From: Nannocystis bainbridge
GTDB taxonomy: Bacteria; Myxococcota_A; Polyangia; Nannocystales; Nannocystaceae
DNA: 64,000 nucleotides
Direction of reading: 5' to 3'
Assembly (NCBI RefSeq): GCF_028368995.1
Contig: NZ_JAQNDL010000002.1
Location: 1,888,001-1,952,000 of the forward strand
A program made the translations under genes and the position numbers. This document shows positions 1-64,000 of the stretch, piece after piece (position 1 is the stretch's first letter; each line of letters starts with the position of its first letter). Under the pieces are notes generated by a model. The model had not been told where the DNA came from. It ran no database searches and saw only the letters and a list, made by a program, of their open reading frames with translations.

Positions 1-1920
1 GATCCACATGGTCCGGTTGGCCTGCGCCGCGAGGGCCTGCCGGCCCGCCACGACCACGATCGCGGCCGCCAGCAGGTGCTCGGCGATCGCGGGCCAGCGC
101 CGCCTGCCCGGCACCGCCAGCGCGAGCCCGGTGCCGGCCATCCACGCCATCGCCGCGGCCGGCGCGAGCAGGGCCGCCGCCCCCGCCGACATGCGCGACA
201 GCACGAGCAGCGCCGCCGGGACGATCACCGCAAGCAGCGCCAGACGAGCCGCCAGGACCGGTCTGCGCGGCCCGAGCGCAGACCCCGCGAACCGCACCAC
301 CGGGCCGAGCAAGGCCGCCAGCAGGCCGACCAGCAGCGCCAACGCCGAGGCGGCGACGATCCCCTCGGCGACTTCGATGCCGAGCCCGCTACCGCGGTGG
401 AGCGCCTCCCCCAGCCCGGCGATCGCCCCCGCCAGCGGCAGCGCGTGCGCCGGATCTGTCGGCGGCGTCAGCTCGGGCGTCCACCAGGTCGCGGCCGCCA
501 GGCTGCCGGCGAGCCCGAGGGTGCCGGCGGCGATCGGCAGGACGCGCGCGACCAGGCCGCGCCAGCCGCCCGACGCCCGCGCCGGGCCGACCGCGATCGC
601 GGCGTGACCTGACCCGAGGGCCAGGAGCGCGACCCACGGTCCGAGCGCCAGCGGCGCCTCCCAGCCGGCCGGGCGCGACCAGGCTTCGACCTGTACCGAG
701 AGACCTGGCGCGAGGAACATGAACGAAAGGACAGCCGCGATCGCGGCGGTCGCCCCGCCCCAGCGCGACAGTCCGGCCGCGGCCTGGCCGCGCGGCCCGC
801 AGGCGGCCACGAACACCAGCCCGAGGGCGATCCAGGCCCACGCCCGCAGCTCGCCGTAGACCCGCTCGCGCGGCCACCCGAGCGCGCGCGCCAGCGACAG
901 CCGCGGCTGGCCGAGCGCCTCGGTGTAGCCGGTCCAGCGCCCGGTCAGCCCGAGCCCGGCGCTGGCCTCGGAGCTGTACTTGTCGGGGCACATGCGCTCC
1001 ATCACCGGGTCGGGCTGGCGCGGGCGCGGGTTGTTTGGCGCGCCGGGGCACACGAACTCGACCCGCGATCCGCGGCCGACCCCGCCCGAGGTCACGTGCA
1101 GGCGCGGCTCGGTCGGCGCCTCCGCCGGCCGGTCGAGCCGCTCGCGCGCCTCCGGCAGCTCCTCGGCCGTCACCGTCGCCGCGGCGAACGCCTGGTACGC
1201 GCGCGCCGGCCCGTGCTCGGCGTACTGCAGCTCGGCGATCTTCTGCAGGTCGCGGGTCAGCGCCTCGGCCAGCGCCGCCGGGCCGTAGCCCTTGCTGCCG
1301 TCGGGCTCGACGTAATCGTTGATCGGCAGGTCGAACGGGCCGTAGCCGTCGATCACGATCGCCGTGGTCTGAAACGGGTGGATGCCGAGGATCGGCCCGC
1401 CCCACGTCTCGCCGCGCGCGTGGGCCCCGGCGGCCTCGAAGCGGGCGCCCGCGGCCCCGGCGGCGAATGTCCCCAAGACCATGGCGCAAAGGACAGGTCC
1501 TTGCAGCCATGTCCTTCGGGCCAGGAAGCCGAGCGGCAGGACCAGCGCGGCCAGCAGCGCCGGCGCGGCCGCCCACAGCGCCGCCGGATAGGCCACCACG
1601 ACCCCGGCGATCGCCCGCGCGGCGACGGTGGCGATCGGGATCGCGGGGGCCAGGATCAGGGCCGCCAGCGCGATCCGGCGCGCCCGCGGCAGCCCGGCGA
1701 TCACGGCCGGATCGGGGGCCCCCGGGCCGCGCCGCGCGACCAGCAGGACCGCGCCGAAGCCGATCACGACCGCCGGCACAGCGCCCCACGCGAGCGGCAC
1801 CGCCAGGCCCGCGGTCAGGCCGACGCCTGCGGCGACCGCGACGCCGCCGAGGTCGGCCACGGCCGGCGCGGGCCCGGGCGAGGGCGGCACGATCTCGGAG
1901 GCGGCAGGGCCCGCGGACAC
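1..1920 (-). CDS. Hypothetical multi-pass membrane protein with a central soluble domain; 3' end runs off the window
   Basis: Not in the ORF track (no stop in window). Hand translation from GTG at 1920 gives VSAGPAASEIVPP...LAVPLAWGAVPAVVIGFGAVLLV...GIHPFQTTAIVIDGYGPFDLPINDY...ERMCPDKYS...RTMWI: open frame, GC3-rich codons, many hydrophobic segments. The + strand ORF 8..607 looks like its antisense shadow. Confidence 0.75.
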   Translation of the reverse strand, partial: MSAGPAASEIVPPSPGPAPAVADLGGVAVAAGVGLTAGLAVPLAWGAVPAVVIGFGAVLLVARRGPGAPDPAVIAGLPRARRIALAALILAPAIPIATVAARAIAGVVVAYPAALWAAAPALLAALVLPLGFLARRTWLQGPVLCAMVLGTFAAGAAGARFEAAGAHARGETWGGPILGIHPFQTTAIVIDGYGPFDLPINDYVEPDGSKGYGPAALAEALTRDLQKIAELQYAEHGPARAYQAFAAATVTAEELPEARERLDRPAEAPTEPRLHVTSGGVGRGSRVEFVCPGAPNNPRPRQPDPVMERMCPDKYSSEASAGLGLTGRWTGYTEALGQPRLSLARALGWPRERVYGELRAWAWIALGLVFVAACGPRGQAAAGLSRWGGATAAIAAVLSFMFLAPGLSVQVEAWSRPAGWEAPLALGPWVALLALGSGHAAIAVGPARASGGWRGLVARVLPIAAGTLGLAGSLAAATWWTPELTPPTDPAHALPLAGAIAGLGEALHRGSGLGIEVAEGIVAASALALLVGLLAALLGPVVRFAGSALGPRRPVLAARLALLAVIVPAALLVLSRMSAGAAALLAPAAAMAWMAGTGLALAVPGRRRWPAIAEHLLAAAIVVVAGRQALAAQANRTMWI

Positions 1921-1979
1921 GCGGCTCTTTTACCAGAGCGGCGCGGCGAGGCGGCGCAGATCGGCTAACCTCCCCGCCG

Positions 1980-4379
<2,400 letters not shown>

Positions 4380-4388
4380 CGGGTGCGA

Positions 4389-4477
4389 TGGCGCTTCGAG
4401 CATGTCCCGGGGGGCATGCTCGAAGAGACATGCGCGTCAGGACATGTCGAACCCGACATGTCCATCAGGACATGCGC
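4389..4477. repeat. Head-to-tail array of six 14-bp palindromic units (TGTCC-N4-GGACA family)
   Basis: tggcg cttc gagca|tgtcc cggg gggca|tgctc gaag agaca|tgcgc gtca ggaca|tgtcg aacc cgaca|tgtcc atca ggaca, between convergent genes. Confidence 0.9.
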
Positions 4478-4630
4478 GCGGGCGCGGCTTCAGCCGGCCG
4501 AGCGCGGCGCGGTGCCTGGCCCTCACCCCGTGCGAGCCACAGCCGCTCCCGGCCCTGCTCTCGCAAGCCGCGAGCCGCGGCCGCTTCCGGCCGGGCTCTC
4601 GCTAGCCACGGGCCCGACGGGCCCCTGCCC

Positions 4631-7600
4631 TCACTTGGCGCGGATGACCTGGTCCTCGGCGGCCTTGATCTTGCGCGTGTAGTCGACGATCTCGGGGTAG
4701 CGCGCGGCCTCGTAGGTGCCGGTCACCAGGGTCGAGCGCGTCGTCATCTTGATCTGCCCCGGGCCGACCTGCTTGACCGTGCGGCGGTAGGTGCCGAACG
4801 GGCCCTCGATCGTCTCCTCGGTCGGCGGCGCGGTGAAGCCGGCGCCGTCGAGCTTGATCGTCAGGCTGGCCTCGAGCAGCGGCGCGTACGGCATCGCCCA
4901 GCCGGTCTTGCGCTGCGGCAGCGAGGCGTAGTTGAGGCCCATGTTCATCGGCACCGAGTTGGCGCGCATCAGCAGCTCGCCGCCCTGCTGGACGATCGCG
5001 CCGCGGACCTTGGCGGTGAAGCGCAGCCGCAGCGGCTTCGGCAGGTCGAGCTTGTGCTCGATGTCGAGGTCGACCAGCTCGGCGCCGGAGCCGACCAGGA
5101 TCGCGCCGAGCTCGGCGCGCTCGAAGCCCTCGTTGATGCGGTCGGCGTCGAGCGTGCGCAGGCCCTCGCGCCAGGCGGCCGCCTCCATGCCCTGGAGCTC
5201 GATCGTGCCGCGCAGCGTGCCAGTGCCGTCGCGCGCCAGCTCGAGCTCGAGCTCGTAGCTGCGGCGGTCGGCCAGGCTCGGCGGCGAGGCCGGCAGCTTG
5301 ACCGGGCCCGGCGCGGGCTCGTCCTCGTCGAGCTGCACGCGCATGCCCTGCGCCTGCGACAGCCCCGGCATCAGGTAGCCGATCGGCAGCACCTTCGAGG
5401 TGGTGAGCACCATCGTCGGCGCCTTGCCGCCGGTGTGGACCGCCAGGATCGGCACCTCGTAGGTCTCGAGCATCGGGCTGCCGCCAGGCAGCGGCTTGAG
5501 CGAGAAGTTGTCGCGCGCCAGCCAGAGCTCACTGCGCACGCCCACCTCGCGCAGCAAGGCCTTGAGCAGCGTCTGCCGGTTGCCGCGGCGGGCCGACAGC
5601 GTCGCGGTGGCCGGCGTCGTGATGTCGCCGGACTCCTCGACCTCCTCGACCACCCACGCCCGCAGCGCCAGCAGCTTGGCCTGCGGGGTGCTGGCGTTGC
5701 GCGTCAGGTTGACGGCCAGCGTCCGCAGCTCGGGGTTGGCGCGCTGGCCGGTGTAGATGCGCAGGCCGAGGCTGGCCAGCCACTTGTTGGGATCGACCGC
5801 GGTGTAGACCCGCACCGACGGGACCTCGTCGAGGATGTGGCGCATCTGCGGCTCGACGCCGATCCGCTGCGAGCGCTCGACCTTCCAGGTCTTCAAGACC
5901 AGGTCGGTGCCGGCCAGCGAGCCCTCGACGGTGGCCGGGGCGCCGACGCGGCGGTCGACCTTGATCGCCACCGACTTGGGGTGCGCGACCAGCAGCTCCG
6001 ACACGTGGAACGGGGTCTCGGCCGACTGGAAGCGGAACGTGGTGAGGTCGATGTAGCCGGGCAACAGGCCCAGCGGCTCGCGGTCGAGCAGCAGCTCGTA
6101 CTCGACGCAGTCGCCGATCTGCAGCCCGCGCAGGCTGAGGCCGCTCTTCTCCGGGATCGACTCCGGCTCGAACACGGCGCCGTCGGCCTTGATGGTGTGC
6201 AGCGTCAGCACGCGAGCGCCGTCGGGCGGCGTGATCTCGCCGTAGCGATCGATCGCCTCTTTGCTGCGCAGCTCGATGATGGTGTGGACGAGCTGGCGCT
6301 GGCTGCCGTCGTCGTAGACCCGGATCGCGCTGCGATCGAGCACCAGCACCTCGCTCGCGCCCTCGTAGTCGCCGGGGCGCGGGGCCGCCGGGGCGCCGGC
6401 CGGGGCCGCGACCGCGAAGTTACTGGCGCGGTAGGCCGCGACCAGCGGGGCTCCGTCGACGCGCAGCTTCTGCAGGTCGTCGGGGATCCCGAGGCCGGCG
6501 GCGATCGTGTGCAGGGCCGAGCTCTGCGGGGCCTTGGTGAGGGCCGCCTGCACGCTCGCGCGCGCGGCCGCCGGGTCGCCGGCGCGGGCCTGCAGGTCGG
6601 CGGTGGCGACCAGCGTGCGCGCGCCGAACGGCCGCAGCGCGAGGATCTTCTTGCGCCACGCGATCGCGGCCGGGTAGTCGCCCTCCGAGATCTCGAGCTC
6701 GGCCAGCTGCTCGATGACATCGAGATCGTCGGGGGTGCGCTCGAGCAGCTTGAGCAGCAGCGCCCGCGCGTCGGCGTTGCGGCCGCGGCGGAACGCCAGG
6801 GCCGCGCGCGAGCCGGTGGTGCCAGCGCAGCGCTCGAGCTCGATCGCCAGCGCGTCCTCGCGGGCGACCTCGCTGCGCCGCTGCGCCAGGGTGCGCTGGG
6901 CCTTGAGCACGGCGCACGCGCGCGGGTGGATCGCGGCGGCCCGCGCCAGCGCGGCCTCGGCCAGCGGCTCGTTGCCGCGGGCGAGGTAGGTGGCGAAGCG
7001 GACCAGCTCGCCCGGCACGTGGCGCAGCGCCTTGGCGGGCAGCGCGGCAAGGGCCGCCTCGACCTCGCTGACCTCGTTCTTCTCGAGGTCGAGCTCGAGC
7101 AGGCGCACGCGCGCGCGATCGAGGTCGGGCGCGAGCCGGACCGCCTCCTCGATCGCCTCGCGCTGGCGCGACGTCGAGGCGGTGCGCTCGCGCGACGGAT
7201 CGGCGATCTCGAACGCCGCGACCAGCACCTGGCCCTCGGGGAAATCGGGCCCGTAGGCCTGCAGGTTGCCGGTGAAGCGCTCGGCGGCGTCGGAGTCGCC
7301 CTCCGCCAGCGCGTCGGCGGCCGCCAGGTAGGCGCGCAGCGGCAGGTAGCTCGGCCCGGCCAGCGGCCCGCGATCGGCGAGCAGGTCGTGGTGACCGATG
7401 CGCAGCGGCTCGCCCGCGAACGGGGTCGTCGCCGCCGGGCCGTCGGCCTTGGCCTGGATCGGCTTGCCGGCGGCGTCGGTGGCCCGCACCAGCACCCAGG
7501 TCTTCTCGCGCGCGGCCGCGGTGTGGATCTCGAGGCGATGCGGCCCGGGCGCGACCTTCAGCTGCAGCAGGTTCTCCGCCGCCGGCCAGCGGTCGCTGCG

Positions 7601-8521
7601 ATCGCTGCGGAAGATCGGCTTGCCGTCGAGGTAGACCCGCATCGGCTCCTGGCTCGACAGACTGAGGACGAGGCTGTCCCCGGGGACAGCCAGGCTCGTG
7701 CGCATGCGCCTGACCCCGCCGCGGGGCGTCATGTTCCACGTGCGCACGGCGCAGGCCAGCGGGGTCAGCACGGCCGTCGTATCGGCCTTGAACGTGTCTG
7801 TCCCGGAGGACATGTCCTTTGCGGCAGCCCGCAGCTCGAGCGCCTCGAGGCTGCCCTCGACCGGGCCGACCGTGAACGCGCGCACGCAGCCCTGCTCGTC
7901 GTAGTACTGCAGGTACGGCTGGTCGAGGCGGCGGGCGATCTGGGCCCGCAAGCTGACGAGCGGCTGGACCACCTCGACCGGCAGGCGGTCGCGCGCCAGC
8001 TTGTCGTAGAAGCGGACGAAGTCCTCGTCGTCGTCGGGCAGCTCGCCGTGGTTCTCGCCGATCAGGCGCGCGGCCAGCTCGGCCAGGCCGGTCTGGACGC
8101 GGCGCGCCTCGGGCTCGGCGCCGGGCTTGGTGGCGCCGACGATCAGCGCCTGGGCCATGCTGCGGGTCGTCTTGAGGTCGAGGCGGGCGTCGGCGAAGAT
8201 CATGCGCGAGGCCTGCGCGACCATGTCGCCCTTGCCGGCCAGGCGGTCGAGGATCGGCCGCGCCTTGGCGGGCTGCTTGAGGAACAGCCAGTGCAGGTGG
8301 GCCGCCTCGCGCCAGGCCGCGTCGTCGTCGGGGTGCGACTTGAGGCGGGCCTCGAGCGCCTTGAGGCGGGCGCGCGCGCTGTCCTCGGTGTGCGGCTCCT
8401 GCGTCGCCTCGCGCGGCTTGCAGGCCGGGGCGGCGGCGAGCAGCGCCAGGGCCGAGAAAACAGCTGTACGAAGGGACATGCGCGAACGAACAGGGTGCAA
8501 GGGCAAGGTGCTCCGGGACAT
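4631..8521 (-). CDS. Large lipoprotein: PA14-like domain, TPRs, DUF3857-like and degenerate transglutaminase-like domains
   Basis: Lipobox-like LALLAAAPAC; TPR helices; EVLVLDRSAIRVYDDGSQRQLVH...LQIGDCVEY (DUF3857-like); transglutaminase position reads RRGNRQ with no Cys. Start is ATG 8521 (1 nt after the upstream stop) or ATG 8479. Confidence 0.8.
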   Translation of the reverse strand: MSRSTLPLHPVRSRMSLRTAVFSALALLAAAPACKPREATQEPHTEDSARARLKALEARLKSHPDDDAAWREAAHLHWLFLKQPAKARPILDRLAGKGDMVAQASRMIFADARLDLKTTRSMAQALIVGATKPGAEPEARRVQTGLAELAARLIGENHGELPDDDEDFVRFYDKLARDRLPVEVVQPLVSLRAQIARRLDQPYLQYYDEQGCVRAFTVGPVEGSLEALELRAAAKDMSSGTDTFKADTTAVLTPLACAVRTWNMTPRGGVRRMRTSLAVPGDSLVLSLSSQEPMRVYLDGKPIFRSDRSDRWPAAENLLQLKVAPGPHRLEIHTAAAREKTWVLVRATDAAGKPIQAKADGPAATTPFAGEPLRIGHHDLLADRGPLAGPSYLPLRAYLAAADALAEGDSDAAERFTGNLQAYGPDFPEGQVLVAAFEIADPSRERTASTSRQREAIEEAVRLAPDLDRARVRLLELDLEKNEVSEVEAALAALPAKALRHVPGELVRFATYLARGNEPLAEAALARAAAIHPRACAVLKAQRTLAQRRSEVAREDALAIELERCAGTTGSRAALAFRRGRNADARALLLKLLERTPDDLDVIEQLAELEISEGDYPAAIAWRKKILALRPFGARTLVATADLQARAGDPAAARASVQAALTKAPQSSALHTIAAGLGIPDDLQKLRVDGAPLVAAYRASNFAVAAPAGAPAAPRPGDYEGASEVLVLDRSAIRVYDDGSQRQLVHTIIELRSKEAIDRYGEITPPDGARVLTLHTIKADGAVFEPESIPEKSGLSLRGLQIGDCVEYELLLDREPLGLLPGYIDLTTFRFQSAETPFHVSELLVAHPKSVAIKVDRRVGAPATVEGSLAGTDLVLKTWKVERSQRIGVEPQMRHILDEVPSVRVYTAVDPNKWLASLGLRIYTGQRANPELRTLAVNLTRNASTPQAKLLALRAWVVEEVEESGDITTPATATLSARRGNRQTLLKALLREVGVRSELWLARDNFSLKPLPGGSPMLETYEVPILAVHTGGKAPTMVLTTSKVLPIGYLMPGLSQAQGMRVQLDEDEPAPGPVKLPASPPSLADRRSYELELELARDGTGTLRGTIELQGMEAAAWREGLRTLDADRINEGFERAELGAILVGSGAELVDLDIEHKLDLPKPLRLRFTAKVRGAIVQQGGELLMRANSVPMNMGLNYASLPQRKTGWAMPYAPLLEASLTIKLDGAGFTAPPTEETIEGPFGTYRRTVKQVGPGQIKMTTRSTLVTGTYEAARYPEIVDYTRKIKAAEDQVIRAK

Positions 8522-8522
8522 G

Positions 8523-11500
8523 TCAGTTCGCCCCCCGCGGCTCGGGGCGGAGCTCGAACGCCTGCTCGAGGGCGCCGTCGACCTGGCCGAGGAACTCGCG
8601 CAGGGCGCGGTAGTCGGCGGCCTTGAAGCGGTGGGTGCGGTACTCGAGCTCGGTGCGGACCTCGACGCGGTCGCCGCGGCCGGCGACGTCGAGGGAGAAG
8701 CGGGCGAACGGGGTCTCGAACGACTTGCCCGCCGGCGATGAACCAAAGGTGTAGCCCTTCGGCGCGGTGACCTCGATGACGTTGACCTCGGTGGCCGGGG
8801 CCGCCATCACCAGGTCGTGCTCGCGCGTGGCTTGGCTGGCGAGGCCGCGCTGCAGCCCGGTGCGGTGGCCGAGCACGTTGAAGCGCAGCACGTCGCCCTG
8901 GCGCTGGGCCCACGCGGGCACGCTCCAGGCGCTCTGGATCTGGACCGGGTGCAGCACGTCGTCGATGCCCGGGACCGCGAGCTCGCGGATCTCGAGCCCG
9001 GGGAACTGACCACCCCACACCTGCGTCAGCCGCTCCCTGCGGTTCTCGGCCGCCTGCAGCGCGCTGCGCCACGAGGCCGCCGAGGCGCCGGTGACGGTGA
9101 ACTGGTGCTTCACGTCGGCGCTGCCGTCGGCCTTGAGCTCGACGGTCTGGTGGACGAGCTGCTTGTTGTCGCCGCTGGCGCTGACCGGGATGGTCTTGAA
9201 CTCGGCGCCCTTGCCGTCGCGCACGATGAGCACCGTCGCGCCCTGGTCGCCGGTCGGCAGCTCCTCGGGCCCCGAGAACTCGGCGGTGCCGTCGAGGTAG
9301 AGGTCGAGGCTCGGCACGTAGGTGATCGCGTGGTTGAAAGCCGACAGGCTGGCCGGCGTGGCCCCGAGCGTGCCCTGGTCGCGCGTGCGCACCAGCACCA
9401 GGTGCGAGGCGATGCCGGCCTCGGCGAGCATGACCTTGAGCAGGCTCGCCTTGTCCTTGCAGTCGCCGAAGCGGCGGTCGTACACGTCGGTGGTGCGGTA
9501 GGGCTTGAAGCCGTGGATGCCGAACTCGAGCCCGACGTAGCGGGTCGAGGTGATGACGTGCTTGTAGAGCGCGCGCACCTTGTCGCGCTCCCCTGCCCCT
9601 TTGGGCAGGCTCTTCAGGACCTCCTGGACGGCCGCCTTGATCTTGGCGTCGACGACCAGCTGCTCCTTGACGAGGTTCCAGTACCAGCGGCCGACCGCGT
9701 CCCAGTCGCTGTAGGTGCTGACGTGGAGGTACTTGACCAGCTCGGTCCAGCCCGGCATCCCGCTCTCGGGCTTGATCCCGCGGCGCTCGCCCATGCTCAC
9801 GCGGTAGCGCACGGTGCCCTCGCCGGGCCCGGGCTCCTGCGCGACCGGCTGGTTGAAGTAGAGCTTCCGCGACGACGGCGCCTCGAGCACGTACTCGCGC
9901 AGCAGCTGCGGCTCGAACCCCTCGAGCGGGACCATCTCGCCGAAGTAGTCGTCGAACTTGTTGTGGAGCGCGGTGTCGCGGCGCACGAACGCGACCTCGA
10001 GCACGTCGCCGACGCGCAGGCCGCCGAAGTTCACCCGCTGCTGCCGCTGGTCGTAGAACATGCGGTAGCCGGCGTCGGTCAGCGAGACCACCGTCGGATC
10101 GCCGATCTCCTCGATGCGCCCGTCAGCCCGCCGCACGCGCGCGCGGCGAACCTCGACGTAGGCCTCTTCGGGGTCGTAGACCATGCCCTGCACGGCCTGG
10201 CTGCGGATCCCGCGGTCGTCGAGGACGCGCACGACGCGGTGCTCGAGCCGCTCGGTCAGGCCGTTCGGCAGCACGCGCACCACCGTGCGGTGGAGCAGGA
10301 CCCCGGCGTCCTTGCCAGCCCACGACTTCGGGGTCGGCTTCTTGGCAAGGACCTCGAAGTCGACCGGGTAGCGCGACAGCAGGTCGTCTTTTTGGGTCGC
10401 GTCGAGGGTCGCCAGGTAGTCGCGCAGCTCGGGCTGCTGTGGCCGCAGGGCCAGTGAGCGCCGCACGCTGCGGATCGCCGCCGGACCGTCGCCGTCGCGC
10501 GCGGCCAGGCGGGCCAGCGCGGTGTGGATGTCGGCGTCCTGCGGCGCGAGGTCGACGGCCGCCTGCAGGGCCGCGCGCGCCTTGGCCAGATCGCCGCGCG
10601 CCTCCTCGAGCCGGGCGACCTCGCGGAACGCCTCCGGCAAGCCGGGCACGGCGGCCGCGCGTCGGCGGCCGACCTCGGCGGCCGCGTCCGGCTTGCCGAG
10701 CCGCAGCTTGCCGTCGGCGATCTGCCGCGCCAGCCCGCCGTCGGTCGGCCGCTCCCCGGCGAGCTGCTCGAGCAGCGCCAGCGCCGGCTCGGTCCGCCCG
10801 AGGTCGAGCAGGCGGTCGGCCTTGTCGCGCAGCAGCAGCGCCGACCCGGGGTAGCGCTTGAGCATGGCCTCGACCCATTCGAGCGCCGCCAGCGGGAAGC
10901 CGTCGGTCGCCAGCCGCGTCGCCAGGGTCAGCTCGATCAGGACATCGTCGGGCGTGGTCGTGAAGGCCTCGTCGAGCAGGGTCCGGCCGCGCTCCTCGAG
11001 CCCGAGGCTCTGGTAGCGCAGGCTCAGGTCGGCCAGCATCGACGCCAGCAGCGGCGCGCTCGCCTTGCCCTCCTTGCGCGCGCGCTCGATGCCGGCCAGC
11101 AGCGCGGTCCGGCTCGAATTCTGGTCAGGGTCGAGGATCGACAGCAACTGGGCGCTGCGGGCGCTCTTCAGCGCGTCGTCGGCCTCGCGTGCGCGGTCGA
11201 CCGCGGTGCGATCCTCGGGGGCGAACGGCGCGGTCCAGCGGTAGAACTCGACCAGCGCGAGCCGGTCGGCAGGCCGCGGCTTCGAGCCCTGAGCGCGCGC
11301 CTCGAGCAGCCCGCGCAGGCTCCGGACCGGCTTCAGCTTGGCGAGCTGTTTTGCGGCGGATTTCGCGGCCTTGGGTGCCGGCGGTTCACCCGATGGTTGA
11401 ACCGGATCCGGGGCGCTGCCGCGGACCTCGAGGCCGGCCAGCGGGGCGCCCGACGGCGCGCTGATCCGGGCGTAGAAACCCCAGAGGCCCTCGTCGGCGC

Positions 11501-12335
11501 CGAGCTTGATCAGCAGGCGGTTCCACCCGGCCTGCAGGCGCAGCGGGTGGGCGTCCTGGAGCGCGTTCGGCGAGTGGTAGCTGTCGGCCTGACCGACCGG
11601 GACGCCGTCGAGCCAGATCTTGTAGGCCCCGGCGGCGCCCAGGTGTAGGGCGGCGTCGGCGGCCCGCTCGCTGCGGATCCACAGGGTCGCGTAGCCGGTG
11701 ACGTCCGAGTCCGGCTGGAGGAGATCGCCCAGGTTGACGAAGCCGTTGCGCGGCGCCTTGGCGTGCACGAACGCGCGCCACGGCAACGGCTCGCCCGGCA
11801 GCTTGCCGACGAAGGTCTGGCCGGCCGAAAACGGCGCCGTCTCCGGCTCGAACACCTGGTCGTGGCCGCCGCGGCCGCTGTTGTCGAACGGACCGACGAT
11901 CTGCCAGTCGAGCAGGTAGCCCTCGGCGCGGAAGGCCGCCTCGGCGTCCTGGCCCTGCCCCTGCCCCTCGTGCTCGAGCAGCTGCCCGCGCACGTAGCCG
12001 GCGTAGCTGGCGACCAGCGGCTCCCGGTGCTTGCGCGCGCCGTCGACGAAGGCCAGCAGCTCGTCGCGCGGGACCTCGCCGTGGAGATCGTAGACCAGAC
12101 CGAGCAGCGCGAGCACGGCCGCGGGCCCGGTCTCGTTGCGGAGCAGCGCCTTGCGGCGCTCGAACTCGCGGACCCATCGCCCCGGGTGGGCAGCGTCGCG
12201 GACGCCGGGCTTGAACAGCGAGGCCTGCGGCGCGGCGGCGGGCGGGGTCGGAGCGGTGGCAGGAGCGGCCGGTCCCGGGGCCAGGGCGAGCGCGAGCGCG
12301 AGCCAGGCGTGGCGGGCGGCTGTGACGGCGAGCAT
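8523..12335 (-). CDS. Secreted TPR + DUF3857 + transglutaminase-like (+DUF3858-like) protein
   Basis: Signal peptide; WQIVGPFDN...LQAGWNRLLIK (PA14-like); TPRs; LRVGDVLE; YVGLEFGIHGFKP...RFGDCKDKA, FNHAI, LYLDGT (Cys-His-Asp triad). Confidence 0.88.
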   Translation of the reverse strand: MLAVTAARHAWLALALALAPGPAAPATAPTPPAAAPQASLFKPGVRDAAHPGRWVREFERRKALLRNETGPAAVLALLGLVYDLHGEVPRDELLAFVDGARKHREPLVASYAGYVRGQLLEHEGQGQGQDAEAAFRAEGYLLDWQIVGPFDNSGRGGHDQVFEPETAPFSAGQTFVGKLPGEPLPWRAFVHAKAPRNGFVNLGDLLQPDSDVTGYATLWIRSERAADAALHLGAAGAYKIWLDGVPVGQADSYHSPNALQDAHPLRLQAGWNRLLIKLGADEGLWGFYARISAPSGAPLAGLEVRGSAPDPVQPSGEPPAPKAAKSAAKQLAKLKPVRSLRGLLEARAQGSKPRPADRLALVEFYRWTAPFAPEDRTAVDRAREADDALKSARSAQLLSILDPDQNSSRTALLAGIERARKEGKASAPLLASMLADLSLRYQSLGLEERGRTLLDEAFTTTPDDVLIELTLATRLATDGFPLAALEWVEAMLKRYPGSALLLRDKADRLLDLGRTEPALALLEQLAGERPTDGGLARQIADGKLRLGKPDAAAEVGRRRAAAVPGLPEAFREVARLEEARGDLAKARAALQAAVDLAPQDADIHTALARLAARDGDGPAAIRSVRRSLALRPQQPELRDYLATLDATQKDDLLSRYPVDFEVLAKKPTPKSWAGKDAGVLLHRTVVRVLPNGLTERLEHRVVRVLDDRGIRSQAVQGMVYDPEEAYVEVRRARVRRADGRIEEIGDPTVVSLTDAGYRMFYDQRQQRVNFGGLRVGDVLEVAFVRRDTALHNKFDDYFGEMVPLEGFEPQLLREYVLEAPSSRKLYFNQPVAQEPGPGEGTVRYRVSMGERRGIKPESGMPGWTELVKYLHVSTYSDWDAVGRWYWNLVKEQLVVDAKIKAAVQEVLKSLPKGAGERDKVRALYKHVITSTRYVGLEFGIHGFKPYRTTDVYDRRFGDCKDKASLLKVMLAEAGIASHLVLVRTRDQGTLGATPASLSAFNHAITYVPSLDLYLDGTAEFSGPEELPTGDQGATVLIVRDGKGAEFKTIPVSASGDNKQLVHQTVELKADGSADVKHQFTVTGASAASWRSALQAAENRRERLTQVWGGQFPGLEIRELAVPGIDDVLHPVQIQSAWSVPAWAQRQGDVLRFNVLGHRTGLQRGLASQATREHDLVMAAPATEVNVIEVTAPKGYTFGSSPAGKSFETPFARFSLDVAGRGDRVEVRTELEYRTHRFKAADYRALREFLGQVDGALEQAFELRPEPRGAN

Positions 12336-12438
12336 GGGCGGGCCATGATGCGGGAGTTTTTCCCCGGTTGCCACAGTCCGCGCACCAGTGCGCGAGCAGG
12401 CCGTGGCGCGCGGCCGGCGAGGCGCGCGCGCCCGACCG

Positions 12439-14391
<1,953 letters not shown>

Positions 14392-14490
14392 GAGCGGCAG
14401 GATAGCGGCTCGCCGCGGCGCGCGGAGGACTTCACGCAGGACGGCGTTGGCGGGGCGCGGGGGCCGATCGGGGCCGCCCGCCCGGGTCGG

Positions 14491-15339
14491 TCAGCCGACG
14501 CGGCGGTAGCGACCGGGCGGCGATTCGACGACGAGCCCGAGGCGCTGGGCCGTCAGCAGATCGACCAGGCGCGTCAGTGGATCGGGGATGGCGTCGAGGC
14601 CCAGGCCGTGCGGTCCGGCCGCTGCGAGCGCCGCATCGAGCCAGGCGAGCTCGGGCGGGAAGCGCCGCACCGACGCGGCCTCGCCGGCGAGCCAGCGCGT
14701 GAACGCCGGGGCGAACGCGTCCGGCTCGCCCGGCAAGCCCGTGGCGCCGCGAGCCACCAGATCGGCGCAGCCAGGGCTGCCGAGCACGACCGCGAGCCGA
14801 CGCTTGCGCTTCAGGGCGCACAGCCCGGTGCCGTGGCTGCCCGAGCGCGCGGCGGCCTCGACCACCAGCACCGCCGCGGCGAGCTCGACGACGACGGCGT
14901 TGCGACTGGCGAACATCGGCCGGCAGAACTCGGTGCCGGGCGGGTGACAGAACAGCAGGCCCGAGCCCGCGGCCCCGGCGATCGACCTGTACCAGGGGAC
15001 ATGTTGCGAGGGATAGGGCCGATCGGCGCCGCACGGCAGGACCGCCAGCTGCGGCACGCCGGCCGCCAGCGCCGCGCGGTGGGCCGCGATGTCGACGCCG
15101 ATGGCGCCGCCGGAGACCAGGGCGAGGCCGGCGGCCCGCATGGCGGCGATCGTCGGCTCGAGCAACGCGAGGCGATCACGCCGCGCGGCGCGGCTGCCGA
15201 CGATCGCCAGGCGCGGCGCGGGCGGCAGCTCGCCGGCGAGGAAGTAAGGGCCCGCGCTGGCGAGGCCGAGGTCGACGGGAGGGACAGGTCGCGGCGTGAA
15301 CACAAGGAGAGGTCGCTGCGAGGGCGCCTTCTTTTGCAC
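14491..15339 (-). CDS. dprA: DNA-processing protein DprA/Smf (short form)
   Basis: LAIVGSR, LVSGGAIGVDIAAHRAAL, FASRNAVV, VLVVEAAARSGSHGT, C-terminal winged-helix-like LGLVVESPPGRY; start uncertain. Confidence 0.85.
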   Translation of the reverse strand: MQKKAPSQRPLLVFTPRPVPPVDLGLASAGPYFLAGELPPAPRLAIVGSRAARRDRLALLEPTIAAMRAAGLALVSGGAIGVDIAAHRAALAAGVPQLAVLPCGADRPYPSQHVPWYRSIAGAAGSGLLFCHPPGTEFCRPMFASRNAVVVELAAAVLVVEAAARSGSHGTGLCALKRKRRLAVVLGSPGCADLVARGATGLPGEPDAFAPAFTRWLAGEAASVRRFPPELAWLDAALAAAGPHGLGLDAIPDPLTRLVDLLTAQRLGLVVESPPGRYRRVG

Positions 15340-15555
15340 GCGGCCGCGGGCGAGCTTTGGCAGGCTCGCAGGCTTCGCGCGAACGGGCGGCTCCGCGACG
15401 CGCCCGGATCCGCGTTGCGAGCGCGTGTCCGGCCCCCTGACAGGGATGTCCCAACGGCGGGCCGCTCGCCGCGGTGAATATCTTCATAACGCCGAGATCG
15501 TTGGATTTTTCCCAGCCGTTCGGCGCGCCCGTGACGTGCATCGTCAGCCCTCGTC

Positions 15556-16110
15556 ATGGCTCGCCACGCCCGACTCCTCGTCACGCTCCTCGCGCTCGTA
15601 CCTGCCTGCGCGGAGGCCACCGCCGGCGACTACGTCCAGGAAGGCGGCGACAGCTCCGCCACCGGCGATCCCGGCGAGGGCAGCGGCGGCGGGATGATGG
15701 AGCCGCTGCCGCGCCATCTGCTCGAGTGCGAGCTGGCGGCGCCGTGCGAGTTCCCGTTCCTCGGCTTCGACTTCGACAAGAGCCTGACGCCGCCGGGCTT
15801 CAGCCCCAGTGATCTCTGCGTGTTCACCAGCCTCGCGCGCGGCGAGCCGGGCCTCATCGAGACGGTCGCCGAGTTCAGCGACGCGACCGCGCGGCTCGAC
15901 TACGCGGTGGTCGGTCCGGGCGTCGCGCTGCGCCAGGCGTCGGGCGAGAGCGACGCGGGCGGCCGCTGGCTGAAGGGCGTGTTCCGCTGCGAGCTGCAGC
16001 CCAGCGCCTGGTTCACCGCGTGCCTGCAGGCGCCCTCCGCGGACTGCCTCGACCCCGAGCAGTGGGTCGTGGACTGCGAGCCTCTCGACAACCTGGTCTG
16101 CCCGGGCTAA
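15556..16110 (+). CDS. Hypothetical Cys-rich lipoprotein
   Basis: Lipobox LLALVPAC, Gly/Ser linker, 8 further Cys. Confidence 0.75.
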
Positions 16111-16120
16111 TCGTCAGCGG

Positions 16121-17233
16121 GTGAAGGTCAAGGCTGCAGTCGCTCACCGGGCCGGCGCGCCCCTCTCGATCGAGACCGTCGATCTCGAAGGACCACGCGC
16201 CGGCGAAGTTTTGCTCGAGATCAAGGCGACGGGGGTGTGCCACACCGACGCCTTCACCCTGTCCGGCAAGGACCCGGAGGGCCTGTTCCCGACCATCCTC
16301 GGCCACGAAGGCGCCGGCGTGGTGGTCGACGTCGGCCCCGGCGTGACCTCCGTGAAGAAGGGCGATCACGCGATCCCGCTCTACACGCCCGAGTGTCGCC
16401 AGTGCAAGTTCTGCCTGTCCGAAAGGACCAATCTGTGTCAGGCGATCCGGTCGACCCAGGGCCAGGGCCTGATGCCCGACGGCACCAGCCGGTTCTCGAT
16501 CGGCGGCAAGCCCCTGTTCCACTACATGGGCTGCTCGACGTTCGCCAACTACACGGTGCTGCCCGAGATCGCGGTCGCCAAGATCCGCGAGGACGCCCCG
16601 TTCGACAAGGTCTGCTACATCGGCTGCGGCGTGACGACCGGCGTCGGCGCGGTCATCAACACCGCCAAGGTCCGCCCGGGTGACAACGTCGTGGTGTTCG
16701 GCCTCGGCGGCATCGGCCTCAACGTGATCCAGGGCGCGCGTCTGGCCGGCGCCAACATGATCGTCGGCGTCGACCTCAACCCCGCGCGCAAGGACATCGC
16801 CGAGCGGTTCGGCATGACCCACTTCGTCGACGCCAGCCAGGTGCCCGGCGGCGAGCTCGTGGCCCACATCGTCAACCTCACCGGCGGCGGCGCCGACTTC
16901 TCGTTCGAGTGCGTCGGCAACGTCCACGTCATGCGCCAGGCGCTCGAGTGCTGTCACAAGGGCTGGGGCACCTCGGTGATCATCGGCGTGGCGGGCGCGG
17001 GCGAAGAGATCAGCACGCGGCCGTTCCAGCTGGTCACCGGGCGGGTGTGGAAGGGCTCGGCGTTCGGCGGGGCCAAGGGCCGGCGCGACGTGCCGAAGAT
17101 CGTCGACTGGTACATGGACAAGAAGATCAACATCGACGACCTCATCACCCACGTGCTCCCGGTCGAGAAGATCAACGACGCCTTCGACCTGATGCACCAC
17201 GGTGACTCGATCCGCACCGTCGTCACCTTCTGA
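16121..17233 (+). CDS. frmA: S-(hydroxymethyl)glutathione dehydrogenase / class III alcohol dehydrogenase
   Basis: GVCHTD, LGHEGAG, structural Zn site [38 protein letters not shown]. Confidence 0.96.
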
Positions 17234-17266
17234 GCCGCCGCGCGGCCCCGGCCGGAGCGGTCACGG

Positions 17267-17290
17267 ACGGCCCCCCGCGGGGCCGTTTTC
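17267..17290 (+). terminator. Putative intrinsic terminator after frmA
   Basis: ACGGCCCC-ccgc-GGGGCCGT followed by TTTC. Confidence 0.6.
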
Positions 17291-17441
17291 GCGTTTCGAG
17301 CGGACGTCCGACAGCGGTCCGCCCGCCCTGCACCGCCGCCGCGCGCGGGGGTGATCCGGCGCGCGGAGGTGGGTGGGCCCGCAAGTCTCACGGGCTCGCC
17401 GCTGCGGGTGAAACTCGCGGGCTGCTACACTGCGCGCGCTC

Positions 17442-20400
17442 GTGCCCATGACGCCGCAGATCTTCGGCCGCTACGCGCTGATCGAGCAGATCGGCGAGGG
17501 AGGCATGGCCGACGTGTTCCTCGCCGAGGCCGGCGTCGCCGAGGGCCTGAAGAAGCGCGTCGTCATCAAGAAGATCCGCAGCGACGTCGCCGACCAGCCC
17601 GAGTTCATGCGGATGTTCGTCGCCGAGGCGGAGGTCGCCCTCGGCCTCAACCACGCCAACATCGTCCAGGTGTTCGACTTCGGCCGCGTCGGCGGGGCCT
17701 TTTACCTCGCCATGGAGTTGGTCGAGGGCGTCGACTTGATGCGCATGGTCCGGCTGGTCGGCCAGCGCGGCGAGCGGGTGCCGATCGTCATCGCCGCGTA
17801 CATCGCCCACCAGGTCGCGGCCGGCCTCGCCTACGCGCACGCCAAGCGCGACGACTTCGGCCGCCCGCTGGCGATCGTCCACCGCGACATCAGCCCGCAC
17901 AACATCATGCTGAGCCTCGCCGGCACGGTGAAGATCCTCGACTTCGGCATCGCTCGCACCGCCGCCAAGGCGCGCCGCGACGGCGGCGCCGAGGACAGCA
18001 CGATCCAGGGCAAGATCGCGTACATGTCGCCCGAGCAGGCCAACGGCTGGCCGCTCGACGCCCGCTCCGACATCTACTCGCTCGGCGTGGTCCTCTACGA
18101 GCTGCTGACCGGCGAGCTGGTGTTCCGCGACGCCGACCGCATGGCCGCGCTCGAGCAGGTCCGCACGCGCCCGCTGCCGCCGCTGCGCCGCGTCGCGCCC
18201 GAGGTGCCCGAGGTGCTGGCCGCGGTGGTCGACCGCGCCCTCGCGCGCGAGCCGGCCGAGCGGTGGGACAGCGCGCGCGCCATGCAGAGCGCGCTGGCGG
18301 CGTTTCTTCACCGCGCCGATCCGGTCGTCGACGACGAGGTGCTGTCGGCCTTCGTCGCCGCGCGCGTGCCAGAGCAACTGTACGACCGCGGCTCGGGCGA
18401 CGCCGAGGTCACGCGCGAGCTCGAGGGCTCGCAGTCGCAGCTGCACGCGCCGCCGCGGCCCGAGGTGCGGCGCGTCGTGCTGCTCAAGGCCGCGCTGGCG
18501 CCGGCGCTCGGCGTCGAGGATCCGCTCGAGCCGGCCCGGTTCTTCGCGCTGGCCCGCGACATCGCCTACAAGCGCGACGCCCAGGTGAGCGAGCTCGGGG
18601 CGCGCGGCCTCTTGCTCGTGTTCGGCGCCGTGCTCGATCCCGGCGACGTCGACGAGGCGGCGCTGCGGGCCGCGCTGGCCCTGCGCGAGGCGGCCAGCGA
18701 GGCGGCGCCCGGGCACCAGATCGGCGTGGTCCTGGCCGCCGCGCCCTTGCCGATCCGACATGTCCCTTCGGGCATGCCCGCGGTCGAGGTCGGCCACGAT
18801 CTGCGGCGTCACCTGCAGACGATGGCCGACGGCGTGCTCGACGGGCCGGTGCTGGTCGCCGGCGATCTGGCGGCGCGGCTGGCCGGGTCGTGGCAGTTCG
18901 GGCCGCCGCGGGCGATCGAGGTCGTGCGCCCGCGTCGCGCCGCCGACCTCACCGGCGGCGTGCTGCCGCCGTGGGCCAGCGCGCTCGCGCAGGCGGTGCC
19001 GCTGCTCGGGCCGGTGGTCGCGCCGCGGCTCGTGACCGTCGGCGGGCGCCAGCCGCTGTACGGCCGCGAGCTCGAGCTCAAGCTGCTGCGCGACAGCTTC
19101 GCCGAGGCGATCCGGGCCCGGGTCGCGCGCACGGTGCTGGTCGTCGGCGGCCCGGGGATCGGCAAGCGCGCCCTGCTCGACCGCTTCCTCGCCGCCCTGC
19201 CCCGCGGCGGCTGCGTGGTCCTGCGCGCGCGCGGCCAGTGGCGCCGCCGCAACGTCCCGTTCGGGGTGTTCCAGGAGATGCTGCGGCAGTTCCTCGACGC
19301 CGGCCCGGAGACCACCACGGCCGACATCGAGTCGCGCCTGGCCAGCGAGCGGGTGGTCGGCGCCGGCGAGCTGGCGCAGGCGCTCGCGCGCGCGCTCGGC
19401 GTGTCCCCCGGGACAGGTCTCAACGTACATGTCCGAACGGACAGCGACGGCGCCGGCGATCCGCGGTCGCGGCGCGAGCGGCTGTGGCGACCGATCCGCC
19501 GCCTGATCCGCGCCCTCGCCCAGCGCCGGCCGGTGCTGATGGTGGTCGAGGACCTCCACTTCGTCGACGCTCACAGCCTCGGCCTGCTGCACGAGTGGCT
19601 GCAGGAGCCGCACAGCCTGCCGCTCATGGGCCTCGCCACCGCCCGCCCCGGCCCGCGCGCCGACGAGCTGCGGGCGCTGCCGGGCGTGCACGCGATCGAG
19701 CTGCGCGAGCTCGACGACCACGCCCGCCGCGAGCTGGTGGTCCGCCGCTTCGACGACCCCGCCGAGGCCGAGGAGCTGGCCGCGGCGATCGTCGCGCGCA
19801 CCGGCGGCAACCCGCTGTTCATCGAGGAGACCCTGGCCGAGCTGCTGCGCCGCGGCGTGGTCGGCCCCGGCGACGACGGTCGGATGTGGCGCGTGCACCA
19901 GCGCGGCGCTCGCATCGAGGTCCCGCCGAGCGTCGAGGACGCGCTGCTGGCCCGCCTCGACGCGCTCGACCCCGAGGCGCGCGCGCTGATCGACGGCGCG
20001 GCCGTGCTTGGCCTGACCTTTCGGACAGGTGAACTCGCGGCCCTGCTGCAGCGCCCGCAGGCCGAGCTCGTCGAACCTCTGGCCGCGCTGGTCGACGCCG
20101 GCCTGCTCGAGCGCCCGCCGCTGCCGGCCGGCACGCCCGCGGCGGCCCGGTTCGCCACCCTCAGCCTGCACGAGGTCGCCCGCGGCAACCTGTCCTCGGG
20201 GACATGCGAGGGCATGCACGCGCGGGCCGCCGAGCTCAAGGCGGCCCGCGCCGACTACCAGCCCGGGCGCGACGACGGCCCGATCGCCGATCACTGGGCC
20301 CAGGCGCGCCGGCCCGAGGCGGCGATCGAGCCGGCCCTGCGCGCGGCCCGGTTCGCCCGCGACGTCGCCGGCAACGTCGAGGCCTACTACTACCTGTCGC

Positions 20401-21704
20401 TGGCGCTGCGCTCGATGCGGCCCGAGGCCGATCCGCGGGCCTGGGACGCGCTGCGCGAGCGCGAGGCGATCCTGGCCGCGTGGGGCCGCCGGCGGGCCCA
20501 GGGCGCCGATCTTCGGGCGCTCTTGCGGCTCGCGCTCGGCACCAACGAGCGCGAGGTGTTCGCGCTCGGCCGCCTGCTCCGCTTCTACCTCGACTGTGGG
20601 CGCATCCAGCGGGCCCAACAATTGTTCCCGCGCCTGGCCCGTCAGACCGAGGCCCTGCCCGACGCCGACCCGCACCGCGGCCTCGTCGGCGAGCTCGGCT
20701 CGGCGCTGATGCTGGCGCGCGACCGGCCCGAGGAGGCCGAGCGCCTCGCCGCCGCCGGCCTGGCCCACTGCCCGCCCGAGGCCGCCGCCCAGCGCTGCCG
20801 CCTCCACGCCGCGTTGGGCCGGGCTCAGCTCGCGCAGGGTCGGCTGGCCGAGGCGGTGGTCAACTTCGAGGCCACGCTGCACCTGGCCCAAAAGACAGGT
20901 CTCCTGCGGCTCGAGGGCGAGGCGCTCAACAGCCTCGGCGAGGTCGCCGGCCGCGGCACCCGCTATCAGGAGGCGGTCGACTACTTCCGCGCCGCGCTGC
21001 AGGTCGACCGCGACCTCGGCGACCGGGCGGCGACCGGCACCAAGCTGGCCAACCTCGGCATCGTCTACACCGCGATCGGCCTCTATCGCCGCGCCGAACG
21101 CTACCTCCGCAAGGCGCTCGAGCTGCACGAGGCGATCGGTCACCCCGGCCTGCTGCTCGAGGTCGTCGTCAACCTCGGCGAGGTCTCGGCCGAGCACGGC
21201 GACGTCCAGGCCGCGCGCGCGCTGCTGCTGCACGCCGCCGACATGGCCGCCGCCCGCGGCGACGCCCGCACCGAGCTGCGGGCCCGCGCCCGCCTGGCCC
21301 GCGCCCTCGTCGACGGCAGCCCGCCCGACCTCGAAGAGGCCCGGGTCCTCGCCGAAGCCGTGCTGGCCCGCGCCCGCGGCCTCGGCCTGCGCACCGCCAC
21401 CTGTCGCGCGCTGCATGTCCTTTCGCGCCTGTCCGAACAGACAGGCGACCTCACGACCGCGCGCGCGCTCGAGGAGGAGGCGGTCGAGCTGGTCCGCGCC
21501 GGCGCGGCCCCGATCGACGGGGTGCTTTCGATCCACCACCTCGGCCACCTGCTGGCCGAGGTCCGCCCGGCCGAGTCGGCGGCCCTGCTCGCCGACGCCG
21601 CTGCTGCCGTGCGCGCCCGCCTCGAGGGCCTGCGCGACGAGGACCTGCGCCGCGGCTACCTGGCCCAGGCGAAGGTCCAGGAGATCCTCGGCGAGGCCGA
21701 GTGA
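17442..21704 (+). CDS. Ser/Thr kinase fused to a degenerate nucleotide-cyclase-like domain, AAA/STAND-like ATPase and TPRs
   Basis: IGEGGMADV, VIKKI, HRDISPHN, DFG, YMSPEQ; GLLLVFGA...AALRAALAL; GGPGIGK and VVEDLH; TGGNPLFIEE; C-terminal TPRs. Confidence 0.92.
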   Translation: MPMTPQIFGRYALIEQIGEGGMADVFLAEAGVAEGLKKRVVIKKIRSDVADQPEFMRMFVAEAEVALGLNHANIVQVFDFGRVGGAFYLAMELVEGVDLMRMVRLVGQRGERVPIVIAAYIAHQVAAGLAYAHAKRDDFGRPLAIVHRDISPHNIMLSLAGTVKILDFGIARTAAKARRDGGAEDSTIQGKIAYMSPEQANGWPLDARSDIYSLGVVLYELLTGELVFRDADRMAALEQVRTRPLPPLRRVAPEVPEVLAAVVDRALAREPAERWDSARAMQSALAAFLHRADPVVDDEVLSAFVAARVPEQLYDRGSGDAEVTRELEGSQSQLHAPPRPEVRRVVLLKAALAPALGVEDPLEPARFFALARDIAYKRDAQVSELGARGLLLVFGAVLDPGDVDEAALRAALALREAASEAAPGHQIGVVLAAAPLPIRHVPSGMPAVEVGHDLRRHLQTMADGVLDGPVLVAGDLAARLAGSWQFGPPRAIEVVRPRRAADLTGGVLPPWASALAQAVPLLGPVVAPRLVTVGGRQPLYGRELELKLLRDSFAEAIRARVARTVLVVGGPGIGKRALLDRFLAALPRGGCVVLRARGQWRRRNVPFGVFQEMLRQFLDAGPETTTADIESRLASERVVGAGELAQALARALGVSPGTGLNVHVRTDSDGAGDPRSRRERLWRPIRRLIRALAQRRPVLMVVEDLHFVDAHSLGLLHEWLQEPHSLPLMGLATARPGPRADELRALPGVHAIELRELDDHARRELVVRRFDDPAEAEELAAAIVARTGGNPLFIEETLAELLRRGVVGPGDDGRMWRVHQRGARIEVPPSVEDALLARLDALDPEARALIDGAAVLGLTFRTGELAALLQRPQAELVEPLAALVDAGLLERPPLPAGTPAAARFATLSLHEVARGNLSSGTCEGMHARAAELKAARADYQPGRDDGPIADHWAQARRPEAAIEPALRAARFARDVAGNVEAYYYLSLALRSMRPEADPRAWDALREREAILAAWGRRRAQGADLRALLRLALGTNEREVFALGRLLRFYLDCGRIQRAQQLFPRLARQTEALPDADPHRGLVGELGSALMLARDRPEEAERLAAAGLAHCPPEAAAQRCRLHAALGRAQLAQGRLAEAVVNFEATLHLAQKTGLLRLEGEALNSLGEVAGRGTRYQEAVDYFRAALQVDRDLGDRAATGTKLANLGIVYTAIGLYRRAERYLRKALELHEAIGHPGLLLEVVVNLGEVSAEHGDVQAARALLLHAADMAAARGDARTELRARARLARALVDGSPPDLEEARVLAEAVLARARGLGLRTATCRALHVLSRLSEQTGDLTTARALEEEAVELVRAGAAPIDGVLSIHHLGHLLAEVRPAESAALLADAAAAVRARLEGLRDEDLRRGYLAQAKVQEILGEAE

Positions 21705-21801
21705 GCGCCCGCGTTCGCGTCGTGAGGACATGACTGATGGGACAGGTCCGCGAGCCGGCTCTCGCGGCCGCGACCCGACTCGCCTATCCTCGGTCTGCGT
21801 G

Positions 21802-22635
21802 ATGCGTCCCTCGGACCTGCTCGACCACGCCGAATTCTGGCGCGCCCATTACTCGTTCTGTCTGTCTCCCGCCGCCCAGCAGGCGCTCTTTCCGGGCCCC
21901 GACCAGGACACGCCGATCGAGCGCACGCCCTTCTACCTCGACCTGTTCGGCCTGACGAAGCAGGCCGCCGAGCTCCGCGTGCAGCAGATCCGCGCCGCCG
22001 GGAGCGTCGAAGCGGCGATCGAGCGCGCCCTCGCGGCCGACCCCCTGTGCGACCTCTGGCCCGAGCTTACCGACGCGATTCGGGCCGACTTCCGCGACGC
22101 CGAGGCCCGCGCGCGTGAGCCCGACGCCGCGCTCGTGCTGCGCTTCCCGGCGGGCTGGTCGATCGAGGTCCGCTACCACCCGGGCGCGGTGAAGTTCGTG
22201 CTCTCTGGACCTGGACGCAGCGCGCCGCTCCTGCTCGGCGCCGACGCTGGAGATGGATCGATGCCGATGTTGCGCTGGGAAGAGCTCGAGCTCCTCACCC
22301 GCCGGGTGCAACGGATCGACGACGCCTCGCCGAGCGACGTCGCCGGCATGAGCGGCAGAGTCCTGGCGATCGGCGCGTGCGGCTCGATCACCGACGACCC
22401 GGCGGCCGCCGAGGAGCTCGTGGCCGGCTTCTGGGGCGGTGCTCCCGACGCCGCAGCCCTCGCGCGTGAGCTCGTGCGACGGCCTCACTTTCGCTGGTCC
22501 GAGGACGCGGAGCTGGGTTGGCTGTGCGAGGGCCGCCACGGCCATCGCCAGCGCCCCGCCGTCGACCGACCCGGTTGGTCGACGCGCGAGCTGACGTTCG
22601 TGCGGTCGTTCTTCCGCGCGATCGAAGGCGCGTAG
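21802..22635 (+). CDS. Hypothetical protein, possibly Imm19-like immunity protein
   Basis: Open frame from ATG 21802. LRFPAGWSIEVRYHPG...LLG...PMLRWEEL resembles Imm19 as I recall it (no search run). Confidence 0.6.
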   Translation: MRPSDLLDHAEFWRAHYSFCLSPAAQQALFPGPDQDTPIERTPFYLDLFGLTKQAAELRVQQIRAAGSVEAAIERALAADPLCDLWPELTDAIRADFRDAEARAREPDAALVLRFPAGWSIEVRYHPGAVKFVLSGPGRSAPLLLGADAGDGSMPMLRWEELELLTRRVQRIDDASPSDVAGMSGRVLAIGACGSITDDPAAAEELVAGFWGGAPDAAALARELVRRPHFRWSEDAELGWLCEGRHGHRQRPAVDRPGWSTRELTFVRSFFRAIEGA

Positions 22636-22843
22636 GAGCCTCGCCCCTTCGTCTTCGGCCTGCATCTCGGCGACCACCTCGATCGCAGACAATCCGAGAA
22701 CTCTCGATCGACCGGTGAAACTTCCCTGCCGGTGCTTCCGTGCGCGGCAACACCGGCCGCTCCGGTTCGCGCCGTGCGAGCGGACTTTCCTCGCGTCTCG
22801 CCGCGCTGATCTGCCAGCCCACGGCGCGCCGCTGACTCCGGCG

Positions 22844-25800
22844 ATGGTTATTCACATAAATAAGCCCGAGCGGATCGTGATCGTCGGTGGTGGCATGGCG
22901 GCCCTCACCACCGCCTTCGAGTTGACCTCGCGTCCCGACTGGCGCGAGCGCTACGACATCACCGTCTATCAGATGGGCCATCGGCTCGGCGGCAAGGGGG
23001 CCAGCGGGCGCGATCAGGAGCGCTTCGATCGCATCGAGGAGCACGGCCTCCACCTCTTCTACGGCTTCTACGACAACGCCTTCTCGGTCCTGCGCCGCTG
23101 TTACGACGAGCTCGCGCGGCCCGCCGGCGCCCCGCTGCGGACCCTCGAGGACGCGTTTCATCCCCACTCGCTGGTCGTGTTCGAGGAGCAGCGCGGCGGG
23201 CAGTGGCACCACCAGCCGCTGCTGTTCCCGCGCAATCACGAGCGCCCGGGCCTCGGCGCCGCCACCCCGACCCCGGCGGCGCTGATCCCCAAGATGCTCA
23301 CCTTCCTGCTCGATCTTTTCGACGAGCAACCACTGCTCAAGAACCCCGCCGCCACTCGCAGCGATCGCGCCGCGCTGCGGCTGCTGCGGCGCGGCGTCTC
23401 CGGCCTGCTCGGCGAGCTCGGCGAGTTCCTCCAGCGCCCCGGCGACGGCCTCGTGGTCGTGCGGCGCGAGGCCTTGCTCGGCCGCCTGCTCGCGTTCTCG
23501 CGCTGGACCTGGCGCCTGTGCGCGCCGCTGCTCGCTCGCCGGCCCGACCTGCGCGTCGCCTGGACCGCCGTCGACGTCACCCTGGCGATGATCCGCGGCA
23601 TGATCGCCGACCGCCTGGTCGAAGAGACAGCCGTCGACTGGCTCCGCCTCGACCACGAGGACTTCCGCGCCTGGCTGCGCCGCCACGGCGCCAGCGACGA
23701 GGCCGTCGCCGCTTCCACCGTCGCGGGCGTCTACGCCGGGGCCTACATGGCCGACCAGGAGCTCGGCGCCGGCACGGCCCTGCACTGGACGCTGCGCATG
23801 CTCTACACCTACCGCGGCGCGCTCTTCTACAAGATGCAGGCCGGCATGGGCGACGTCGTGTTCGCGCCGCTGTACCTGGTGCTGCGCGCTTGCGGCGTCA
23901 AGTTCCGCTTCTTCCACCGCGCCGACGCGCTGCGCCTGTCGGCCGATCGCAGCCGGATCGACGAGGTCGTGTTCGGGCGCCAGGTCGCCGTCAAGGGCGG
24001 CCGCGACTACGAGCCGCTCTACGACGTGAAGGGCCTGCCGTGCTGGCCGAGCGAGCCGCTCTACGACCAGCTCGAGCACGGCGACGCGCTGGCGCAGAGC
24101 GGCGAGAACCTCGAGGACTGGGGCACGCAGTGGCCCGACTCGCAGGAACCGCTGGTGCTCGCGGCCGGCCGCGATTTCGACCGCGTGCTGCTCGGCATCG
24201 GCCTCGGCGCGGTGCCGGCCCTGTGCGCCGAGATGATCGCCGACCCGAACAACCCGCGCTTCGCCGCGATGGTGCGCGCCGTCAAGACCACCCACACCGC
24301 GTCGGCGCAGCTGTGGTTCCGCGGCGACCTGGCCTCGACCGGCTGGCGCTTGCCGCCGCCGGTGATGATCCCCCACGCCATGCCGCTCGACACCTGGGCC
24401 GACATGAGCCACCTCCTGCCGCGCGAGAGCTTTCCGGGACATGTCCCTACGGCCAGCTGCGCCTACCTCACCGCGGCGATGGACGACGACGAGACGCCGC
24501 CGGTCCGCCGCGAGGACGCCGAAGGTTATTGCGCACGCCAGACCGCGCGGATCCGGACCCTGCTCGCGCAGCACCTGCGCACCAACAGCGCGCACCTGTG
24601 GCCGGCCGCGCAGAAGCCCGGCGGCGGCCTCGATCACCGCTGCCTCGTCACCACCGACGCCGGCGCCGATCCGCTCGACTGGCAGCACGTCAGCCCGTGC
24701 CTCAATCCGTCCGACCGCTACGTGCGATCGATCCGCGGCAGCACCCTCCATCGCCTCGACGCCGGCGCCTCCGGCTACGACAACCTGGTCCTGTGCGGCG
24801 ACTGGACCCTCAACCCGATGAACCTCGGCTGCGTCGAGGGCGCGACGATGTCGGGCATTCGCGCGGCCCAGGTCATCAGCGGCGAGGCCATCGCCCTGCA
24901 CGACGACTGGCTGGCCGCGCGCCACCCGGCCCTGCGCACGCCCGCGCGCGAGCGGCCGCGCTACATCCAGCGGGCGCTCAACGAGTCGACCTCGCCGCCG
25001 TACGAGGCGCGGGCCACCGCGATGTACGCCTCGGTCCTCGCCGCCGAACCCGAGCGCCTCGCCGACCTGTGCCAGCGTCACCTCGGCCTCAACCCCGAGC
25101 GCTGCTACCTCCCGCTCGGCCCCTCGGTGGTGTTCTACGCCCAGCACAACCACGCGCTGTCGGCCGTCGACGCGCCCGGCGTGGTCCCCGAGCGCGACTT
25201 CGGCTTCCTCGTCCCCGTCGCCGTGTGCGAGCGCCGGGCCGGCAAGCTGACGCCCGTCGGCGTCGCCGTCTACATGCCGTACCTCTGGGTCGACCTCGGC
25301 GCGGCGCTGCTCGGTGGGCGCGAGGTCCTCGGCTTCCCCAAAGGCCAGGCGACGCTCGGCTTCCCCGGCGCGCCCACCGGCGCCGTCGAGCTGCGCGTCG
25401 ATGCCTGGATGCCGCCCGCGAGCGGCCGCGGCGACGCCTGGCGCGAGGAGCGGCTGATCGACGCCCGCCTCGACGACAGCGCCAGGAGCCGCGTCCGCTC
25501 GCTCGCCGACGCCCTGCGCTCCGGCTTCGACCCCTCCTGGCTGGCCAGCCGCGGCGTCGACCTGGCCGGCCAGCTCTGCCTGCTGCGCGCCATCACCATG
25601 ACCCTTCGGACAGGTGGCCTGCGTATGGTGTTCCTCAAGCAGTACCGCGACGCCGCCGCCTGCGATCGCGCCTGCTACCAGGCGATCGTCGAGGCCCCGT
25701 GCACCCGCGCCGGCACCCCGCGCGTGGCGGCCCAGCTGCCCGGGGCGCTGCAGCTCCAGATCTTGCGCCGCTCCGGCCTGCTGGCGGAGCTCGGCCTGCG

Positions 25801-25906
25801 CACCAGCGGGGGCGACGCGGAGCGCGCCCGGGTGCCGGCGCTGGCGACGTTCTACACCGAGCTCGACTTCACGATCGGCGCGGCCGACGTGGTGTGGGCG
25901 GCCTGA
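22844..25906 (+). CDS. FAD/NAD(P)-binding oxidoreductase (amine oxidase/phytoene desaturase-like) fused to an acetoacetate-decarboxylase-like domain
   Basis: IVIVGGGMAAL, RLGGKGAS, EHGLHLFYGFYDNAF, NLVLCGDWT..GCVEGA; C-terminal YLWVD...GGREVLGFPK. Confidence 0.85.
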   Translation: MVIHINKPERIVIVGGGMAALTTAFELTSRPDWRERYDITVYQMGHRLGGKGASGRDQERFDRIEEHGLHLFYGFYDNAFSVLRRCYDELARPAGAPLRTLEDAFHPHSLVVFEEQRGGQWHHQPLLFPRNHERPGLGAATPTPAALIPKMLTFLLDLFDEQPLLKNPAATRSDRAALRLLRRGVSGLLGELGEFLQRPGDGLVVVRREALLGRLLAFSRWTWRLCAPLLARRPDLRVAWTAVDVTLAMIRGMIADRLVEETAVDWLRLDHEDFRAWLRRHGASDEAVAASTVAGVYAGAYMADQELGAGTALHWTLRMLYTYRGALFYKMQAGMGDVVFAPLYLVLRACGVKFRFFHRADALRLSADRSRIDEVVFGRQVAVKGGRDYEPLYDVKGLPCWPSEPLYDQLEHGDALAQSGENLEDWGTQWPDSQEPLVLAAGRDFDRVLLGIGLGAVPALCAEMIADPNNPRFAAMVRAVKTTHTASAQLWFRGDLASTGWRLPPPVMIPHAMPLDTWADMSHLLPRESFPGHVPTASCAYLTAAMDDDETPPVRREDAEGYCARQTARIRTLLAQHLRTNSAHLWPAAQKPGGGLDHRCLVTTDAGADPLDWQHVSPCLNPSDRYVRSIRGSTLHRLDAGASGYDNLVLCGDWTLNPMNLGCVEGATMSGIRAAQVISGEAIALHDDWLAARHPALRTPARERPRYIQRALNESTSPPYEARATAMYASVLAAEPERLADLCQRHLGLNPERCYLPLGPSVVFYAQHNHALSAVDAPGVVPERDFGFLVPVAVCERRAGKLTPVGVAVYMPYLWVDLGAALLGGREVLGFPKGQATLGFPGAPTGAVELRVDAWMPPASGRGDAWREERLIDARLDDSARSRVRSLADALRSGFDPSWLASRGVDLAGQLCLLRAITMTLRTGGLRMVFLKQYRDAAACDRACYQAIVEAPCTRAGTPRVAAQLPGALQLQILRRSGLLAELGLRTSGGDAERARVPALATFYTELDFTIGAADVVWAA

Positions 25907-25917
25907 CGCGCCCCAGC

Positions 25918-26064
25918 GGGCATGCCCTTCACGACATGTCCCCGTGCCCCCTGCCTGGAGCTAGTTCTACCGCCCGCCCCACATGGCACAAGGGGCATGT
26001 CCTCTCGAACATGCCCCTTCCAACAGGCCCTTTCAGACATGCCCTTTCGGACCTGTCCGAAGCC

Positions 26065-26067
<3 letters not shown>
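25918..26067. repeat. Array of 14-bp TGTCC-N4-GGACA-like units (about 1.5 + 6 units)
   Basis: tgccc ttca cgaca|tgtcc...; then tggca caag gggca|tgtcc tctc gaaca|tgccc cttc caaca|ggccc tttc agaca|tgccc tttc ggacc|tgtcc gaag cctca; convergent junction. Confidence 0.88.
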
Positions 26068-27795
<1,728 letters not shown>

Positions 27796-27884
27796 GTCCG
27801 CAATGCTCCGGCTGTCCGCGTGCTTACCACCTTACTGCCCGAGCCGGGTACTGGGCCGTTCGCCCCCGGACTCACGCAGGCCCG

Positions 27885-30089
<2,205 letters not shown>

Positions 30090-30300
30090 GTCCGGCCCAG
30101 CCTAAGCGGGCGGCGAGGCGCGGTCAACGCAGACAGGGCCCTGCCCGAGCGCCGCCGCCGCCGCCCGCCGGGCCCCGGCGGCGCTCGCCAGGGCGCCGCG
30201 AACGTGCATCCACTGCGCTGGCGCGTGCACGTCTCCACGTGCGGCACCTCCCTGGCGGGCCGACACGCGGTTCGGGGTCGTCGGGAGTAGGCTCCGCGCC

Positions 30301-31854
30301 ATGACCTCCGGGAGCCCTGTTTCGGTCGTGATCGGCCACACGATTGCCCTGCGCGACGTGGACGCTGTCGCCCGCCGCGGCGCCGCCGTCTCGCTCGCCG
30401 CCGAGGCGCGGGACGAGCTGCGACAGACGCGGGATCACCTCGAGCGAGCGCTGGCCGCCGGCGCGATCATCTACGGCGTCAACACCGGCTTCGGCGCCCT
30501 GTCCGACGCGAAGATCGCCCCCGACGAGCTCGGGATCTTGCAGCAGAACCTGCTGCGCAGCCACGCGGCCGGGGTCGGCCCGGCGTTCTCCGCCGACGTC
30601 GTGCGCGCCCTCTTGCTGCTGCGCGCCCACACCCTCGCGCTCGGGGCCAGCGGCGTGTCGCCCGGCGTGCCCGAGTTCCTGCTGCAGATGCTGGCCCGCG
30701 ATGTCCTCCCGGTCGTCCCGTGCCAGGGCAGCGTCGGCGCCAGCGGTGACCTGGCCCCGCTGGCCCACCTCGCCCTGGTCGCCATCGGCGAGGGGTTCGC
30801 CTGGTCCGAAGGACAGATCATCTCCGGCGCCGACGCCCTCGCGCGCGCCGGCCTGACCCCGCTGCGCCTCGGCCCCAAGGAGGGCCTGAGCCTCATCAAC
30901 GGCACCCAGGTCACCACCGCCGTCGGCGCGCTCGCGCTGTGCGACGCCGCCGAGCTGATCGCCGCCGCCGACATCCTCGGCAGCCTCAGCCTCGACGCGC
31001 TGCTCGGCACCGTCACCGCCACCGACCCGCGGATCCACGCCGGCAAGCCACACGTCGGCCAGCGCGAGAGCGCCGCCGTCTCGCGCGCCCTGCTCGTCGA
31101 CTCCCCGCTCCGCGCCTCGCACAGCGACTGCGGCGAGGTCCAGGACGCCTACGCCCTCCGCTGCATGCCGCAGGTCCACGGGGCCGCGCGCGACGCCCTC
31201 GCCTACGTCGCCGGCGCCGTGCAGGTCGAGCTCAACAGCTTCACCGACAACCCGCTGGTGCTGGCCCGCGCGGACGGCGGCTTCGACGTCCTCAGCGGCG
31301 GCAACTTCCACGCCGGCACCGTCGCCCTCCCGCTCGATCACATGACCGCCGCGCTCACCACCCTCGCCACCATCAGCGAGCGCCGCACCGATCGCATGCT
31401 CAACCCCGCGACCTCGCGCGGCCTCCCGGCCTTCCTGGCCGAAAGGCCAGGTGTCGAGAGCGGCCTGATGATGGCCCACGTCACCGCCTCGGCGCTCGCC
31501 AGCGAGTGCAAGTCGCTCAGCTTCCCCGCCTCCGTCGACACCATCCCGACCTCGGCCGGCAAGGAGGACCACGTCAGCATGGGCCCGATCGCCGCCCGCA
31601 AGCTGCGCAGCGTGGTCGACAACCTCGCCCGCGTGCTCGCCATCGAGGCCATCGCCGCCGCCCGCGGCCTCGACCTGCGCGGGCACCCGACCAGCGCCCC
31701 GCTCCAGCGCGTCCACGCGGCCATCCGCGCCCACGTCCCGCCGTGGACCGGCGACCGCAGCCCGGGCGGCGACACCGAGGCCCTCGCCGCCGCGATCCTG
31801 CGCGGCGAGCTGCGCCGCGCCGCCGAGGTCGCCTCCCCGCTCGATCGCGGCTGA
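30301..31854 (+). CDS. hutH: Histidine ammonia-lyase
   Basis: YGVNTGFG, LLRSHAAG, MIO-forming GSVGASGDLAPLAH, QDAYALRC, SGGNFH, EDHVSMG. Confidence 0.95.
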   Translation: MTSGSPVSVVIGHTIALRDVDAVARRGAAVSLAAEARDELRQTRDHLERALAAGAIIYGVNTGFGALSDAKIAPDELGILQQNLLRSHAAGVGPAFSADVVRALLLLRAHTLALGASGVSPGVPEFLLQMLARDVLPVVPCQGSVGASGDLAPLAHLALVAIGEGFAWSEGQIISGADALARAGLTPLRLGPKEGLSLINGTQVTTAVGALALCDAAELIAAADILGSLSLDALLGTVTATDPRIHAGKPHVGQRESAAVSRALLVDSPLRASHSDCGEVQDAYALRCMPQVHGAARDALAYVAGAVQVELNSFTDNPLVLARADGGFDVLSGGNFHAGTVALPLDHMTAALTTLATISERRTDRMLNPATSRGLPAFLAERPGVESGLMMAHVTASALASECKSLSFPASVDTIPTSAGKEDHVSMGPIAARKLRSVVDNLARVLAIEAIAAARGLDLRGHPTSAPLQRVHAAIRAHVPPWTGDRSPGGDTEALAAAILRGELRRAAEVASPLDRG

Positions 31855-31937
31855 GCAGCCGCGCAACGGCGCGCCCGGAGAGCGCATCACCGGGCAGTCA
31901 TTCATCGTGGCGCTCGCTCTCGTGTCGCCACACGAAA

Positions 31938-32012
31938 GGACATGTCCAGGCCACCCTGCCCTCATGGACATGTCCTTCTCGGCATGTTCCATTGAACATG
32001 TCCGTACAGACA
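31938..32012. repeat. Array of about five 14-bp palindromic units (extra single copy at 32194-32207)
   Basis: ggaca|tgtcc aggc caccc|tgccc tcat ggaca|tgtcc ttct cggca|tgttc catt gaaca|tgtcc gtac agaca. Confidence 0.88.
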
Positions 32013-32438
32013 TCCTCACTACGGAGCGGGTCCGCGACTCCTTCGGCCCTGCTCTCGACTGTCGGGAGCAGCGAAGTGCCGGCGCAGCAAAGATTCGGCG
32101 CAGCGAACAGCCATCGCCGATCGAGCTGCCCCGGCTCGAAGCGACCTCACGGACCTCGCCTGTCCGACTCGTCCGCTCGCGCCCGCCCTCACATGTCCTC
32201 AAAGACAGCCGACGAGCGTCGGCGCCCCTCACTCCGGCCGAGCGGCCCGTCGACGCTCCTTCACTCGCCTGAGCCCGCCGTGCGGCCACACGTCCTCGAC
32301 CGCTCCACTCACTCGGCGTCCCCGCTCCCCATCGTCGTCGGGCCGTCGGCTGTCGCTAGCCCATCATGTTCGCCCCGACGCGAACCGCCGCTCCTCCCCC
32401 GCCTTGCGACCCGGTCCGCGGCCGCCTACGCTCCCGGC

Positions 32439-33230
32439 ATGCGCTCGCTTAGCTTCGCCTCCGTCCTCGCCGCGCTGCTCGCCTGCACCCCGACCGAGCC
32501 CGGCACCACGGACACCGGCACCGCCTCGGGCACCGCCACGAGCACGACCACCGGCACCACGGCCGGCACCACCGCTCCGACCGGCGACCTCACCACCAGC
32601 ACCACCGGCGGCACCGCGACCGGCGGCATGACCACCGCGCCGACGACCTCGACCTCCACCACGTCGACGACCTCGACCGCCACCACCGAGCCCGCGACTT
32701 CGACGTCGACCACCTCGACCACGAGCCCCGGCACCGCGACCACCGACGACACCGGCGCCGTCGACCCGCAGTGCGCCCCGGCCACCGGTGACTACGGCGA
32801 CTGCGAAGCCGTGCTCGGCTTCGCCTTCGACGGCACCGAGTGCACCCTGCGCTCCGGCTGCGGCTGCGGCCCCGACTGCGACAAGTTCTTCCCCAGCGCC
32901 TCCGCCTGCGCCCTCGCCTGCGCCGCCGCCGACCACTGCAACCCGGACGAGTTCGACGGCGCCGGCCTCGTCAAACCGCCGATCCAGCCGGGCACCCACT
33001 GCGACGGCGTCTACGTGTGCCCCGGCGCCGACGCCGAGCTCAAGCAGGCCTACGTGGACATCTTCGGCCTGCTGACCTGCGAGCCGGGCGATTTCCCCTG
33101 CAGCGAGAACGGCGAGGTCTGCACCGGCCTGCTCGCGGGCACGCTCGGCCCCGAGGAGTGGGCCAAGCTGTGCGCCGCCAGCCTGCTGCCGAACTCCGGC
33201 CCCTTCATCTGCACCGTCTTCGGCCCCTGA
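32439..33230 (+). CDS. Lipoprotein with Thr-rich linker and Cys-rich (Kunitz/BPTI-like) domain
   Basis: MRSLSFASVLAALLAC; long T/S/G linker; C...GDCEAVLGFAFDGTEC...GCGC...FFPSASACALAC. Confidence 0.8.
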   Translation: MRSLSFASVLAALLACTPTEPGTTDTGTASGTATSTTTGTTAGTTAPTGDLTTSTTGGTATGGMTTAPTTSTSTTSTTSTATTEPATSTSTTSTTSPGTATTDDTGAVDPQCAPATGDYGDCEAVLGFAFDGTECTLRSGCGCGPDCDKFFPSASACALACAAADHCNPDEFDGAGLVKPPIQPGTHCDGVYVCPGADAELKQAYVDIFGLLTCEPGDFPCSENGEVCTGLLAGTLGPEEWAKLCAASLLPNSGPFICTVFGP

Positions 33231-33241
33231 GCCCGCGAGGG

Positions 33242-33441
33242 CGACCTGTCCCTACGAACAGGTAGACGCTCCGCCGGCGACCTGTCCCTACGAACAGGTA
33301 GCGGGCTCCGCTCCGACCCGTCCCCACGAACAGGTGCCGGATCCGCCCGACGGCCTGTCCTTGCGAACAGGTAGCGGGCTCCGCTCCGACCTGTCCCCAC
33401 GAACCAGCTCCGCCCCGCGACCTGTCCCCACGGACAGGCAC
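33242..33441. repeat. Six ~36-bp repeats, each carrying a 20-bp palindrome ACCTGTCC-N4-G(A/G)ACAGGT
   Basis: Cores start at 33247, 33283, 33319, 33356, 33392, 33423; linkers 2 and 4 are identical (agcgggctccgctc); convergent junction. Confidence 0.9.
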
Positions 33442-33471
33442 CATCCGGCGGCGGGTTCCTGCCCCGCCCCC

Positions 33472-33576
33472 TCACGGCCGGGGCGGCGTGCGCAGCACCT
33501 TGGCGACGAGATAGATCGTCATCCCTCCGACCAGCAGCCACGTGCAGCTCAGCATGATCCACGCGCTCGTGCTCAC
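33472..33576 (-). CDS. 34-aa single-TM protein, MetS-like small subunit of the NSS transporter
   Basis: GTG start overlaps the transporter TGA (GTGA), with an upstream GGAGG; MSTSAWIMLSCTWLLVGGMTIYLVAKVLRTPPRP. Confidence 0.75.
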   Translation of the reverse strand: MSTSAWIMLSCTWLLVGGMTIYLVAKVLRTPPRP

Positions 33577-35258
33577 GAGGCACCTCCTTCGGTCTTCGGC
33601 GGGTGTTGCGTGCTCGCCTCGATGTTGCGGCCGCGGAACGCTCGCCACACCAGCGCCGCGATCAGCGTGAACACCGTCAGCAGGACCACCCGCGTCAGGT
33701 CCTTGACGAACATCGGCGTGATCTTGCCCGCATCGTCGAAGTAGCCGCCCGTCTCGCCGACGTGGAGCAGCTTGCCGAGCACGCTGTCGGCCGCGAACGG
33801 CCAGCTGCCGGTGCTCAGCAGCTGCGACATCGCCTCGCCCCACGCCACGCTCGGCTTCACCATCGCGCCGAACAGCACCACCAGGATGAACAGCGGCGTC
33901 ACGTACTTGATGACGTACTTGTAGATGCCCGGCAGGCGCAGGTCGGCGCCCCGGTTGAGCTCCGCCCAGCCGCGCTCGATGCCGAAGATCCAGCCGAAGA
34001 TCAGCACCTCGGCCAGCGCGAACACGATCAGCGAGAACGTCCCGGTCCAGAAGTCGAACTCGTCGAAGGTCCCGCCCGGATACAGGATGACCACCATCGA
34101 GCCGAGCAGCAGCGTCGCCAGACCGCAGAGGAGCGCCGCCTTCTCGCGGCTGACCTTGAACTCGTCCTGCAGGAACGCCAGCACCGGCTGGCCCATCGCC
34201 AGCGACGAAGTGATGCCGGCGAAGAACAGCAGCCCGAACCACATCGCCCCCGCGATCGGCCCGAACCAACCCCATTGGTTGAACAGCGTCGGCAGCGTCA
34301 AGAACCCGAGGCCGAAGCCCGAGCCGCCGGCCGTCGCCGCCTGCACCGCCGCCAGCCCCAGGTACGCCGTGGCGATCGGGATCAAGATCGATCCGCCGAG
34401 GATGACCTCGACGAACTCGTTGACCGTCCCGGCCGTGGTCGCGTTGAGGGCGATGTCGTCGCGCTCGCGCAGGTAGGCCGCGTAGCAGTGGATCGAGCCC
34501 ATCCCGACCGACAGCGTGAAGAAGATCTGGCCGGCCGCCGCCAGCCACGTGCTCGGATTGAAAAGGCCCGAGCCCTGCGGCTCCCACACGAAGTTGAGGC
34601 CGACCAGCGGGCTCTCGACCACCCCCGGGTCACCTGGCCCGAGCATCAGGCCCTTGATCGCCAGCACCGCGCCGAAGCCGAGCAGCAGCGGCATCCCGAT
34701 CTTCGCCGCCAGCTCGACCCCGCGGACCAGCCCGCGCGACAGCAGCCACACGTTGAGCGCCAGCGTGGCGAGGAAGAACCCGGCCGCCTCGTACGGGATC
34801 GCGGCGATGTCGTCGGACGTCGTGCCGAGGTACTCCGGGAAGAACGTCGTCGGTGGGGTCGCCTCGAACGTCCCGCGCAGCGAGTGCCACACGTACGCCA
34901 GCGTCCACGACTCGATGTAACAGTAGTAGGCCGCCACCGTCAGGTTGGTGAACAGCCCGAACACGCCGACGTACTTGAGCCAGCGCGCGCGGCCGAGGCG
35001 GGCGAACATCCCCGGCGCGCTGTGGTGGCCGTACTGCCCGCCGTGGCGGCCGATCGCCCACTCGACCCACAAGAGCGGCAGGCCCATCAGCACGAACGAG
35101 ATCAGGTACGGCACCAGGAACGCGCCGCCGCCGTTCTGCGCCGCCTGGGCCGGAAAGCGGAGGAAGTTGCCGAGGCCGACGGCGTTGCCGGCGACCGCCA
35201 GCACCAGCCCCACGCGGGTGCCCCACTGCTCCTTCTTCGCCCCTGGACCTGACGCCAT
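33573..35258 (-). CDS. Sodium-dependent transporter, NSS/SNF (LeuT-like) family
   Basis: AGNAVGLGNFLRFP, GGGAFLVPY, AAGQIFFTLSVG, LFFAGITSS. Confidence 0.95.
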   Translation of the reverse strand: MASGPGAKKEQWGTRVGLVLAVAGNAVGLGNFLRFPAQAAQNGGGAFLVPYLISFVLMGLPLLWVEWAIGRHGGQYGHHSAPGMFARLGRARWLKYVGVFGLFTNLTVAAYYCYIESWTLAYVWHSLRGTFEATPPTTFFPEYLGTTSDDIAAIPYEAAGFFLATLALNVWLLSRGLVRGVELAAKIGMPLLLGFGAVLAIKGLMLGPGDPGVVESPLVGLNFVWEPQGSGLFNPSTWLAAAGQIFFTLSVGMGSIHCYAAYLRERDDIALNATTAGTVNEFVEVILGGSILIPIATAYLGLAAVQAATAGGSGFGLGFLTLPTLFNQWGWFGPIAGAMWFGLLFFAGITSSLAMGQPVLAFLQDEFKVSREKAALLCGLATLLLGSMVVILYPGGTFDEFDFWTGTFSLIVFALAEVLIFGWIFGIERGWAELNRGADLRLPGIYKYVIKYVTPLFILVVLFGAMVKPSVAWGEAMSQLLSTGSWPFAADSVLGKLLHVGETGGYFDDAGKITPMFVKDLTRVVLLTVFTLIAALVWRAFRGRNIEASTQHPPKTEGGAS

Positions 35259-35361
35259 CGCCGCGAAGGTACCCCGGGGAGCCCGGCTTCTTCAACCGCC
35301 GGCGCCGGTCCGGCGCGGCCCCGACCTGTCTTCCAGGACAGGCGGCCGGCCCGCGCGCCTG

Positions 35362-36963
35362 TCACTTCGGCCGCGTCATCTTCTTGCGGAGGCCGAGGAA
35401 GCCCTTCACCAGGCTACCCAGGCTGCTGCCTGCGATCCCCTTGAGCAGCTCGAACCCGTGCGAGACCTTGCCCGCGTACGGGAACCACAGTGGTTCCTGA
35501 TTCAGCCAGCCGCGGTCGACCATGATCCCGCGGGTGTTCATGAACGCCAGGATGCCCTCGTCGCCGTGGTAGCGGCCGATCCCCGACGAGCGCACCCCGC
35601 CGAACGGCAGCGCCGGGTGGCCGACCGACTGGATCACGTCGTTGATCGACACTTGCCCGCTCTCGAGGCGCGAGGCCAGGCGCAGCCCCTTGTCGATGTC
35701 TCGCGTCCACACGCTGCCGGCCAGCCCGTACTCGCTGGCGTTGGCCAGGCGCACCGCCTCGTCCTCGTCGCGCACGCGGATCACCGGCAGCACCGGCCCG
35801 AACGTCTCCTCGCGGAAGATCTCCATCTCCGGCGTCACCCCGGTGAGCAGCGTCGGCGCGAAGAACTGGCCCTCGCGCTGCAACCTCTCGCCCCCGAACA
35901 CCAGCTTGGCCCCCGCCGCCACCGCCGAGTTCACGTGGCGCTCGACGATCCCCAGCTGCGCGGCCGACGTCAGCGGCCCCATGTCGGCCTGCTCTTCGGG
36001 CCCGCCGACGGTCACCTTCGCCACCCTCTCGCGCACCATCTCGACGAAGCGGTCGTGGATCGCGTCGACCACGAAGATGCGCTCGACCGACACACACGCC
36101 TGGCCGCAGTTGACGAGCGAGCCCCACACCGCCGCCTCGGCCGCGCGCTCGAGGTTGGCGTCGGCGCACACGATCATCGCGTCCTTGCCCCCCAGCTCGA
36201 GCTCGACCGGGATCGGGCGCTGGGCCGCCGCCGCCATCACCTTGCGGCCGGTCGCCACCGACCCGGTGAAGAACAGCATGTCGACCTCGGCCCGCGTCAG
36301 CGCCGCCCCCGTCGAGCCGTCGCCGTGAACGATCTCGACCACCCCGGCCGGTAGCCCGATCCGGCTGAAAAGGTCCGCGACCACGCCCGCCACGATCGGG
36401 GTGATCTCCGACTGCTTGAGCACCACCGTGTTACCGCCGATCAGCGCCGACAGCACCGGCGCCACCGCCAGCTGGAACGGGAAGTTCCACGGCGAGATGA
36501 TGCCGACGACCCCCCGCGGGAAGTGCTCGATGAACCCCGCCTTGCCCGGCAGCACGATCGGCGTCGGCACCTTGCGGCGGCGCAGCAGCACCGGCGCCCG
36601 GCGCAGCATGTAGTCCAGCAGCAGCGGCACCGCGCCGATCTCGGTCACCGTCGCCTCGAAGGTCGGCTTGCCGGTGTCCTCGCTGATCTTGCGGGCGTAG
36701 TGCTCGCCGTGCTCGGCCAGCACTTGCTTGACCCGGCCCAGCAGCTCCACGCGGGTCGCCAGCGGCGTGTCGCGCCAGCCGGGGAAGGCCGCCCGGGCCC
36801 GGGCCACCGCCGCGGCCACCTCGGCTTCGTCGGCGACCGGAAAATCGCCCAGCTTGGCGCCGCTGACGGGGCTCAGCTTCTCGATCAGCCGGCGCGGCGA
36901 AACGGCCTTGTCGGGCCCGGCAGGGGTGGATGACGCGGGGGCGGGAGTCTTGGAGGCGCTCAT
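35362..36963 (-). CDS. Aldehyde dehydrogenase family protein
   Basis: ISPWNFP, FTGS, LELGGKD, GQACVS, EETFGPV, PFGGVRSSG. Confidence 0.93.
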   Translation of the reverse strand: MSASKTPAPASSTPAGPDKAVSPRRLIEKLSPVSGAKLGDFPVADEAEVAAAVARARAAFPGWRDTPLATRVELLGRVKQVLAEHGEHYARKISEDTGKPTFEATVTEIGAVPLLLDYMLRRAPVLLRRRKVPTPIVLPGKAGFIEHFPRGVVGIISPWNFPFQLAVAPVLSALIGGNTVVLKQSEITPIVAGVVADLFSRIGLPAGVVEIVHGDGSTGAALTRAEVDMLFFTGSVATGRKVMAAAAQRPIPVELELGGKDAMIVCADANLERAAEAAVWGSLVNCGQACVSVERIFVVDAIHDRFVEMVRERVAKVTVGGPEEQADMGPLTSAAQLGIVERHVNSAVAAGAKLVFGGERLQREGQFFAPTLLTGVTPEMEIFREETFGPVLPVIRVRDEDEAVRLANASEYGLAGSVWTRDIDKGLRLASRLESGQVSINDVIQSVGHPALPFGGVRSSGIGRYHGDEGILAFMNTRGIMVDRGWLNQEPLWFPYAGKVSHGFELLKGIAGSSLGSLVKGFLGLRKKMTRPK

Positions 36964-37077
36964 GTGCAAAGCCTTCGATCACGGGCGAGGGCCCGCGCGG
37001 GGGTGAGTTTAGCAAACGGGCCCCCCGATGCGACCGCGCGCGGGCCCGCGGATACTGCTACCATGCCCAGTGCCGCC

Positions 37078-37902
37078 ATGACGACCAGCCGCCGTGACGA
37101 CCTGTTCCGCCGCTACCTCGGGATCCTCGGGTGGGTCGGAGACCCTGGGCTCCACGAGCTCGTCAGCAGCCACCTGATCAAGGTCCCGTTCGAGAACGTG
37201 TCCAAGCTGCTGCGCCCGGCCGACGCGCCGAAGAACGCGGTGCAGCCGATCGACGAGTTCCTGCGCGGCATCGGCGAGCAAGACCTGGGCGGCACCTGCT
37301 ACGCCCTCAACGCCCACTTCGCCGAGCTGCTGCAGTTCCTCGACTACGACGTCGAGCTGCTGGCCGCCGACGCCGGCGGCGTCCCGCGGGCCCACGCCGT
37401 CTGCCGCGTCACCTTCGAGGATCAGCAGCACCTGGTCGACGTCGGCTACGGCGCCCCGTTCTACCACCCGATCCCGCTCGACTCGCTGCCGCTGCAGATC
37501 CCGCACGGCGCCGTCAGCTACGCCCTCGATCGCCACGCCTCGCACCGCGAGGCGGTCGAGGTAGCGATGGTCCACCAGGGCGCCCGGATCCACAACTACG
37601 TCGCCAAGCCGCCGGCCATCGGCTCCGACGTGTTCGCCGCCGCGATCGAGCGCTCCAACGCGCCCGACGCCCACTTCATGCGGCGGCTCAAGATCATCCG
37701 CTTCTTCGCCAGCCGCGTGCTCGAGATCGACAACAACCGGCTCGTCACCACCCACCACAACATCACCACCGTCACCCCGATCCGCGACATCGACGAGCTC
37801 GAGGCGGTCGTGCACGAGGCGCTGCAGCTGCCGCGCATGCCGGTGCGCGAGGCCGTCGAGGCCCTCGCGGCCCGCGGGATCGACGTCTTCGCTACTGCTT
37901 GA
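37078..37902 (+). CDS. Arylamine N-acetyltransferase family protein
   Basis: VPFENV, GGTCYALN, AH, LVDVGYG (Cys-His-Asp triad). Confidence 0.88.
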   Translation: MTTSRRDDLFRRYLGILGWVGDPGLHELVSSHLIKVPFENVSKLLRPADAPKNAVQPIDEFLRGIGEQDLGGTCYALNAHFAELLQFLDYDVELLAADAGGVPRAHAVCRVTFEDQQHLVDVGYGAPFYHPIPLDSLPLQIPHGAVSYALDRHASHREAVEVAMVHQGARIHNYVAKPPAIGSDVFAAAIERSNAPDAHFMRRLKIIRFFASRVLEIDNNRLVTTHHNITTVTPIRDIDELEAVVHEALQLPRMPVREAVEALAARGIDVFATA

Positions 37903-38752
37903 TCCCGCACAGGCCGACGTCCTCGAGCCCCGGCGGGGCCATGCCCGCGTCGTAGAACGGCAGGCACTCCTGCTCCGGCGCCCCCGAGCACATCGCCGGC
38001 ATCGACTCGGCCAGCGCGAGATCGCAGAACTCGGTGCAGCAGCCCGGCGTCCCGCAGCCCGGCACGTTCGGCCCGGCCGAGCACAACAAGCCCGGGTCGC
38101 ACACGTTGAGGAACTCGCACGGGTCGCCATAGAAGCCGGCGTCGCCGCTGACGTCGCCGTCGCACACGAACCCGCCCGCCGCGCTCGGGATGCAGATCTG
38201 TCCGCTAGGACAGGTCGGCGTCAGCGGGTTGCAGCTCGTCAAGCACAGCGCGAGCAGGCCACCCGTCGACACGTCGCACACCAGCCCGCCCGCGCACGTC
38301 GGCGCGGCCGGCGCCCCCTCGCACATCGGCGTGCAGGTCCCGAGGCCGTCGGCGTCGAGCAGCCAGCACAGCAGACCGGCGTCGCAGTCGTCGAGGCCGA
38401 CGATGCCGCCCTCGGCCTGGCACGGGTCACCCGCCTTGCCCGCGGGATCGGCGATCTCGACGCAGCGCGTGTCGTCGACCACGCCGGTCCCGGTCGAGTC
38501 GAACGGCACGCACTTCGCGCCCGCCGGACAATCTTGCATCCACACGTCGCACTCGCCGGCGATCGGCCCGCCGCTGGTGGTCGGCGCCGACGACGAGGTC
38601 TGCGTGTCGTCCGTCGTCGCCGCGGTCGTCGTCGTCTCGGGACCTGCGGGAGGACCGCCCCCGGCCTCGCTGTCGGTCCCACCTTGCTCGAACTTCACGC
38701 ACCCCGCGAGTGTGAGAAGCACGACGAACCGCGACGCTCCGGGCCTGATCAC
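37892..38752 (-). CDS. Cys-rich myxobacterial lipoprotein
   Basis: Lipobox LTLAGC, Thr-rich linker, CDVWMQDCPAGAKC, repeated G-D-P-C...C-D-x-G-L-x-C modules. Confidence 0.82.
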   Translation of the reverse strand: MIRPGASRFVVLLTLAGCVKFEQGGTDSEAGGGPPAGPETTTTAATTDDTQTSSSAPTTSGGPIAGECDVWMQDCPAGAKCVPFDSTGTGVVDDTRCVEIADPAGKAGDPCQAEGGIVGLDDCDAGLLCWLLDADGLGTCTPMCEGAPAAPTCAGGLVCDVSTGGLLALCLTSCNPLTPTCPSGQICIPSAAGGFVCDGDVSGDAGFYGDPCEFLNVCDPGLLCSAGPNVPGCGTPGCCTEFCDLALAESMPAMCSGAPEQECLPFYDAGMAPPGLEDVGLCGIKQ

Positions 38753-38958
38753 CGCACCAGCCTATCACGCGCGCAGGGCCGCGCAGCGCCTCTGAGGCGG
38801 CTTCCGGGGCCTCGTTGTCCGGCTCGCGCGTTCTCCGCTGCGGGCGAGCCCGGCGGCGCTCGTCGCGGACAAAGCTTGCTACACTGTGCGGACCCTATGG
38901 GTGACCCCCCCAGTAAGGCCCACGGCCGCTTGGACGGGCCGAGGAGCAGCGAACGTCG

Positions 38959-40287
38959 ATGAGCGACCTCCTGCGACTCGTCTCTCTGTTCTTCCTCGTC
39001 CTGATCAACGGCTTCTTCGTCGCGGCCGAGTTCGCGCTCGTCAGCGTGCGACGCACGCGGATCGAGCAGCTCGCCAACGAAGGCAACACGCTCGCGCGCC
39101 TCACCCACAAGGTGCTGCAGGACCTCGACCTCTACATCGCCGCCACCCAGCTCGGCATCACGATGGCGAGCCTGCTGATCGGCTTCATTGCCGAGCCCGC
39201 GATCGAGCACCTCGTCGCGCCGAGCCTGCTCGAGTGGGGCTACCAGCCCGAGAACGTCAAGACCATCTCGTTCGCGCTCGCCTTCGGCATGTCGACCGCC
39301 CTGCACATCGTGTTCGGCGAGCTGGCGCCCAAGTCGCTGGCGCTGCAGCGGGCCGAGCAGGTCTCCCTGGCGATCTCGGTGCCGATGATCGCCTTCACGA
39401 CGCTGTTCCGCCCGGTCATCTGGGTCCTCAACGTCACCGGCAACGGCGTCGTCCGCATGTTCGGCCTCCGCCCCGTGCCCGGCCATCACTCGGCCCACTC
39501 CGAAGAGGAGATCCGCATGATCGTGTCGGCGTCGCGGCAGGAGGGCGTGCTCGAGGAGCAGGAGAAGGAGTTCCTCAACAACGTGTTCGACCTGTCGGAC
39601 ACGCCGGTGCGCGCCATCATGACCCCGCGCGTCGACATGATCGCGCTCGACGAGACCGTCTCGCTGCGCCGCTTCATGTCGCTCAACGAGGAGCACCAGT
39701 ACTCGCGCGTCCCGATCTACCGCGACACCAACGACAAGGTCATCGGCATCGCCTACGTCGGCGACGTGCTCAAGCACCTCGACCACCTCGACGAGGTCAC
39801 CGTCGGCAGCGTCGCCCGTCCGGCTGTGTTCGCCCCCGAGAACATGAAGGTCATCGACCTGTTCTCGCTGTTCCAGAAGAAGAAGACCCACATGGCGATC
39901 GTCGTCGACGAGTTCGGCGGCACCGCCGGCGTCGTCACCCTCGAGGACGCGCTCGAGGAGGTCGTCGGCGAGATCTACGACGAGAACGACGAGCCCGACG
40001 ACGAGAAGCAGGTCCGTGACATCGGCGACGGCACCTTCCTTTTCGACGCGATGATCAACGTCTCCGAGGTCGAGAAGACCCTCGCCGTCGACCTCGACGA
40101 CGAGATCCAGGGCAACTACGAGACGCTCTCGGGCTTCCTGTTCCACAAGTTCGAGTACATCCCGCAGGTCGGCGAGGAGGTCGAAGCCGAGGGCTGGACC
40201 TTCCACGTCGCCGAGGCCGACGAGCGCCGCGTCATCAAGATCCGCGCCTTCCGCAAGCAGCCCCCGCCGGCCGAAGCCCCGACCTGA
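38959..40287 (+). CDS. CNNM/CBS/CorC (hemolysin family, TlyC-like) transporter
   Basis: [57 protein letters not shown]. Confidence 0.93.
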
Positions 40288-40309
40288 GCCGGCTCCGGTC
40301 GGACCGACC

Positions 40310-40337
40310 TGGCCTTCGTGACATGTCCCGAAGGCCA
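40310..40337. repeat. Two abutting 14-bp units at a convergent junction
   Basis: tggcc ttcg tgaca|tgtcc cgaa ggcca. Confidence 0.7.
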
Positions 40338-40351
40338 CCCGCTCGCCCGCG

Positions 40352-40870
40352 CTACCGATCGAGCGCCGCCAGCGCCCGCCGCAGCGCCAGCTCGGCCAGC
40401 GCGTGCGCGACCCGCCCCTCGGCCAGCATCGCCTCGACCTCCGCGCGCCCCATCACCACCGGCGCCACGACCTCGTCCGCGTCCGCGTCCGGCGCTCCCA
40501 CCCGCACCGCGCCGCGGACCAGGAAGAAGTGGCAGCGGTTGTCCTGCAGCACCGGATTGGGGTGCGTCGAGCCCAGCGGCTCGGCCGTGGTCCCCGCGTA
40601 ACCAGTCTCTTCGCGCAGCTCTCGCAGCGCCGCGCTCGCCGGCGCCTCCCCGGCGTCGACCAGCCCCCCGGCGGGCTCGATCGTCTCCGCCGCGATGCCG
40701 AAGCGGTGCTGGCGGACCAGCACGAACTGCCCCGCCGCGTCGACCGCCACCGCCATCACCCAGTCGGGCATTCTCAGCAGCGTCACCGGCGACCCGCGCC
40801 CCGCGAGCTCGACCGTCTCGACGCGAAAGAACCCGGCGTCGAACACCTCGCGGCGACGTACCTCGCGCAT
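40352..40870 (-). CDS. NUDIX hydrolase (ADP-ribose pyrophosphatase-like)
   Basis: LVRQHR and Nudix box GGLVDAGEAPASAALRELREETG. Confidence 0.9.
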   Translation of the reverse strand: MREVRRREVFDAGFFRVETVELAGRGSPVTLLRMPDWVMAVAVDAAGQFVLVRQHRFGIAAETIEPAGGLVDAGEAPASAALRELREETGYAGTTAEPLGSTHPNPVLQDNRCHFFLVRGAVRVGAPDADADEVVAPVVMGRAEVEAMLAEGRVAHALAELALRRALAALDR

Positions 40871-40913
40871 CGCCCGGTGATACCACGGCCTCCGCCGCGG
40901 CCGTCACCTCACG

Positions 40914-40941
40914 TGCCCGAAAGGACATGCCCGAAGGGACA
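40914..40941. repeat. Two abutting 14-bp units in a divergent intergenic region
   Basis: tgccc gaaa ggaca|tgccc gaag ggaca. Confidence 0.8.
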
Positions 40942-41041
40942 TCCTGCGCCCCGGGCGCAGCCCGTCGCCGCGGTCCGAAAATAATTTCGAAGACTCGCCG
41001 GGCCCACGCGTAGAGCCCCATCGACCCTCCCGGAGCCCGAC

Positions 41042-41848
41042 ATGCCGCGCCCTCACCCCCTCCTCCTCCTCGCCTTCCCCCTCGCGCTCGCCTGCCAGGC
41101 CCCCGCGGCCGCCCCCGCCCCCACGGTCCCGGCAGCTCAGGCGCCTGCCGCCGCGCCCGAAGTCAGCGACGAGCCGCAGCTCCGCACCTACGCCGTCCCG
41201 CCCGGGCAAGCGCGCTCGATCGAGAACGCCCTCTCGAGCGCCCTCTCGACCGGCAAGGGCCTGCCGCCGCTCGGCACCGTCGAGCGCTTGCCCGACGGCC
41301 GCCTCGTCGTCGTCGCCCCGCCGCAGATCCAGGACGGCATCGCCGACCTGATCGCCGGCCTCGATCCCGCCAACGCCCCGCCCGTGCGCACCGCCGAGCT
41401 CGACTACTGGATCGTCATCGGCGAGCCCGCCGTGGCCGCCGAGGGCGTCGACGCCGTCCCTGCCATCGCCCCCGCGCTGCAGGCCATCGTCGGCAGTCAG
41501 GGCCCGATGCGCTTCCGCCTCCACGAGGCCATGCACCTGTCCTCGCTCATCGACGACGGCGCCGAGGCCGACGGCGCGCGCATGCGTGCGCGCCAGCTCG
41601 TCTCCGAAGTCGGCGGGCGGCTCGTCGCCGACCTCGACATCGCCGTCGCCCAGACCGCCAAAAATCGCGGTCACCTCGTCGTCTGCGCCGACGGCTGCCT
41701 GCAGTTCAAGTCGCGCGTCCACGTCGAGCCCGGCCAGCTCCTGGTCGTCGGTCAGGCCAGCTTCGACGCGACCGACGCCAAGGCTCCCTCTGCCCCGCAG
41801 ACCCTGTTCTACATCATCCGCGGGCAGATCCGGTCCGGAGGCGCGTGA
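41042..41848 (+). CDS. Hypothetical lipoprotein (secretin N-domain-like start)
   Basis: Lipobox LALAC; LRTYAVP...PDGRLVVVAP..IQ..I..LI..LD. Confidence 0.75.
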   Translation: MPRPHPLLLLAFPLALACQAPAAAPAPTVPAAQAPAAAPEVSDEPQLRTYAVPPGQARSIENALSSALSTGKGLPPLGTVERLPDGRLVVVAPPQIQDGIADLIAGLDPANAPPVRTAELDYWIVIGEPAVAAEGVDAVPAIAPALQAIVGSQGPMRFRLHEAMHLSSLIDDGAEADGARMRARQLVSEVGGRLVADLDIAVAQTAKNRGHLVVCADGCLQFKSRVHVEPGQLLVVGQASFDATDAKAPSAPQTLFYIIRGQIRSGGA

Positions 41849-42390
41849 CCGATCCGGCGCCACCTCCCGGCCTGACGGCCGGCGACGTCGAGCAGCTGTT
41901 CCTGCAGATGGAGCGCCCGCTCTTCAACGTCGTCTACCGCTGGTTGTGGGACCGCGACGAGTCCGCCGAGCTGGTCCAGGAGACCTTCGCCCGGCTCTGG
42001 CAGGCTCGCGCTCGCGTGCGACCCGACACCGCCGGCGCCTTCGTCTACCGGATCGCCGTCAACCTCGCGGCCAGCCGCCGCCGCTGGCGAGCGCTGCGGC
42101 GCTTCGTCGCCCTCGACGACAGCTCGCCCGACCTCGGCGTCCAGCCCGACCTCGCCATCCTCGGCGCCGAGCGGGCCGCCGCCGTGCGGGCCGCCGTCGA
42201 CGCCTTGCCCGAGAAGCTGCGGCGCGTGCTCGTCCTCTGCGAGCTGTCCGACCTCACCTACGCCGACGTCGCCGCCGCCCTCGAGATCCCCGTCGGCACT
42301 GTCGGCTCGCGCCGCCACGCCGCCGCCGAACAAGTCCGCCGCCACCTCCAGGCCCAGGAGCACCGCCGTGAAGCCACCGTCCGAAGATGA
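41845..42390 (+). CDS. ECF RNA polymerase sigma-70 factor
   Basis: ELVQETFARLW, FVYRIAVN, ALPEKLRRVLVL...LTYADVAAALEIPVGTVGSR. Confidence 0.92.
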   Translation: MTDPAPPPGLTAGDVEQLFLQMERPLFNVVYRWLWDRDESAELVQETFARLWQARARVRPDTAGAFVYRIAVNLAASRRRWRALRRFVALDDSSPDLGVQPDLAILGAERAAAVRAAVDALPEKLRRVLVLCELSDLTYADVAAALEIPVGTVGSRRHAAAEQVRRHLQAQEHRREATVRR

Positions 42391-42775
42391 CCTGAAGGAC
42401 ATGTTCGTCGTCCTCGACCCGCCGCCCGGCGGCCTCGCGCGCCTGCGAGCCCGCCGCGACGCGCCTGTCCGCGCCCGCTGGCCGTGGCTGCTCGCCGGCG
42501 CCGGCCTCGCCACGGCCGCGGCCGTGCTCGCCCTGTCGCTCCGCCCCGTCGAAGTCCCGGCGCCGCTCCCCGCGCCCGTGGCTGCACCGGTCGACCTCAT
42601 CGCCGGCCGCACCGACCTCCACCCCGCGTGGATCGGCCTCGGCCGCGTCGCCCCGCCCACCGAGCCGCTGCAGCTCGCCCCCGAGCTCGGCGGCGCCCTC
42701 GCCTCCCGCCGCGTCGCCCTGCCGCGCCAGGACGTCGTCCTCTACATGCTCGACCCCAAGGGACATGCCCCATGA
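42368..42775 (+). CDS. Putative single-TM anti-sigma factor
   Basis: Overlaps the sigma gene end; short N-terminal domain, one TM segment (WPWLLAGAGLATAAAVLAL), Pro-rich tail. Confidence 0.65.
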   Translation: MKPPSEDDLKDMFVVLDPPPGGLARLRARRDAPVRARWPWLLAGAGLATAAAVLALSLRPVEVPAPLPAPVAAPVDLIAGRTDLHPAWIGLGRVAPPTEPLQLAPELGGALASRRVALPRQDVVLYMLDPKGHAP

Positions 42776-42821
42776 ACCATGTCCGAAACGACATGTCGCA
42801 TTCGACATGTCCCCATGTTCA
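42761..42821. repeat. Four 14-bp units spanning both stop codons of a convergent pair
   Basis: ggaca|tgccc catg aacca|tgtcc gaaa cgaca|tgtcg catt cgaca|tgtcc ccat gttca. Confidence 0.85.
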
Positions 42822-43670
42822 CGCGCCCCGCTCGCCTGCGTCCCCGCGCCGGCCGAAGAACAGCAGCAGGTGCAGCAGCATCAGCGCGTGGAACAGCAGC
42901 GACACCCGCATCGATCCGGCGATCCCCGCGTGCAGCAGCACCAGCCCCGCCGCCGCCGCCGGGCGCGTGCGGGCGAACCACAGCCCGAACCCGATCGCCA
43001 GCTCGAGCGCGATCGTCGACCACGCCAGCAACAGCGCCAGCCCGGGCGTCAGCGGCAGCCACGCCGACAGCAGGTGCTGGCCCTGGTGCGCCGAGCGGAA
43101 CACCAGCACCACCGCCTCGCCGGTCCACCAGGATGTCCCTCCGGCCAGCTTCGACAGCGCCGCGAACACGTACACCGCCGACAGCTGCAGCATCATCAAG
43201 CGCGCCGCCCAGCGCGGCCCGCGGGGGCCAGTCGGCGCCGCTGCCACGAACCCCCACTGCAGCGCCGCCAGCTCCGCGTAGGCCCGCGGCGCGCTCGCCT
43301 CGAGCCCCACCAGCAGCGCGAACACGGCCGCCGTCGCCACCCGCGCCGCCCGGCCTCCGCGCCCGGCCGCCACCGTCGCCGCCGCCGCCAGCAGCACCAC
43401 CAGCAGCCCGGTGACAAGCTCCGGCGGCGGCACCCAGCCGCCGAGCACCGCGTCGAGTCGGCCGTCGCGCAGCACCGGCCGGCTGTAAAGCTCCACCCGG
43501 TGCGGCCACTGCGTCAGCGCGTACGCACCTGTCCACAAGGCCAGGCCGCGAGCGAACCGCTGCGTCCGCCCCGTCGCCTCCTCGGCGAAGAAGAACCGCA
43601 ACAGCCGCCCCGGCTCGCGCCGCGGCCGCTCGGGCCCCGCGAACACCGGCAGCTCCGCCGCCTCAGCCAC
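42819..43670 (-). CDS. HTTM-domain membrane protein
   Basis: RLMMLQLSAVYVFAALSKL..G.SWWTGEAV; WSTIALEL...LLHAGI...F. Confidence 0.82.
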   Translation of the reverse strand: MAEAAELPVFAGPERPRREPGRLLRFFFAEEATGRTQRFARGLALWTGAYALTQWPHRVELYSRPVLRDGRLDAVLGGWVPPPELVTGLLVVLLAAAATVAAGRGGRAARVATAAVFALLVGLEASAPRAYAELAALQWGFVAAAPTGPRGPRWAARLMMLQLSAVYVFAALSKLAGGTSWWTGEAVVLVFRSAHQGQHLLSAWLPLTPGLALLLAWSTIALELAIGFGLWFARTRPAAAAGLVLLHAGIAGSMRVSLLFHALMLLHLLLFFGRRGDAGERGA

Positions 43671-44112
43671 CGTCCACCTTGTACTGCCCGATCGTCGCCG
43701 CCCCGGTCGACTCGTCCCGCAGGTCGCGCCAGCGCCGGACCAGCCGCACCTTGTCGATCGGCTGCCCGTCGGCGGCCATGCGCGCCGCCAGCCACGTTGC
43801 GAACGTCTGCCGCCCGGCCAGGCGCCCCGGTTCGAACACCGTCGCGCTGTACTCGTACGCCCGCTCGCCCGTCGCCCCGCGCGTGTGCTCGAAGTACTGC
43901 TCGAGCGGGATCGGCACCCACGTCCCGTCGGCCGTGCGCCCCTCCGCCGTCAGCGTGCGCTCGACCGGCGACGGATCGCTGAACATCCGCCACGGCAACG
44001 GCGCCCCCAGCGGCGGCGGCAGCGGCAGCAGCCCGCGCACCAGCGCGAGCGCCTGCACCGCCAGCCACACCGCGACGACCACGACCGCCAGCCTGTGTGG
44101 TTGTTCGGACAT
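43663..44112 (-). CDS. Hypothetical membrane-anchored partner of the HTTM protein
   Basis: N-terminal TM segment, PWRMFS motif, overlaps the HTTM start. Confidence 0.7.
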   Translation of the reverse strand: MSEQPHRLAVVVVAVWLAVQALALVRGLLPLPPPLGAPLPWRMFSDPSPVERTLTAEGRTADGTWVPIPLEQYFEHTRGATGERAYEYSATVFEPGRLAGRQTFATWLAARMAADGQPIDKVRLVRRWRDLRDESTGAATIGQYKVDGG

Positions 44113-44150
44113 GTCCCGAAATTCATGCCCCTACGGGCAGGTCAGGCCGC

Positions 44151-45086
44151 TCAGCCCTGCTTGACGCCGATGGTCTCGCTCTCGGGCGCCGCCTCGTACC
44201 ACGGCAGCCCGGCCTCTTCGCTGTGCTGCAGCTCCGAGATGATCTGCGCCCCGAGCAGGATGATGAGCGTGCCGATCTCGAGCGTCAACAGGGCGATGAT
44301 CACCGTGGCCAGCGAGCCGTAGACCACGTTCACCAGCGAGATCTTGGAGAAGTAGACCATCAGCGCCCGGCGCAGCACGTCCCACAGCAGCGCCGCCGCC
44401 ACCCCGCCGGTCAGCGCCCGCCGCCACGACACCTCGGTGATCGGCATGACGCGGTAGGCCGCGGTGAACATGAAGATCAGCGTGACGATGCCGCTCAGCT
44501 TGAGCACGAACGCCGGACCTGACCCGAGAGCCAGCTGATAGCCGAACAGCATCAACTCGGCATCCGCCAGCCGCTCGAGCAGCGCCACCAGGATCGTCAA
44601 GATCAGCAGGCCGCCGGCGATCGCTACGATGAAGATGTAAGGCAACAGCGCCGACATCCAGAAGCTGCGCTTCCGGCGGGCCCGGCTGCGGGCGAAGATC
44701 ACCGCCAGCGCGCCCTCGAGCATCTTGAACGCCCACGTGCTGAAGAACAGCATCACCCCGAGCCCGATCCCGCCGACCAGGTCGCGGTTGTCGAGCAGGC
44801 TGACGACCTCGCCGATGATCACGTCGGCCTGGTTGGGGATCAGGAGGTTGAGCTCGTGGCTGACGATCTCGGTCAGCTGCTCGACGTCCCACACGTGGGT
44901 CAGCGCCACCAGCACCACCGCCATCATCGGCACGATCGAGAGCAGCGCGTTGTAGGCGACCCCGCCGGCCAGCAGCAGCGCCTTGTTCTTGCCGAGGTGA
45001 CGCAGCACCCGCAGCAGAAAATGGCCGAGCCGCCGGGACAGCAGCGAGGCGGCTGCGAGCGCAGCGGAATAGCGGCCTTCAGGCAT
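44151..45086 (-). CDS. YihY/virulence factor BrkB family membrane protein
   Basis: AGGVAYNALLSIVP, YRVMP, VYGSLA...ILLGAQI. Confidence 0.9.
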   Translation of the reverse strand: MPEGRYSAALAAASLLSRRLGHFLLRVLRHLGKNKALLLAGGVAYNALLSIVPMMAVVLVALTHVWDVEQLTEIVSHELNLLIPNQADVIIGEVVSLLDNRDLVGGIGLGVMLFFSTWAFKMLEGALAVIFARSRARRKRSFWMSALLPYIFIVAIAGGLLILTILVALLERLADAELMLFGYQLALGSGPAFVLKLSGIVTLIFMFTAAYRVMPITEVSWRRALTGGVAAALLWDVLRRALMVYFSKISLVNVVYGSLATVIIALLTLEIGTLIILLGAQIISELQHSEEAGLPWYEAAPESETIGVKQG

Positions 45087-45202
45087 CGGGCGCGGCTACC
45101 ATACGCCGTTTTACGCGGTTCGGGCACCGCGCCGGGTCACGCCGTGACCGGGCGGGCGGGCTTTTCTCCGCCCGCGCGGCCTGCTATGCCGCGCCCCGGC
45201 GC

Positions 45203-46075
45203 ATGAACTACCGTCATGAATTTCACGCGGGCAACGCCGCGGACGTGTTCAAGCACGTGGTCTTGCTGCAGCTCGTGCGCCGCCTCCAGCACAAACCCGC
45301 CCCGCTCTGCTACGTCGACACCCACGCCGGGCGCGGCCGCTACGTGCTGGATCAGGGGGGCGCCGCGCGTTCGCGCGAATTTCAGCGCGGCATCGCCCGG
45401 CTGTGGGCCTCGCGCGGCGCGGCGGACCTGCCGCCCGAAATTGCCGATTACCTCGCGCGCGTCGCCGAACTCAACACCAGCGGCGCACTCGCCACCTATC
45501 CTGGCTCGCCGCGGCTGGTCCGGTCGATCTTGCGACCTGACGATCGCATGATCCTGTGCGAGCTCCAGCCCGCGGAGGCCGCCGCTTTGCGCGACGAGTT
45601 CAGCGTGCGCGGCGACCACCGCCCGCGGCGCGATCCGCAGGTGGCGGTCCACGAGCGCGACGGCTACGAGGCCCTCGCCGCCTTGTTGCCGCCGACCCCG
45701 CGCCGCGGCCTCGTCCTCATCGATCCGCCGTACGAGCGCCCCGACGAATTCGCCGCCGCCCTCGCCGCCCTGGAGCTCGCGCGCCGGCGCTGGCCGCAGG
45801 CCTGCGCCGCCTTGTGGTACCCGATCAAGGGTCCGCTCGCCGCCACCTTGCTGCACGCCGCCGTGCTGCGCGCCGGCCTGCGCGACGTCCTGAGCGTCGA
45901 GCTGCGGACGAGGCCTGACGACCCCGCCGTGCTCAGCGGTTCCGGGCTGATCCTCGCCGGCGCCCCCTGGCAGACCGACACCGTGCTCGGCGCGCTCTTG
46001 CCCCGGCTCGCCGCGCTCCTGGCCGAGGACGAGTTCCCCGGCGACGCCCGCGTCGACTGGCTGGTCCCGCCCTGA
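45203..46075 (+). CDS. rlmJ: 23S rRNA m6A2030 methyltransferase
   Basis: MNYRHEFHAGNAADVFKH, DTHAGRG, YPGSP, LIDPPYE, WYPIK. Confidence 0.96.
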   Translation: MNYRHEFHAGNAADVFKHVVLLQLVRRLQHKPAPLCYVDTHAGRGRYVLDQGGAARSREFQRGIARLWASRGAADLPPEIADYLARVAELNTSGALATYPGSPRLVRSILRPDDRMILCELQPAEAAALRDEFSVRGDHRPRRDPQVAVHERDGYEALAALLPPTPRRGLVLIDPPYERPDEFAAALAALELARRRWPQACAALWYPIKGPLAATLLHAAVLRAGLRDVLSVELRTRPDDPAVLSGSGLILAGAPWQTDTVLGALLPRLAALLAEDEFPGDARVDWLVPP

Positions 46076-46087
46076 TACGGTGCAGGC

Positions 46088-46678
46088 ATGGACGTCGCCC
46101 CCTGTGCGTTCTGCGAACTCCCGCACACAAGTGACAACCTCCGCCGCGACTACGAGCTCGACTTCTGCGAACGCTGCGCCGAAGGCCACGCCGAGGTCGC
46201 GCTGCGCGAGCGAGGCCACACCATCGTGTCGCGCGAGTGGCAGACGCGCGAGCGCGTCGGCAGCGACTTCTACACCTTCTATCACTACTCGATCACCGCA
46301 CGCCCGCGCGTCAGCCTGTCGTTCCGCGCCAGCTTCGCCCGCGAGAGCACCCTCGATCGCATGATCAAGGTGTTCCGCCGCGACCTCACCGTGGGCGACC
46401 CGCTGTTCGACGACTTCATCTACATCAGCACGCGCGACCGGGCCCAGGTCACCCTGATGCTCGACAGCACCGGCACCCAGGCGACCTTGATGGACCTCGT
46501 CAGCCGCTTCAGCAGCGTGTTCTTCGACGGCGGCGCCTTCGAGGTCCGCGAGCGCGGCACCGAGTCGATCAGCCCCGACCTCCCCGCCATGCTGTCGGTA
46601 GCCGCCATGCTCGTCCACCTCGAGCGCGCCGCCGAGGCCGCCGCCGCCCCGCCGACCGCGACGCCCGCTGAGACCTGA
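46088..46678 (+). CDS. Hypothetical protein with N-terminal CxxC...CxxC
   Basis: CAFC...CERC; GDPLFDDFIYI; GC3-rich codons. Confidence 0.7.
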   Translation: MDVAPCAFCELPHTSDNLRRDYELDFCERCAEGHAEVALRERGHTIVSREWQTRERVGSDFYTFYHYSITARPRVSLSFRASFARESTLDRMIKVFRRDLTVGDPLFDDFIYISTRDRAQVTLMLDSTGTQATLMDLVSRFSSVFFDGGAFEVRERGTESISPDLPAMLSVAAMLVHLERAAEAAAAPPTATPAET

Positions 46679-46815
46679 GCCTGCCGGCATGTCGCCCGGG
46701 ACATGTCCTCGGGCCCATGTACGAACGCGCATGTCCGCAAGGACATGCCCGAACGCGCATGTTCTCCAGGACATGCACGAACGAGCATGTCCGCGAGGAC
46801 ATGCTCGTTCCGTCA
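46676..46815. repeat. Ten-unit head-to-tail array of the 14-bp palindrome
   Basis: tgagc ctgc cggca|tgtcg cccg ggaca|tgtcc tcgg gccca|tgtac gaac gcgca|tgtcc gcaa ggaca|tgccc gaac gcgca|tgttc tcca ggaca|tgcac gaac gagca|tgtcc gcga ggaca|tgctc gttc cgtca. Confidence 0.93.
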
Positions 46816-46832
46816 GGCCCCTCGAGGCAGGC

Positions 46833-47630
46833 TCAGACCCGCCGGGTCCCGCCGCGCAGCGCCGCCACCAGCTCGCCCAGGGCCGCCGGGCCGCGCTGTC
46901 CGGCCTCGACCAGCGCCGAGCCGACCACCACGCCGTCGGCGTGCCGGGCCAGCGCGCGCACGTCCTCGGCCTTGCGCACGCCGAAGCCGACCACGATCGG
47001 CAGCGAGCTCGCGCCGCGCAGCGTCGCCAGCCCCGCGTGCAGGCCGGCGTCGCTCGCGTCGAGCGGCGCCCCCGTCACGCCGGTGAGGCTCACCGCGTAG
47101 ACGAACCCGCTGCTGGCCGCCAGCACGCGCGCGCGGCGGGCCGGCGTGGTCGTCGGCGCGACCAGCCCGATCCATCCGAGCCCGCGGGCGCTCGCCGGTC
47201 CGCGCAGCACCTCCGCGTGCTCCGGCGGCATGTCGACCACCAGCAGCGCGTCGACCCCCGCCTCGGCTGTCTCTCGGGCCAGGCGCTCCGGCCCGAAGCT
47301 GACCAGCGGGTTCGCGTACGAGAACAGCACGATCGGCAGCTCGAAGCGCTGACGGATCTCCGCCGCCAGCGCCAACGAGCCCGCCATGGACGCCCCGCTG
47401 GCCAGCGCGCGGGTCATCGCCGCCTGGATCGTCGGGCCGTCGGCCGCCGGATCGGAGAACGGTACCCCGAGCTCGAGCACGTCGAGCCCGGCCTCGCAGG
47501 CGGCGAAGATCCGCTCGCGCGAGCCGGCGCGATCCGGATCGAACCCGGTCAGGTAACCGACCAGGGCCGCGCGGTCCTCCGCGCGCGCCCGGGCGAACGC
47601 AGCCGTGACGCGATCCACTCCGGCGCTCAT
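46833..47630 (-). CDS. trpA: Tryptophan synthase alpha chain
   Basis: [42 protein letters not shown]. Confidence 0.97.
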
Positions 47631-48943
47631 GTCCCCTCCTTGCGCTCGCCGCTCGCCGCGGCCGCTTGATGGGCCGCGCGGGCCGCCTTGCGCCCCTGCT
47701 CCGCCTCCTCGATGAGCGACAGCGTCGCCGGATCGAGGTGCGTCATCACCGTGTGCATGTCCTTGTCACCGCGGCCCGAGACGTTGACGAGCACCACCGC
47801 CTCCGGCCCGAGCTCGCGGATCACCGCCGGCAGGGCAGCGATCGCGTGGGCGGTCTCGAGCGCCGGGATGATGCCCTCGGTGCGGGCCAGCAGCTCGGTG
47901 GCCGCCAGCGCCTCGCGGTCGGAGATCCCCAGGTAGCGCGCGCGCCCGGTCGCGTGCAGGTGCGCGTGCTCGGGGCCGATTCCCGGGTAGTCGAGCCCGG
48001 CCGAGATCGAGTGGGCCTCGAGCAGCTGGCCGTCGTCGGTCTGCAGGACCAGGCTGCGCATCCCGTGGAACACGCCGATCCGGCCCTTCGCCATCGTCGC
48101 CGCGTGCCGGCCCTGCAGCCCCTCGCCGGTCGCCTCGACCCCGAACAGCTGAACCGCCTTGTCGGGCACGAACGCCGCGAACAGCCCCATCGCGTTCGAG
48201 CCGCCGCCGACGCACGCCACCGCCGCGTCGGGCAGGCGGCCGATCCGGTCGAGGATCTGCGCCCGCGCCTCGTCGCCGATCACCCGCTGCAGCTCGCGCA
48301 CCATCAGCGGGTACGGGTCGGGGCCCATCACGCTGCCGATCACGTAGTGCGTGTCGGCCACGCTGGCGACCCAGTCGCGCAGCGCCGCGTTGATCGCGTC
48401 CTTCAAGGTCGCCGACCCGCTCGTCACCGGCCGGACCTCGGCTCCGAGCAGGCGCATCCGCACCACGTTCAGCGCCTGGCGGGACACGTCCTCGGCGCCC
48501 ATGTACACCGTGCACGGCATCCCGAAGTACGCGCAGGCCGTCGCCGTCGCCACCCCGTGCTGCCCCGCCCCTGTCTCGGCGATGATGCGGGTCTTGCCGA
48601 GCCGACGGGCCAGCAGCACCTGGCCGATGCAGTTGTTGATCTTGTGCGCCCCGGTGTGGTTCAGGTCCTCGCGCTTGAGGAAGATCCGCCCGCCGCCGAC
48701 CGCCGCCGGCAGCCGGCGCGCCTCCGTCAGCGGCGTCGGTCGACCCACGTAGTCGCGGAGGATCGCCCGGTACTCGTCGACGAACGCCGGATCGGTCCAG
48801 GCCTGCGGCCACGCGCGGGCCAGCTCCTCGACCGCCGGCATCAGCGTCTCGGCCACATAGCGCCCGCCGAACTCACCGAATTCACCCAGCAGCTCGGGCG
48901 GGCCGCGGAGCAGGTTGTCATCCTCGGGGTGTACCGCGGTCAT
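47627..48943 (-). CDS. trpB: Tryptophan synthase beta chain
   Basis: [49 protein letters not shown]; start set to ATG 48943. Confidence 0.97.
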
Positions 48944-49202
48944 GCGCCGGGGGATGGTAACACCGATCGTGAAGCCCCCTGCGCGGGCGCTATCGCCACC
49001 GCCGCGCTGGCCCGCGCACTCACCTGTCCCAAAGTTCAGCTCGTACCCGTGACCACCGCCAGCGGTCCAGGCGCCAGCTCTGCATTCGGGGTCTATCAAC
49101 CTCGCAAAGAGGCCGATAAACCCCAGGGCGAATCGCGGCTGGACCTCGGGGTCTTGCCGGCGTCGCCTCTTCTACCCGCGTGAATGGGATATCGTAGGAC
49201 CG

Positions 49203-50648
<1,446 letters not shown>

Positions 50649-50754
50649 GCCCCGGCGCAGCCCAGCCCAGGCCCGCGCCCTGAGCCCGACACTCGCGGTC
50701 GGGGCCATCCAAGCACGAGCGTGCCGCGCCCTCCGGCCCACCTCGTGCCGCACC

Positions 50755-51167
50755 ACCTGTCTCTCGGACCAGAAGGTCCACGCACCAAGAATCTGTCCCT
50801 CGGGCCAGGTCCCATCGGAGCGGGTCTCTCGGTTGGATACCGACTGACCTGCCCCGCGAGTCAGAACGTCCCACGCCGACGACCTGGCCCTCGGGACAGC
50901 CCCGGGCGTACCGCCCACTGTCCGGCCCGCAACCTATCCCTCTGGCCAGGCTCGCCCGAACTCACCTGTCCCGCGGGCCAGCCTCACCCGCGAGCTCGCC
51001 CTCCTCTGTCCCTCTATCCCTCGGGCCAGACTCACCCGCGAGCTCTACCTCACCTGTCCCTCGGGCCAGCCTCGCCCGAAATCACCTGTCCCTCGGGCCA
51101 GCCTCGCCCGCGAGCTCGACCTCCCCAGTCCCCTCGGGCCAGCCTCGCCCGTGAGCTCGACCTCCCC
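50755..51167. repeat. Spaced array of about ten ACCTGTCC-CTCG-GGCCAG units
   Basis: Cores at 50758, 50794, 50850, 50885, 50935, 50967, 51015, 51055, 51087, 51128; later copies are followed by cctcgcccg(cgagctc). Confidence 0.85.
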
Positions 51168-51270
51168 GTCTCGCGCACCGGCGCCCGGACGCCTCGCGCC
51201 CCTCTCCAGGATCGCCTCACGCGCATTCGCAGACCCAGACCGCTTCGCTGAAACTCGCTTGGCGCGCCGG

Positions 51271-51299
51271 GCATCATAGTGATATCATCACGACATCAA
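51271..51299 (+). promoter_or_regulatory. Putative operator of the SPFH/Arc operon
   Basis: AT-rich island gcatcatagTGATATCAtcacgacatca; palindrome TGATATCA at 51280-51287; ATCA recurs every 11 bp. Confidence 0.5.
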
Positions 51300-51312
51300 T
51301 CCGGAGCCCCGC

Positions 51313-52185
51313 ATGACCTCGATCCAGCAGAAGCGCGCTTTTTCGCTCAATGGTTTCATCGCTCTCTTCGTCTGGCTGGCCCTCGCCGCGTACGGCGCCA
51401 GCATGGTCGTCGATATCGCTCAGACCCAGGATGCCGACCGCGTGTGGCAGCCGATCGTCCTCGGCCTGGCCCTCCTGCTCGCGCTCGGCGGCTTCTTCGT
51501 CAACCAGCCCAACGAGGCGCGGGTCCTGGTCTTCTTCGGCCGCTACGTCGGCACCGTCGCCAGCGCTGGTTATCACTTCGCCAACCCGTTCGCCGCCAAG
51601 CACCCGGTCAGCTTGCGCGTCCACAACTTCAACAGCGAGAAGCTCAAGGTCAACGACGCCCGCGGCAACCCGATCGAGATCGCCGCCGTCATCGTCTGGC
51701 GCGTCACTGACAGCGCCAAGGCCTTGCTCGAGGTCGAGAACTACCGCGGCTTCGTCGCCATCCAGAGCGAGACCGCCATCCGCGCCGTCGCCACGCGCTT
51801 CCCCTACGACTCGCACGACGGCGAGGTCGCCCTGCGCAGCCACCAGGACGAGCTCAACGCCGGTCTGCAGCAGGAGGTCCAGGCCCGCCTCGACGTCGCC
51901 GGCCTCGAGGTCGTCGACTGCCGCCTCTCGCACCTCGCCTACGCCCCCGAGATCGCCCAGGCCATGCTGCGCCGCCAGCAGGCCGAGGCCGTCGTCGCCG
52001 CCCGCCGGCAGATCGTCGAGGGCGCCATCAGCATGGTCGAGATGAGCCTCCGCCGCCTCGACGAGCACGGCATCGTCCGCCTCGACGAGGAGCGCAAGGC
52101 CTCGATGGTCAACAACCTCCTGGTCGCCCTCGTCGCCGACCGCGAGGCCCAGCCGGTGATCAACACCGGCAGCCTCTACTCGTGA
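51313..52185 (+). CDS. SPFH/band 7 domain membrane protein
   Basis: [60 protein letters not shown]. Confidence 0.92.
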
Positions 52186-52385
52186 GCCTCCCCATGGTCG
52201 AGAAGAAGCGCTTCCTGCTGCGGATCGACCCGGAGCTCCACGCCGCCCTCGAGCGCTGGGCGGCCGACGACCTGCGCAGCATCAACGGCCAGATCGAGTT
52301 CGTCCTCAAGGAGGCGCTGCGCGCCGGCGGCCGCTTCAAGGACCGCCCGGCCGACCCCTACCGCGCCAGCGTGGACGACGACTGA
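52182..52385 (+). CDS. Arc-family ribbon-helix-helix DNA-binding protein
   Basis: KKRFLLRIDPELHAALERWAADDLRSINGQIEFVL; GTGA overlap with the SPFH gene. Confidence 0.88.
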   Translation: MSLPMVEKKRFLLRIDPELHAALERWAADDLRSINGQIEFVLKEALRAGGRFKDRPADPYRASVDDD

Positions 52386-52412
52386 CGCACCGCCGGACCG
52401 CCGCGCGTGGCA

Positions 52413-52474
52413 TGTCCCGAAAGACATGTCACTGCGCGCGCGGTCTGGTCTGACCTGTCCTTTCGCGCATGTCT
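52413..52474. repeat. Array of about four 14-bp units at a convergent junction
   Basis: tgtcc cgaa agaca|tgtca ctgc gcgcg ... ggtct ggtc tgacc|tgtcc tttc gcgca|tgtct. Confidence 0.75.
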
Positions 52475-52520
52475 CCTCGCGCTCCTGCGAGCGCGACGCG
52501 CGGGGGCTGAGCGGCGCGCT

Positions 52521-53441
52521 CTACTTTCGCCCTTTGACCCCGGGATCGTCCCCCAGCGGCCCCGAGCGGACCTCGACCGGCCCGATCCCCGCGCCTTCCA
52601 GCACCGTCCCCGGCGCCGCCGCGCTGCGGTGCACGATCGCCAGCCCGCTCGCCCCCCCGCTCGGGTCGGGCGCCCAGGTGTCCGCGCGCCCGGCCTGCGG
52701 GCGCTCGGGCGCCGCCAGCTCCACCGGTCCTTCCGGACATGTCCCGGCGTGCACCCGCACCAGCACCCGGTTGACCTGCCCGCGCGCGTGGATGCGCGCC
52801 AGCGGCTCCTGACCCATGAAGCAGCCCTTGTCGTAGCTCACCGCCGCGACGAAGCCGACTTCGGGCGGGAACGTCCCCGCCGTGATCTCCCGGCCCCACG
52901 CCGGCGCCGCCGCCTCGATGCGCCGCGCGTCCCACGTGGTCGAGTTCGCCTCGGTCGCGTTCGCCAGCGCCGCCGCGACCGCCGCCGGCGCGCCGAACAC
53001 CAGCCAGCCCGGGCCCGGGTAGAGCGTCTCCAGACACTCGATGCCGGCGCCCGCGATCGGCTCCGGCCAGATCATTGCGAACTCGACATCATCGGCGCGC
53101 TCGAGCGCGACGTCGTCCATGATGATGTGGCGATCCAGCAGCGCGATCGCCTCGTCGGCGGCCTCCGCCGGCAGCGCCAGGTGCAGCGCACCATCGGCGC
53201 ACGCCAGCACGATCGCCTCGGTGACCAGCTTGCCCTTCACCGTCAAGATCGCGGCCGGCAGCGCGTAACCCGGGCGAGCCGCCTCGACGTCGGCCGACAG
53301 GATCCCCTGGAGGAAGCGGCGCACATCGGATCCCGACAGGCGTAGCAAAATGCGACGCCCGTGCGGCAGCGCGGCGAGGCGGACATATGTCAGGCCCTGC
53401 GGGCCCGCGGACGACTGGAGCGGAGTCACGGCGGAAACCAT
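52521..53441 (-). CDS. ygfZ: YgfZ/GcvT-like folate-binding protein
   Basis: LSGSDVRRFLQG, LTVKGKL, AVSYDKGCFMGQE. Confidence 0.88.
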   Translation of the reverse strand: MVSAVTPLQSSAGPQGLTYVRLAALPHGRRILLRLSGSDVRRFLQGILSADVEAARPGYALPAAILTVKGKLVTEAIVLACADGALHLALPAEAADEAIALLDRHIIMDDVALERADDVEFAMIWPEPIAGAGIECLETLYPGPGWLVFGAPAAVAAALANATEANSTTWDARRIEAAAPAWGREITAGTFPPEVGFVAAVSYDKGCFMGQEPLARIHARGQVNRVLVRVHAGTCPEGPVELAAPERPQAGRADTWAPDPSGGASGLAIVHRSAAAPGTVLEGAGIGPVEVRSGPLGDDPGVKGRK

Positions 53442-53548
53442 GGCAATTCACCCCCGTCCCGCGCAAGCGCGAGCACACCGCGGCGAACGCACCCCGCGTT
53501 CGCGCCGTGCCCCTTGATCGCCCCGTGGCCCCCCTTTAAAAGAGTCCC

Positions 53549-55315
53549 GTGCCGCGGCCGAGCGCAGCAGGGTTTTTACGCACGCTTGTGAGCGTCCTCG
53601 TCGCGCTGGCGGTCGCGCAGCCCGTCGCCGCCGCTCCTCCCCCTGCTGCGCGCACGCCCGCTGCCCTGGCGCCCGCGCCTGTCCCTTCGACCACGTCCCA
53701 ACAGACAGGTGCGAAGGGCCAGCCAGAGTCGGAGCCTGCCTCTTCGGCCATGTCCCCAAGGACAGAGCCGAAGAGCCCGCCGCCGCCCTCGCCCGAGCAG
53801 CCGTTCAACCTCCCGGTCGCCGTGCGCACCGACGCCTACGGCCCGCGCCCGTCCGGCCTGCCCGAGCTGACGCGCGAGCAGATCGTCGCCTACGGCCTGC
53901 AGAACCCGCTGGTGAAGGCCGCCGACGCGCAGATCGAGCAGATGGAGGCCACGCTCCAGCGGGCCAAGTTCTCGTGGGTCCCGGTCATCAGGACCACCAC
54001 CGCGCTCGCGCCCGGCGTCTACACCCGCTGCGAAGACGTCCAGCTACAGACGACCGGCGGCGCCGACCCGGTTGACTTCCAGTACTGCCGCCCGGCCGGC
54101 CGAAACGGCGCCTCCGACATCGTCGACGTCGACACCATCAGCGGCTACTTCCGCCAGCTCAAGGAAGCGGGCATCGCTGTCCGCTTCGGCGCCGACTTCA
54201 TCATCCCGGTGTTCACCTCCGGCAAGATCAAGCACGGCAAGGAGATGGCGGCCGCCGGCGTCGCCCTGGCCCGGCTCGCCAAGGAGCGCGCGCGTCAAGA
54301 GACGGTCCTCCGCGTGTATCAGGCCCACACCGCGCTGCTGCTCGCGCGCGAGAGCCTCGCCATCCTCGACGAGGCGTGGAAGGTCGTGCAGGAGGCCAAG
54401 GGGCAGATCCTCGTCGACCTCGGCGAGGACGAGGACGCCGATCCCGACGAGAGCAACCCCGACCGCGACCCCGCCGACCTGCCGCGCGTCGAGCTCGGCG
54501 AGCTGACCCTGATGGAGCGCGCGCTCGAGGCCCGCAAGATCGAGTCGGTCGCGCTCGCCACGCTGTGGACGATCGCCGGCGAGGCCGCGCCGGTCGGCTT
54601 CGACATCGCCGAGCGCTCGCTCGTCACCGACGGCGTCGACGGCGGCCTGCGCGAGCTGCCGCATTACCGCGATCTCGGCGCGCAGCAGCGGCCCGAGGCG
54701 AAGATGGCCGCCGGCCTGGTCGAGCTGCGCAAGGCCGGCGAAAAGTTCGCGCGCTCGCAGTTCTTGCCGGACTTCGGCGTCGCGGTGTCGGTTCAGATCT
54801 CGTACATGAACCAGGCCGACCGCGACATGAAGGCGCTCTACTACTTCGACCGGTACAACTACAACCGCGTCATCTTCGCCTTCGCGATGAACTGGAACCT
54901 CGACTTCCACAACAGCTACTTCGGCCTCAAGAAGGCGCGCGCCGAGCGACGTGAGGCAGAGCACCAGCGGGAGGCCGCGCGCTACCTGCTCGCGCTCGAG
55001 GTCGAGAAGGCCTACCGCGACCTGCAGCACGCCGGTCGATCGGTCAAACTGACCGAGCAAGCCACCCGCAAGGCCAAGCAACTGGTCGTCGACCAGCAGG
55101 TCAAGCAGACCGTCGGCGGCGGCAACTTCGTCGAGCTCGAGCGGGCCTTGACCCGCTGGGCCGAGTGGCGCTTCAAGCAATTCGAGGCCATTCACGCCCA
55201 CAACGTCGCCCTCGCGGCCCTCTCGCGCGCGGTCGGCTCCTCCCTGGGGGTCGCCCCCAAGGCTACGGCGGCCGCCGCGCCCCCGAACGCCATTTCCGTG
55301 ACCTCAAGCCCTTGA
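53549..55315 (+). CDS. TolC/outer membrane efflux family protein
   Basis: Signal peptide, Pro-rich linker, LTREQIVAYGLQNP, PVFTSGKI, QRPE, FLPDFG, EVEKAY; two-repeat OEP architecture. Confidence 0.82.
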   Translation: MPRPSAAGFLRTLVSVLVALAVAQPVAAAPPPAARTPAALAPAPVPSTTSQQTGAKGQPESEPASSAMSPRTEPKSPPPPSPEQPFNLPVAVRTDAYGPRPSGLPELTREQIVAYGLQNPLVKAADAQIEQMEATLQRAKFSWVPVIRTTTALAPGVYTRCEDVQLQTTGGADPVDFQYCRPAGRNGASDIVDVDTISGYFRQLKEAGIAVRFGADFIIPVFTSGKIKHGKEMAAAGVALARLAKERARQETVLRVYQAHTALLLARESLAILDEAWKVVQEAKGQILVDLGEDEDADPDESNPDRDPADLPRVELGELTLMERALEARKIESVALATLWTIAGEAAPVGFDIAERSLVTDGVDGGLRELPHYRDLGAQQRPEAKMAAGLVELRKAGEKFARSQFLPDFGVAVSVQISYMNQADRDMKALYYFDRYNYNRVIFAFAMNWNLDFHNSYFGLKKARAERREAEHQREAARYLLALEVEKAYRDLQHAGRSVKLTEQATRKAKQLVVDQQVKQTVGGGNFVELERALTRWAEWRFKQFEAIHAHNVALAALSRAVGSSLGVAPKATAAAAPPNAISVTSSP

Positions 55316-55384
55316 AACTGGCTCGTAACCGGCTGAATGTCGCACTCCGGGTCGCCGTCCGAGCGCCCACCTCCGAGGCCGAAA

Positions 55385-56020
55385 ATGCCCAATTCCGCTC
55401 GTAGTCTCATCGCCGGGTTCGCGCTCTCCTTCGTCTCCGCCGTCGCCTTCCTCGGGCACGCGCCCGCCGCTGCCGCGGCGACCCCCACGGTCACCCCGTC
55501 CGCCGTGTTCAAGGAGCGCCACAGCAAGGTCCTCGAGCTGGTGAAGAAGCGCGCCGACCCCGAGACCCTCGCCAAGGAAGTCGACCAACTGCTCGACTAC
55601 AAGGCCCTCGCGGAGGCCTCGCTCGGCGGCCCGGCGCGCTACGCCAACAAGTGCGCCCCGCGCTGCGCCGAGTTCGAGGCGCTGCTGACCAAGCTGATCC
55701 GCGAGAACTACCTCAAGCGGCTGCGCAGCGACAAGAAGTACGAGCTGACGATCGTCGGCGAAGAGGCCAAGGTCGGCGGTGACATGCGGGTCATCACCAA
55801 CATCGCCCTGACCCGCGACGGCAAGGCCGAGGTCGTCGAGGTCGTCTACGTGATGCACGCCGTGGGCGACACCTGGAAGGTCGAAGACATCATCACCGAC
55901 GGTGTCAGCCTGGCCAAGAACTACAAGTTCGAGTTCAACAAGATCATCCGCGACAAGGGCGTCGACGAGCTGATCTTGCGCCTCGACAACAAGCTGGTCG
56001 AGCTGGCCAAGAAGAACTGA
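55385..56020 (+). CDS. MlaC/Ttg2D-family periplasmic lipid-binding protein
   Basis: Signal peptide; LDYKALAEASLG; WKVEDIITDGVSLAKNYKFEFNKII. Confidence 0.85.
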   Translation: MPNSARSLIAGFALSFVSAVAFLGHAPAAAAATPTVTPSAVFKERHSKVLELVKKRADPETLAKEVDQLLDYKALAEASLGGPARYANKCAPRCAEFEALLTKLIRENYLKRLRSDKKYELTIVGEEAKVGGDMRVITNIALTRDGKAEVVEVVYVMHAVGDTWKVEDIITDGVSLAKNYKFEFNKIIRDKGVDELILRLDNKLVELAKKN

Positions 56021-56082
56021 GCCGCACGCCGGTCGCCCGCTGTCCGCGGGCGCCCGGGTCCGTCTGTGTTAGCCTGGAAGTC

Positions 56083-57969
56083 GTGCCCCGCGCCGCCTTC
56101 ACGTCCGGACCGAGGCGCCCCAGCCTGACGCTGGCGGCGCCTCTCCTCGTCGCGGCGCTGACCGCCTGTCCGCAGGACGAGATCGTCATCGTCGGCGAGT
56201 TCGGTCGCCCGCTCGCGCTCGGCAGCGGCGACGCGTCTCCGCTGCCGCGCCTCGTCTACCGCCCCGATGGTTGCCCCGGCGAGGCCGCGGCCGGCGGCTG
56301 CAGCTCGGTCTGCACCACCGCGCCCGAGAGCTGCCCGCCCGACGCCTGCTTCCCGCTCGTCATCGACAGCGGCAGCCCGATCACCACCCTCGTCGGCGAG
56401 GGCGAACCGGTCGCGGTGCGCAGCTGCTTCGAGGTCCGCACCGGCGAGGACGCGCTCGCCGAGGCCCCGATCGAAGGCGCGGCCGACGACGCGATCGCCC
56501 GCTTCCGCTTCGACTCGACCCCTTTCATCCGCCTGCCGTGGGCCACAGACGACGTCTCGTGGGGCTGGCAGGTCGGCGACGCCAGCGCCGCGCCGTTCGT
56601 CGGCGGCGTGCTCGGCGGCAACGTCCTGCGCCAGATGGCCGTGCGCTTCACCGACGCGCGCGGCAGCGACGGCCCGCAGATCACCTTCTACCGCGAGTTC
56701 CCCGGCGTCGAGAGCGTGCTCGCCGATCAGGGCATCGCCGCCCTCCCGCTGCAGTTCCCCGGCCTCCTGCTCGGCAAGCTGATCGACGACGTGTGCCAGC
56801 AACCCGACGGCGAGGACTGCGACCTCACCAGCTTCGGCGTGTTCGATCGCAACCGCCCCGAGAGCGCCCTGCAGTCGACCCGCATGGTCCTCGACGCCTG
56901 CCTCGGCACCCCGCCGGCCGCCGTCGTCTACAACGCCGGCAGCAACAGCTGTGAGCTGGCCTCGGGGCCAGGTAAGCCCGGCAGCTATCGCTCGCCCACC
57001 GGCGTCGCGCGGGCCGACCTCCGCTCCGGCTGCGACCTGCAGGACGTCGCGGCGAGCTCCGGCGACATCGATCACGGCCACGACGCCTCGGTCCTGATCG
57101 CCACCGGCCTGCCTGGCCTGGTGCTGTTCGAGGACAGCGCCCAGCGCATGTTCGGCGGCCTCGATCTGCCGCCGTGCGTCGGCGACGGCGGCCTCTCGAG
57201 CGGCAGCAAGCGCGACACGCCCGCCTGTATCATGGGTCGGACGGGCCTCCTGCGCGCCCCGGGCTGGCCGCCCGCAGGCACCGCCGAGCAGCCGTTGCTC
57301 GAGCTGCGCGTTCGCAGCCTCGCCCTCGTCCCTGGTCTGACGCAGACCACCGGCCAGACCGCCTGCCAGCGGCTCGAAGTGCGCCTCCGGGCCCTGCGCT
57401 CGCAGTGCAACATCGCCGCCCGCGAGAAGGTCCCGCGCAGCGCGGCCAACGGCTGTCGCGCCGCCACCGATCGCCTGACCCCGAGCTCGGCCGGCTTCAC
57501 CTCCGCCGCCGTGGTCGGCCAGGCCTTCGTCGCCAGCGACAGCCGCGTCGATCCCAGCCGGTGGATCCCGACCGTCATCGTCCCCGCCGATCACCCGCTC
57601 GTCAGCGCCGTCCGCCGCGACACCAGCCCCGAGGCGCTCCAGCTCGACGGCCTGGTCGGCACCGCCCTCCTGAGCGGCACCGACGTCGTGCTCGACTACA
57701 CGGACCCGACCCCGAGCGTGCGCGTCGCCTGCAACGACCCCGACGACGGCAGCTGTCTGGCCTTGCCCGCCTGCGTCCCGCGCGAGGATCCGCGGGCGGT
57801 CGTGCCCGCCTGCTGCTACGGCCTGCCGGAGGATCTGCTGGTCAGCCTGATCCGCGACCACAGCGCCTACGGCTGCTGCGAGGCGCTCTCGCCGGCCACC
57901 ATCGACGAGCTGAACAACGCCGAGGCGATCGCCGGGCGCGAGCTTCCCTGCCCCGTGCGCGGCCGCTAG
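56083..57969 (+). CDS. Cys-rich lipoprotein with aspartyl-protease-like motifs
   Basis: Lipobox AALTAC; LVIDSGS...GGVLGG; VLIATGL...DGLVG; many Cys. Confidence 0.7.
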   Translation: MPRAAFTSGPRRPSLTLAAPLLVAALTACPQDEIVIVGEFGRPLALGSGDASPLPRLVYRPDGCPGEAAAGGCSSVCTTAPESCPPDACFPLVIDSGSPITTLVGEGEPVAVRSCFEVRTGEDALAEAPIEGAADDAIARFRFDSTPFIRLPWATDDVSWGWQVGDASAAPFVGGVLGGNVLRQMAVRFTDARGSDGPQITFYREFPGVESVLADQGIAALPLQFPGLLLGKLIDDVCQQPDGEDCDLTSFGVFDRNRPESALQSTRMVLDACLGTPPAAVVYNAGSNSCELASGPGKPGSYRSPTGVARADLRSGCDLQDVAASSGDIDHGHDASVLIATGLPGLVLFEDSAQRMFGGLDLPPCVGDGGLSSGSKRDTPACIMGRTGLLRAPGWPPAGTAEQPLLELRVRSLALVPGLTQTTGQTACQRLEVRLRALRSQCNIAAREKVPRSAANGCRAATDRLTPSSAGFTSAAVVGQAFVASDSRVDPSRWIPTVIVPADHPLVSAVRRDTSPEALQLDGLVGTALLSGTDVVLDYTDPTPSVRVACNDPDDGSCLALPACVPREDPRAVVPACCYGLPEDLLVSLIRDHSAYGCCEALSPATIDELNNAEAIAGRELPCPVRGR

Positions 57970-58090
57970 GAGAGGCTCGGCGCCGTTCCACAACGCGCGT
58001 TGGCGCGTGACCGCACGCTCGCCGCGGCGCGCGCCCGAGCGCGGCACGCGGCGTCGCGCTGCGTCACGTCGTATGGTTCAGGTCGCCACC

Positions 58091-59371
58091 ATGTCTCCGA
58101 CCGACGCGTTCGACGCTGCCACCCTCAGCACCTACGCCTGGGCATTCGGCCAGGGCGTCCTCGTCGACCTCACGCCCTGCGTCTATCCGCTGATCCCGAT
58201 CACAGTCGCCGTGTTCGGGGCCAAGGGCGTGTCACGCGGACGGGCGCTGTTCCTCGCCGCTTCCTACGTGCTCGGCATGGCCGCGCTCTACACCACGCTC
58301 GGCGTGGTCGTCGCGCTGTCCGGCGGCCAGTTCGGCGCCTGGCTCGGCGAGCCGGTGGTGGTGCTGCCGATCGTCGGCGTGCTGCTGGCGCTCGCGGCCA
58401 GCATGTTCGGCGCCTTCGACCTGCAGCTGCCGGCCGCGGTGCAGACCCGCCTCAACGCCGTCGGCGGCACCGGCCCGGTCGGCGCCTTCCTCATGGGCCT
58501 CGTCAGCGGCTTCATCTCCGCGCCGTGCACCGGCCCGGTGCTGCTGTCGCTGCTCGCCGTCATCGCCAAGGGCGCCGCCGAGGGCGACAGCCTGGCCTAC
58601 GGCGCCTCGCTGCTGTTCACCTACGCGCTCGGCATGGGCACCCTGTTCTTCGCCGTGGCCCTCGGCGCCAGCCTGTTCCGCCCCGGCCGGTGGATGGAGT
58701 ACGTCAAGAGCGTCTTCGGCGTGGCCCTGCTGGTGATGTCGCTGTGGTTCCTCGCCCCGCTCAGCCCCGAGCTGCGCCGCTTCCTCGCCGACCCGGTCTG
58801 GGGCGTGTGGCTCGGCCTGGGCATGGCCCTGCTCGGCCTGGCCGCCGGCGCCATCCACCTCAGCTTCTACGGCGAGCTCGGCGAGAAGCTGCGCAAGGCC
58901 GCCGCCGTCGCCGTCGCCGTCGTCGGCATCCAGGTGCTGATCAACAACACGGTCTACGTCCCGTCCGGCTCGTGGAAAGAGGTCCACACGATCGCCGAGC
59001 TCGAGGAGGCGCTCACGCGCGCCCAGGACCGCAACCTCCCGGTCGTCATCGACTTCGGCGCCACCTGGTGCGCGCCCTGCCTCGAGATGGAGAAGCTCAC
59101 CTTCCATCACGAGGAGATCGAGCCGGTGCTCGAGCGCCGCTTCGAGCTGATCAAGATCGACGTCACGCAGGAGACGCCGGAGAAGCAGACCATCAAGCGC
59201 GCGTTCGCCAGCGAGACCCTGCCGAGCGTGCTGGTGTTCCCGTCGACGGTCCGCTTCAGCGAGCACTTCGGCGCCCTGCGCAGCGGCGACGCCATGCCCG
59301 AGCCGACCCACCACCTCCACAAGTACACCCCGGCCGACCAGTTCGCCCCGCTGATCGCCGACGTGCAGTGA
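58091..59371 (+). CDS. DsbD/CcdA transmembrane domain fused to thioredoxin
   Basis: LTPCVYPLIP, SAPCTGP, WMEYVK, IDFGATWCAPC. Confidence 0.92.
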   Translation: MSPTDAFDAATLSTYAWAFGQGVLVDLTPCVYPLIPITVAVFGAKGVSRGRALFLAASYVLGMAALYTTLGVVVALSGGQFGAWLGEPVVVLPIVGVLLALAASMFGAFDLQLPAAVQTRLNAVGGTGPVGAFLMGLVSGFISAPCTGPVLLSLLAVIAKGAAEGDSLAYGASLLFTYALGMGTLFFAVALGASLFRPGRWMEYVKSVFGVALLVMSLWFLAPLSPELRRFLADPVWGVWLGLGMALLGLAAGAIHLSFYGELGEKLRKAAAVAVAVVGIQVLINNTVYVPSGSWKEVHTIAELEEALTRAQDRNLPVVIDFGATWCAPCLEMEKLTFHHEEIEPVLERRFELIKIDVTQETPEKQTIKRAFASETLPSVLVFPSTVRFSEHFGALRSGDAMPEPTHHLHKYTPADQFAPLIADVQ

Positions 59372-59373
59372 GC

Positions 59374-59570
59374 TGACTGCAGGGACATGTCCCGCGGGCC
59401 ATGTCTCCTGCGCCACGGCTCATCCCCGGCTCGCAGCGCCGCCCTCGACGCGGGCAGCCGGGGTAGCGCTACGCTGACGCCTGCCCACCAGGACATGCCA
59501 CAAAGGACATGTCCATGACGACATGTCCTCGAGCGCATGCCCACAAGCGCATGCCGCAAAGGACATGTCC
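59374..59570. repeat. Two arrays (3 and 6+ units) of the 14-bp palindrome at a convergent junction
   Basis: 59374-59415: tgact gcag ggaca|tgtcc cgcg ggcca|tgtct cctg cgcca. 59482-59570: tgccc acca ggaca|tgcca caaa ggaca|tgtcc atga cgaca|tgtcc tcga gcgca|tgccc acaa gcgca|tgccg caaa ggaca|tgtcc. Confidence 0.9.
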
Positions 59571-59677
59571 TCATCTTTGCCAGCGCCCGCCCCCGCGCAG
59601 CACGCCCCCGCGTGCCCCGCGTCAGTGTTCGGCCTGGTCGCGCTGACCCGGCTGCCGCTGGCGCCCCGTGCCCCGCG

Positions 59678-61240
59678 TCAGCGCCGACGCCGACGCCGGA
59701 TGCCCACGAGCACCAGCACGCTCGCCAGCCAGCCCTCGCGCCCGCCCGCGCTCGAGCGGCACGCGCAGCCGTCCTCGCCGTCTTGCCCGTAGCCCTCGGG
59801 CAGGGCCGCCCCGCTCAGCACCGGCGGGCCGGCCTCGTCCCCGCCGGCCTCGGCCTCGCCGCCGTCGTCCCCGGTGGTCGGCTCGCCGCCCTCCGAGCCG
59901 GTCGTCGGCGCTCCGGACGGATCGGGCAGCCCCGTCTCGCCGACCTCACCGCCGACCTCGCCGCCCGTCTCACCCGCGCCGGTCTCCCCGGCCCCGCCCG
60001 TCTCGCCGTTGCCGCCCGTCTCTCCGCCGCCGGTCGGGTCGGGCGGATCGGGCGGATCGACCGCCACCGGGTCGACGGCGATCGCCACGCGCACCCCCGG
60101 ATACACCGCCAGGTCGACGATCTCCGCCGCCGGCTCGTAGAGCCCCGGCCCGGCCACGTCGACCGCGTGCGCGCCGGCGCCGACCGGCGGCAGGGCCACG
60201 AGACCGTTGGCGTCGACCGCCTGCCCCGGCCCGCCGTCGAGGCTGACCGTCGCGCCCACCGCCGCCATCGCCGCCGGCGCGCACATGGCCGTGAAGTGAT
60301 TGGGATCGACGAACGCGACCGCGTCGAGCCCGTTGACGCCCGCGCACGGCCCCTGCCCGGCCTCCATCAGCAGTCGCCGGCGCGCCCCGATCGGCGCCGA
60401 CGCGTGAAGGTAGGTCACCTTCGCCCCGGCGGCGATCGGGCACAGCTCGGGCGCGGTCAGCAGGTCGATCGACTCGGCGGTGCGCTGCAGGTACGTGTTC
60501 GTCGTCGCGGTGATCGTACACAGCTTGCTGCGATCGACCACGGCCACGTGGATCTGGCCCTGCGGCACCACGTCGTGCACCAGCCCCATGTACATGTCCC
60601 AGTTCCAGCCGCCGCCCGGGTCGGTGTGGCTCTGGTTGGGCAGCTCGACGTGGCCGACGATGTGATCGCGGTCGACCGGGATGTCGTGGCGCGTCGTCAG
60701 CCAGCGCGTCAACCTGGCCGAAGAGACATACGTCTCCCACGTGTACCACTTGGCCGGATCGTCGACGTAGCCCTCGTGCTCGATGCCGATCGACGTCGCG
60801 TTCGACGAGCCGACGTGCCACGCCTTGTCCTTGTCGAGGACCATCTGCGTGACCTCGCCGTCGACCGAGCGCATGATGTAGTGGCACGACACCTGCGCCT
60901 GCGGGTTCTTGAACCACGACTTGGTGCCGGCGTAGCTGCCCTGCATCGTGTGCACGACGACGTGCTGGTACGAGGTGATGCCGCCCGCCGAGTGGTTGCA
61001 CGCGCAGGCCGGGTCGAACGCGGCCGCCAGCGGATACTCCGGATCGGCGCCCAGCGGCGGCGGCGGCTCGATCGCCCATGACTCGAGCTCGGCCGGGCGC
61101 CAGTGGTCGTCCTCGCGCTCCGGCTCCGGCGGGGCGTCCGCCAGCGGATGCGCCGCGGCTGTCCCTGCGGACAGGCCGAGCACCGATGCGCCGATCCACA
61201 GCGCCGCGCGGCGCTTCCAGTCCGTGGAGACACCCGTCAT
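59678..61240 (-). CDS. N-acetylmuramoyl-L-alanine amidase (amidase_2) with MYXO-CTERM sorting signal
   Basis: VVVHTMQG, SCHY, AWHVG, SIGIEHEG, IVGH, HTDPG; GET-rich linker; GCAC + TM + RRRRR. Confidence 0.9.
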   Translation of the reverse strand: MTGVSTDWKRRAALWIGASVLGLSAGTAAAHPLADAPPEPEREDDHWRPAELESWAIEPPPPLGADPEYPLAAAFDPACACNHSAGGITSYQHVVVHTMQGSYAGTKSWFKNPQAQVSCHYIMRSVDGEVTQMVLDKDKAWHVGSSNATSIGIEHEGYVDDPAKWYTWETYVSSARLTRWLTTRHDIPVDRDHIVGHVELPNQSHTDPGGGWNWDMYMGLVHDVVPQGQIHVAVVDRSKLCTITATTNTYLQRTAESIDLLTAPELCPIAAGAKVTYLHASAPIGARRRLLMEAGQGPCAGVNGLDAVAFVDPNHFTAMCAPAAMAAVGATVSLDGGPGQAVDANGLVALPPVGAGAHAVDVAGPGLYEPAAEIVDLAVYPGVRVAIAVDPVAVDPPDPPDPTGGGETGGNGETGGAGETGAGETGGEVGGEVGETGLPDPSGAPTTGSEGGEPTTGDDGGEAEAGGDEAGPPVLSGAALPEGYGQDGEDGCACRSSAGGREGWLASVLVLVGIRRRRRR

Positions 61241-61379
61241 GAGACGACGCTAGCCCCGGCGCCGTCCCCACGCAACCGGCTGTTTCGCGCCTGTGCGCCC
61301 CGCTACGGCGACCGCACGACCGGCGAGGCCCGCTGCGCCGACGCAGGACGCGCGCCCGGGAACGCGGGCTCTCGCGACC

Positions 61380-62066
61380 TCAGAGCAGCTGCTCGAGCCG
61401 CGCGCGGTTGAACCCGACCATCAACTCGCCGCGCACGTCGATCACCGGCACGCTCCCGGTCTGCACGCCCTTCTCCTTGGCCTTGGCTCGCAGCTCGCCC
61501 GCGGCGGTCTGGTCCTTCTCGATGTCCTTGGCGACGTACTTGACGCCCTTCTTGTCGAGGTACGACTGCACCTGCTTGCAGACCCCGCACCACTCGGTCT
61601 TGTAGACGATGACATCGGCCTCGCGCGGGGCCACCACCGGCGCCTCGAGCCCGGGCGGCAGCTCGACCGCGCTGCTGCGGCCGAGGCCCAGCGCCAGCTC
61701 CTCGAACTGGGCCCGCGGCACCGTCGAGAGCTTCCACGACCCGTCGGCCTCGGGCGTCTTCAAGTTCGCCGCCCACACCGTCCCGTCGGGCGGCTGCGGG
61801 CCCTGCAGCAGCGTCACCCGCACCAGCCCGCGCGCCTCCTCGGGCACGTCGGCCGGCTTGCCCGTGTCCTTGAACTGCCCGCGATCGCCCGCGAACGTCA
61901 GGACGGCGTCCTTCGCGTCGGCCGGCAGCACCGCCGCGCCGGTCTCGCCGGCCTCCGCGGTCGCCGGCGCCGCCTGCGGCCTCGTCGGCGCGGGCGGCTT
62001 CTCCGGCTCGCAGCCGCCTGAGCACAAGATCCACAGTCCGAGCAAGCTCGCGCACCTTCGCTTCAT
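61380..62066 (-). CDS. Glutaredoxin (NrdH-like) domain lipoprotein
   Basis: Signal MKRRCASLLGLWILCSGGC; IVYKTEWCGVC, SVPVIDV.G..MVGFN. Confidence 0.85.
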   Translation of the reverse strand: MKRRCASLLGLWILCSGGCEPEKPPAPTRPQAAPATAEAGETGAAVLPADAKDAVLTFAGDRGQFKDTGKPADVPEEARGLVRVTLLQGPQPPDGTVWAANLKTPEADGSWKLSTVPRAQFEELALGLGRSSAVELPPGLEAPVVAPREADVIVYKTEWCGVCKQVQSYLDKKGVKYVAKDIEKDQTAAGELRAKAKEKGVQTGSVPVIDVRGELMVGFNRARLEQLL

Positions 62067-62124
62067 GACGGCGCGAGTATAAGCCGCCACCGCGCCCCGG
62101 GCCTGGTAGGCTCGCGCCCGCGCC

Positions 62125-63825
62125 ATGGTGAGACTCGCATCCGGAGGGCCGCCCGAGGGCCGCAGCGTGCTCGCGCTGCTGCGGGCCGTGATCGCCCTCG
62201 TCGTCACCCTCACGATCCTCACCTTCGCGCTCTACTCCGGCTATCTCTCGTACACCGACCTCTCGCCGGAGGAGGTCCGCGTCCCGACCGCCGAGCTCAC
62301 GGTCGACCGCGCCGGCCGCCGCGTCACCTACGGCCGCTCGTCGCTCACCCGCGAGAGTCGGCTGTGGTTCCTCCACCTCGAGGGTCCGCCGGAGGAGATC
62401 GGCGACGCCCACGGCCGCCTCGCCGCCCGCCTGTGGGGCGAGCTCGACCGCGACGTCGCGCGCCTGCTGCGCAACCGCTACCCCGAGGGCCTCGAGCGCT
62501 GGACCGCCGACATGGTCATGCGCTGGGACTTCCGCGAGTCCGACCACAGCCTCTCCCCCGGCGTGCGCCGCGAGCTGGCCGCCCTGGCCGCCGCCATGCC
62601 CGAGGCCGGCGGCGAGCGGCTCTCGAGCTACCACCGCCTCTTCCTCGACCAGAGCTTCGTCGAGCTGACGCGCCGCCTCGACGACGTCCTGCTCGAGGGC
62701 ACCATGTTCGCCGCCGCCGCGCGGCCCAAAGGCGGCGGAGAGCGCGGCAACCTCGTCATCGGCCGCAGCTTCTTCGCCGACCTCGGCCTCGACGTCGAGC
62801 CCGACCGCCTCGTCACCATCGTCCACCCCGACGGCAAGTACCCGTTCGCCTCGGTCGGCTGGGCCGGCCTCATGGGCGTCGTCACCGGCATCAACGCCCG
62901 CGGGATCTTCGTCGCCCTCGACCCCACGCGCACCGACGACGCGCTCGAGGAGGGCGTGCCGCTGCCGCTGATCCTGCGCCAGATCCTCGAGGACGCCGAC
63001 ACCCTCGAGCAGGCGCTCGAGATCCTGCAGACCGCCCCGGCGCGCACCTCGGGCGCCGTGCTGGTCGGCGACGGCCGCCAGCGCCGCGCCGCCGTCGTCG
63101 AGCTCGCGCGCGACCGCGACGATCGCAAGCCGCGCGGCGAAGACCAGGCGCTGGTGTGGGCCACCAATCACATGCTGCGCGAGTCGTTCGAGCGTGACGC
63201 CCAGAACGACCGCATCCGCCGCTTCACCTCGAGCGGCTACCGCTACGATCGCCTCGGCGAGCTGCTGGCCGAGGCGCCCGTCGACCCGGCGCGCGCGGTC
63301 GCCATCCTGCGCGACCGCAAGGGCCTCGGCGGCGAGGAGCTCGGGCTCGGCAACCGCAACGCGGTCGACAACCTCCACCTCACCCACGCGGTCGTCGTCG
63401 ACGCCACCGCCATGGTCATGTGGGTCGGCGAGGGCCCGTCGTCGCTCGGCCGCTTCCGCGCGATCGACCTCCGCCACGCCCTCGGCCGCCGCCAGGAGCG
63501 CCCGGCCCCGCTCGACGACTTCCCCGCCGACCGCCTGCTCCACGGCGAGGAGTACAGCGACTACAAGGAGGCCCTCGAGGCCCTCGACCACGCCCGCGGC
63601 CTGCTGGCCCGCGGCCTGCCCGAGCAGGCCCTGGCGTCCGCCAGCGTCGCCCTGGCCCTCGCCCCCGACGTCGGCGAGCTGCACCGCCTGCTCGGCGACA
63701 TCGAGCGCGAGCTCGGCGACCTGCCCGCCGCCCGCCGCCACTACGAGCGCTACCTCGAGCTGGTCCCCGGCCGCCTGCGCGACCAGGAGCGCGTCCGCGG
63801 CCTGCTCGAAGAGCTGCGCGAGTAA
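62125..63825 (+). CDS. Peptidase C45/AAT-like Ntn-hydrolase with N-terminal TM and C-terminal TPR
   Basis: LEGPPEEIGDAHG, LVIGRSF, SVGWAGLMGVVTGIN, ATNH, S.YRY.RL, HAVV; TPR tail. Confidence 0.82.
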   Translation: MVRLASGGPPEGRSVLALLRAVIALVVTLTILTFALYSGYLSYTDLSPEEVRVPTAELTVDRAGRRVTYGRSSLTRESRLWFLHLEGPPEEIGDAHGRLAARLWGELDRDVARLLRNRYPEGLERWTADMVMRWDFRESDHSLSPGVRRELAALAAAMPEAGGERLSSYHRLFLDQSFVELTRRLDDVLLEGTMFAAAARPKGGGERGNLVIGRSFFADLGLDVEPDRLVTIVHPDGKYPFASVGWAGLMGVVTGINARGIFVALDPTRTDDALEEGVPLPLILRQILEDADTLEQALEILQTAPARTSGAVLVGDGRQRRAAVVELARDRDDRKPRGEDQALVWATNHMLRESFERDAQNDRIRRFTSSGYRYDRLGELLAEAPVDPARAVAILRDRKGLGGEELGLGNRNAVDNLHLTHAVVVDATAMVMWVGEGPSSLGRFRAIDLRHALGRRQERPAPLDDFPADRLLHGEEYSDYKEALEALDHARGLLARGLPEQALASASVALALAPDVGELHRLLGDIERELGDLPAARRHYERYLELVPGRLRDQERVRGLLEELRE

Positions 63826-63833
63826 ACACGCCG

Positions 63834-64000
63834 GGACATGTCCTTACGGGCATGTCCGACAGGGCATGCCCCTGAGGACATGCCCGTTCGAGCATGTCCT
63901 CCAGGACACCATGCACACGGCCGCCGGCGAGCTGCCCGTGCTCGCCGCTGCCGCGCGACGCGTGCCCGCGATGACCGTCCGAAGGGACATGTCGACTCGA
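63834..64000. repeat. Five-unit array of the 14-bp palindrome, plus further copies at the window end
   Basis: ggaca|tgtcc ttac gggca|tgtcc gaca gggca|tgccc ctga ggaca|tgccc gttc gagca|tgtcc tcca ggaca; 63976 cgtcc gaag ggaca|tgtcg. Confidence 0.9.

Follow-up and report, generated by a model that had tools for sequence, protein, structure and literature searches.

About 1000 short arrays of a 14-base mirror-symmetric word lie just past gene ends in the soil myxobacterium Nannocystis and may be an undescribed, probably factor-read signal for transcript ends

The 64,000 nucleotides of Nannocystis bainbridge DNA analyzed here (the window) contain 232 copies of CATG, and 32 consecutive pairs recur at exactly 14 bp, with one pair each at 13 and 15 bp. 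Chains of CATG were considered in phase when their steps were 14 or 28 bp. Every array listed in the initial annotation was found, at its position or a few bases off (Table 1). Genes were delimited with our own crude caller, and 31 of the 41 window genes have Pfam support. The window touches 10 convergent junctions, the tenth of which (63825/64067) closes just beyond its edge, where the partner of the last array ends. The claim that nearly every convergent junction carries a cluster holds for eight junctions with CATG-phase units and for one with a spaced array (33230/33573); the remaining one consists of overlapping genes (37892-37902), and one array lies in a tandem gap instead. In the largest array, consensus-like units alternate with degenerate ones, and an outer inverted repeat takes in both stop codons. 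The spaced array is a one-mismatch, non-abutting variant of the same unit, an identity that had been overlooked.

Table 1. Phased and spaced arrays of the window, with genes lying upstream of them
Feature	Position	Strand	Setting	Orthologous junction in other genomes
Lon protease gene	1980-4379	+	upstream of array 4389..4477	
Array, 5 units, 6 in-phase CATG at 4401-4474	4389..4477		convergent gap, 10 nt past Lon protease stop	3-5 in-phase CATG in 5/5 congeners
Two sub-arrays: 25921-25938 (2 CATG); 25982-26041 (4 in phase) plus terminal CCTGTCC unit	25921..26067		fill convergent gap 25906/26065	congeners: 4, 5, 5, 4, 4 in-phase CATG
Aromatic amino-acid lyase gene	30328-31854	+	upstream of array 31938..32012	
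Array, 4 in-phase CATG at 31941-32000	31938..32012		tandem gap, 84 nt past lyase stop	congeners: only 0-2 in-phase CATG
Spaced array, five CTGTCC-N4-GAACAG copies, period about 36/73 bp	33242..33404		convergent gap 33230/33573	
Single CATG-centered 26-bp palindrome (two half-overlapping units)	40310..40337		64-bp convergent gap 40287/40352	G010: three spaced CCTGTCC-GGAA-GGACAGG units
Array, 4 in-phase CATG (42764-42809)	42764..42821		fills 43-bp convergent gap 42775/42819, overlaps upstream stop codon	congeners: 2, 3, 4, 5, 3 in-phase CATG
Largest array, 9 in-phase CATG at 46688-46803	46676..46815		between 196-aa gene and trpA	
Two abutting units (CATG 52411-52428), one CCTGTCC-type, one further CATG unit	52411..52474		convergent gap 52385/52521	
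DsbD-like gene	58073-59371	+	upstream of array 59374..59415	
Two-unit array (CATG 59386-59403)	59374..59415		directly past DsbD-like gene stop	
Second array of the same gap, 6 in-phase CATG at 59494-59567	59482..59570		convergent gap	
Array, 5 in-phase CATG at 63837-63896	63837..63908		12 nt past stop at 63825; convergent partner ends at 64067	

Genome-wide (11 Mb), CATG recurs 3548 times at 14 bp. Steps of 13 bp (66) and 15 bp (248) are not in excess, as their counts match the background for non-multiples and multiples of 3, respectively. The consensus unit spans 18 bp with dyad symmetry, C[A/C]TGTCC-N4-GGACA[T/G]G. When its second base is A, neighboring units can share the self-complementary CATG, which results in the strict 14-bp phase. 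The spacing between its arms is rigid, with 1987 occurrences of N4 against 16 of N3 and 5 of N5. The same rigidity, which had escaped the first reading, is found in solitary units, and the non-abutting form CTGTCC-N4-GGACAG occurs 413 times compared with once for N3 and never for N5. With only the outer anchors fixed, per-base conservation reaches 92 to 94% in CATG and about 70% in YCC/GGR, while the center is free. The middle CATG was retained in 1670 of 2073 cases and 2740 of 3736 inner 10-mers were distinct, bearing out the view that sequence varies between units whose phase and ends are preserved.

We identified 954 arrays, whose numbers per successive size class are 347, 276, 210, 91, and 24, followed by 6 arrays with at least 8 CATG, a sharp ceiling. 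Their midpoints fall in convergent gaps (480), tandem gaps (333), divergent gaps (31), and called open reading frames (110). Arrays occupy 31% of convergent gaps, are rarely seen between tandem genes, and are all but absent between divergent genes. The orientation bias persists when gap length is controlled: among gaps of 51 to 300 bp, an array was present in 399/943 convergent, 154/2065 tandem, and 7/786 divergent ones. The association with convergent junctions read from the window also holds genome-wide. Units with at most one mismatch follow suit, being present in 734/1296 convergent, 963/3568 tandem, and 226/1425 divergent gaps. Arrays lie a median of 24 nt past the upstream stop and 191 nt ahead of the next start, and in tandem gaps 262 of 333 are closer to the upstream stop than to the downstream start. 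The suggestion that arrays absorb stop codons applies to a part of them: 249 of the 1293 stop-facing array ends lie within 10 nt of the stop or beyond it, and the remaining ends do not.

This placement occurs in a family without detectable Rho. The Rho_RNA_bind domain was matched in 0 of 73 Nannocystaceae genomes, in a search whose control matched 9 of 14 reference genomes, and a search with a real Rho protein likewise gave no match. Full-length Rho was present in 10/12 sister-family genomes compared with 0/19 Nannocystaceae. A passage of PMC11347177 lists Conexibacter woesei and Baekduia soli (Solirubrobacterales) as having no functional Rho, a condition that the Nannocystaceae resemble here. 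Moreover, no T-run follows the arrays, and U-tract terminator-like sites number 3 compared with 4.9 expected. Our leading interpretation, to which we assign a probability of about 0.48, is that the arrays are a lineage-specific bidirectional gene-end signal, read by a trans-acting factor through spelling and geometry, which would act in a host where neither Rho nor U-tract terminators were detected. The candidate readers that were searched for speak against it: PadR gave 0 matches and mTERF 0 in 73 genomes, and the distribution of D12 methylase and Vsr does not track the arrays.

Foldability itself could be what is selected. The arrays would then be terminators or 3'-end stabilizers without a reader, their GC-rich tetraloops stopping RNA polymerase or blocking exonucleases, and the uniform spelling would be a by-product of local slippage and unit birth and death. 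We consider this unlikely, although the evidence from folding is in its favor. The largest array is predicted to fold strongly as RNA (-96.9 kcal/mol with z -10.3, and -102.8 kcal/mol with z -7.8), and unit-bearing convergent gaps have a median folding z of -4.5. Hairpins are also enriched in convergent gaps free of units, as z falls below -2 in 40% of those sampled compared with 8% of divergent gaps. UNCG-type centers (419 versus 101 expected) and GNRA-type centers (352 versus 171) are over-represented, and G.U-type mismatches favor the sense strand after controlling for local GC skew (coefficient 0.354, bootstrap sd 0.062); this mismatch bias and the hairpins of unit-free gaps would equally suit RNA pairing as part of the factor-read signal. 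In Escherichia coli, REP325 is described, in a passage of 10.64898/2026.03.23.713779, as both terminator and stabilizer. A weak pairing signal, which also counts against a factor-read signal, consists of real arrays being 1.5 kcal/mol (5%) more stable than half-shuffled ones and of transition odds ratios of 1.3 to 1.5, computed by hand from the mirror-pair tables.

However, 3- and 5-nt loops should also give stable hairpins, yet they are 100 to 400 times rarer than 4-nt loops. Compensatory changes between arms were absent in every register tested: Watson-Crick frequencies at mirror pairs were close to expectation (MI ≤0.014), the CATG-centered register gave MI ≤0.011 over 5802 sites, and arms of solitary units (n = 271) did not covary (odds ratio 1.1, p 0.84; p-values in this analysis treat units of one array as independent, which they are not). 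The core variants are mostly non-wobble (CCTG/CAGG 132 and CATT/AATG 99), and the wobble-compatible ones are the rarest (CACG/CGTG 11). On the sense strand of tandem gaps, TTCG occurs 97 times and CGAA 103 times, and no U-tract was seen; both count against plain hairpins. Youth of the units cannot explain their common spelling, because centers are randomized while cores are 93% intact. The constraint on the unit is thus not accounted for by pairing.

The turnover of the arrays bears on another explanation, a selfish or neutral repeat that is spread or homogenized by an enzyme or by biased conversion and survives where it is harmless, past stops and away from promoters, without benefit to the host. 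Stop-proximal placement would be expected of such tolerated DNA too, which weighs against a gene-end signal. Furthermore, the array family is lineage-restricted, a feature that had gone unnoticed, being found in Nannocystis and in a single genome from a different genus. Among congeners, gap length is hypervariable where arrays are present, whereas array-free gaps are constant, and a unit-sized deletion of 14 nt at 59393 distinguishes metagenome contigs of a near-identical strain (X1 and X2, one contig each). In the close array-less relative G056, the orthologous convergent genes almost abut; therefore, arrays are dispensable at that junction, which also weighs against the signal that we favor. 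Against a selfish repeat, the RAYT-like transposase proposed to be flanked by arrays was not found, as RAYT/Y1 searches gave 0 matches, with a control that matched 6 of 14 reference genomes. The arrays do not form copy families: two-unit blocks are no closer to each other than in the shuffled null, and identical blocks occur only in large duplications. Adjacent units are mostly unrelated, with at least 8 of 10 bases in common in 5.4% (null 1.9%). Genes with arrays on both flanks number 67 compared with 80 expected, and array-followed genes are more codon-biased (0.415 versus 0.383, p 1e-18). Additionally, five window junctions keep their arrays in 5/5 congeners as array sequence and length change, and array size has its sharp ceiling. 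We consider a selfish or neutral origin unlikely.

A topological or nucleoid platform, on which gyrase or a nucleoid protein would load cooperatively and absorb positive supercoils between converging genes, appears improbable. Rigidly spaced dyads without covariation suit a binder of duplex DNA, the enrichment peaks at convergent junctions, and the codon bias of upstream genes would agree with such a role. Nevertheless, arrays hug the stop codon rather than lying anywhere in the gap, and one third of them are in tandem gaps. The one observation that speaks for the platform in particular, a correlation of unit quality at lag 3 (three units, or 42 bp, make about four helical turns), is marginal, with z of 2.0 to 2.2 at one of several lags tried. 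Finally, a tag for the competence machinery, a genus "dialect" parked inverted at gene ends on the model of the Neisseria DUS, is highly improbable: the genus-specific spelling, the conservation without covariation, the density of about 0.4 units per kb, and a dprA-like gene in the window would fit, but uptake sequences are not known to be intrinsically palindromic or to form phased tandem arrays, and are common inside genes, where our units reach 0.27 per kb compared with 4.59 per kb in convergent gaps.

The proposed likeness to a bidirectional terminator or RNA-stability element of the REP/BIME kind agrees with the placement, the lack of Rho, and the lack of a U-tract, and fails as to membership. 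REP/BIME of Enterobacteria and Pseudomonas (including REPINs mobilized by RAYT) are also hundreds of short, GC-rich, extragenic palindromes, clustered and strain-variable, concentrated past stop codons and between convergent genes, and a role as terminator and mRNA stabilizer has been proposed for REP in a passage of 10.64898/2026.03.23.713779. In contrast, REP/BIME are mosaics with linkers, while Nannocystis units overlap through a common CATG in strict 14-bp phase and have a fixed loop length. No RAYT, no copy families, and no compensatory arm changes were found, so membership is rejected and the resemblance is one of placement only. Bidirectional intrinsic terminators similarly offer one symmetric hairpin to both transcripts of a convergent junction; unlike them, the arrays have no A- or U-tract flanks, share one genome-wide spelling, and place several tandem units at a site.

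Parallels in mechanism to the factor-read signal that we favor come from elsewhere. Tandem operators of dimeric repressors, such as the met-boxes of MetJ, or sites with the 5-N4-5 geometry of FNR, are, like these arrays, rigid dyads that abut in fixed phase and match their consensus variably without covariation, but they sit in promoters at few loci rather than past stops at about 1000. The 3' stem-loop of histone mRNA has a fixed stem, a 4-nt loop, and a conserved spelling at many gene 3' ends and, because the protein SLBP reads it, lacks compensatory variation. It is an analogy of mechanism only, as the stem-loop is eukaryotic, confined to one strand, and present once per mRNA.

We infer that a reader of the arrays exists and affects transcription. 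Arrays would expand and contract in place by 14-bp slippage between conserved cores and would be retained where transcription units end, chiefly between convergent genes. Turnover by whole units is seen in the 14-nt deletion of the near-identical strain and in identical adjacent centers (75 of 1670 pairs, null 1.1%). There, a dedicated trans-acting factor would recognize the spelling and geometry of the unit, beyond mere foldability. It could be a dimeric protein that occupies each unit, side by side on duplex DNA, and forms a roadblock or boundary. Alternatively, it could bind the fixed hairpin (7-bp stem, 4-nt loop) of the nascent transcript; we consider the two about equally probable. Either way, transcription would be ended or insulated from both sides, and 3' ends would perhaps be protected. 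The one genome of another genus that carries the arrays (G067) has the same motif and placement, and its six congeners give 0 to 1 matches, a pattern that fits a transferable or losable reader.

All arrays listed in the initial annotation were found in the window, where 232 CATG tetramers occur and consecutive ones lie exactly 14 bp apart in 32 pairs, with one pair each at 13 and 15 bp. Across the source genome (11.05 Mb in 5 contigs, 71.5% G+C, 90% complete; the window is G000:C3:1888001-1952000), the 14-bp spacing was counted 3548 times and the 28-bp spacing 373 times, and the spacings of 13 and 15 bp (66 and 248) were at the background level of neighboring distances. The consensus between in-phase CATGs is YCC-NNNN-GGR with an A+T-enriched center, and the genome holds 1987 perfect 14-bp TGTCC-N4-GGACA sites. 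Units outside arrays usually have C as the left and G as the right flanking base, so that the full dyad reads C[A/C]TGTCC-N4-GGACA[T/G]G. With A as its second base, a unit can have the self-complementary CATG in common with its neighbor, which generates the 14-bp phase. The CCTGTCC...GGACAGG form is unable to abut and is found solitary or in spaced arrays. With an array defined as at least three in-phase CATGs, there are 954 arrays covering 50,086 bp; 347, 276, 210, 91, and 24 of them have 3, 4, 5, 6, and 7 CATGs, and 6 are larger, a distribution that declines slowly and then ends abruptly.

Locations of junctions, arrays, and neighboring features in the window and in the source genome (G000, with contigs C1 to C5); convergent junctions are named by stop position
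Feature	Location	In-phase CATG in five congeners	Observation
Convergent junction	window 4379	5, 4, 3, 4, 5	
Convergent junction	window 25906	4, 5, 5, 4, 4	
Convergent junction	window 42775	2, 3, 4, 5, 3	
Convergent junction	window 46678	2, 5, 5, 6, 5	
Convergent junction	window 59371	5, 4, 3, 3, 2	
38-bp tandem repeat	window 4532-4614		2.2 copies, 82% matches; adjoins the first array in a common convergent gap of 251 bp (90-101 bp in four congeners)
Spaced array	window 33242-33404		one-mismatch version of the CCTGTCC...GGACAGG form
Overlapping convergent genes	window 37892-37902		11-bp overlap of the 3' ends of an N-acetyltransferase-like gene, 37063-37902 (+), and another gene, 37892-38752 (-); sole convergent junction of the window without any unit
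Separate complex tandem repeat	window 50969-51167		periods 32, 41, 48, 72 bp, matches up to 100%; CACCTGTCCC words, similar to the unit's left half; tandem gap 50648/51313 (664 bp)
Largest array of the genome	G000:C3:1237916-1238185		16 in-phase CATG, 270 bp; tandem gap after a 128-aa gene
Large duplicated segments	C1 4.516-4.534 Mb; C2 0-2 kb, 3.02-3.03 Mb; C5 711-717 kb		identical arrays
D12-class (Dam-like) adenine methyltransferase domain	G000:C1:3591550-3592293		also in 38 other genomes; extended open reading frames (G000, 679 aa)

The placement of the arrays was assessed against 8014 genes, covering 84% of the genome, that were called with our own codon log-likelihood caller; 31 of the 41 calls in the window carry Pfam domains, and the genes are ordinary housekeeping genes. 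Array midpoints fell into convergent gaps in 480 cases, tandem gaps in 333, divergent gaps in 31, and called ORFs in 110, and 456 of 1458 convergent gaps hold an array. The initial annotation had made its case depend on a genome-wide orientation bias surviving control for gap length, and the bias persisted: among gaps of 51 to 300 bp, an array is present in 399 of the 943 between convergent genes, in 154 of the 2065 tandem ones, and in 7 of the 786 divergent ones. Unit density likewise reaches 4.59 per kb in convergent gaps versus 0.27 per kb within genes. In tandem gaps, the median distance is 24 nt from the upstream stop to the array and 191 nt from the array to the next start, with 262 of the 333 arrays closer to the stop. 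Stop codons are faced by 1293 array ends, of which 249 reach to within 10 nt of the codon or past it. Within called ORFs, 76 of the 110 arrays lie more than 100 nt from both ORF ends; many ORF-internal arrays are chains of three CATGs or lie in ORFs probably overextended by the gene caller. Genes preceding arrays show stronger codon bias (median 0.415 versus 0.383 per codon, p 1e-18; p-values are optimistic, as the units of one array are not independent). This placement says "end of a transcription unit."

Constraint on the units was measured with only CATGs 28 bp apart as anchors, leaving the middle tetramer free. The latter was CATG in 1670 of 2073 anchored cases, with each base 92 to 94% conserved, the YCC/GGR positions about 70% conserved, and the center free. 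That the core is conserved and the center is not, inside the same units, indicates that selection or a sequence-specific drive acts on the spelling. The spacing of the half-sites is N4 in 1987 units versus N3 in 16 and N5 in 5, and the corresponding counts for the nonabutting form are 413 versus 1 and 0. Among core variants, the commonest are pairing-disrupting transversions (CCTG/CAGG, 132, and CATT/AATG, 99), and the wobble-compatible CACG/CGTG is the rarest (11). Furthermore, mirror positions within the unit are Watson-Crick complementary as often as the column frequencies predict (mutual information at most 0.014 bits), the CATG-centered register (5802 sites) shows no excess pairing either (at most 0.011), and the sixth stem pair of 271 solitary units does not covary (odds ratio 1.1, p 0.84). 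Thus, a 100- to 400-fold preference for the 4-nt spacer without compensatory change argues that what is read is geometry and sequence rather than the ability to fold. The center tetramers are nonetheless biased, as CGAA/TTCG occurs 267 times versus 20.7 expected; on the sense strand in tandem gaps, however, TTCG (97) is about as frequent as CGAA (103), and no consistent orientation skew of the centers was found. An alternation of good and poor units every 28 bp, as in the array at 46676, was ruled out as a general rule by the autocorrelation of unit quality (-0.04 at lag 1, +0.01 at lag 2).

We interpret the arrays as a two-way gene-end signal that would be read by a dedicated factor, on duplex DNA or as a nascent-RNA hairpin, and we give this reading a probability of roughly 0.48. 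In a narrower form of it, a lineage-specific factor would read the TGTCC-N4-GGACA units singly at 14-bp steps, acting either on DNA, as a roadblock in both directions, or on the hairpin of the nascent transcript, and would stop transcription from both sides. The constraint pattern (fixed spelling, fixed 4-nt spacing, and no compensatory change) predicts such a specific reader, and the arrays resemble an operator array of a dimeric DNA-binding protein in their dyad symmetry, in the rigid spacing of the half-sites, and in the independent, position-specific conservation of the halves. The cognate-protein candidates tried, PadR, mTERF, a D12 methylase, and Vsr, all failed. The unit reads ATGT-N8-ACAT and fits the canonical PadR motif as given in an excerpt of PMC3506622; the PadR domain PF03551 had 0 matches in the genome, and the control search found it in 14 of 14 reference genomes. 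An mTERF-like roadblock protein was absent from all 73 family genomes. As for a drive on CATG itself by methylation or repair, the D12 methylase occurs in 39 of the 41 family genomes sampled, whether or not these carry arrays, and Vsr occurs in 7 of 73 and does not track them.

The family appears to lack the Rho termination factor. The RNA-binding domain of Rho (PF07497) was found in 0 of 73 family genomes (control search, 9 of 14 reference genomes), and the full Rho model matched strongly in 10 of 12 sister-family genomes (E-values 7.5e-135 to 1e-213) and in 0 of 19 genomes of Nannocystaceae. A real Rho protein, that of genome G021, used as a query had no match in the source genome, in a congener (G010), or in a member of another genus of the family (G011), and tblastn gave none either. 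In the excerpt of a published survey (PMC11347177), functional Rho is missing from Haliangium ochraceum, the only such case among 12 Myxococcota species, and from two Solirubrobacterales species. A terminator consensus scan of 20 kb gave 3 sites versus 4.9 expected, none at a gene end. That the arrays are the cis-signal of a putative factor-read, two-way termination or boundary system needing neither Rho nor a U-tract is the narrower proposal, which we consider doubtful.

Plain hairpin terminators, which would act by folding alone, are an unlikely explanation, although the placement and weak RNA signals fit them. Arrays share the GC-rich stem-loop of an intrinsic terminator, and the predicted RNA folds of the array at 46676-46815 have z-scores of -10.3 and -7.8; however, the U-tract expected after the stem, and the A-tract before it if the terminator were bidirectional, are missing, as T nowhere exceeds 27% and A nowhere exceeds 32% at the flank positions outside the outermost half-unit. 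The rigid loop and the spectrum of core variants also misfit plain hairpins. Pairing is not what is conserved in the arrays, and some signs of RNA pairing still counting are present. Real arrays fold only 1.5 kcal/mol (5%) better than genome-wide permutations of half-units, units, or centers, and fold z-scores below -2 were found in 92% of the sampled unit-bearing convergent gaps and, among sampled unit-free gaps, in 40% of convergent and 8% of divergent ones. In addition, G.U-type mismatches are commoner on the sense strand after stratification by local GC skew (logistic coefficient 0.354, bootstrap sd 0.062); the raw asymmetry is confounded by replication skew, which is strong in this genome. 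The local GC skew is unusually large, reaching +/-0.12 over 200 kb (-0.073 in the window), and has a marked effect on the mismatches found in the units, with a + strand share of G.T mismatches of 0.67 at positive and 0.37 at negative values. Long hairpins spanning a whole array, such as that at one orthologous locus, are in the minority, with lag-2 reverse-complement similarity of at least 8/10 in 3.9% (null, 1.5%).

Selfish or merely tolerated DNA is an improbable source of the arrays. Their restriction to a lineage fits it, and so does one orthologous junction at which G010 and G067 (from another genus) carry arrays and the genes of a close array-less relative, G056, almost abut; against it stand positional persistence and the lack of copies and of a mobilizing enzyme. 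The array-flanked RAYT-like transposase for which the initial annotation proposed a search was not found: IS200-type Y1 transposases (PF01797) gave 0 matches in the 90% complete genome (control search, 6 of 14 reference genomes), genes with arrays on both sides are not enriched (67 versus 80 expected), and no recurring "home" gene was found by position or size beside the 30 largest arrays. Pairwise distances of 1670 two-unit blocks equal a null with shuffled second units, and all 34 identical block pairs belong to large duplicated segments at contig ends, which are partly inverted and may be repeated operons or assembly-end repeats. MITEs, with terminal inverted repeats, target-site duplication, and near-identical copies, were rejected since there are no copy families and only 75 of 1670 neighboring pairs have identical centers (null, 1.1%). 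The proposed analogy to REP/BIME consequently stands for placement and possibly function, as short, imperfect, extragenic palindromes in hundreds of copies, but fails for the three defining properties: a RAYT, copy families by descent, and a hairpin kept by compensatory change. Rfam gave 0 matches at gathering score within the window.

The arrays appear to change in place. In 5.4% of neighboring unit pairs, 8 or more of 10 bases agree (null, 1.9%), and exactly 14 nt are absent at window position 59393 in contigs of a near-identical strain from two soil metagenome runs, which together indicate unit-wise slippage. Most units are old, their centers having become randomized with the cores intact. 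Comparisons with five congeners (flanking genes 85 to 97% identical; the relatives are partly incomplete metagenome-assembled genomes) showed that arrays persist at the five convergent junctions of the table and that sequence and gap length vary freely there; the length of array-free gaps is constant, for example, 59 bp in 6 of 6 genomes. Pairwise identity of orthologous arrays was 92% in CATG, 76% in flanks, and 62% in centers, figures that we do not rely upon because the aligner favors CATG matches.

Exact matches to the two-unit pattern were obtained in N. pusilla and three Nannocystis metagenome-assembled genomes. With up to 2 mismatches, a search of 73 family genomes found the pattern in the source genome, in 9 of 10 congeners, and in G067 (47 matches), versus 0, 0, 0, 0, 1, and 1 in the six congeners of the latter and no match in 55 genomes from 15 other genera. 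G067 shares only 65 to 80% identity with Nannocystis and is marginally nearer to its own genus. In the 100 kb around its matches (e.g., L068-L072), arrays occupy 8 of 15 gaps between convergent genes and 2 of 47 tandem gaps, and none of the 18 divergent gaps has one. No comparable spaced-palindrome repeat was found in 200 kb of G011. This patchy distribution suggests a transferable or losable determinant, and the gene of the factor that would read the gene-end signal would account for presence in Nannocystis and G067.

A literature search found no description of this repeat in Nannocystis or myxobacteria, and the unit decamer only in p53 papers. The arrays bear on how transcription ends in GC-rich bacteria without Rho and U-rich terminators, for which this organism offers about 1000 natural, phased, sequence-defined gene-end sites. 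If the factor-read reading is true, a two-way terminator/insulator would join the bacterial repertoire, and the engineering of myxobacteria, a major source of natural products, would gain a compact insulator part that works in both directions. If the arrays are tolerated junk, they would still be a clean example of a consensus-held repeat family without a known transposase.

The platform for positive supercoils between converging genes, one of two readings offered in the initial annotation, seems remote, and a role as an uptake tag is scarcely credible. The quality of units was weakly and positively correlated at lag 3 (0.09-0.14, z about 2), perhaps by chance, and uncorrelated at lag 2; three units span 42 bp, about four helical turns.

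Follow-up and report, generated by a model that had tools for sequence, protein, structure and literature searches.

In-gene copies of a Nannocystis-wide interrupted palindrome and their rare codons in a kinase-ATPase gene

In this study, we found that six motif clusters in a Ser/Thr kinase gene of Nannocystis bainbridge belong to a genus-wide palindrome with an interrupted centre, TGTCC-N4-GGACA, of which they are copies lying inside a gene. It is the DNA word, and not the peptide, that is constrained. Rare A/T-ending codons (ACA, TGT, GGA, CTT, and GGT) pile up at such sites because the arms of the word are held while its central four bases drift. In addition, the rare codons of the motif are unchanged between species, and therefore a DNA-level signal overrides normal codon choice. 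The best overall explanation is DNA-level constraint with a putative symmetric protein reader, to which we give a probability of about 0.5. Of its two parts, the constraint together with an in-place origin of the copies is highly probable, and the chances are roughly even that the word is read by a putative two-fold symmetric, sequence-specific DNA-binding factor.

Motif clusters in the kinase-ATPase gene

The window, that is, the whole stretch of DNA analysed, is 64 kb long. The motif carrier and its sites are listed below; the sites are given without strand.

17442..21704, plus strand: ORF of a Ser/Thr kinase + AAA_16 (STAND-type ATPase) + TPR gene, the motif carrier (Pfam Pkinase 1e-39, AAA_16 5e-17, TPR_12)
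18747..18774: pair of abutting units with 3 and 1 arm mismatches, located in the linker between kinase and ATPase, from direct sequence reading
19402..19443: three abutting units, 14 codons, in a variable insert of AAA_16 (arm mismatches 0, 3, and 0)
20014..20027: single unit TGACC TTTC GGACA, then GGT, 1 mismatch; identical in genomes G001 and G003
20191..20204: exact single unit TGTCC TCGG GGACA; 1 mismatch in G001 and G003
20884..20897: weak unit TGGCC CAAA AGACA (2 mismatches), then GGT, from direct sequence reading
21402..21443: three in-phase units (4, 3, and 1 mismatches) over the conserved peptide CRALHVLSRL, from ortholog alignment

The gene has full-length orthologs in 16 or more relatives. 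It holds three exact, three 1-mismatch, and one 2-mismatch copies of TGTCC-N4-GGACA, plus weaker in-phase units. Within its 4.26 kb there are 6 matches at ≤1 mismatch, compared with about 0.1 expected by chance, and it ranks 22nd by motif count among 6125 genes. The initial annotation had placed motif clusters in this gene, and all six sites were located with the sequence that it quoted. The clusters are genuine, although several of their units are degenerate, such as those at 21402-21443, which read TGTCG CGCG CTGCA, TGTCC TTTC GCGCC, and TGTCC GAAC AGACA. By comparison, 19402-19443 reads TGTCC CCCG GGACA, GGTCT CAAC GTACA, and TGTCC GAAC GGACA.

It had also been claimed that codons shift to rare forms at these sites, and this holds: the quoted codons are in frame, and 20 of the 62 A/T-ending codons of the gene (1420 codons in all) lie within the six clusters, which comprise 60 codons (odds ratio 15.7, p = 3e-14). 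All five ACA codons of the gene are inside motif clusters.

Orthologs were compared over 12 loci, with 5 left out (L003, L004, L006, L009, and L012). For five of the six clusters, the orthologs are colinear but lack the motif. At 20014, G008 and G009 are colinear with CGC GTC GAC instead, and this alignment indicates that the unit formed in place. The unit at 20191 is absent, though the alignment is colinear, in G008, G009, G016, and G012. Meanwhile, the unit at 18761-18774 has one mismatch in G001 and G003 too, with a different loop, and the codons CAA AAG ACA GGT of the unit at 20884 are common to G001 and G003; distant orthologs lack both. CRALHVLSRL is conserved to other genera, and its codons are shifted toward the motif (TGC>TGT, CAC>CAT, and CTG/CTC>CTT). 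The trimer at 19402-19443 is the sole cluster of the gene tied to an indel.

Abundance, arrays, and distribution of the word

There are 1987 exact copies of the 14-bp palindrome in the genome (72% G+C), compared with about 9.5 expected. The spacer is strictly 4, and any other spacer within 0-9 gives at most 16 copies. The half-word TGTCC alone occurs 12351 times against 10638 expected; enrichment is limited to pairs separated by a spacer of 4. In the window, we found 14 exact matches (0.04 expected) and 58 matches at ≤1 mismatch (1.53 expected). The genome total exceeds 6000 copies, with 1-mismatch and exact copies at about 2 : 1. Neighbouring copies are spaced at 14, 28, and 42 bp in 485, 274, and 165 cases, respectively, and almost never at 15-20 bp.

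Of the 1987 exact copies, 746 are inside gene calls, and the motif is 7.6-fold denser outside genes than inside. Its density per kb is 4.55 in convergent gaps, 1.6-1.8 in co-directional gaps, 0.64 in divergent gaps, and 0.27 in coding DNA; lower-GC, island-like stretches are poor in it. At least one copy is present in 735 of the 1405 convergent gaps (52%), and the median copy lies 74 bp past the upstream stop versus 199 bp before the next start.

The motif is confined to one myxobacterial genus, Nannocystis. It was found in the N. bainbridge genome and in 8/10 congeners, and in 0/30 other genera; a survey of 185,579 species genomes gave 78 hits, 75 of them in Nannocystis-type records. A dialect of the word in a sister genus was rejected, and 95 kb of G011 held one exact copy and no comparable palindrome. 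Our literature search, which covered sources outside subscription journals, found no paper describing the motif.

Three arrays of the window are of use here:

46690..46815: phased array of nine units, lying between convergent genes; folding energy -77.5 kcal/mol (z = -7.1)
63825..63908: six-unit phased array that begins at the upstream gene's stop codon; fold z = -6.9
40914..40941: two-unit array; arms and CATG junction kept in three species, every loop base different

The array at 46690..46815 exemplifies the main habitat of the motif. The loops of adjacent units are identical in 19/485 pairs against 6 expected, and the remainder look random. Recent slippage was rejected as the origin of arrays, as most adjacent loops are unrelated.

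A structural hairpin element of the REP, BIME, or TRIT type, whose arrays would terminate transcription, protect 3' ends, or bind topoisomerase and whose in-gene copies would be spill-over, is a quite unlikely explanation. It would fit the frequency of copies in convergent gaps, their position shortly after the upstream stop, and the arrays at 46690 and 63825, in which stems of 8-14 bp form across the CATG junction. TRIT, as presented in PMC3152330, is also a precedent for a palindromic motif at gene ends that is restricted to one genus. Compensatory double variants are weakly enriched overall, and T-A doubles at the fourth arm pair (bases 4 and 11) reach 38 against about 11 expected (3.5-fold). 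The T-A doubles and the stable array hairpins therefore leave room for a hairpin role behind genes. However, no T-run follows the motif units, and the loops have no strand asymmetry (TTCG 90 vs CGAA 88; GNRA 93 vs 93). Coding sequence shows no preference for G-U wobble (283 vs 348), and co-directional intergenic DNA has a slight, non-significant excess of wobble-compatible variants (328 vs 286, p = 0.098). The arm sequence itself is conserved beyond pairing, and positions G2 and C13 are nearly invariant. Furthermore, the folds of single in-gene units are weak (z = -1.7 to -1.9), yet these units are conserved at synonymous sites and are not clustered near gene ends. The RAYT/IS200 Y1 transposase (PF01797) had 0 matches in the genome (90.5% complete, 5 contigs), with positive controls in 6/14 genomes, which also counts against such an element.

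Codon choice and origin of the in-gene copies

Codon and frame tests were run genome-wide on our own gene calls, with the motif at ≤1 mismatch for codon shares. The motif covers 8623 of 2,545,924 codons (0.34%), and its shares of the four codons are as follows:

ACA codons in motif: 685/2524, 27.1%
TGT codons in motif: 159/2615, 6.1%
GGA codons in motif: 242/4982, 4.9%
CGA codons in motif: 60/5971, 1.0% (weak)

Thus, 0.34% of codons hold 27.1% of ACA, and the proposed tie between rare codons and the motif extends genome-wide for ACA, TGT, and GGA but is weak for CGA. The expected independence from reading frame is only partial. Exact copies are enriched in every frame (52/233/404 versus 0.0/0.4/9.0 in 10 synonymous shuffles), but the absolute counts per frame follow codon cost.

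Across 472 kb of alignment with two congeners, arm third positions that carry A/T changed at 8/117 (72.9 expected) and 10/108 (69.7 expected), and those with G/C at 7/309 (39.3 expected). ACA codons were kept in 33/35 cases inside the motif versus 32/73 outside, which bears out the suggestion that the motif is maintained. In-gene loops changed at 67/452 against 65.4 expected, and this expected rate led us to reject hypermutable loops. Since in-gene loops change as expected and there are few single sites with strict flanks (6 sites with 2/24 loop bases changed; 3 sites with 4/12), we read the loops as unconstrained. In intergenic arrays, loops differ at 47-54% between species and arms at 11%; register slips may contribute to these loop differences. 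Loop flipping by hairpin inversion was also rejected, with an exact inversion in 1/39 changed in-gene loops.

Selection on a peptide, for example a favoured V-P-x-D-S, or an accident of composition is scarcely conceivable as the cause. Motif-rich genes do carry the word in one frame, where its translation in repeated acidic linkers is (A/P)-V-(P/L/S)-x-D-(S/T/M). However, the motif is enriched in three frames and in non-coding DNA, the conserved positions are the synonymous ones, and purely synonymous recodings exist; the frame and synonymous-site tests refute this explanation. One such recoding is in lon, where the same codon shift had been noted:

1980-4379: lon gene, product Lon
3871..3884: lon motif unit TGACC CGAG GGACA + GGT, a purely synonymous recoding of Gly-Thr-Gly

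In the lon alignment (20 of 30 loci), the site reads GGG ACA GGT in 6/6 close genomes, and in 5/5 distant congeners it reads GGC ACC GGC (4 genomes) or GGC ACC GGA (1 genome).

In-gene copies arise mainly by point substitution, in place, judging from colinear orthologs without the motif: of 47 in-gene sites, 33 have a colinear counterpart in a distant congener or in another genus, and 29 of these counterparts lack the motif. The motif-making substitutions are synonymous in constrained parts of a protein and replace residues in loose parts. A mobile mini-element that inserts in frame, like the Rickettsia palindromic elements, and spans 42 bp (14 codons) per three units is very improbable and largely refuted. 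Distant orthologs are 6-10 codons shorter at the trimer 19402-19443, and an indel lies ≤3 codons from 14/47 in-gene sites against a background of 12-13%, as such an element would predict. The colinear majority argues against it, as do the lon site and the 21402 cluster on conserved peptides, the unrelated loops of neighbouring units, and the missing Y1 transposase. In addition, in-gene arrays of 1 to 6 units number 1796, 314, 85, 31, 18, and 11, with no excess of 3 or 6 units.

In-gene copies are evenly spread along genes, with slightly fewer in the last fifth, and gene-end spill-over was rejected as their source on this distribution. Per gene, protein divergence and motif density were not correlated (Spearman 0.05, p = 0.48); only the slowest-evolving quartile of genes is poorer in the motif (0.18 vs 0.40-0.60 per kb).

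Possible readers of the word and comparison with known systems

Molecular drive without cellular function is a rather unlikely explanation, in which biased uptake or recombination (as for DUS/USS) or motif-directed repair or conversion would let the word accumulate where its cost is low. Consistent with drive, the density drops with constraint from convergent gaps to coding DNA, in-gene copies favour the cheapest frame and disordered linkers and originate by substitution, and island-like stretches are motif-poor. The genome also encodes ComEC and DprA, but these are present in most bacteria (controls positive in 10 and 11 of 14 genomes). Furthermore, an obligate palindrome with a fixed spacer and a half-word that is not enriched does not resemble the uptake words known so far, drive does not predict that unrelated units are phased at exactly 14 bp, and the 2 : 1 excess of 1-mismatch copies speaks against efficient conversion.

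Under the favoured reading, a putative symmetric factor would read the word on double-stranded DNA through half-sites 9 bp apart, presumably without contact to the centre. Its main sites would be the exact 14-bp-phased arrays behind genes, and single in-gene sites would be part of the same chromosome-wide set. More tentatively, we propose a Nannocystis-type chromosome-wide code, in which this putative protein docks on the word, forms a lattice on 14-bp arrays (three units equal four helical turns), marks or insulates gene ends, and uses thousands of in-gene sites. If true, the pull of the code suffices to recode conserved proteins such as Lon synonymously. If the word is instead a self-recognition or uptake tag, it would be the first such tag with a palindromic form and also the first from myxobacteria.

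Some observations weigh against a protein reader. The analysis brought up no candidate protein, site conservation is equally expected from uptake-type or repair-type drive, intergenic arrays form long, very stable hairpins (z ~ -7), and the evenly spread single in-gene sites show no evident function.

The system is tractable, with a clear bipartite site, phased arrays suited to pull-down, a sharp genus boundary, and conserved genes, lon among them, whose clean synonymous recodings can be reverted and assayed. The motif, which accounts for 27% of the genome's ACA codons, also confounds codon-usage and gene-transfer statistics, and it distinguishes native from acquired DNA in a genus that is explored for natural products.

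Rickettsia palindromic elements (RPEs) are 100-150-bp insertions. Like the Nannocystis motif, they are palindromic repeats inside protein genes with reading kept; however, most Nannocystis in-gene copies are colinear recodings (33/47 sites). REP/BIME/REPIN elements with RAYT transposases occur in enterobacteria and pseudomonads. They share with our motif short palindromic units that are clustered, mainly behind or between convergent genes. In contrast, the Nannocystis genome has no detected Y1/RAYT gene, its units are 14 bp with free centres, its arrays run head-to-tail in exact register rather than as inverted pairs, and its location is not extragenic (746/1987 in genes), with hundreds of in-gene copies that are substitution-born and conserved.

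Known uptake words, such as Neisseria DUS and Haemophilus USS, are asymmetric 9-12-mers occurring singly. Both they and the Nannocystis motif are genus-specific, have thousands of copies born by point mutation, prefer cheaper frames and looser protein segments in genes, and often form gene-end inverted pairs. However, the Nannocystis half-word is not enriched alone (12351 vs 10638), its spacer is fixed, and its units are phased. Uptake sequences have been linked to terminators, as cited in PMC3152330. The same paper (Gardner et al. 2011) describes TRIT, a palindromic gene-end motif of Mycobacterium with 147 copies narrowly at about -8 from the stop. On that description, both motifs are bidirectional palindromes of conserved sequence that are linked to gene ends within one genus and for which a dedicated binding factor is suspected; the Nannocystis motif differs in having >6000 copies, in its phased arrays, and in conserved copies all along genes. 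Its gene-end bias is seen in 4.55/kb for convergent versus 0.64/kb for divergent gaps.

To our knowledge, hyper-abundant words that override codon choice are known from few lineages only (HIP1 and DUS/USS), and the Nannocystis motif is a second, independent case. HIP1 has been linked to orphan methyltransferases, and we know of no solution to its function after decades. HIP1 (GCGATCGC) is the highly iterated palindrome of cyanobacteria (Xu, Lawrence and Durand 2018, PMC5861425). Both it and the Nannocystis motif are hyper-abundant palindromes within and between genes, conserved between genomes above neutral, with no peptide or RNA role in evidence. However, HIP1 is a contiguous 8-mer, whereas the Nannocystis motif is a 5-N4-5 interrupted palindrome in 14-bp-phased arrays with a gene-end bias, 7.6-fold denser outside genes, at 72% G+C in one genus. 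As an analogy, the initial likening to uptake sequences and HIP1 holds well, and the Nannocystis motif shares with HIP1 its over-representation, its presence in genes in all frames, and the conservation of its sites among orthologs.

Motif units in the kinase gene and across the genome

The kinase gene (17442-21704, plus strand) is a single open frame of 1420 codons, and its product combines a protein kinase and an AAA_16 ATPase domain with TPR repeats. The initial annotation had reported at least six motif clusters in this gene, and on re-reading the sequence quoted at its coordinates was borne out. Each unit was scored by its arm mismatches to TGTCC-N4-GGACA.

Motif units of the kinase gene (start positions, plus-strand gene)
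19402, 19430, 20191: exact units, 0 mismatches
18761, 20014, 21430: units with 1 mismatch
20884: unit with 2 mismatches
18747, 19416, 21402, 21416: weak units with 3-4 mismatches, adjoining good units in exact 14-bp phase

In the window, there were 14 exact matches vs 0.04 expected from shuffles, and 58 vs 1.53 at one mismatch or fewer. The kinase gene takes 6 of these 58, about 60 times its chance share. Among the 6125 confident genes it ranks 22 by motif count, and by density it ranks 15 among the 273 genes of at least 3 kb (1.41 vs a mean of 0.27 per kb). The kinase gene is an upper-tail carrier of the motif, and others rank above it. The genome's sole DprA (DNA_processg_A) match lies at 14773-15237 (minus strand), 2 kb upstream of this gene.

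The genome holding the window (11.05 Mb, 71.5% G+C) has 1987 exact copies vs about 9.5 expected from base composition, and further copies at one (4258) and two (7530) mismatches. The same arms with spacers of 0-3 or 5-9 bases gave at most 16 copies each, and the half-word TGTCC by itself was not enriched genome-wide (12351 vs 10638 expected). Consecutive copies were spaced by 14 bp (n = 485), 28 bp (n = 274) or 42 bp (n = 165), and spacings of 15-20 bp were nearly absent; therefore, the units abut in exact register. The junction between abutting units, GGACA|TGTCC, is also palindromic.

By simple in-house gene calling (7816 genes, 82% coding), 746 exact copies were in genes and 1228 were intergenic, the density being 7.6-fold higher between genes. 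In co-directional gaps, the median copy was 74 bp past the upstream stop and 199 bp ahead of the next start.

Motif density by type of intergenic gap
Convergent: 4.55 copies per kb; copy present in 735 of 1405 gaps
Co-directional: 1.6-1.8 copies per kb; copy present in about 1/5 to 1/4 of gaps
Divergent: 0.64 copies per kb; copy present in about 1/6 of gaps

In addition, the density was uneven along the contigs (variance/mean 5.7) and lower in lower-GC stretches. For instance, 1100000-1300000 of contig C1 and 750000-800000 of contig C2 held 2-6 copies per 50 kb vs a mean of 28, at a G+C of 0.68-0.70. Such motif-poor stretches may have been acquired as islands, or they may consist of very large genes under constraint.

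Codon choice and retention of in-gene copies

The initial annotation had claimed that the motif is kept on codons that are otherwise rare. In the kinase gene, A/T-ending codons do gather at the six clusters, which hold 20 of 62 such codons and all 5 ACA codons. Genome-wide, we computed the share of each codon lying under the motif (at most one mismatch, 6125 confident genes), all codons together giving 0.339%. The claim held for ACA (685/2524, 27.1%), TGT (159/2615) and GGA (242/4982), but for CGA the share was just 60/5971; for CTT it was 164/2626. The third-position G+C was 0.735 within the motif vs 0.95 overall.

Exact in-gene copies starting at codon positions 1, 2 and 3 numbered 52, 233 and 404, vs 0.0, 0.4 and 9.0 in ten synonymous shuffles that kept the proteins and the codon pool; therefore, the motif is imposed in every frame. 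Frame independence thus stood as enrichment in all three frames but not as equal counts, and the in-gene motif is commonest in the frame costing the fewest rare codons. In the genes richest in the motif, its copies keep to one frame and lie within repeated acidic or proline-rich linkers. For example, a TPR protein (contig C2, 2066054-2070511, minus strand) has 21 copies in a single frame, in a long acidic linker where ...PEAVPADS... recurs each 12-20 residues, and similar long tails were seen in ScpA-, Arf-, HEAT- and kinase-WD40 proteins.

Of the 12 kinase-gene orthologs, 7 were usable. Five of the six clusters were common to the congeners G001 and G003; G008 had no cluster, the distant congener G009 had one placed elsewhere, and two other genera had none. 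The codon alignment showed no indel at 20014, 20191, 20884 or 21402. The last of these encodes the peptide CRALHVLSRL, which is conserved as far as other genera, and its codons were shifted toward the motif (TGC to TGT, CAC to CAT, CTG/CTC to CTT). Residue changes also occurred at 20014 and 20191, and 19402-19443 is the sole cluster in a length-variable segment, where distant orthologs are 6-10 codons shorter. The codon shift noted in lon was confirmed: Gly-Thr-Gly is GGG ACA GGT in 6 of 6 close genomes, and in 5 of 5 distant congeners it is GGC ACC followed by GGC or GGA.

A larger set of in-gene sites was compared with two relatives: colinearity held at 21 of 28 sites for G009 and at 12 of 19 for G011 (another genus of the family), and the motif was missing from the relative at 17 and 12 colinear sites, respectively. 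An indel lay within three codons at 7/28 and 7/19 sites, vs backgrounds of 13% and 12%. One site recodes Tyr-Val-Phe-Leu-Asp-Arg through six synonymous differences. Residues beneath the motif were conserved less than the whole alignments (60/117 vs 61% for G009; 25/64 vs 57% for G011).

Furthermore, 472 kb surrounding the window were aligned to G001 and G003 (identity 90.4% and 88.7%).

In-gene motif bases changed between species (expected number in brackets)
Arm, third position A/T: G001 8/117 (72.9); G003 10/108 (69.7)
Arm, third position G/C: G001 7/309 (39.3); G003 20/296 (45.1)
Loop: G001 67/452 (65.4); G003 58/424 (67.7)

Background A/T third positions differed at 62% and 65%. ACA was retained at 33/35 and 29/35 codons within the motif vs 32/73 and 29/69 outside it in the two congeners. 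Between genes, divergence was 11% in the arms and 47-54% in the loops, with many array sites unaligned (105 and 115) and register slips possible in the array alignments.

Arrays and possible roles of the motif

Neighbouring array units carry unrelated loops, so the arrays are not fresh slippage products. In the two-unit array at 40914, where the flanks align well, the arms and the CATG junction were kept in three species and all eight loop bases differ.

Related repeats of the window
46690-46815: array in which TGTCC-N4-GGACA alternates with TGNNC-GAAC-GNGCA units, giving a 28-bp super-period and 10-14-bp hairpins spanning the CATG junctions
33242-33404: 36/73-bp tandem repeat in the gap past the gene ending at 33230; the motif's arms underlie this longer repeat family, in which each unit has a motif-like core CCTGTCCCYACGAACAGGTAG
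50969-51167: overlapping tandem repeats (periods 32, 41, 48 and 72 bp) with CACCTGTCCCTCGGGCCAG units, one arm of which is off by one mismatch (GGCCA)

We favour a putative symmetric, sequence-specific reader that would act on double-stranded DNA. With respect to the direction of transcription, loops had no strand preference (TTCG 90 vs CGAA 88; GNRA 93 vs 93), and single variants compatible with G-U pairing in the sense RNA were not favoured in genes (283 vs 348), being slightly commoner in co-directional gaps (328 vs 286, p = 0.098). Motif bases G2 and C13 hardly vary. For compensatory double variants, observed counts generally came close to those expected; the exception was T-A at the arm's fourth pair (bases 4 and 11; 38 vs about 11). 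As a second possibility, an uptake-like or repair-like drive might maintain the motif. ComEC and DprA genes are present in this genome, as they are in most bacteria. No Y1 transposase gene was found in it. A hairpin role at gene ends would be the third possibility; it is consistent with the strong folding of the window arrays (z = -7.1 and -6.9), which form stems of 8-14 bp. In-gene units fold weakly.

Taxonomic range and known systems

The range was surveyed with the array pattern GGACATGTCC-N4-GGACATGTCC. It had 20 matches in the window's genome and 3-13 in each of 8 of the 10 other genomes of the genus, the two without it being assemblies in 790 and 840 contigs. Within the family and class, it was absent from each of 30 further genera. 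A search of 185,579 species (one genome each) gave 78 matching stretches, of which 64 belonged to records titled Nannocystis and 11 to a pair of MAGs titled Nannocystaceae or Myxococcales; the other 3 were lone hits elsewhere. TGTCC-N4-GGACA itself occurred 18 times per 94 kb in G009 and once per 95 kb in G011. G011 (contig C1, 80000-175000) carried five single sites of GTGTA-N2-TACAC in 95 kb vs 0.04 expected, which may be the site set of a regulator.

No published description of TGTCC-N4-GGACA was found in our literature search. In Mycobacterium, TRIT is described as a palindromic gene-end motif limited to one genus, with 147 copies (PMC3152330). HIP1 of cyanobacteria has been shown to be over-represented and conserved inside and between genes, with a function still open (PMC5861425). 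HIP1 is the closest known analogue of TGTCC-N4-GGACA.
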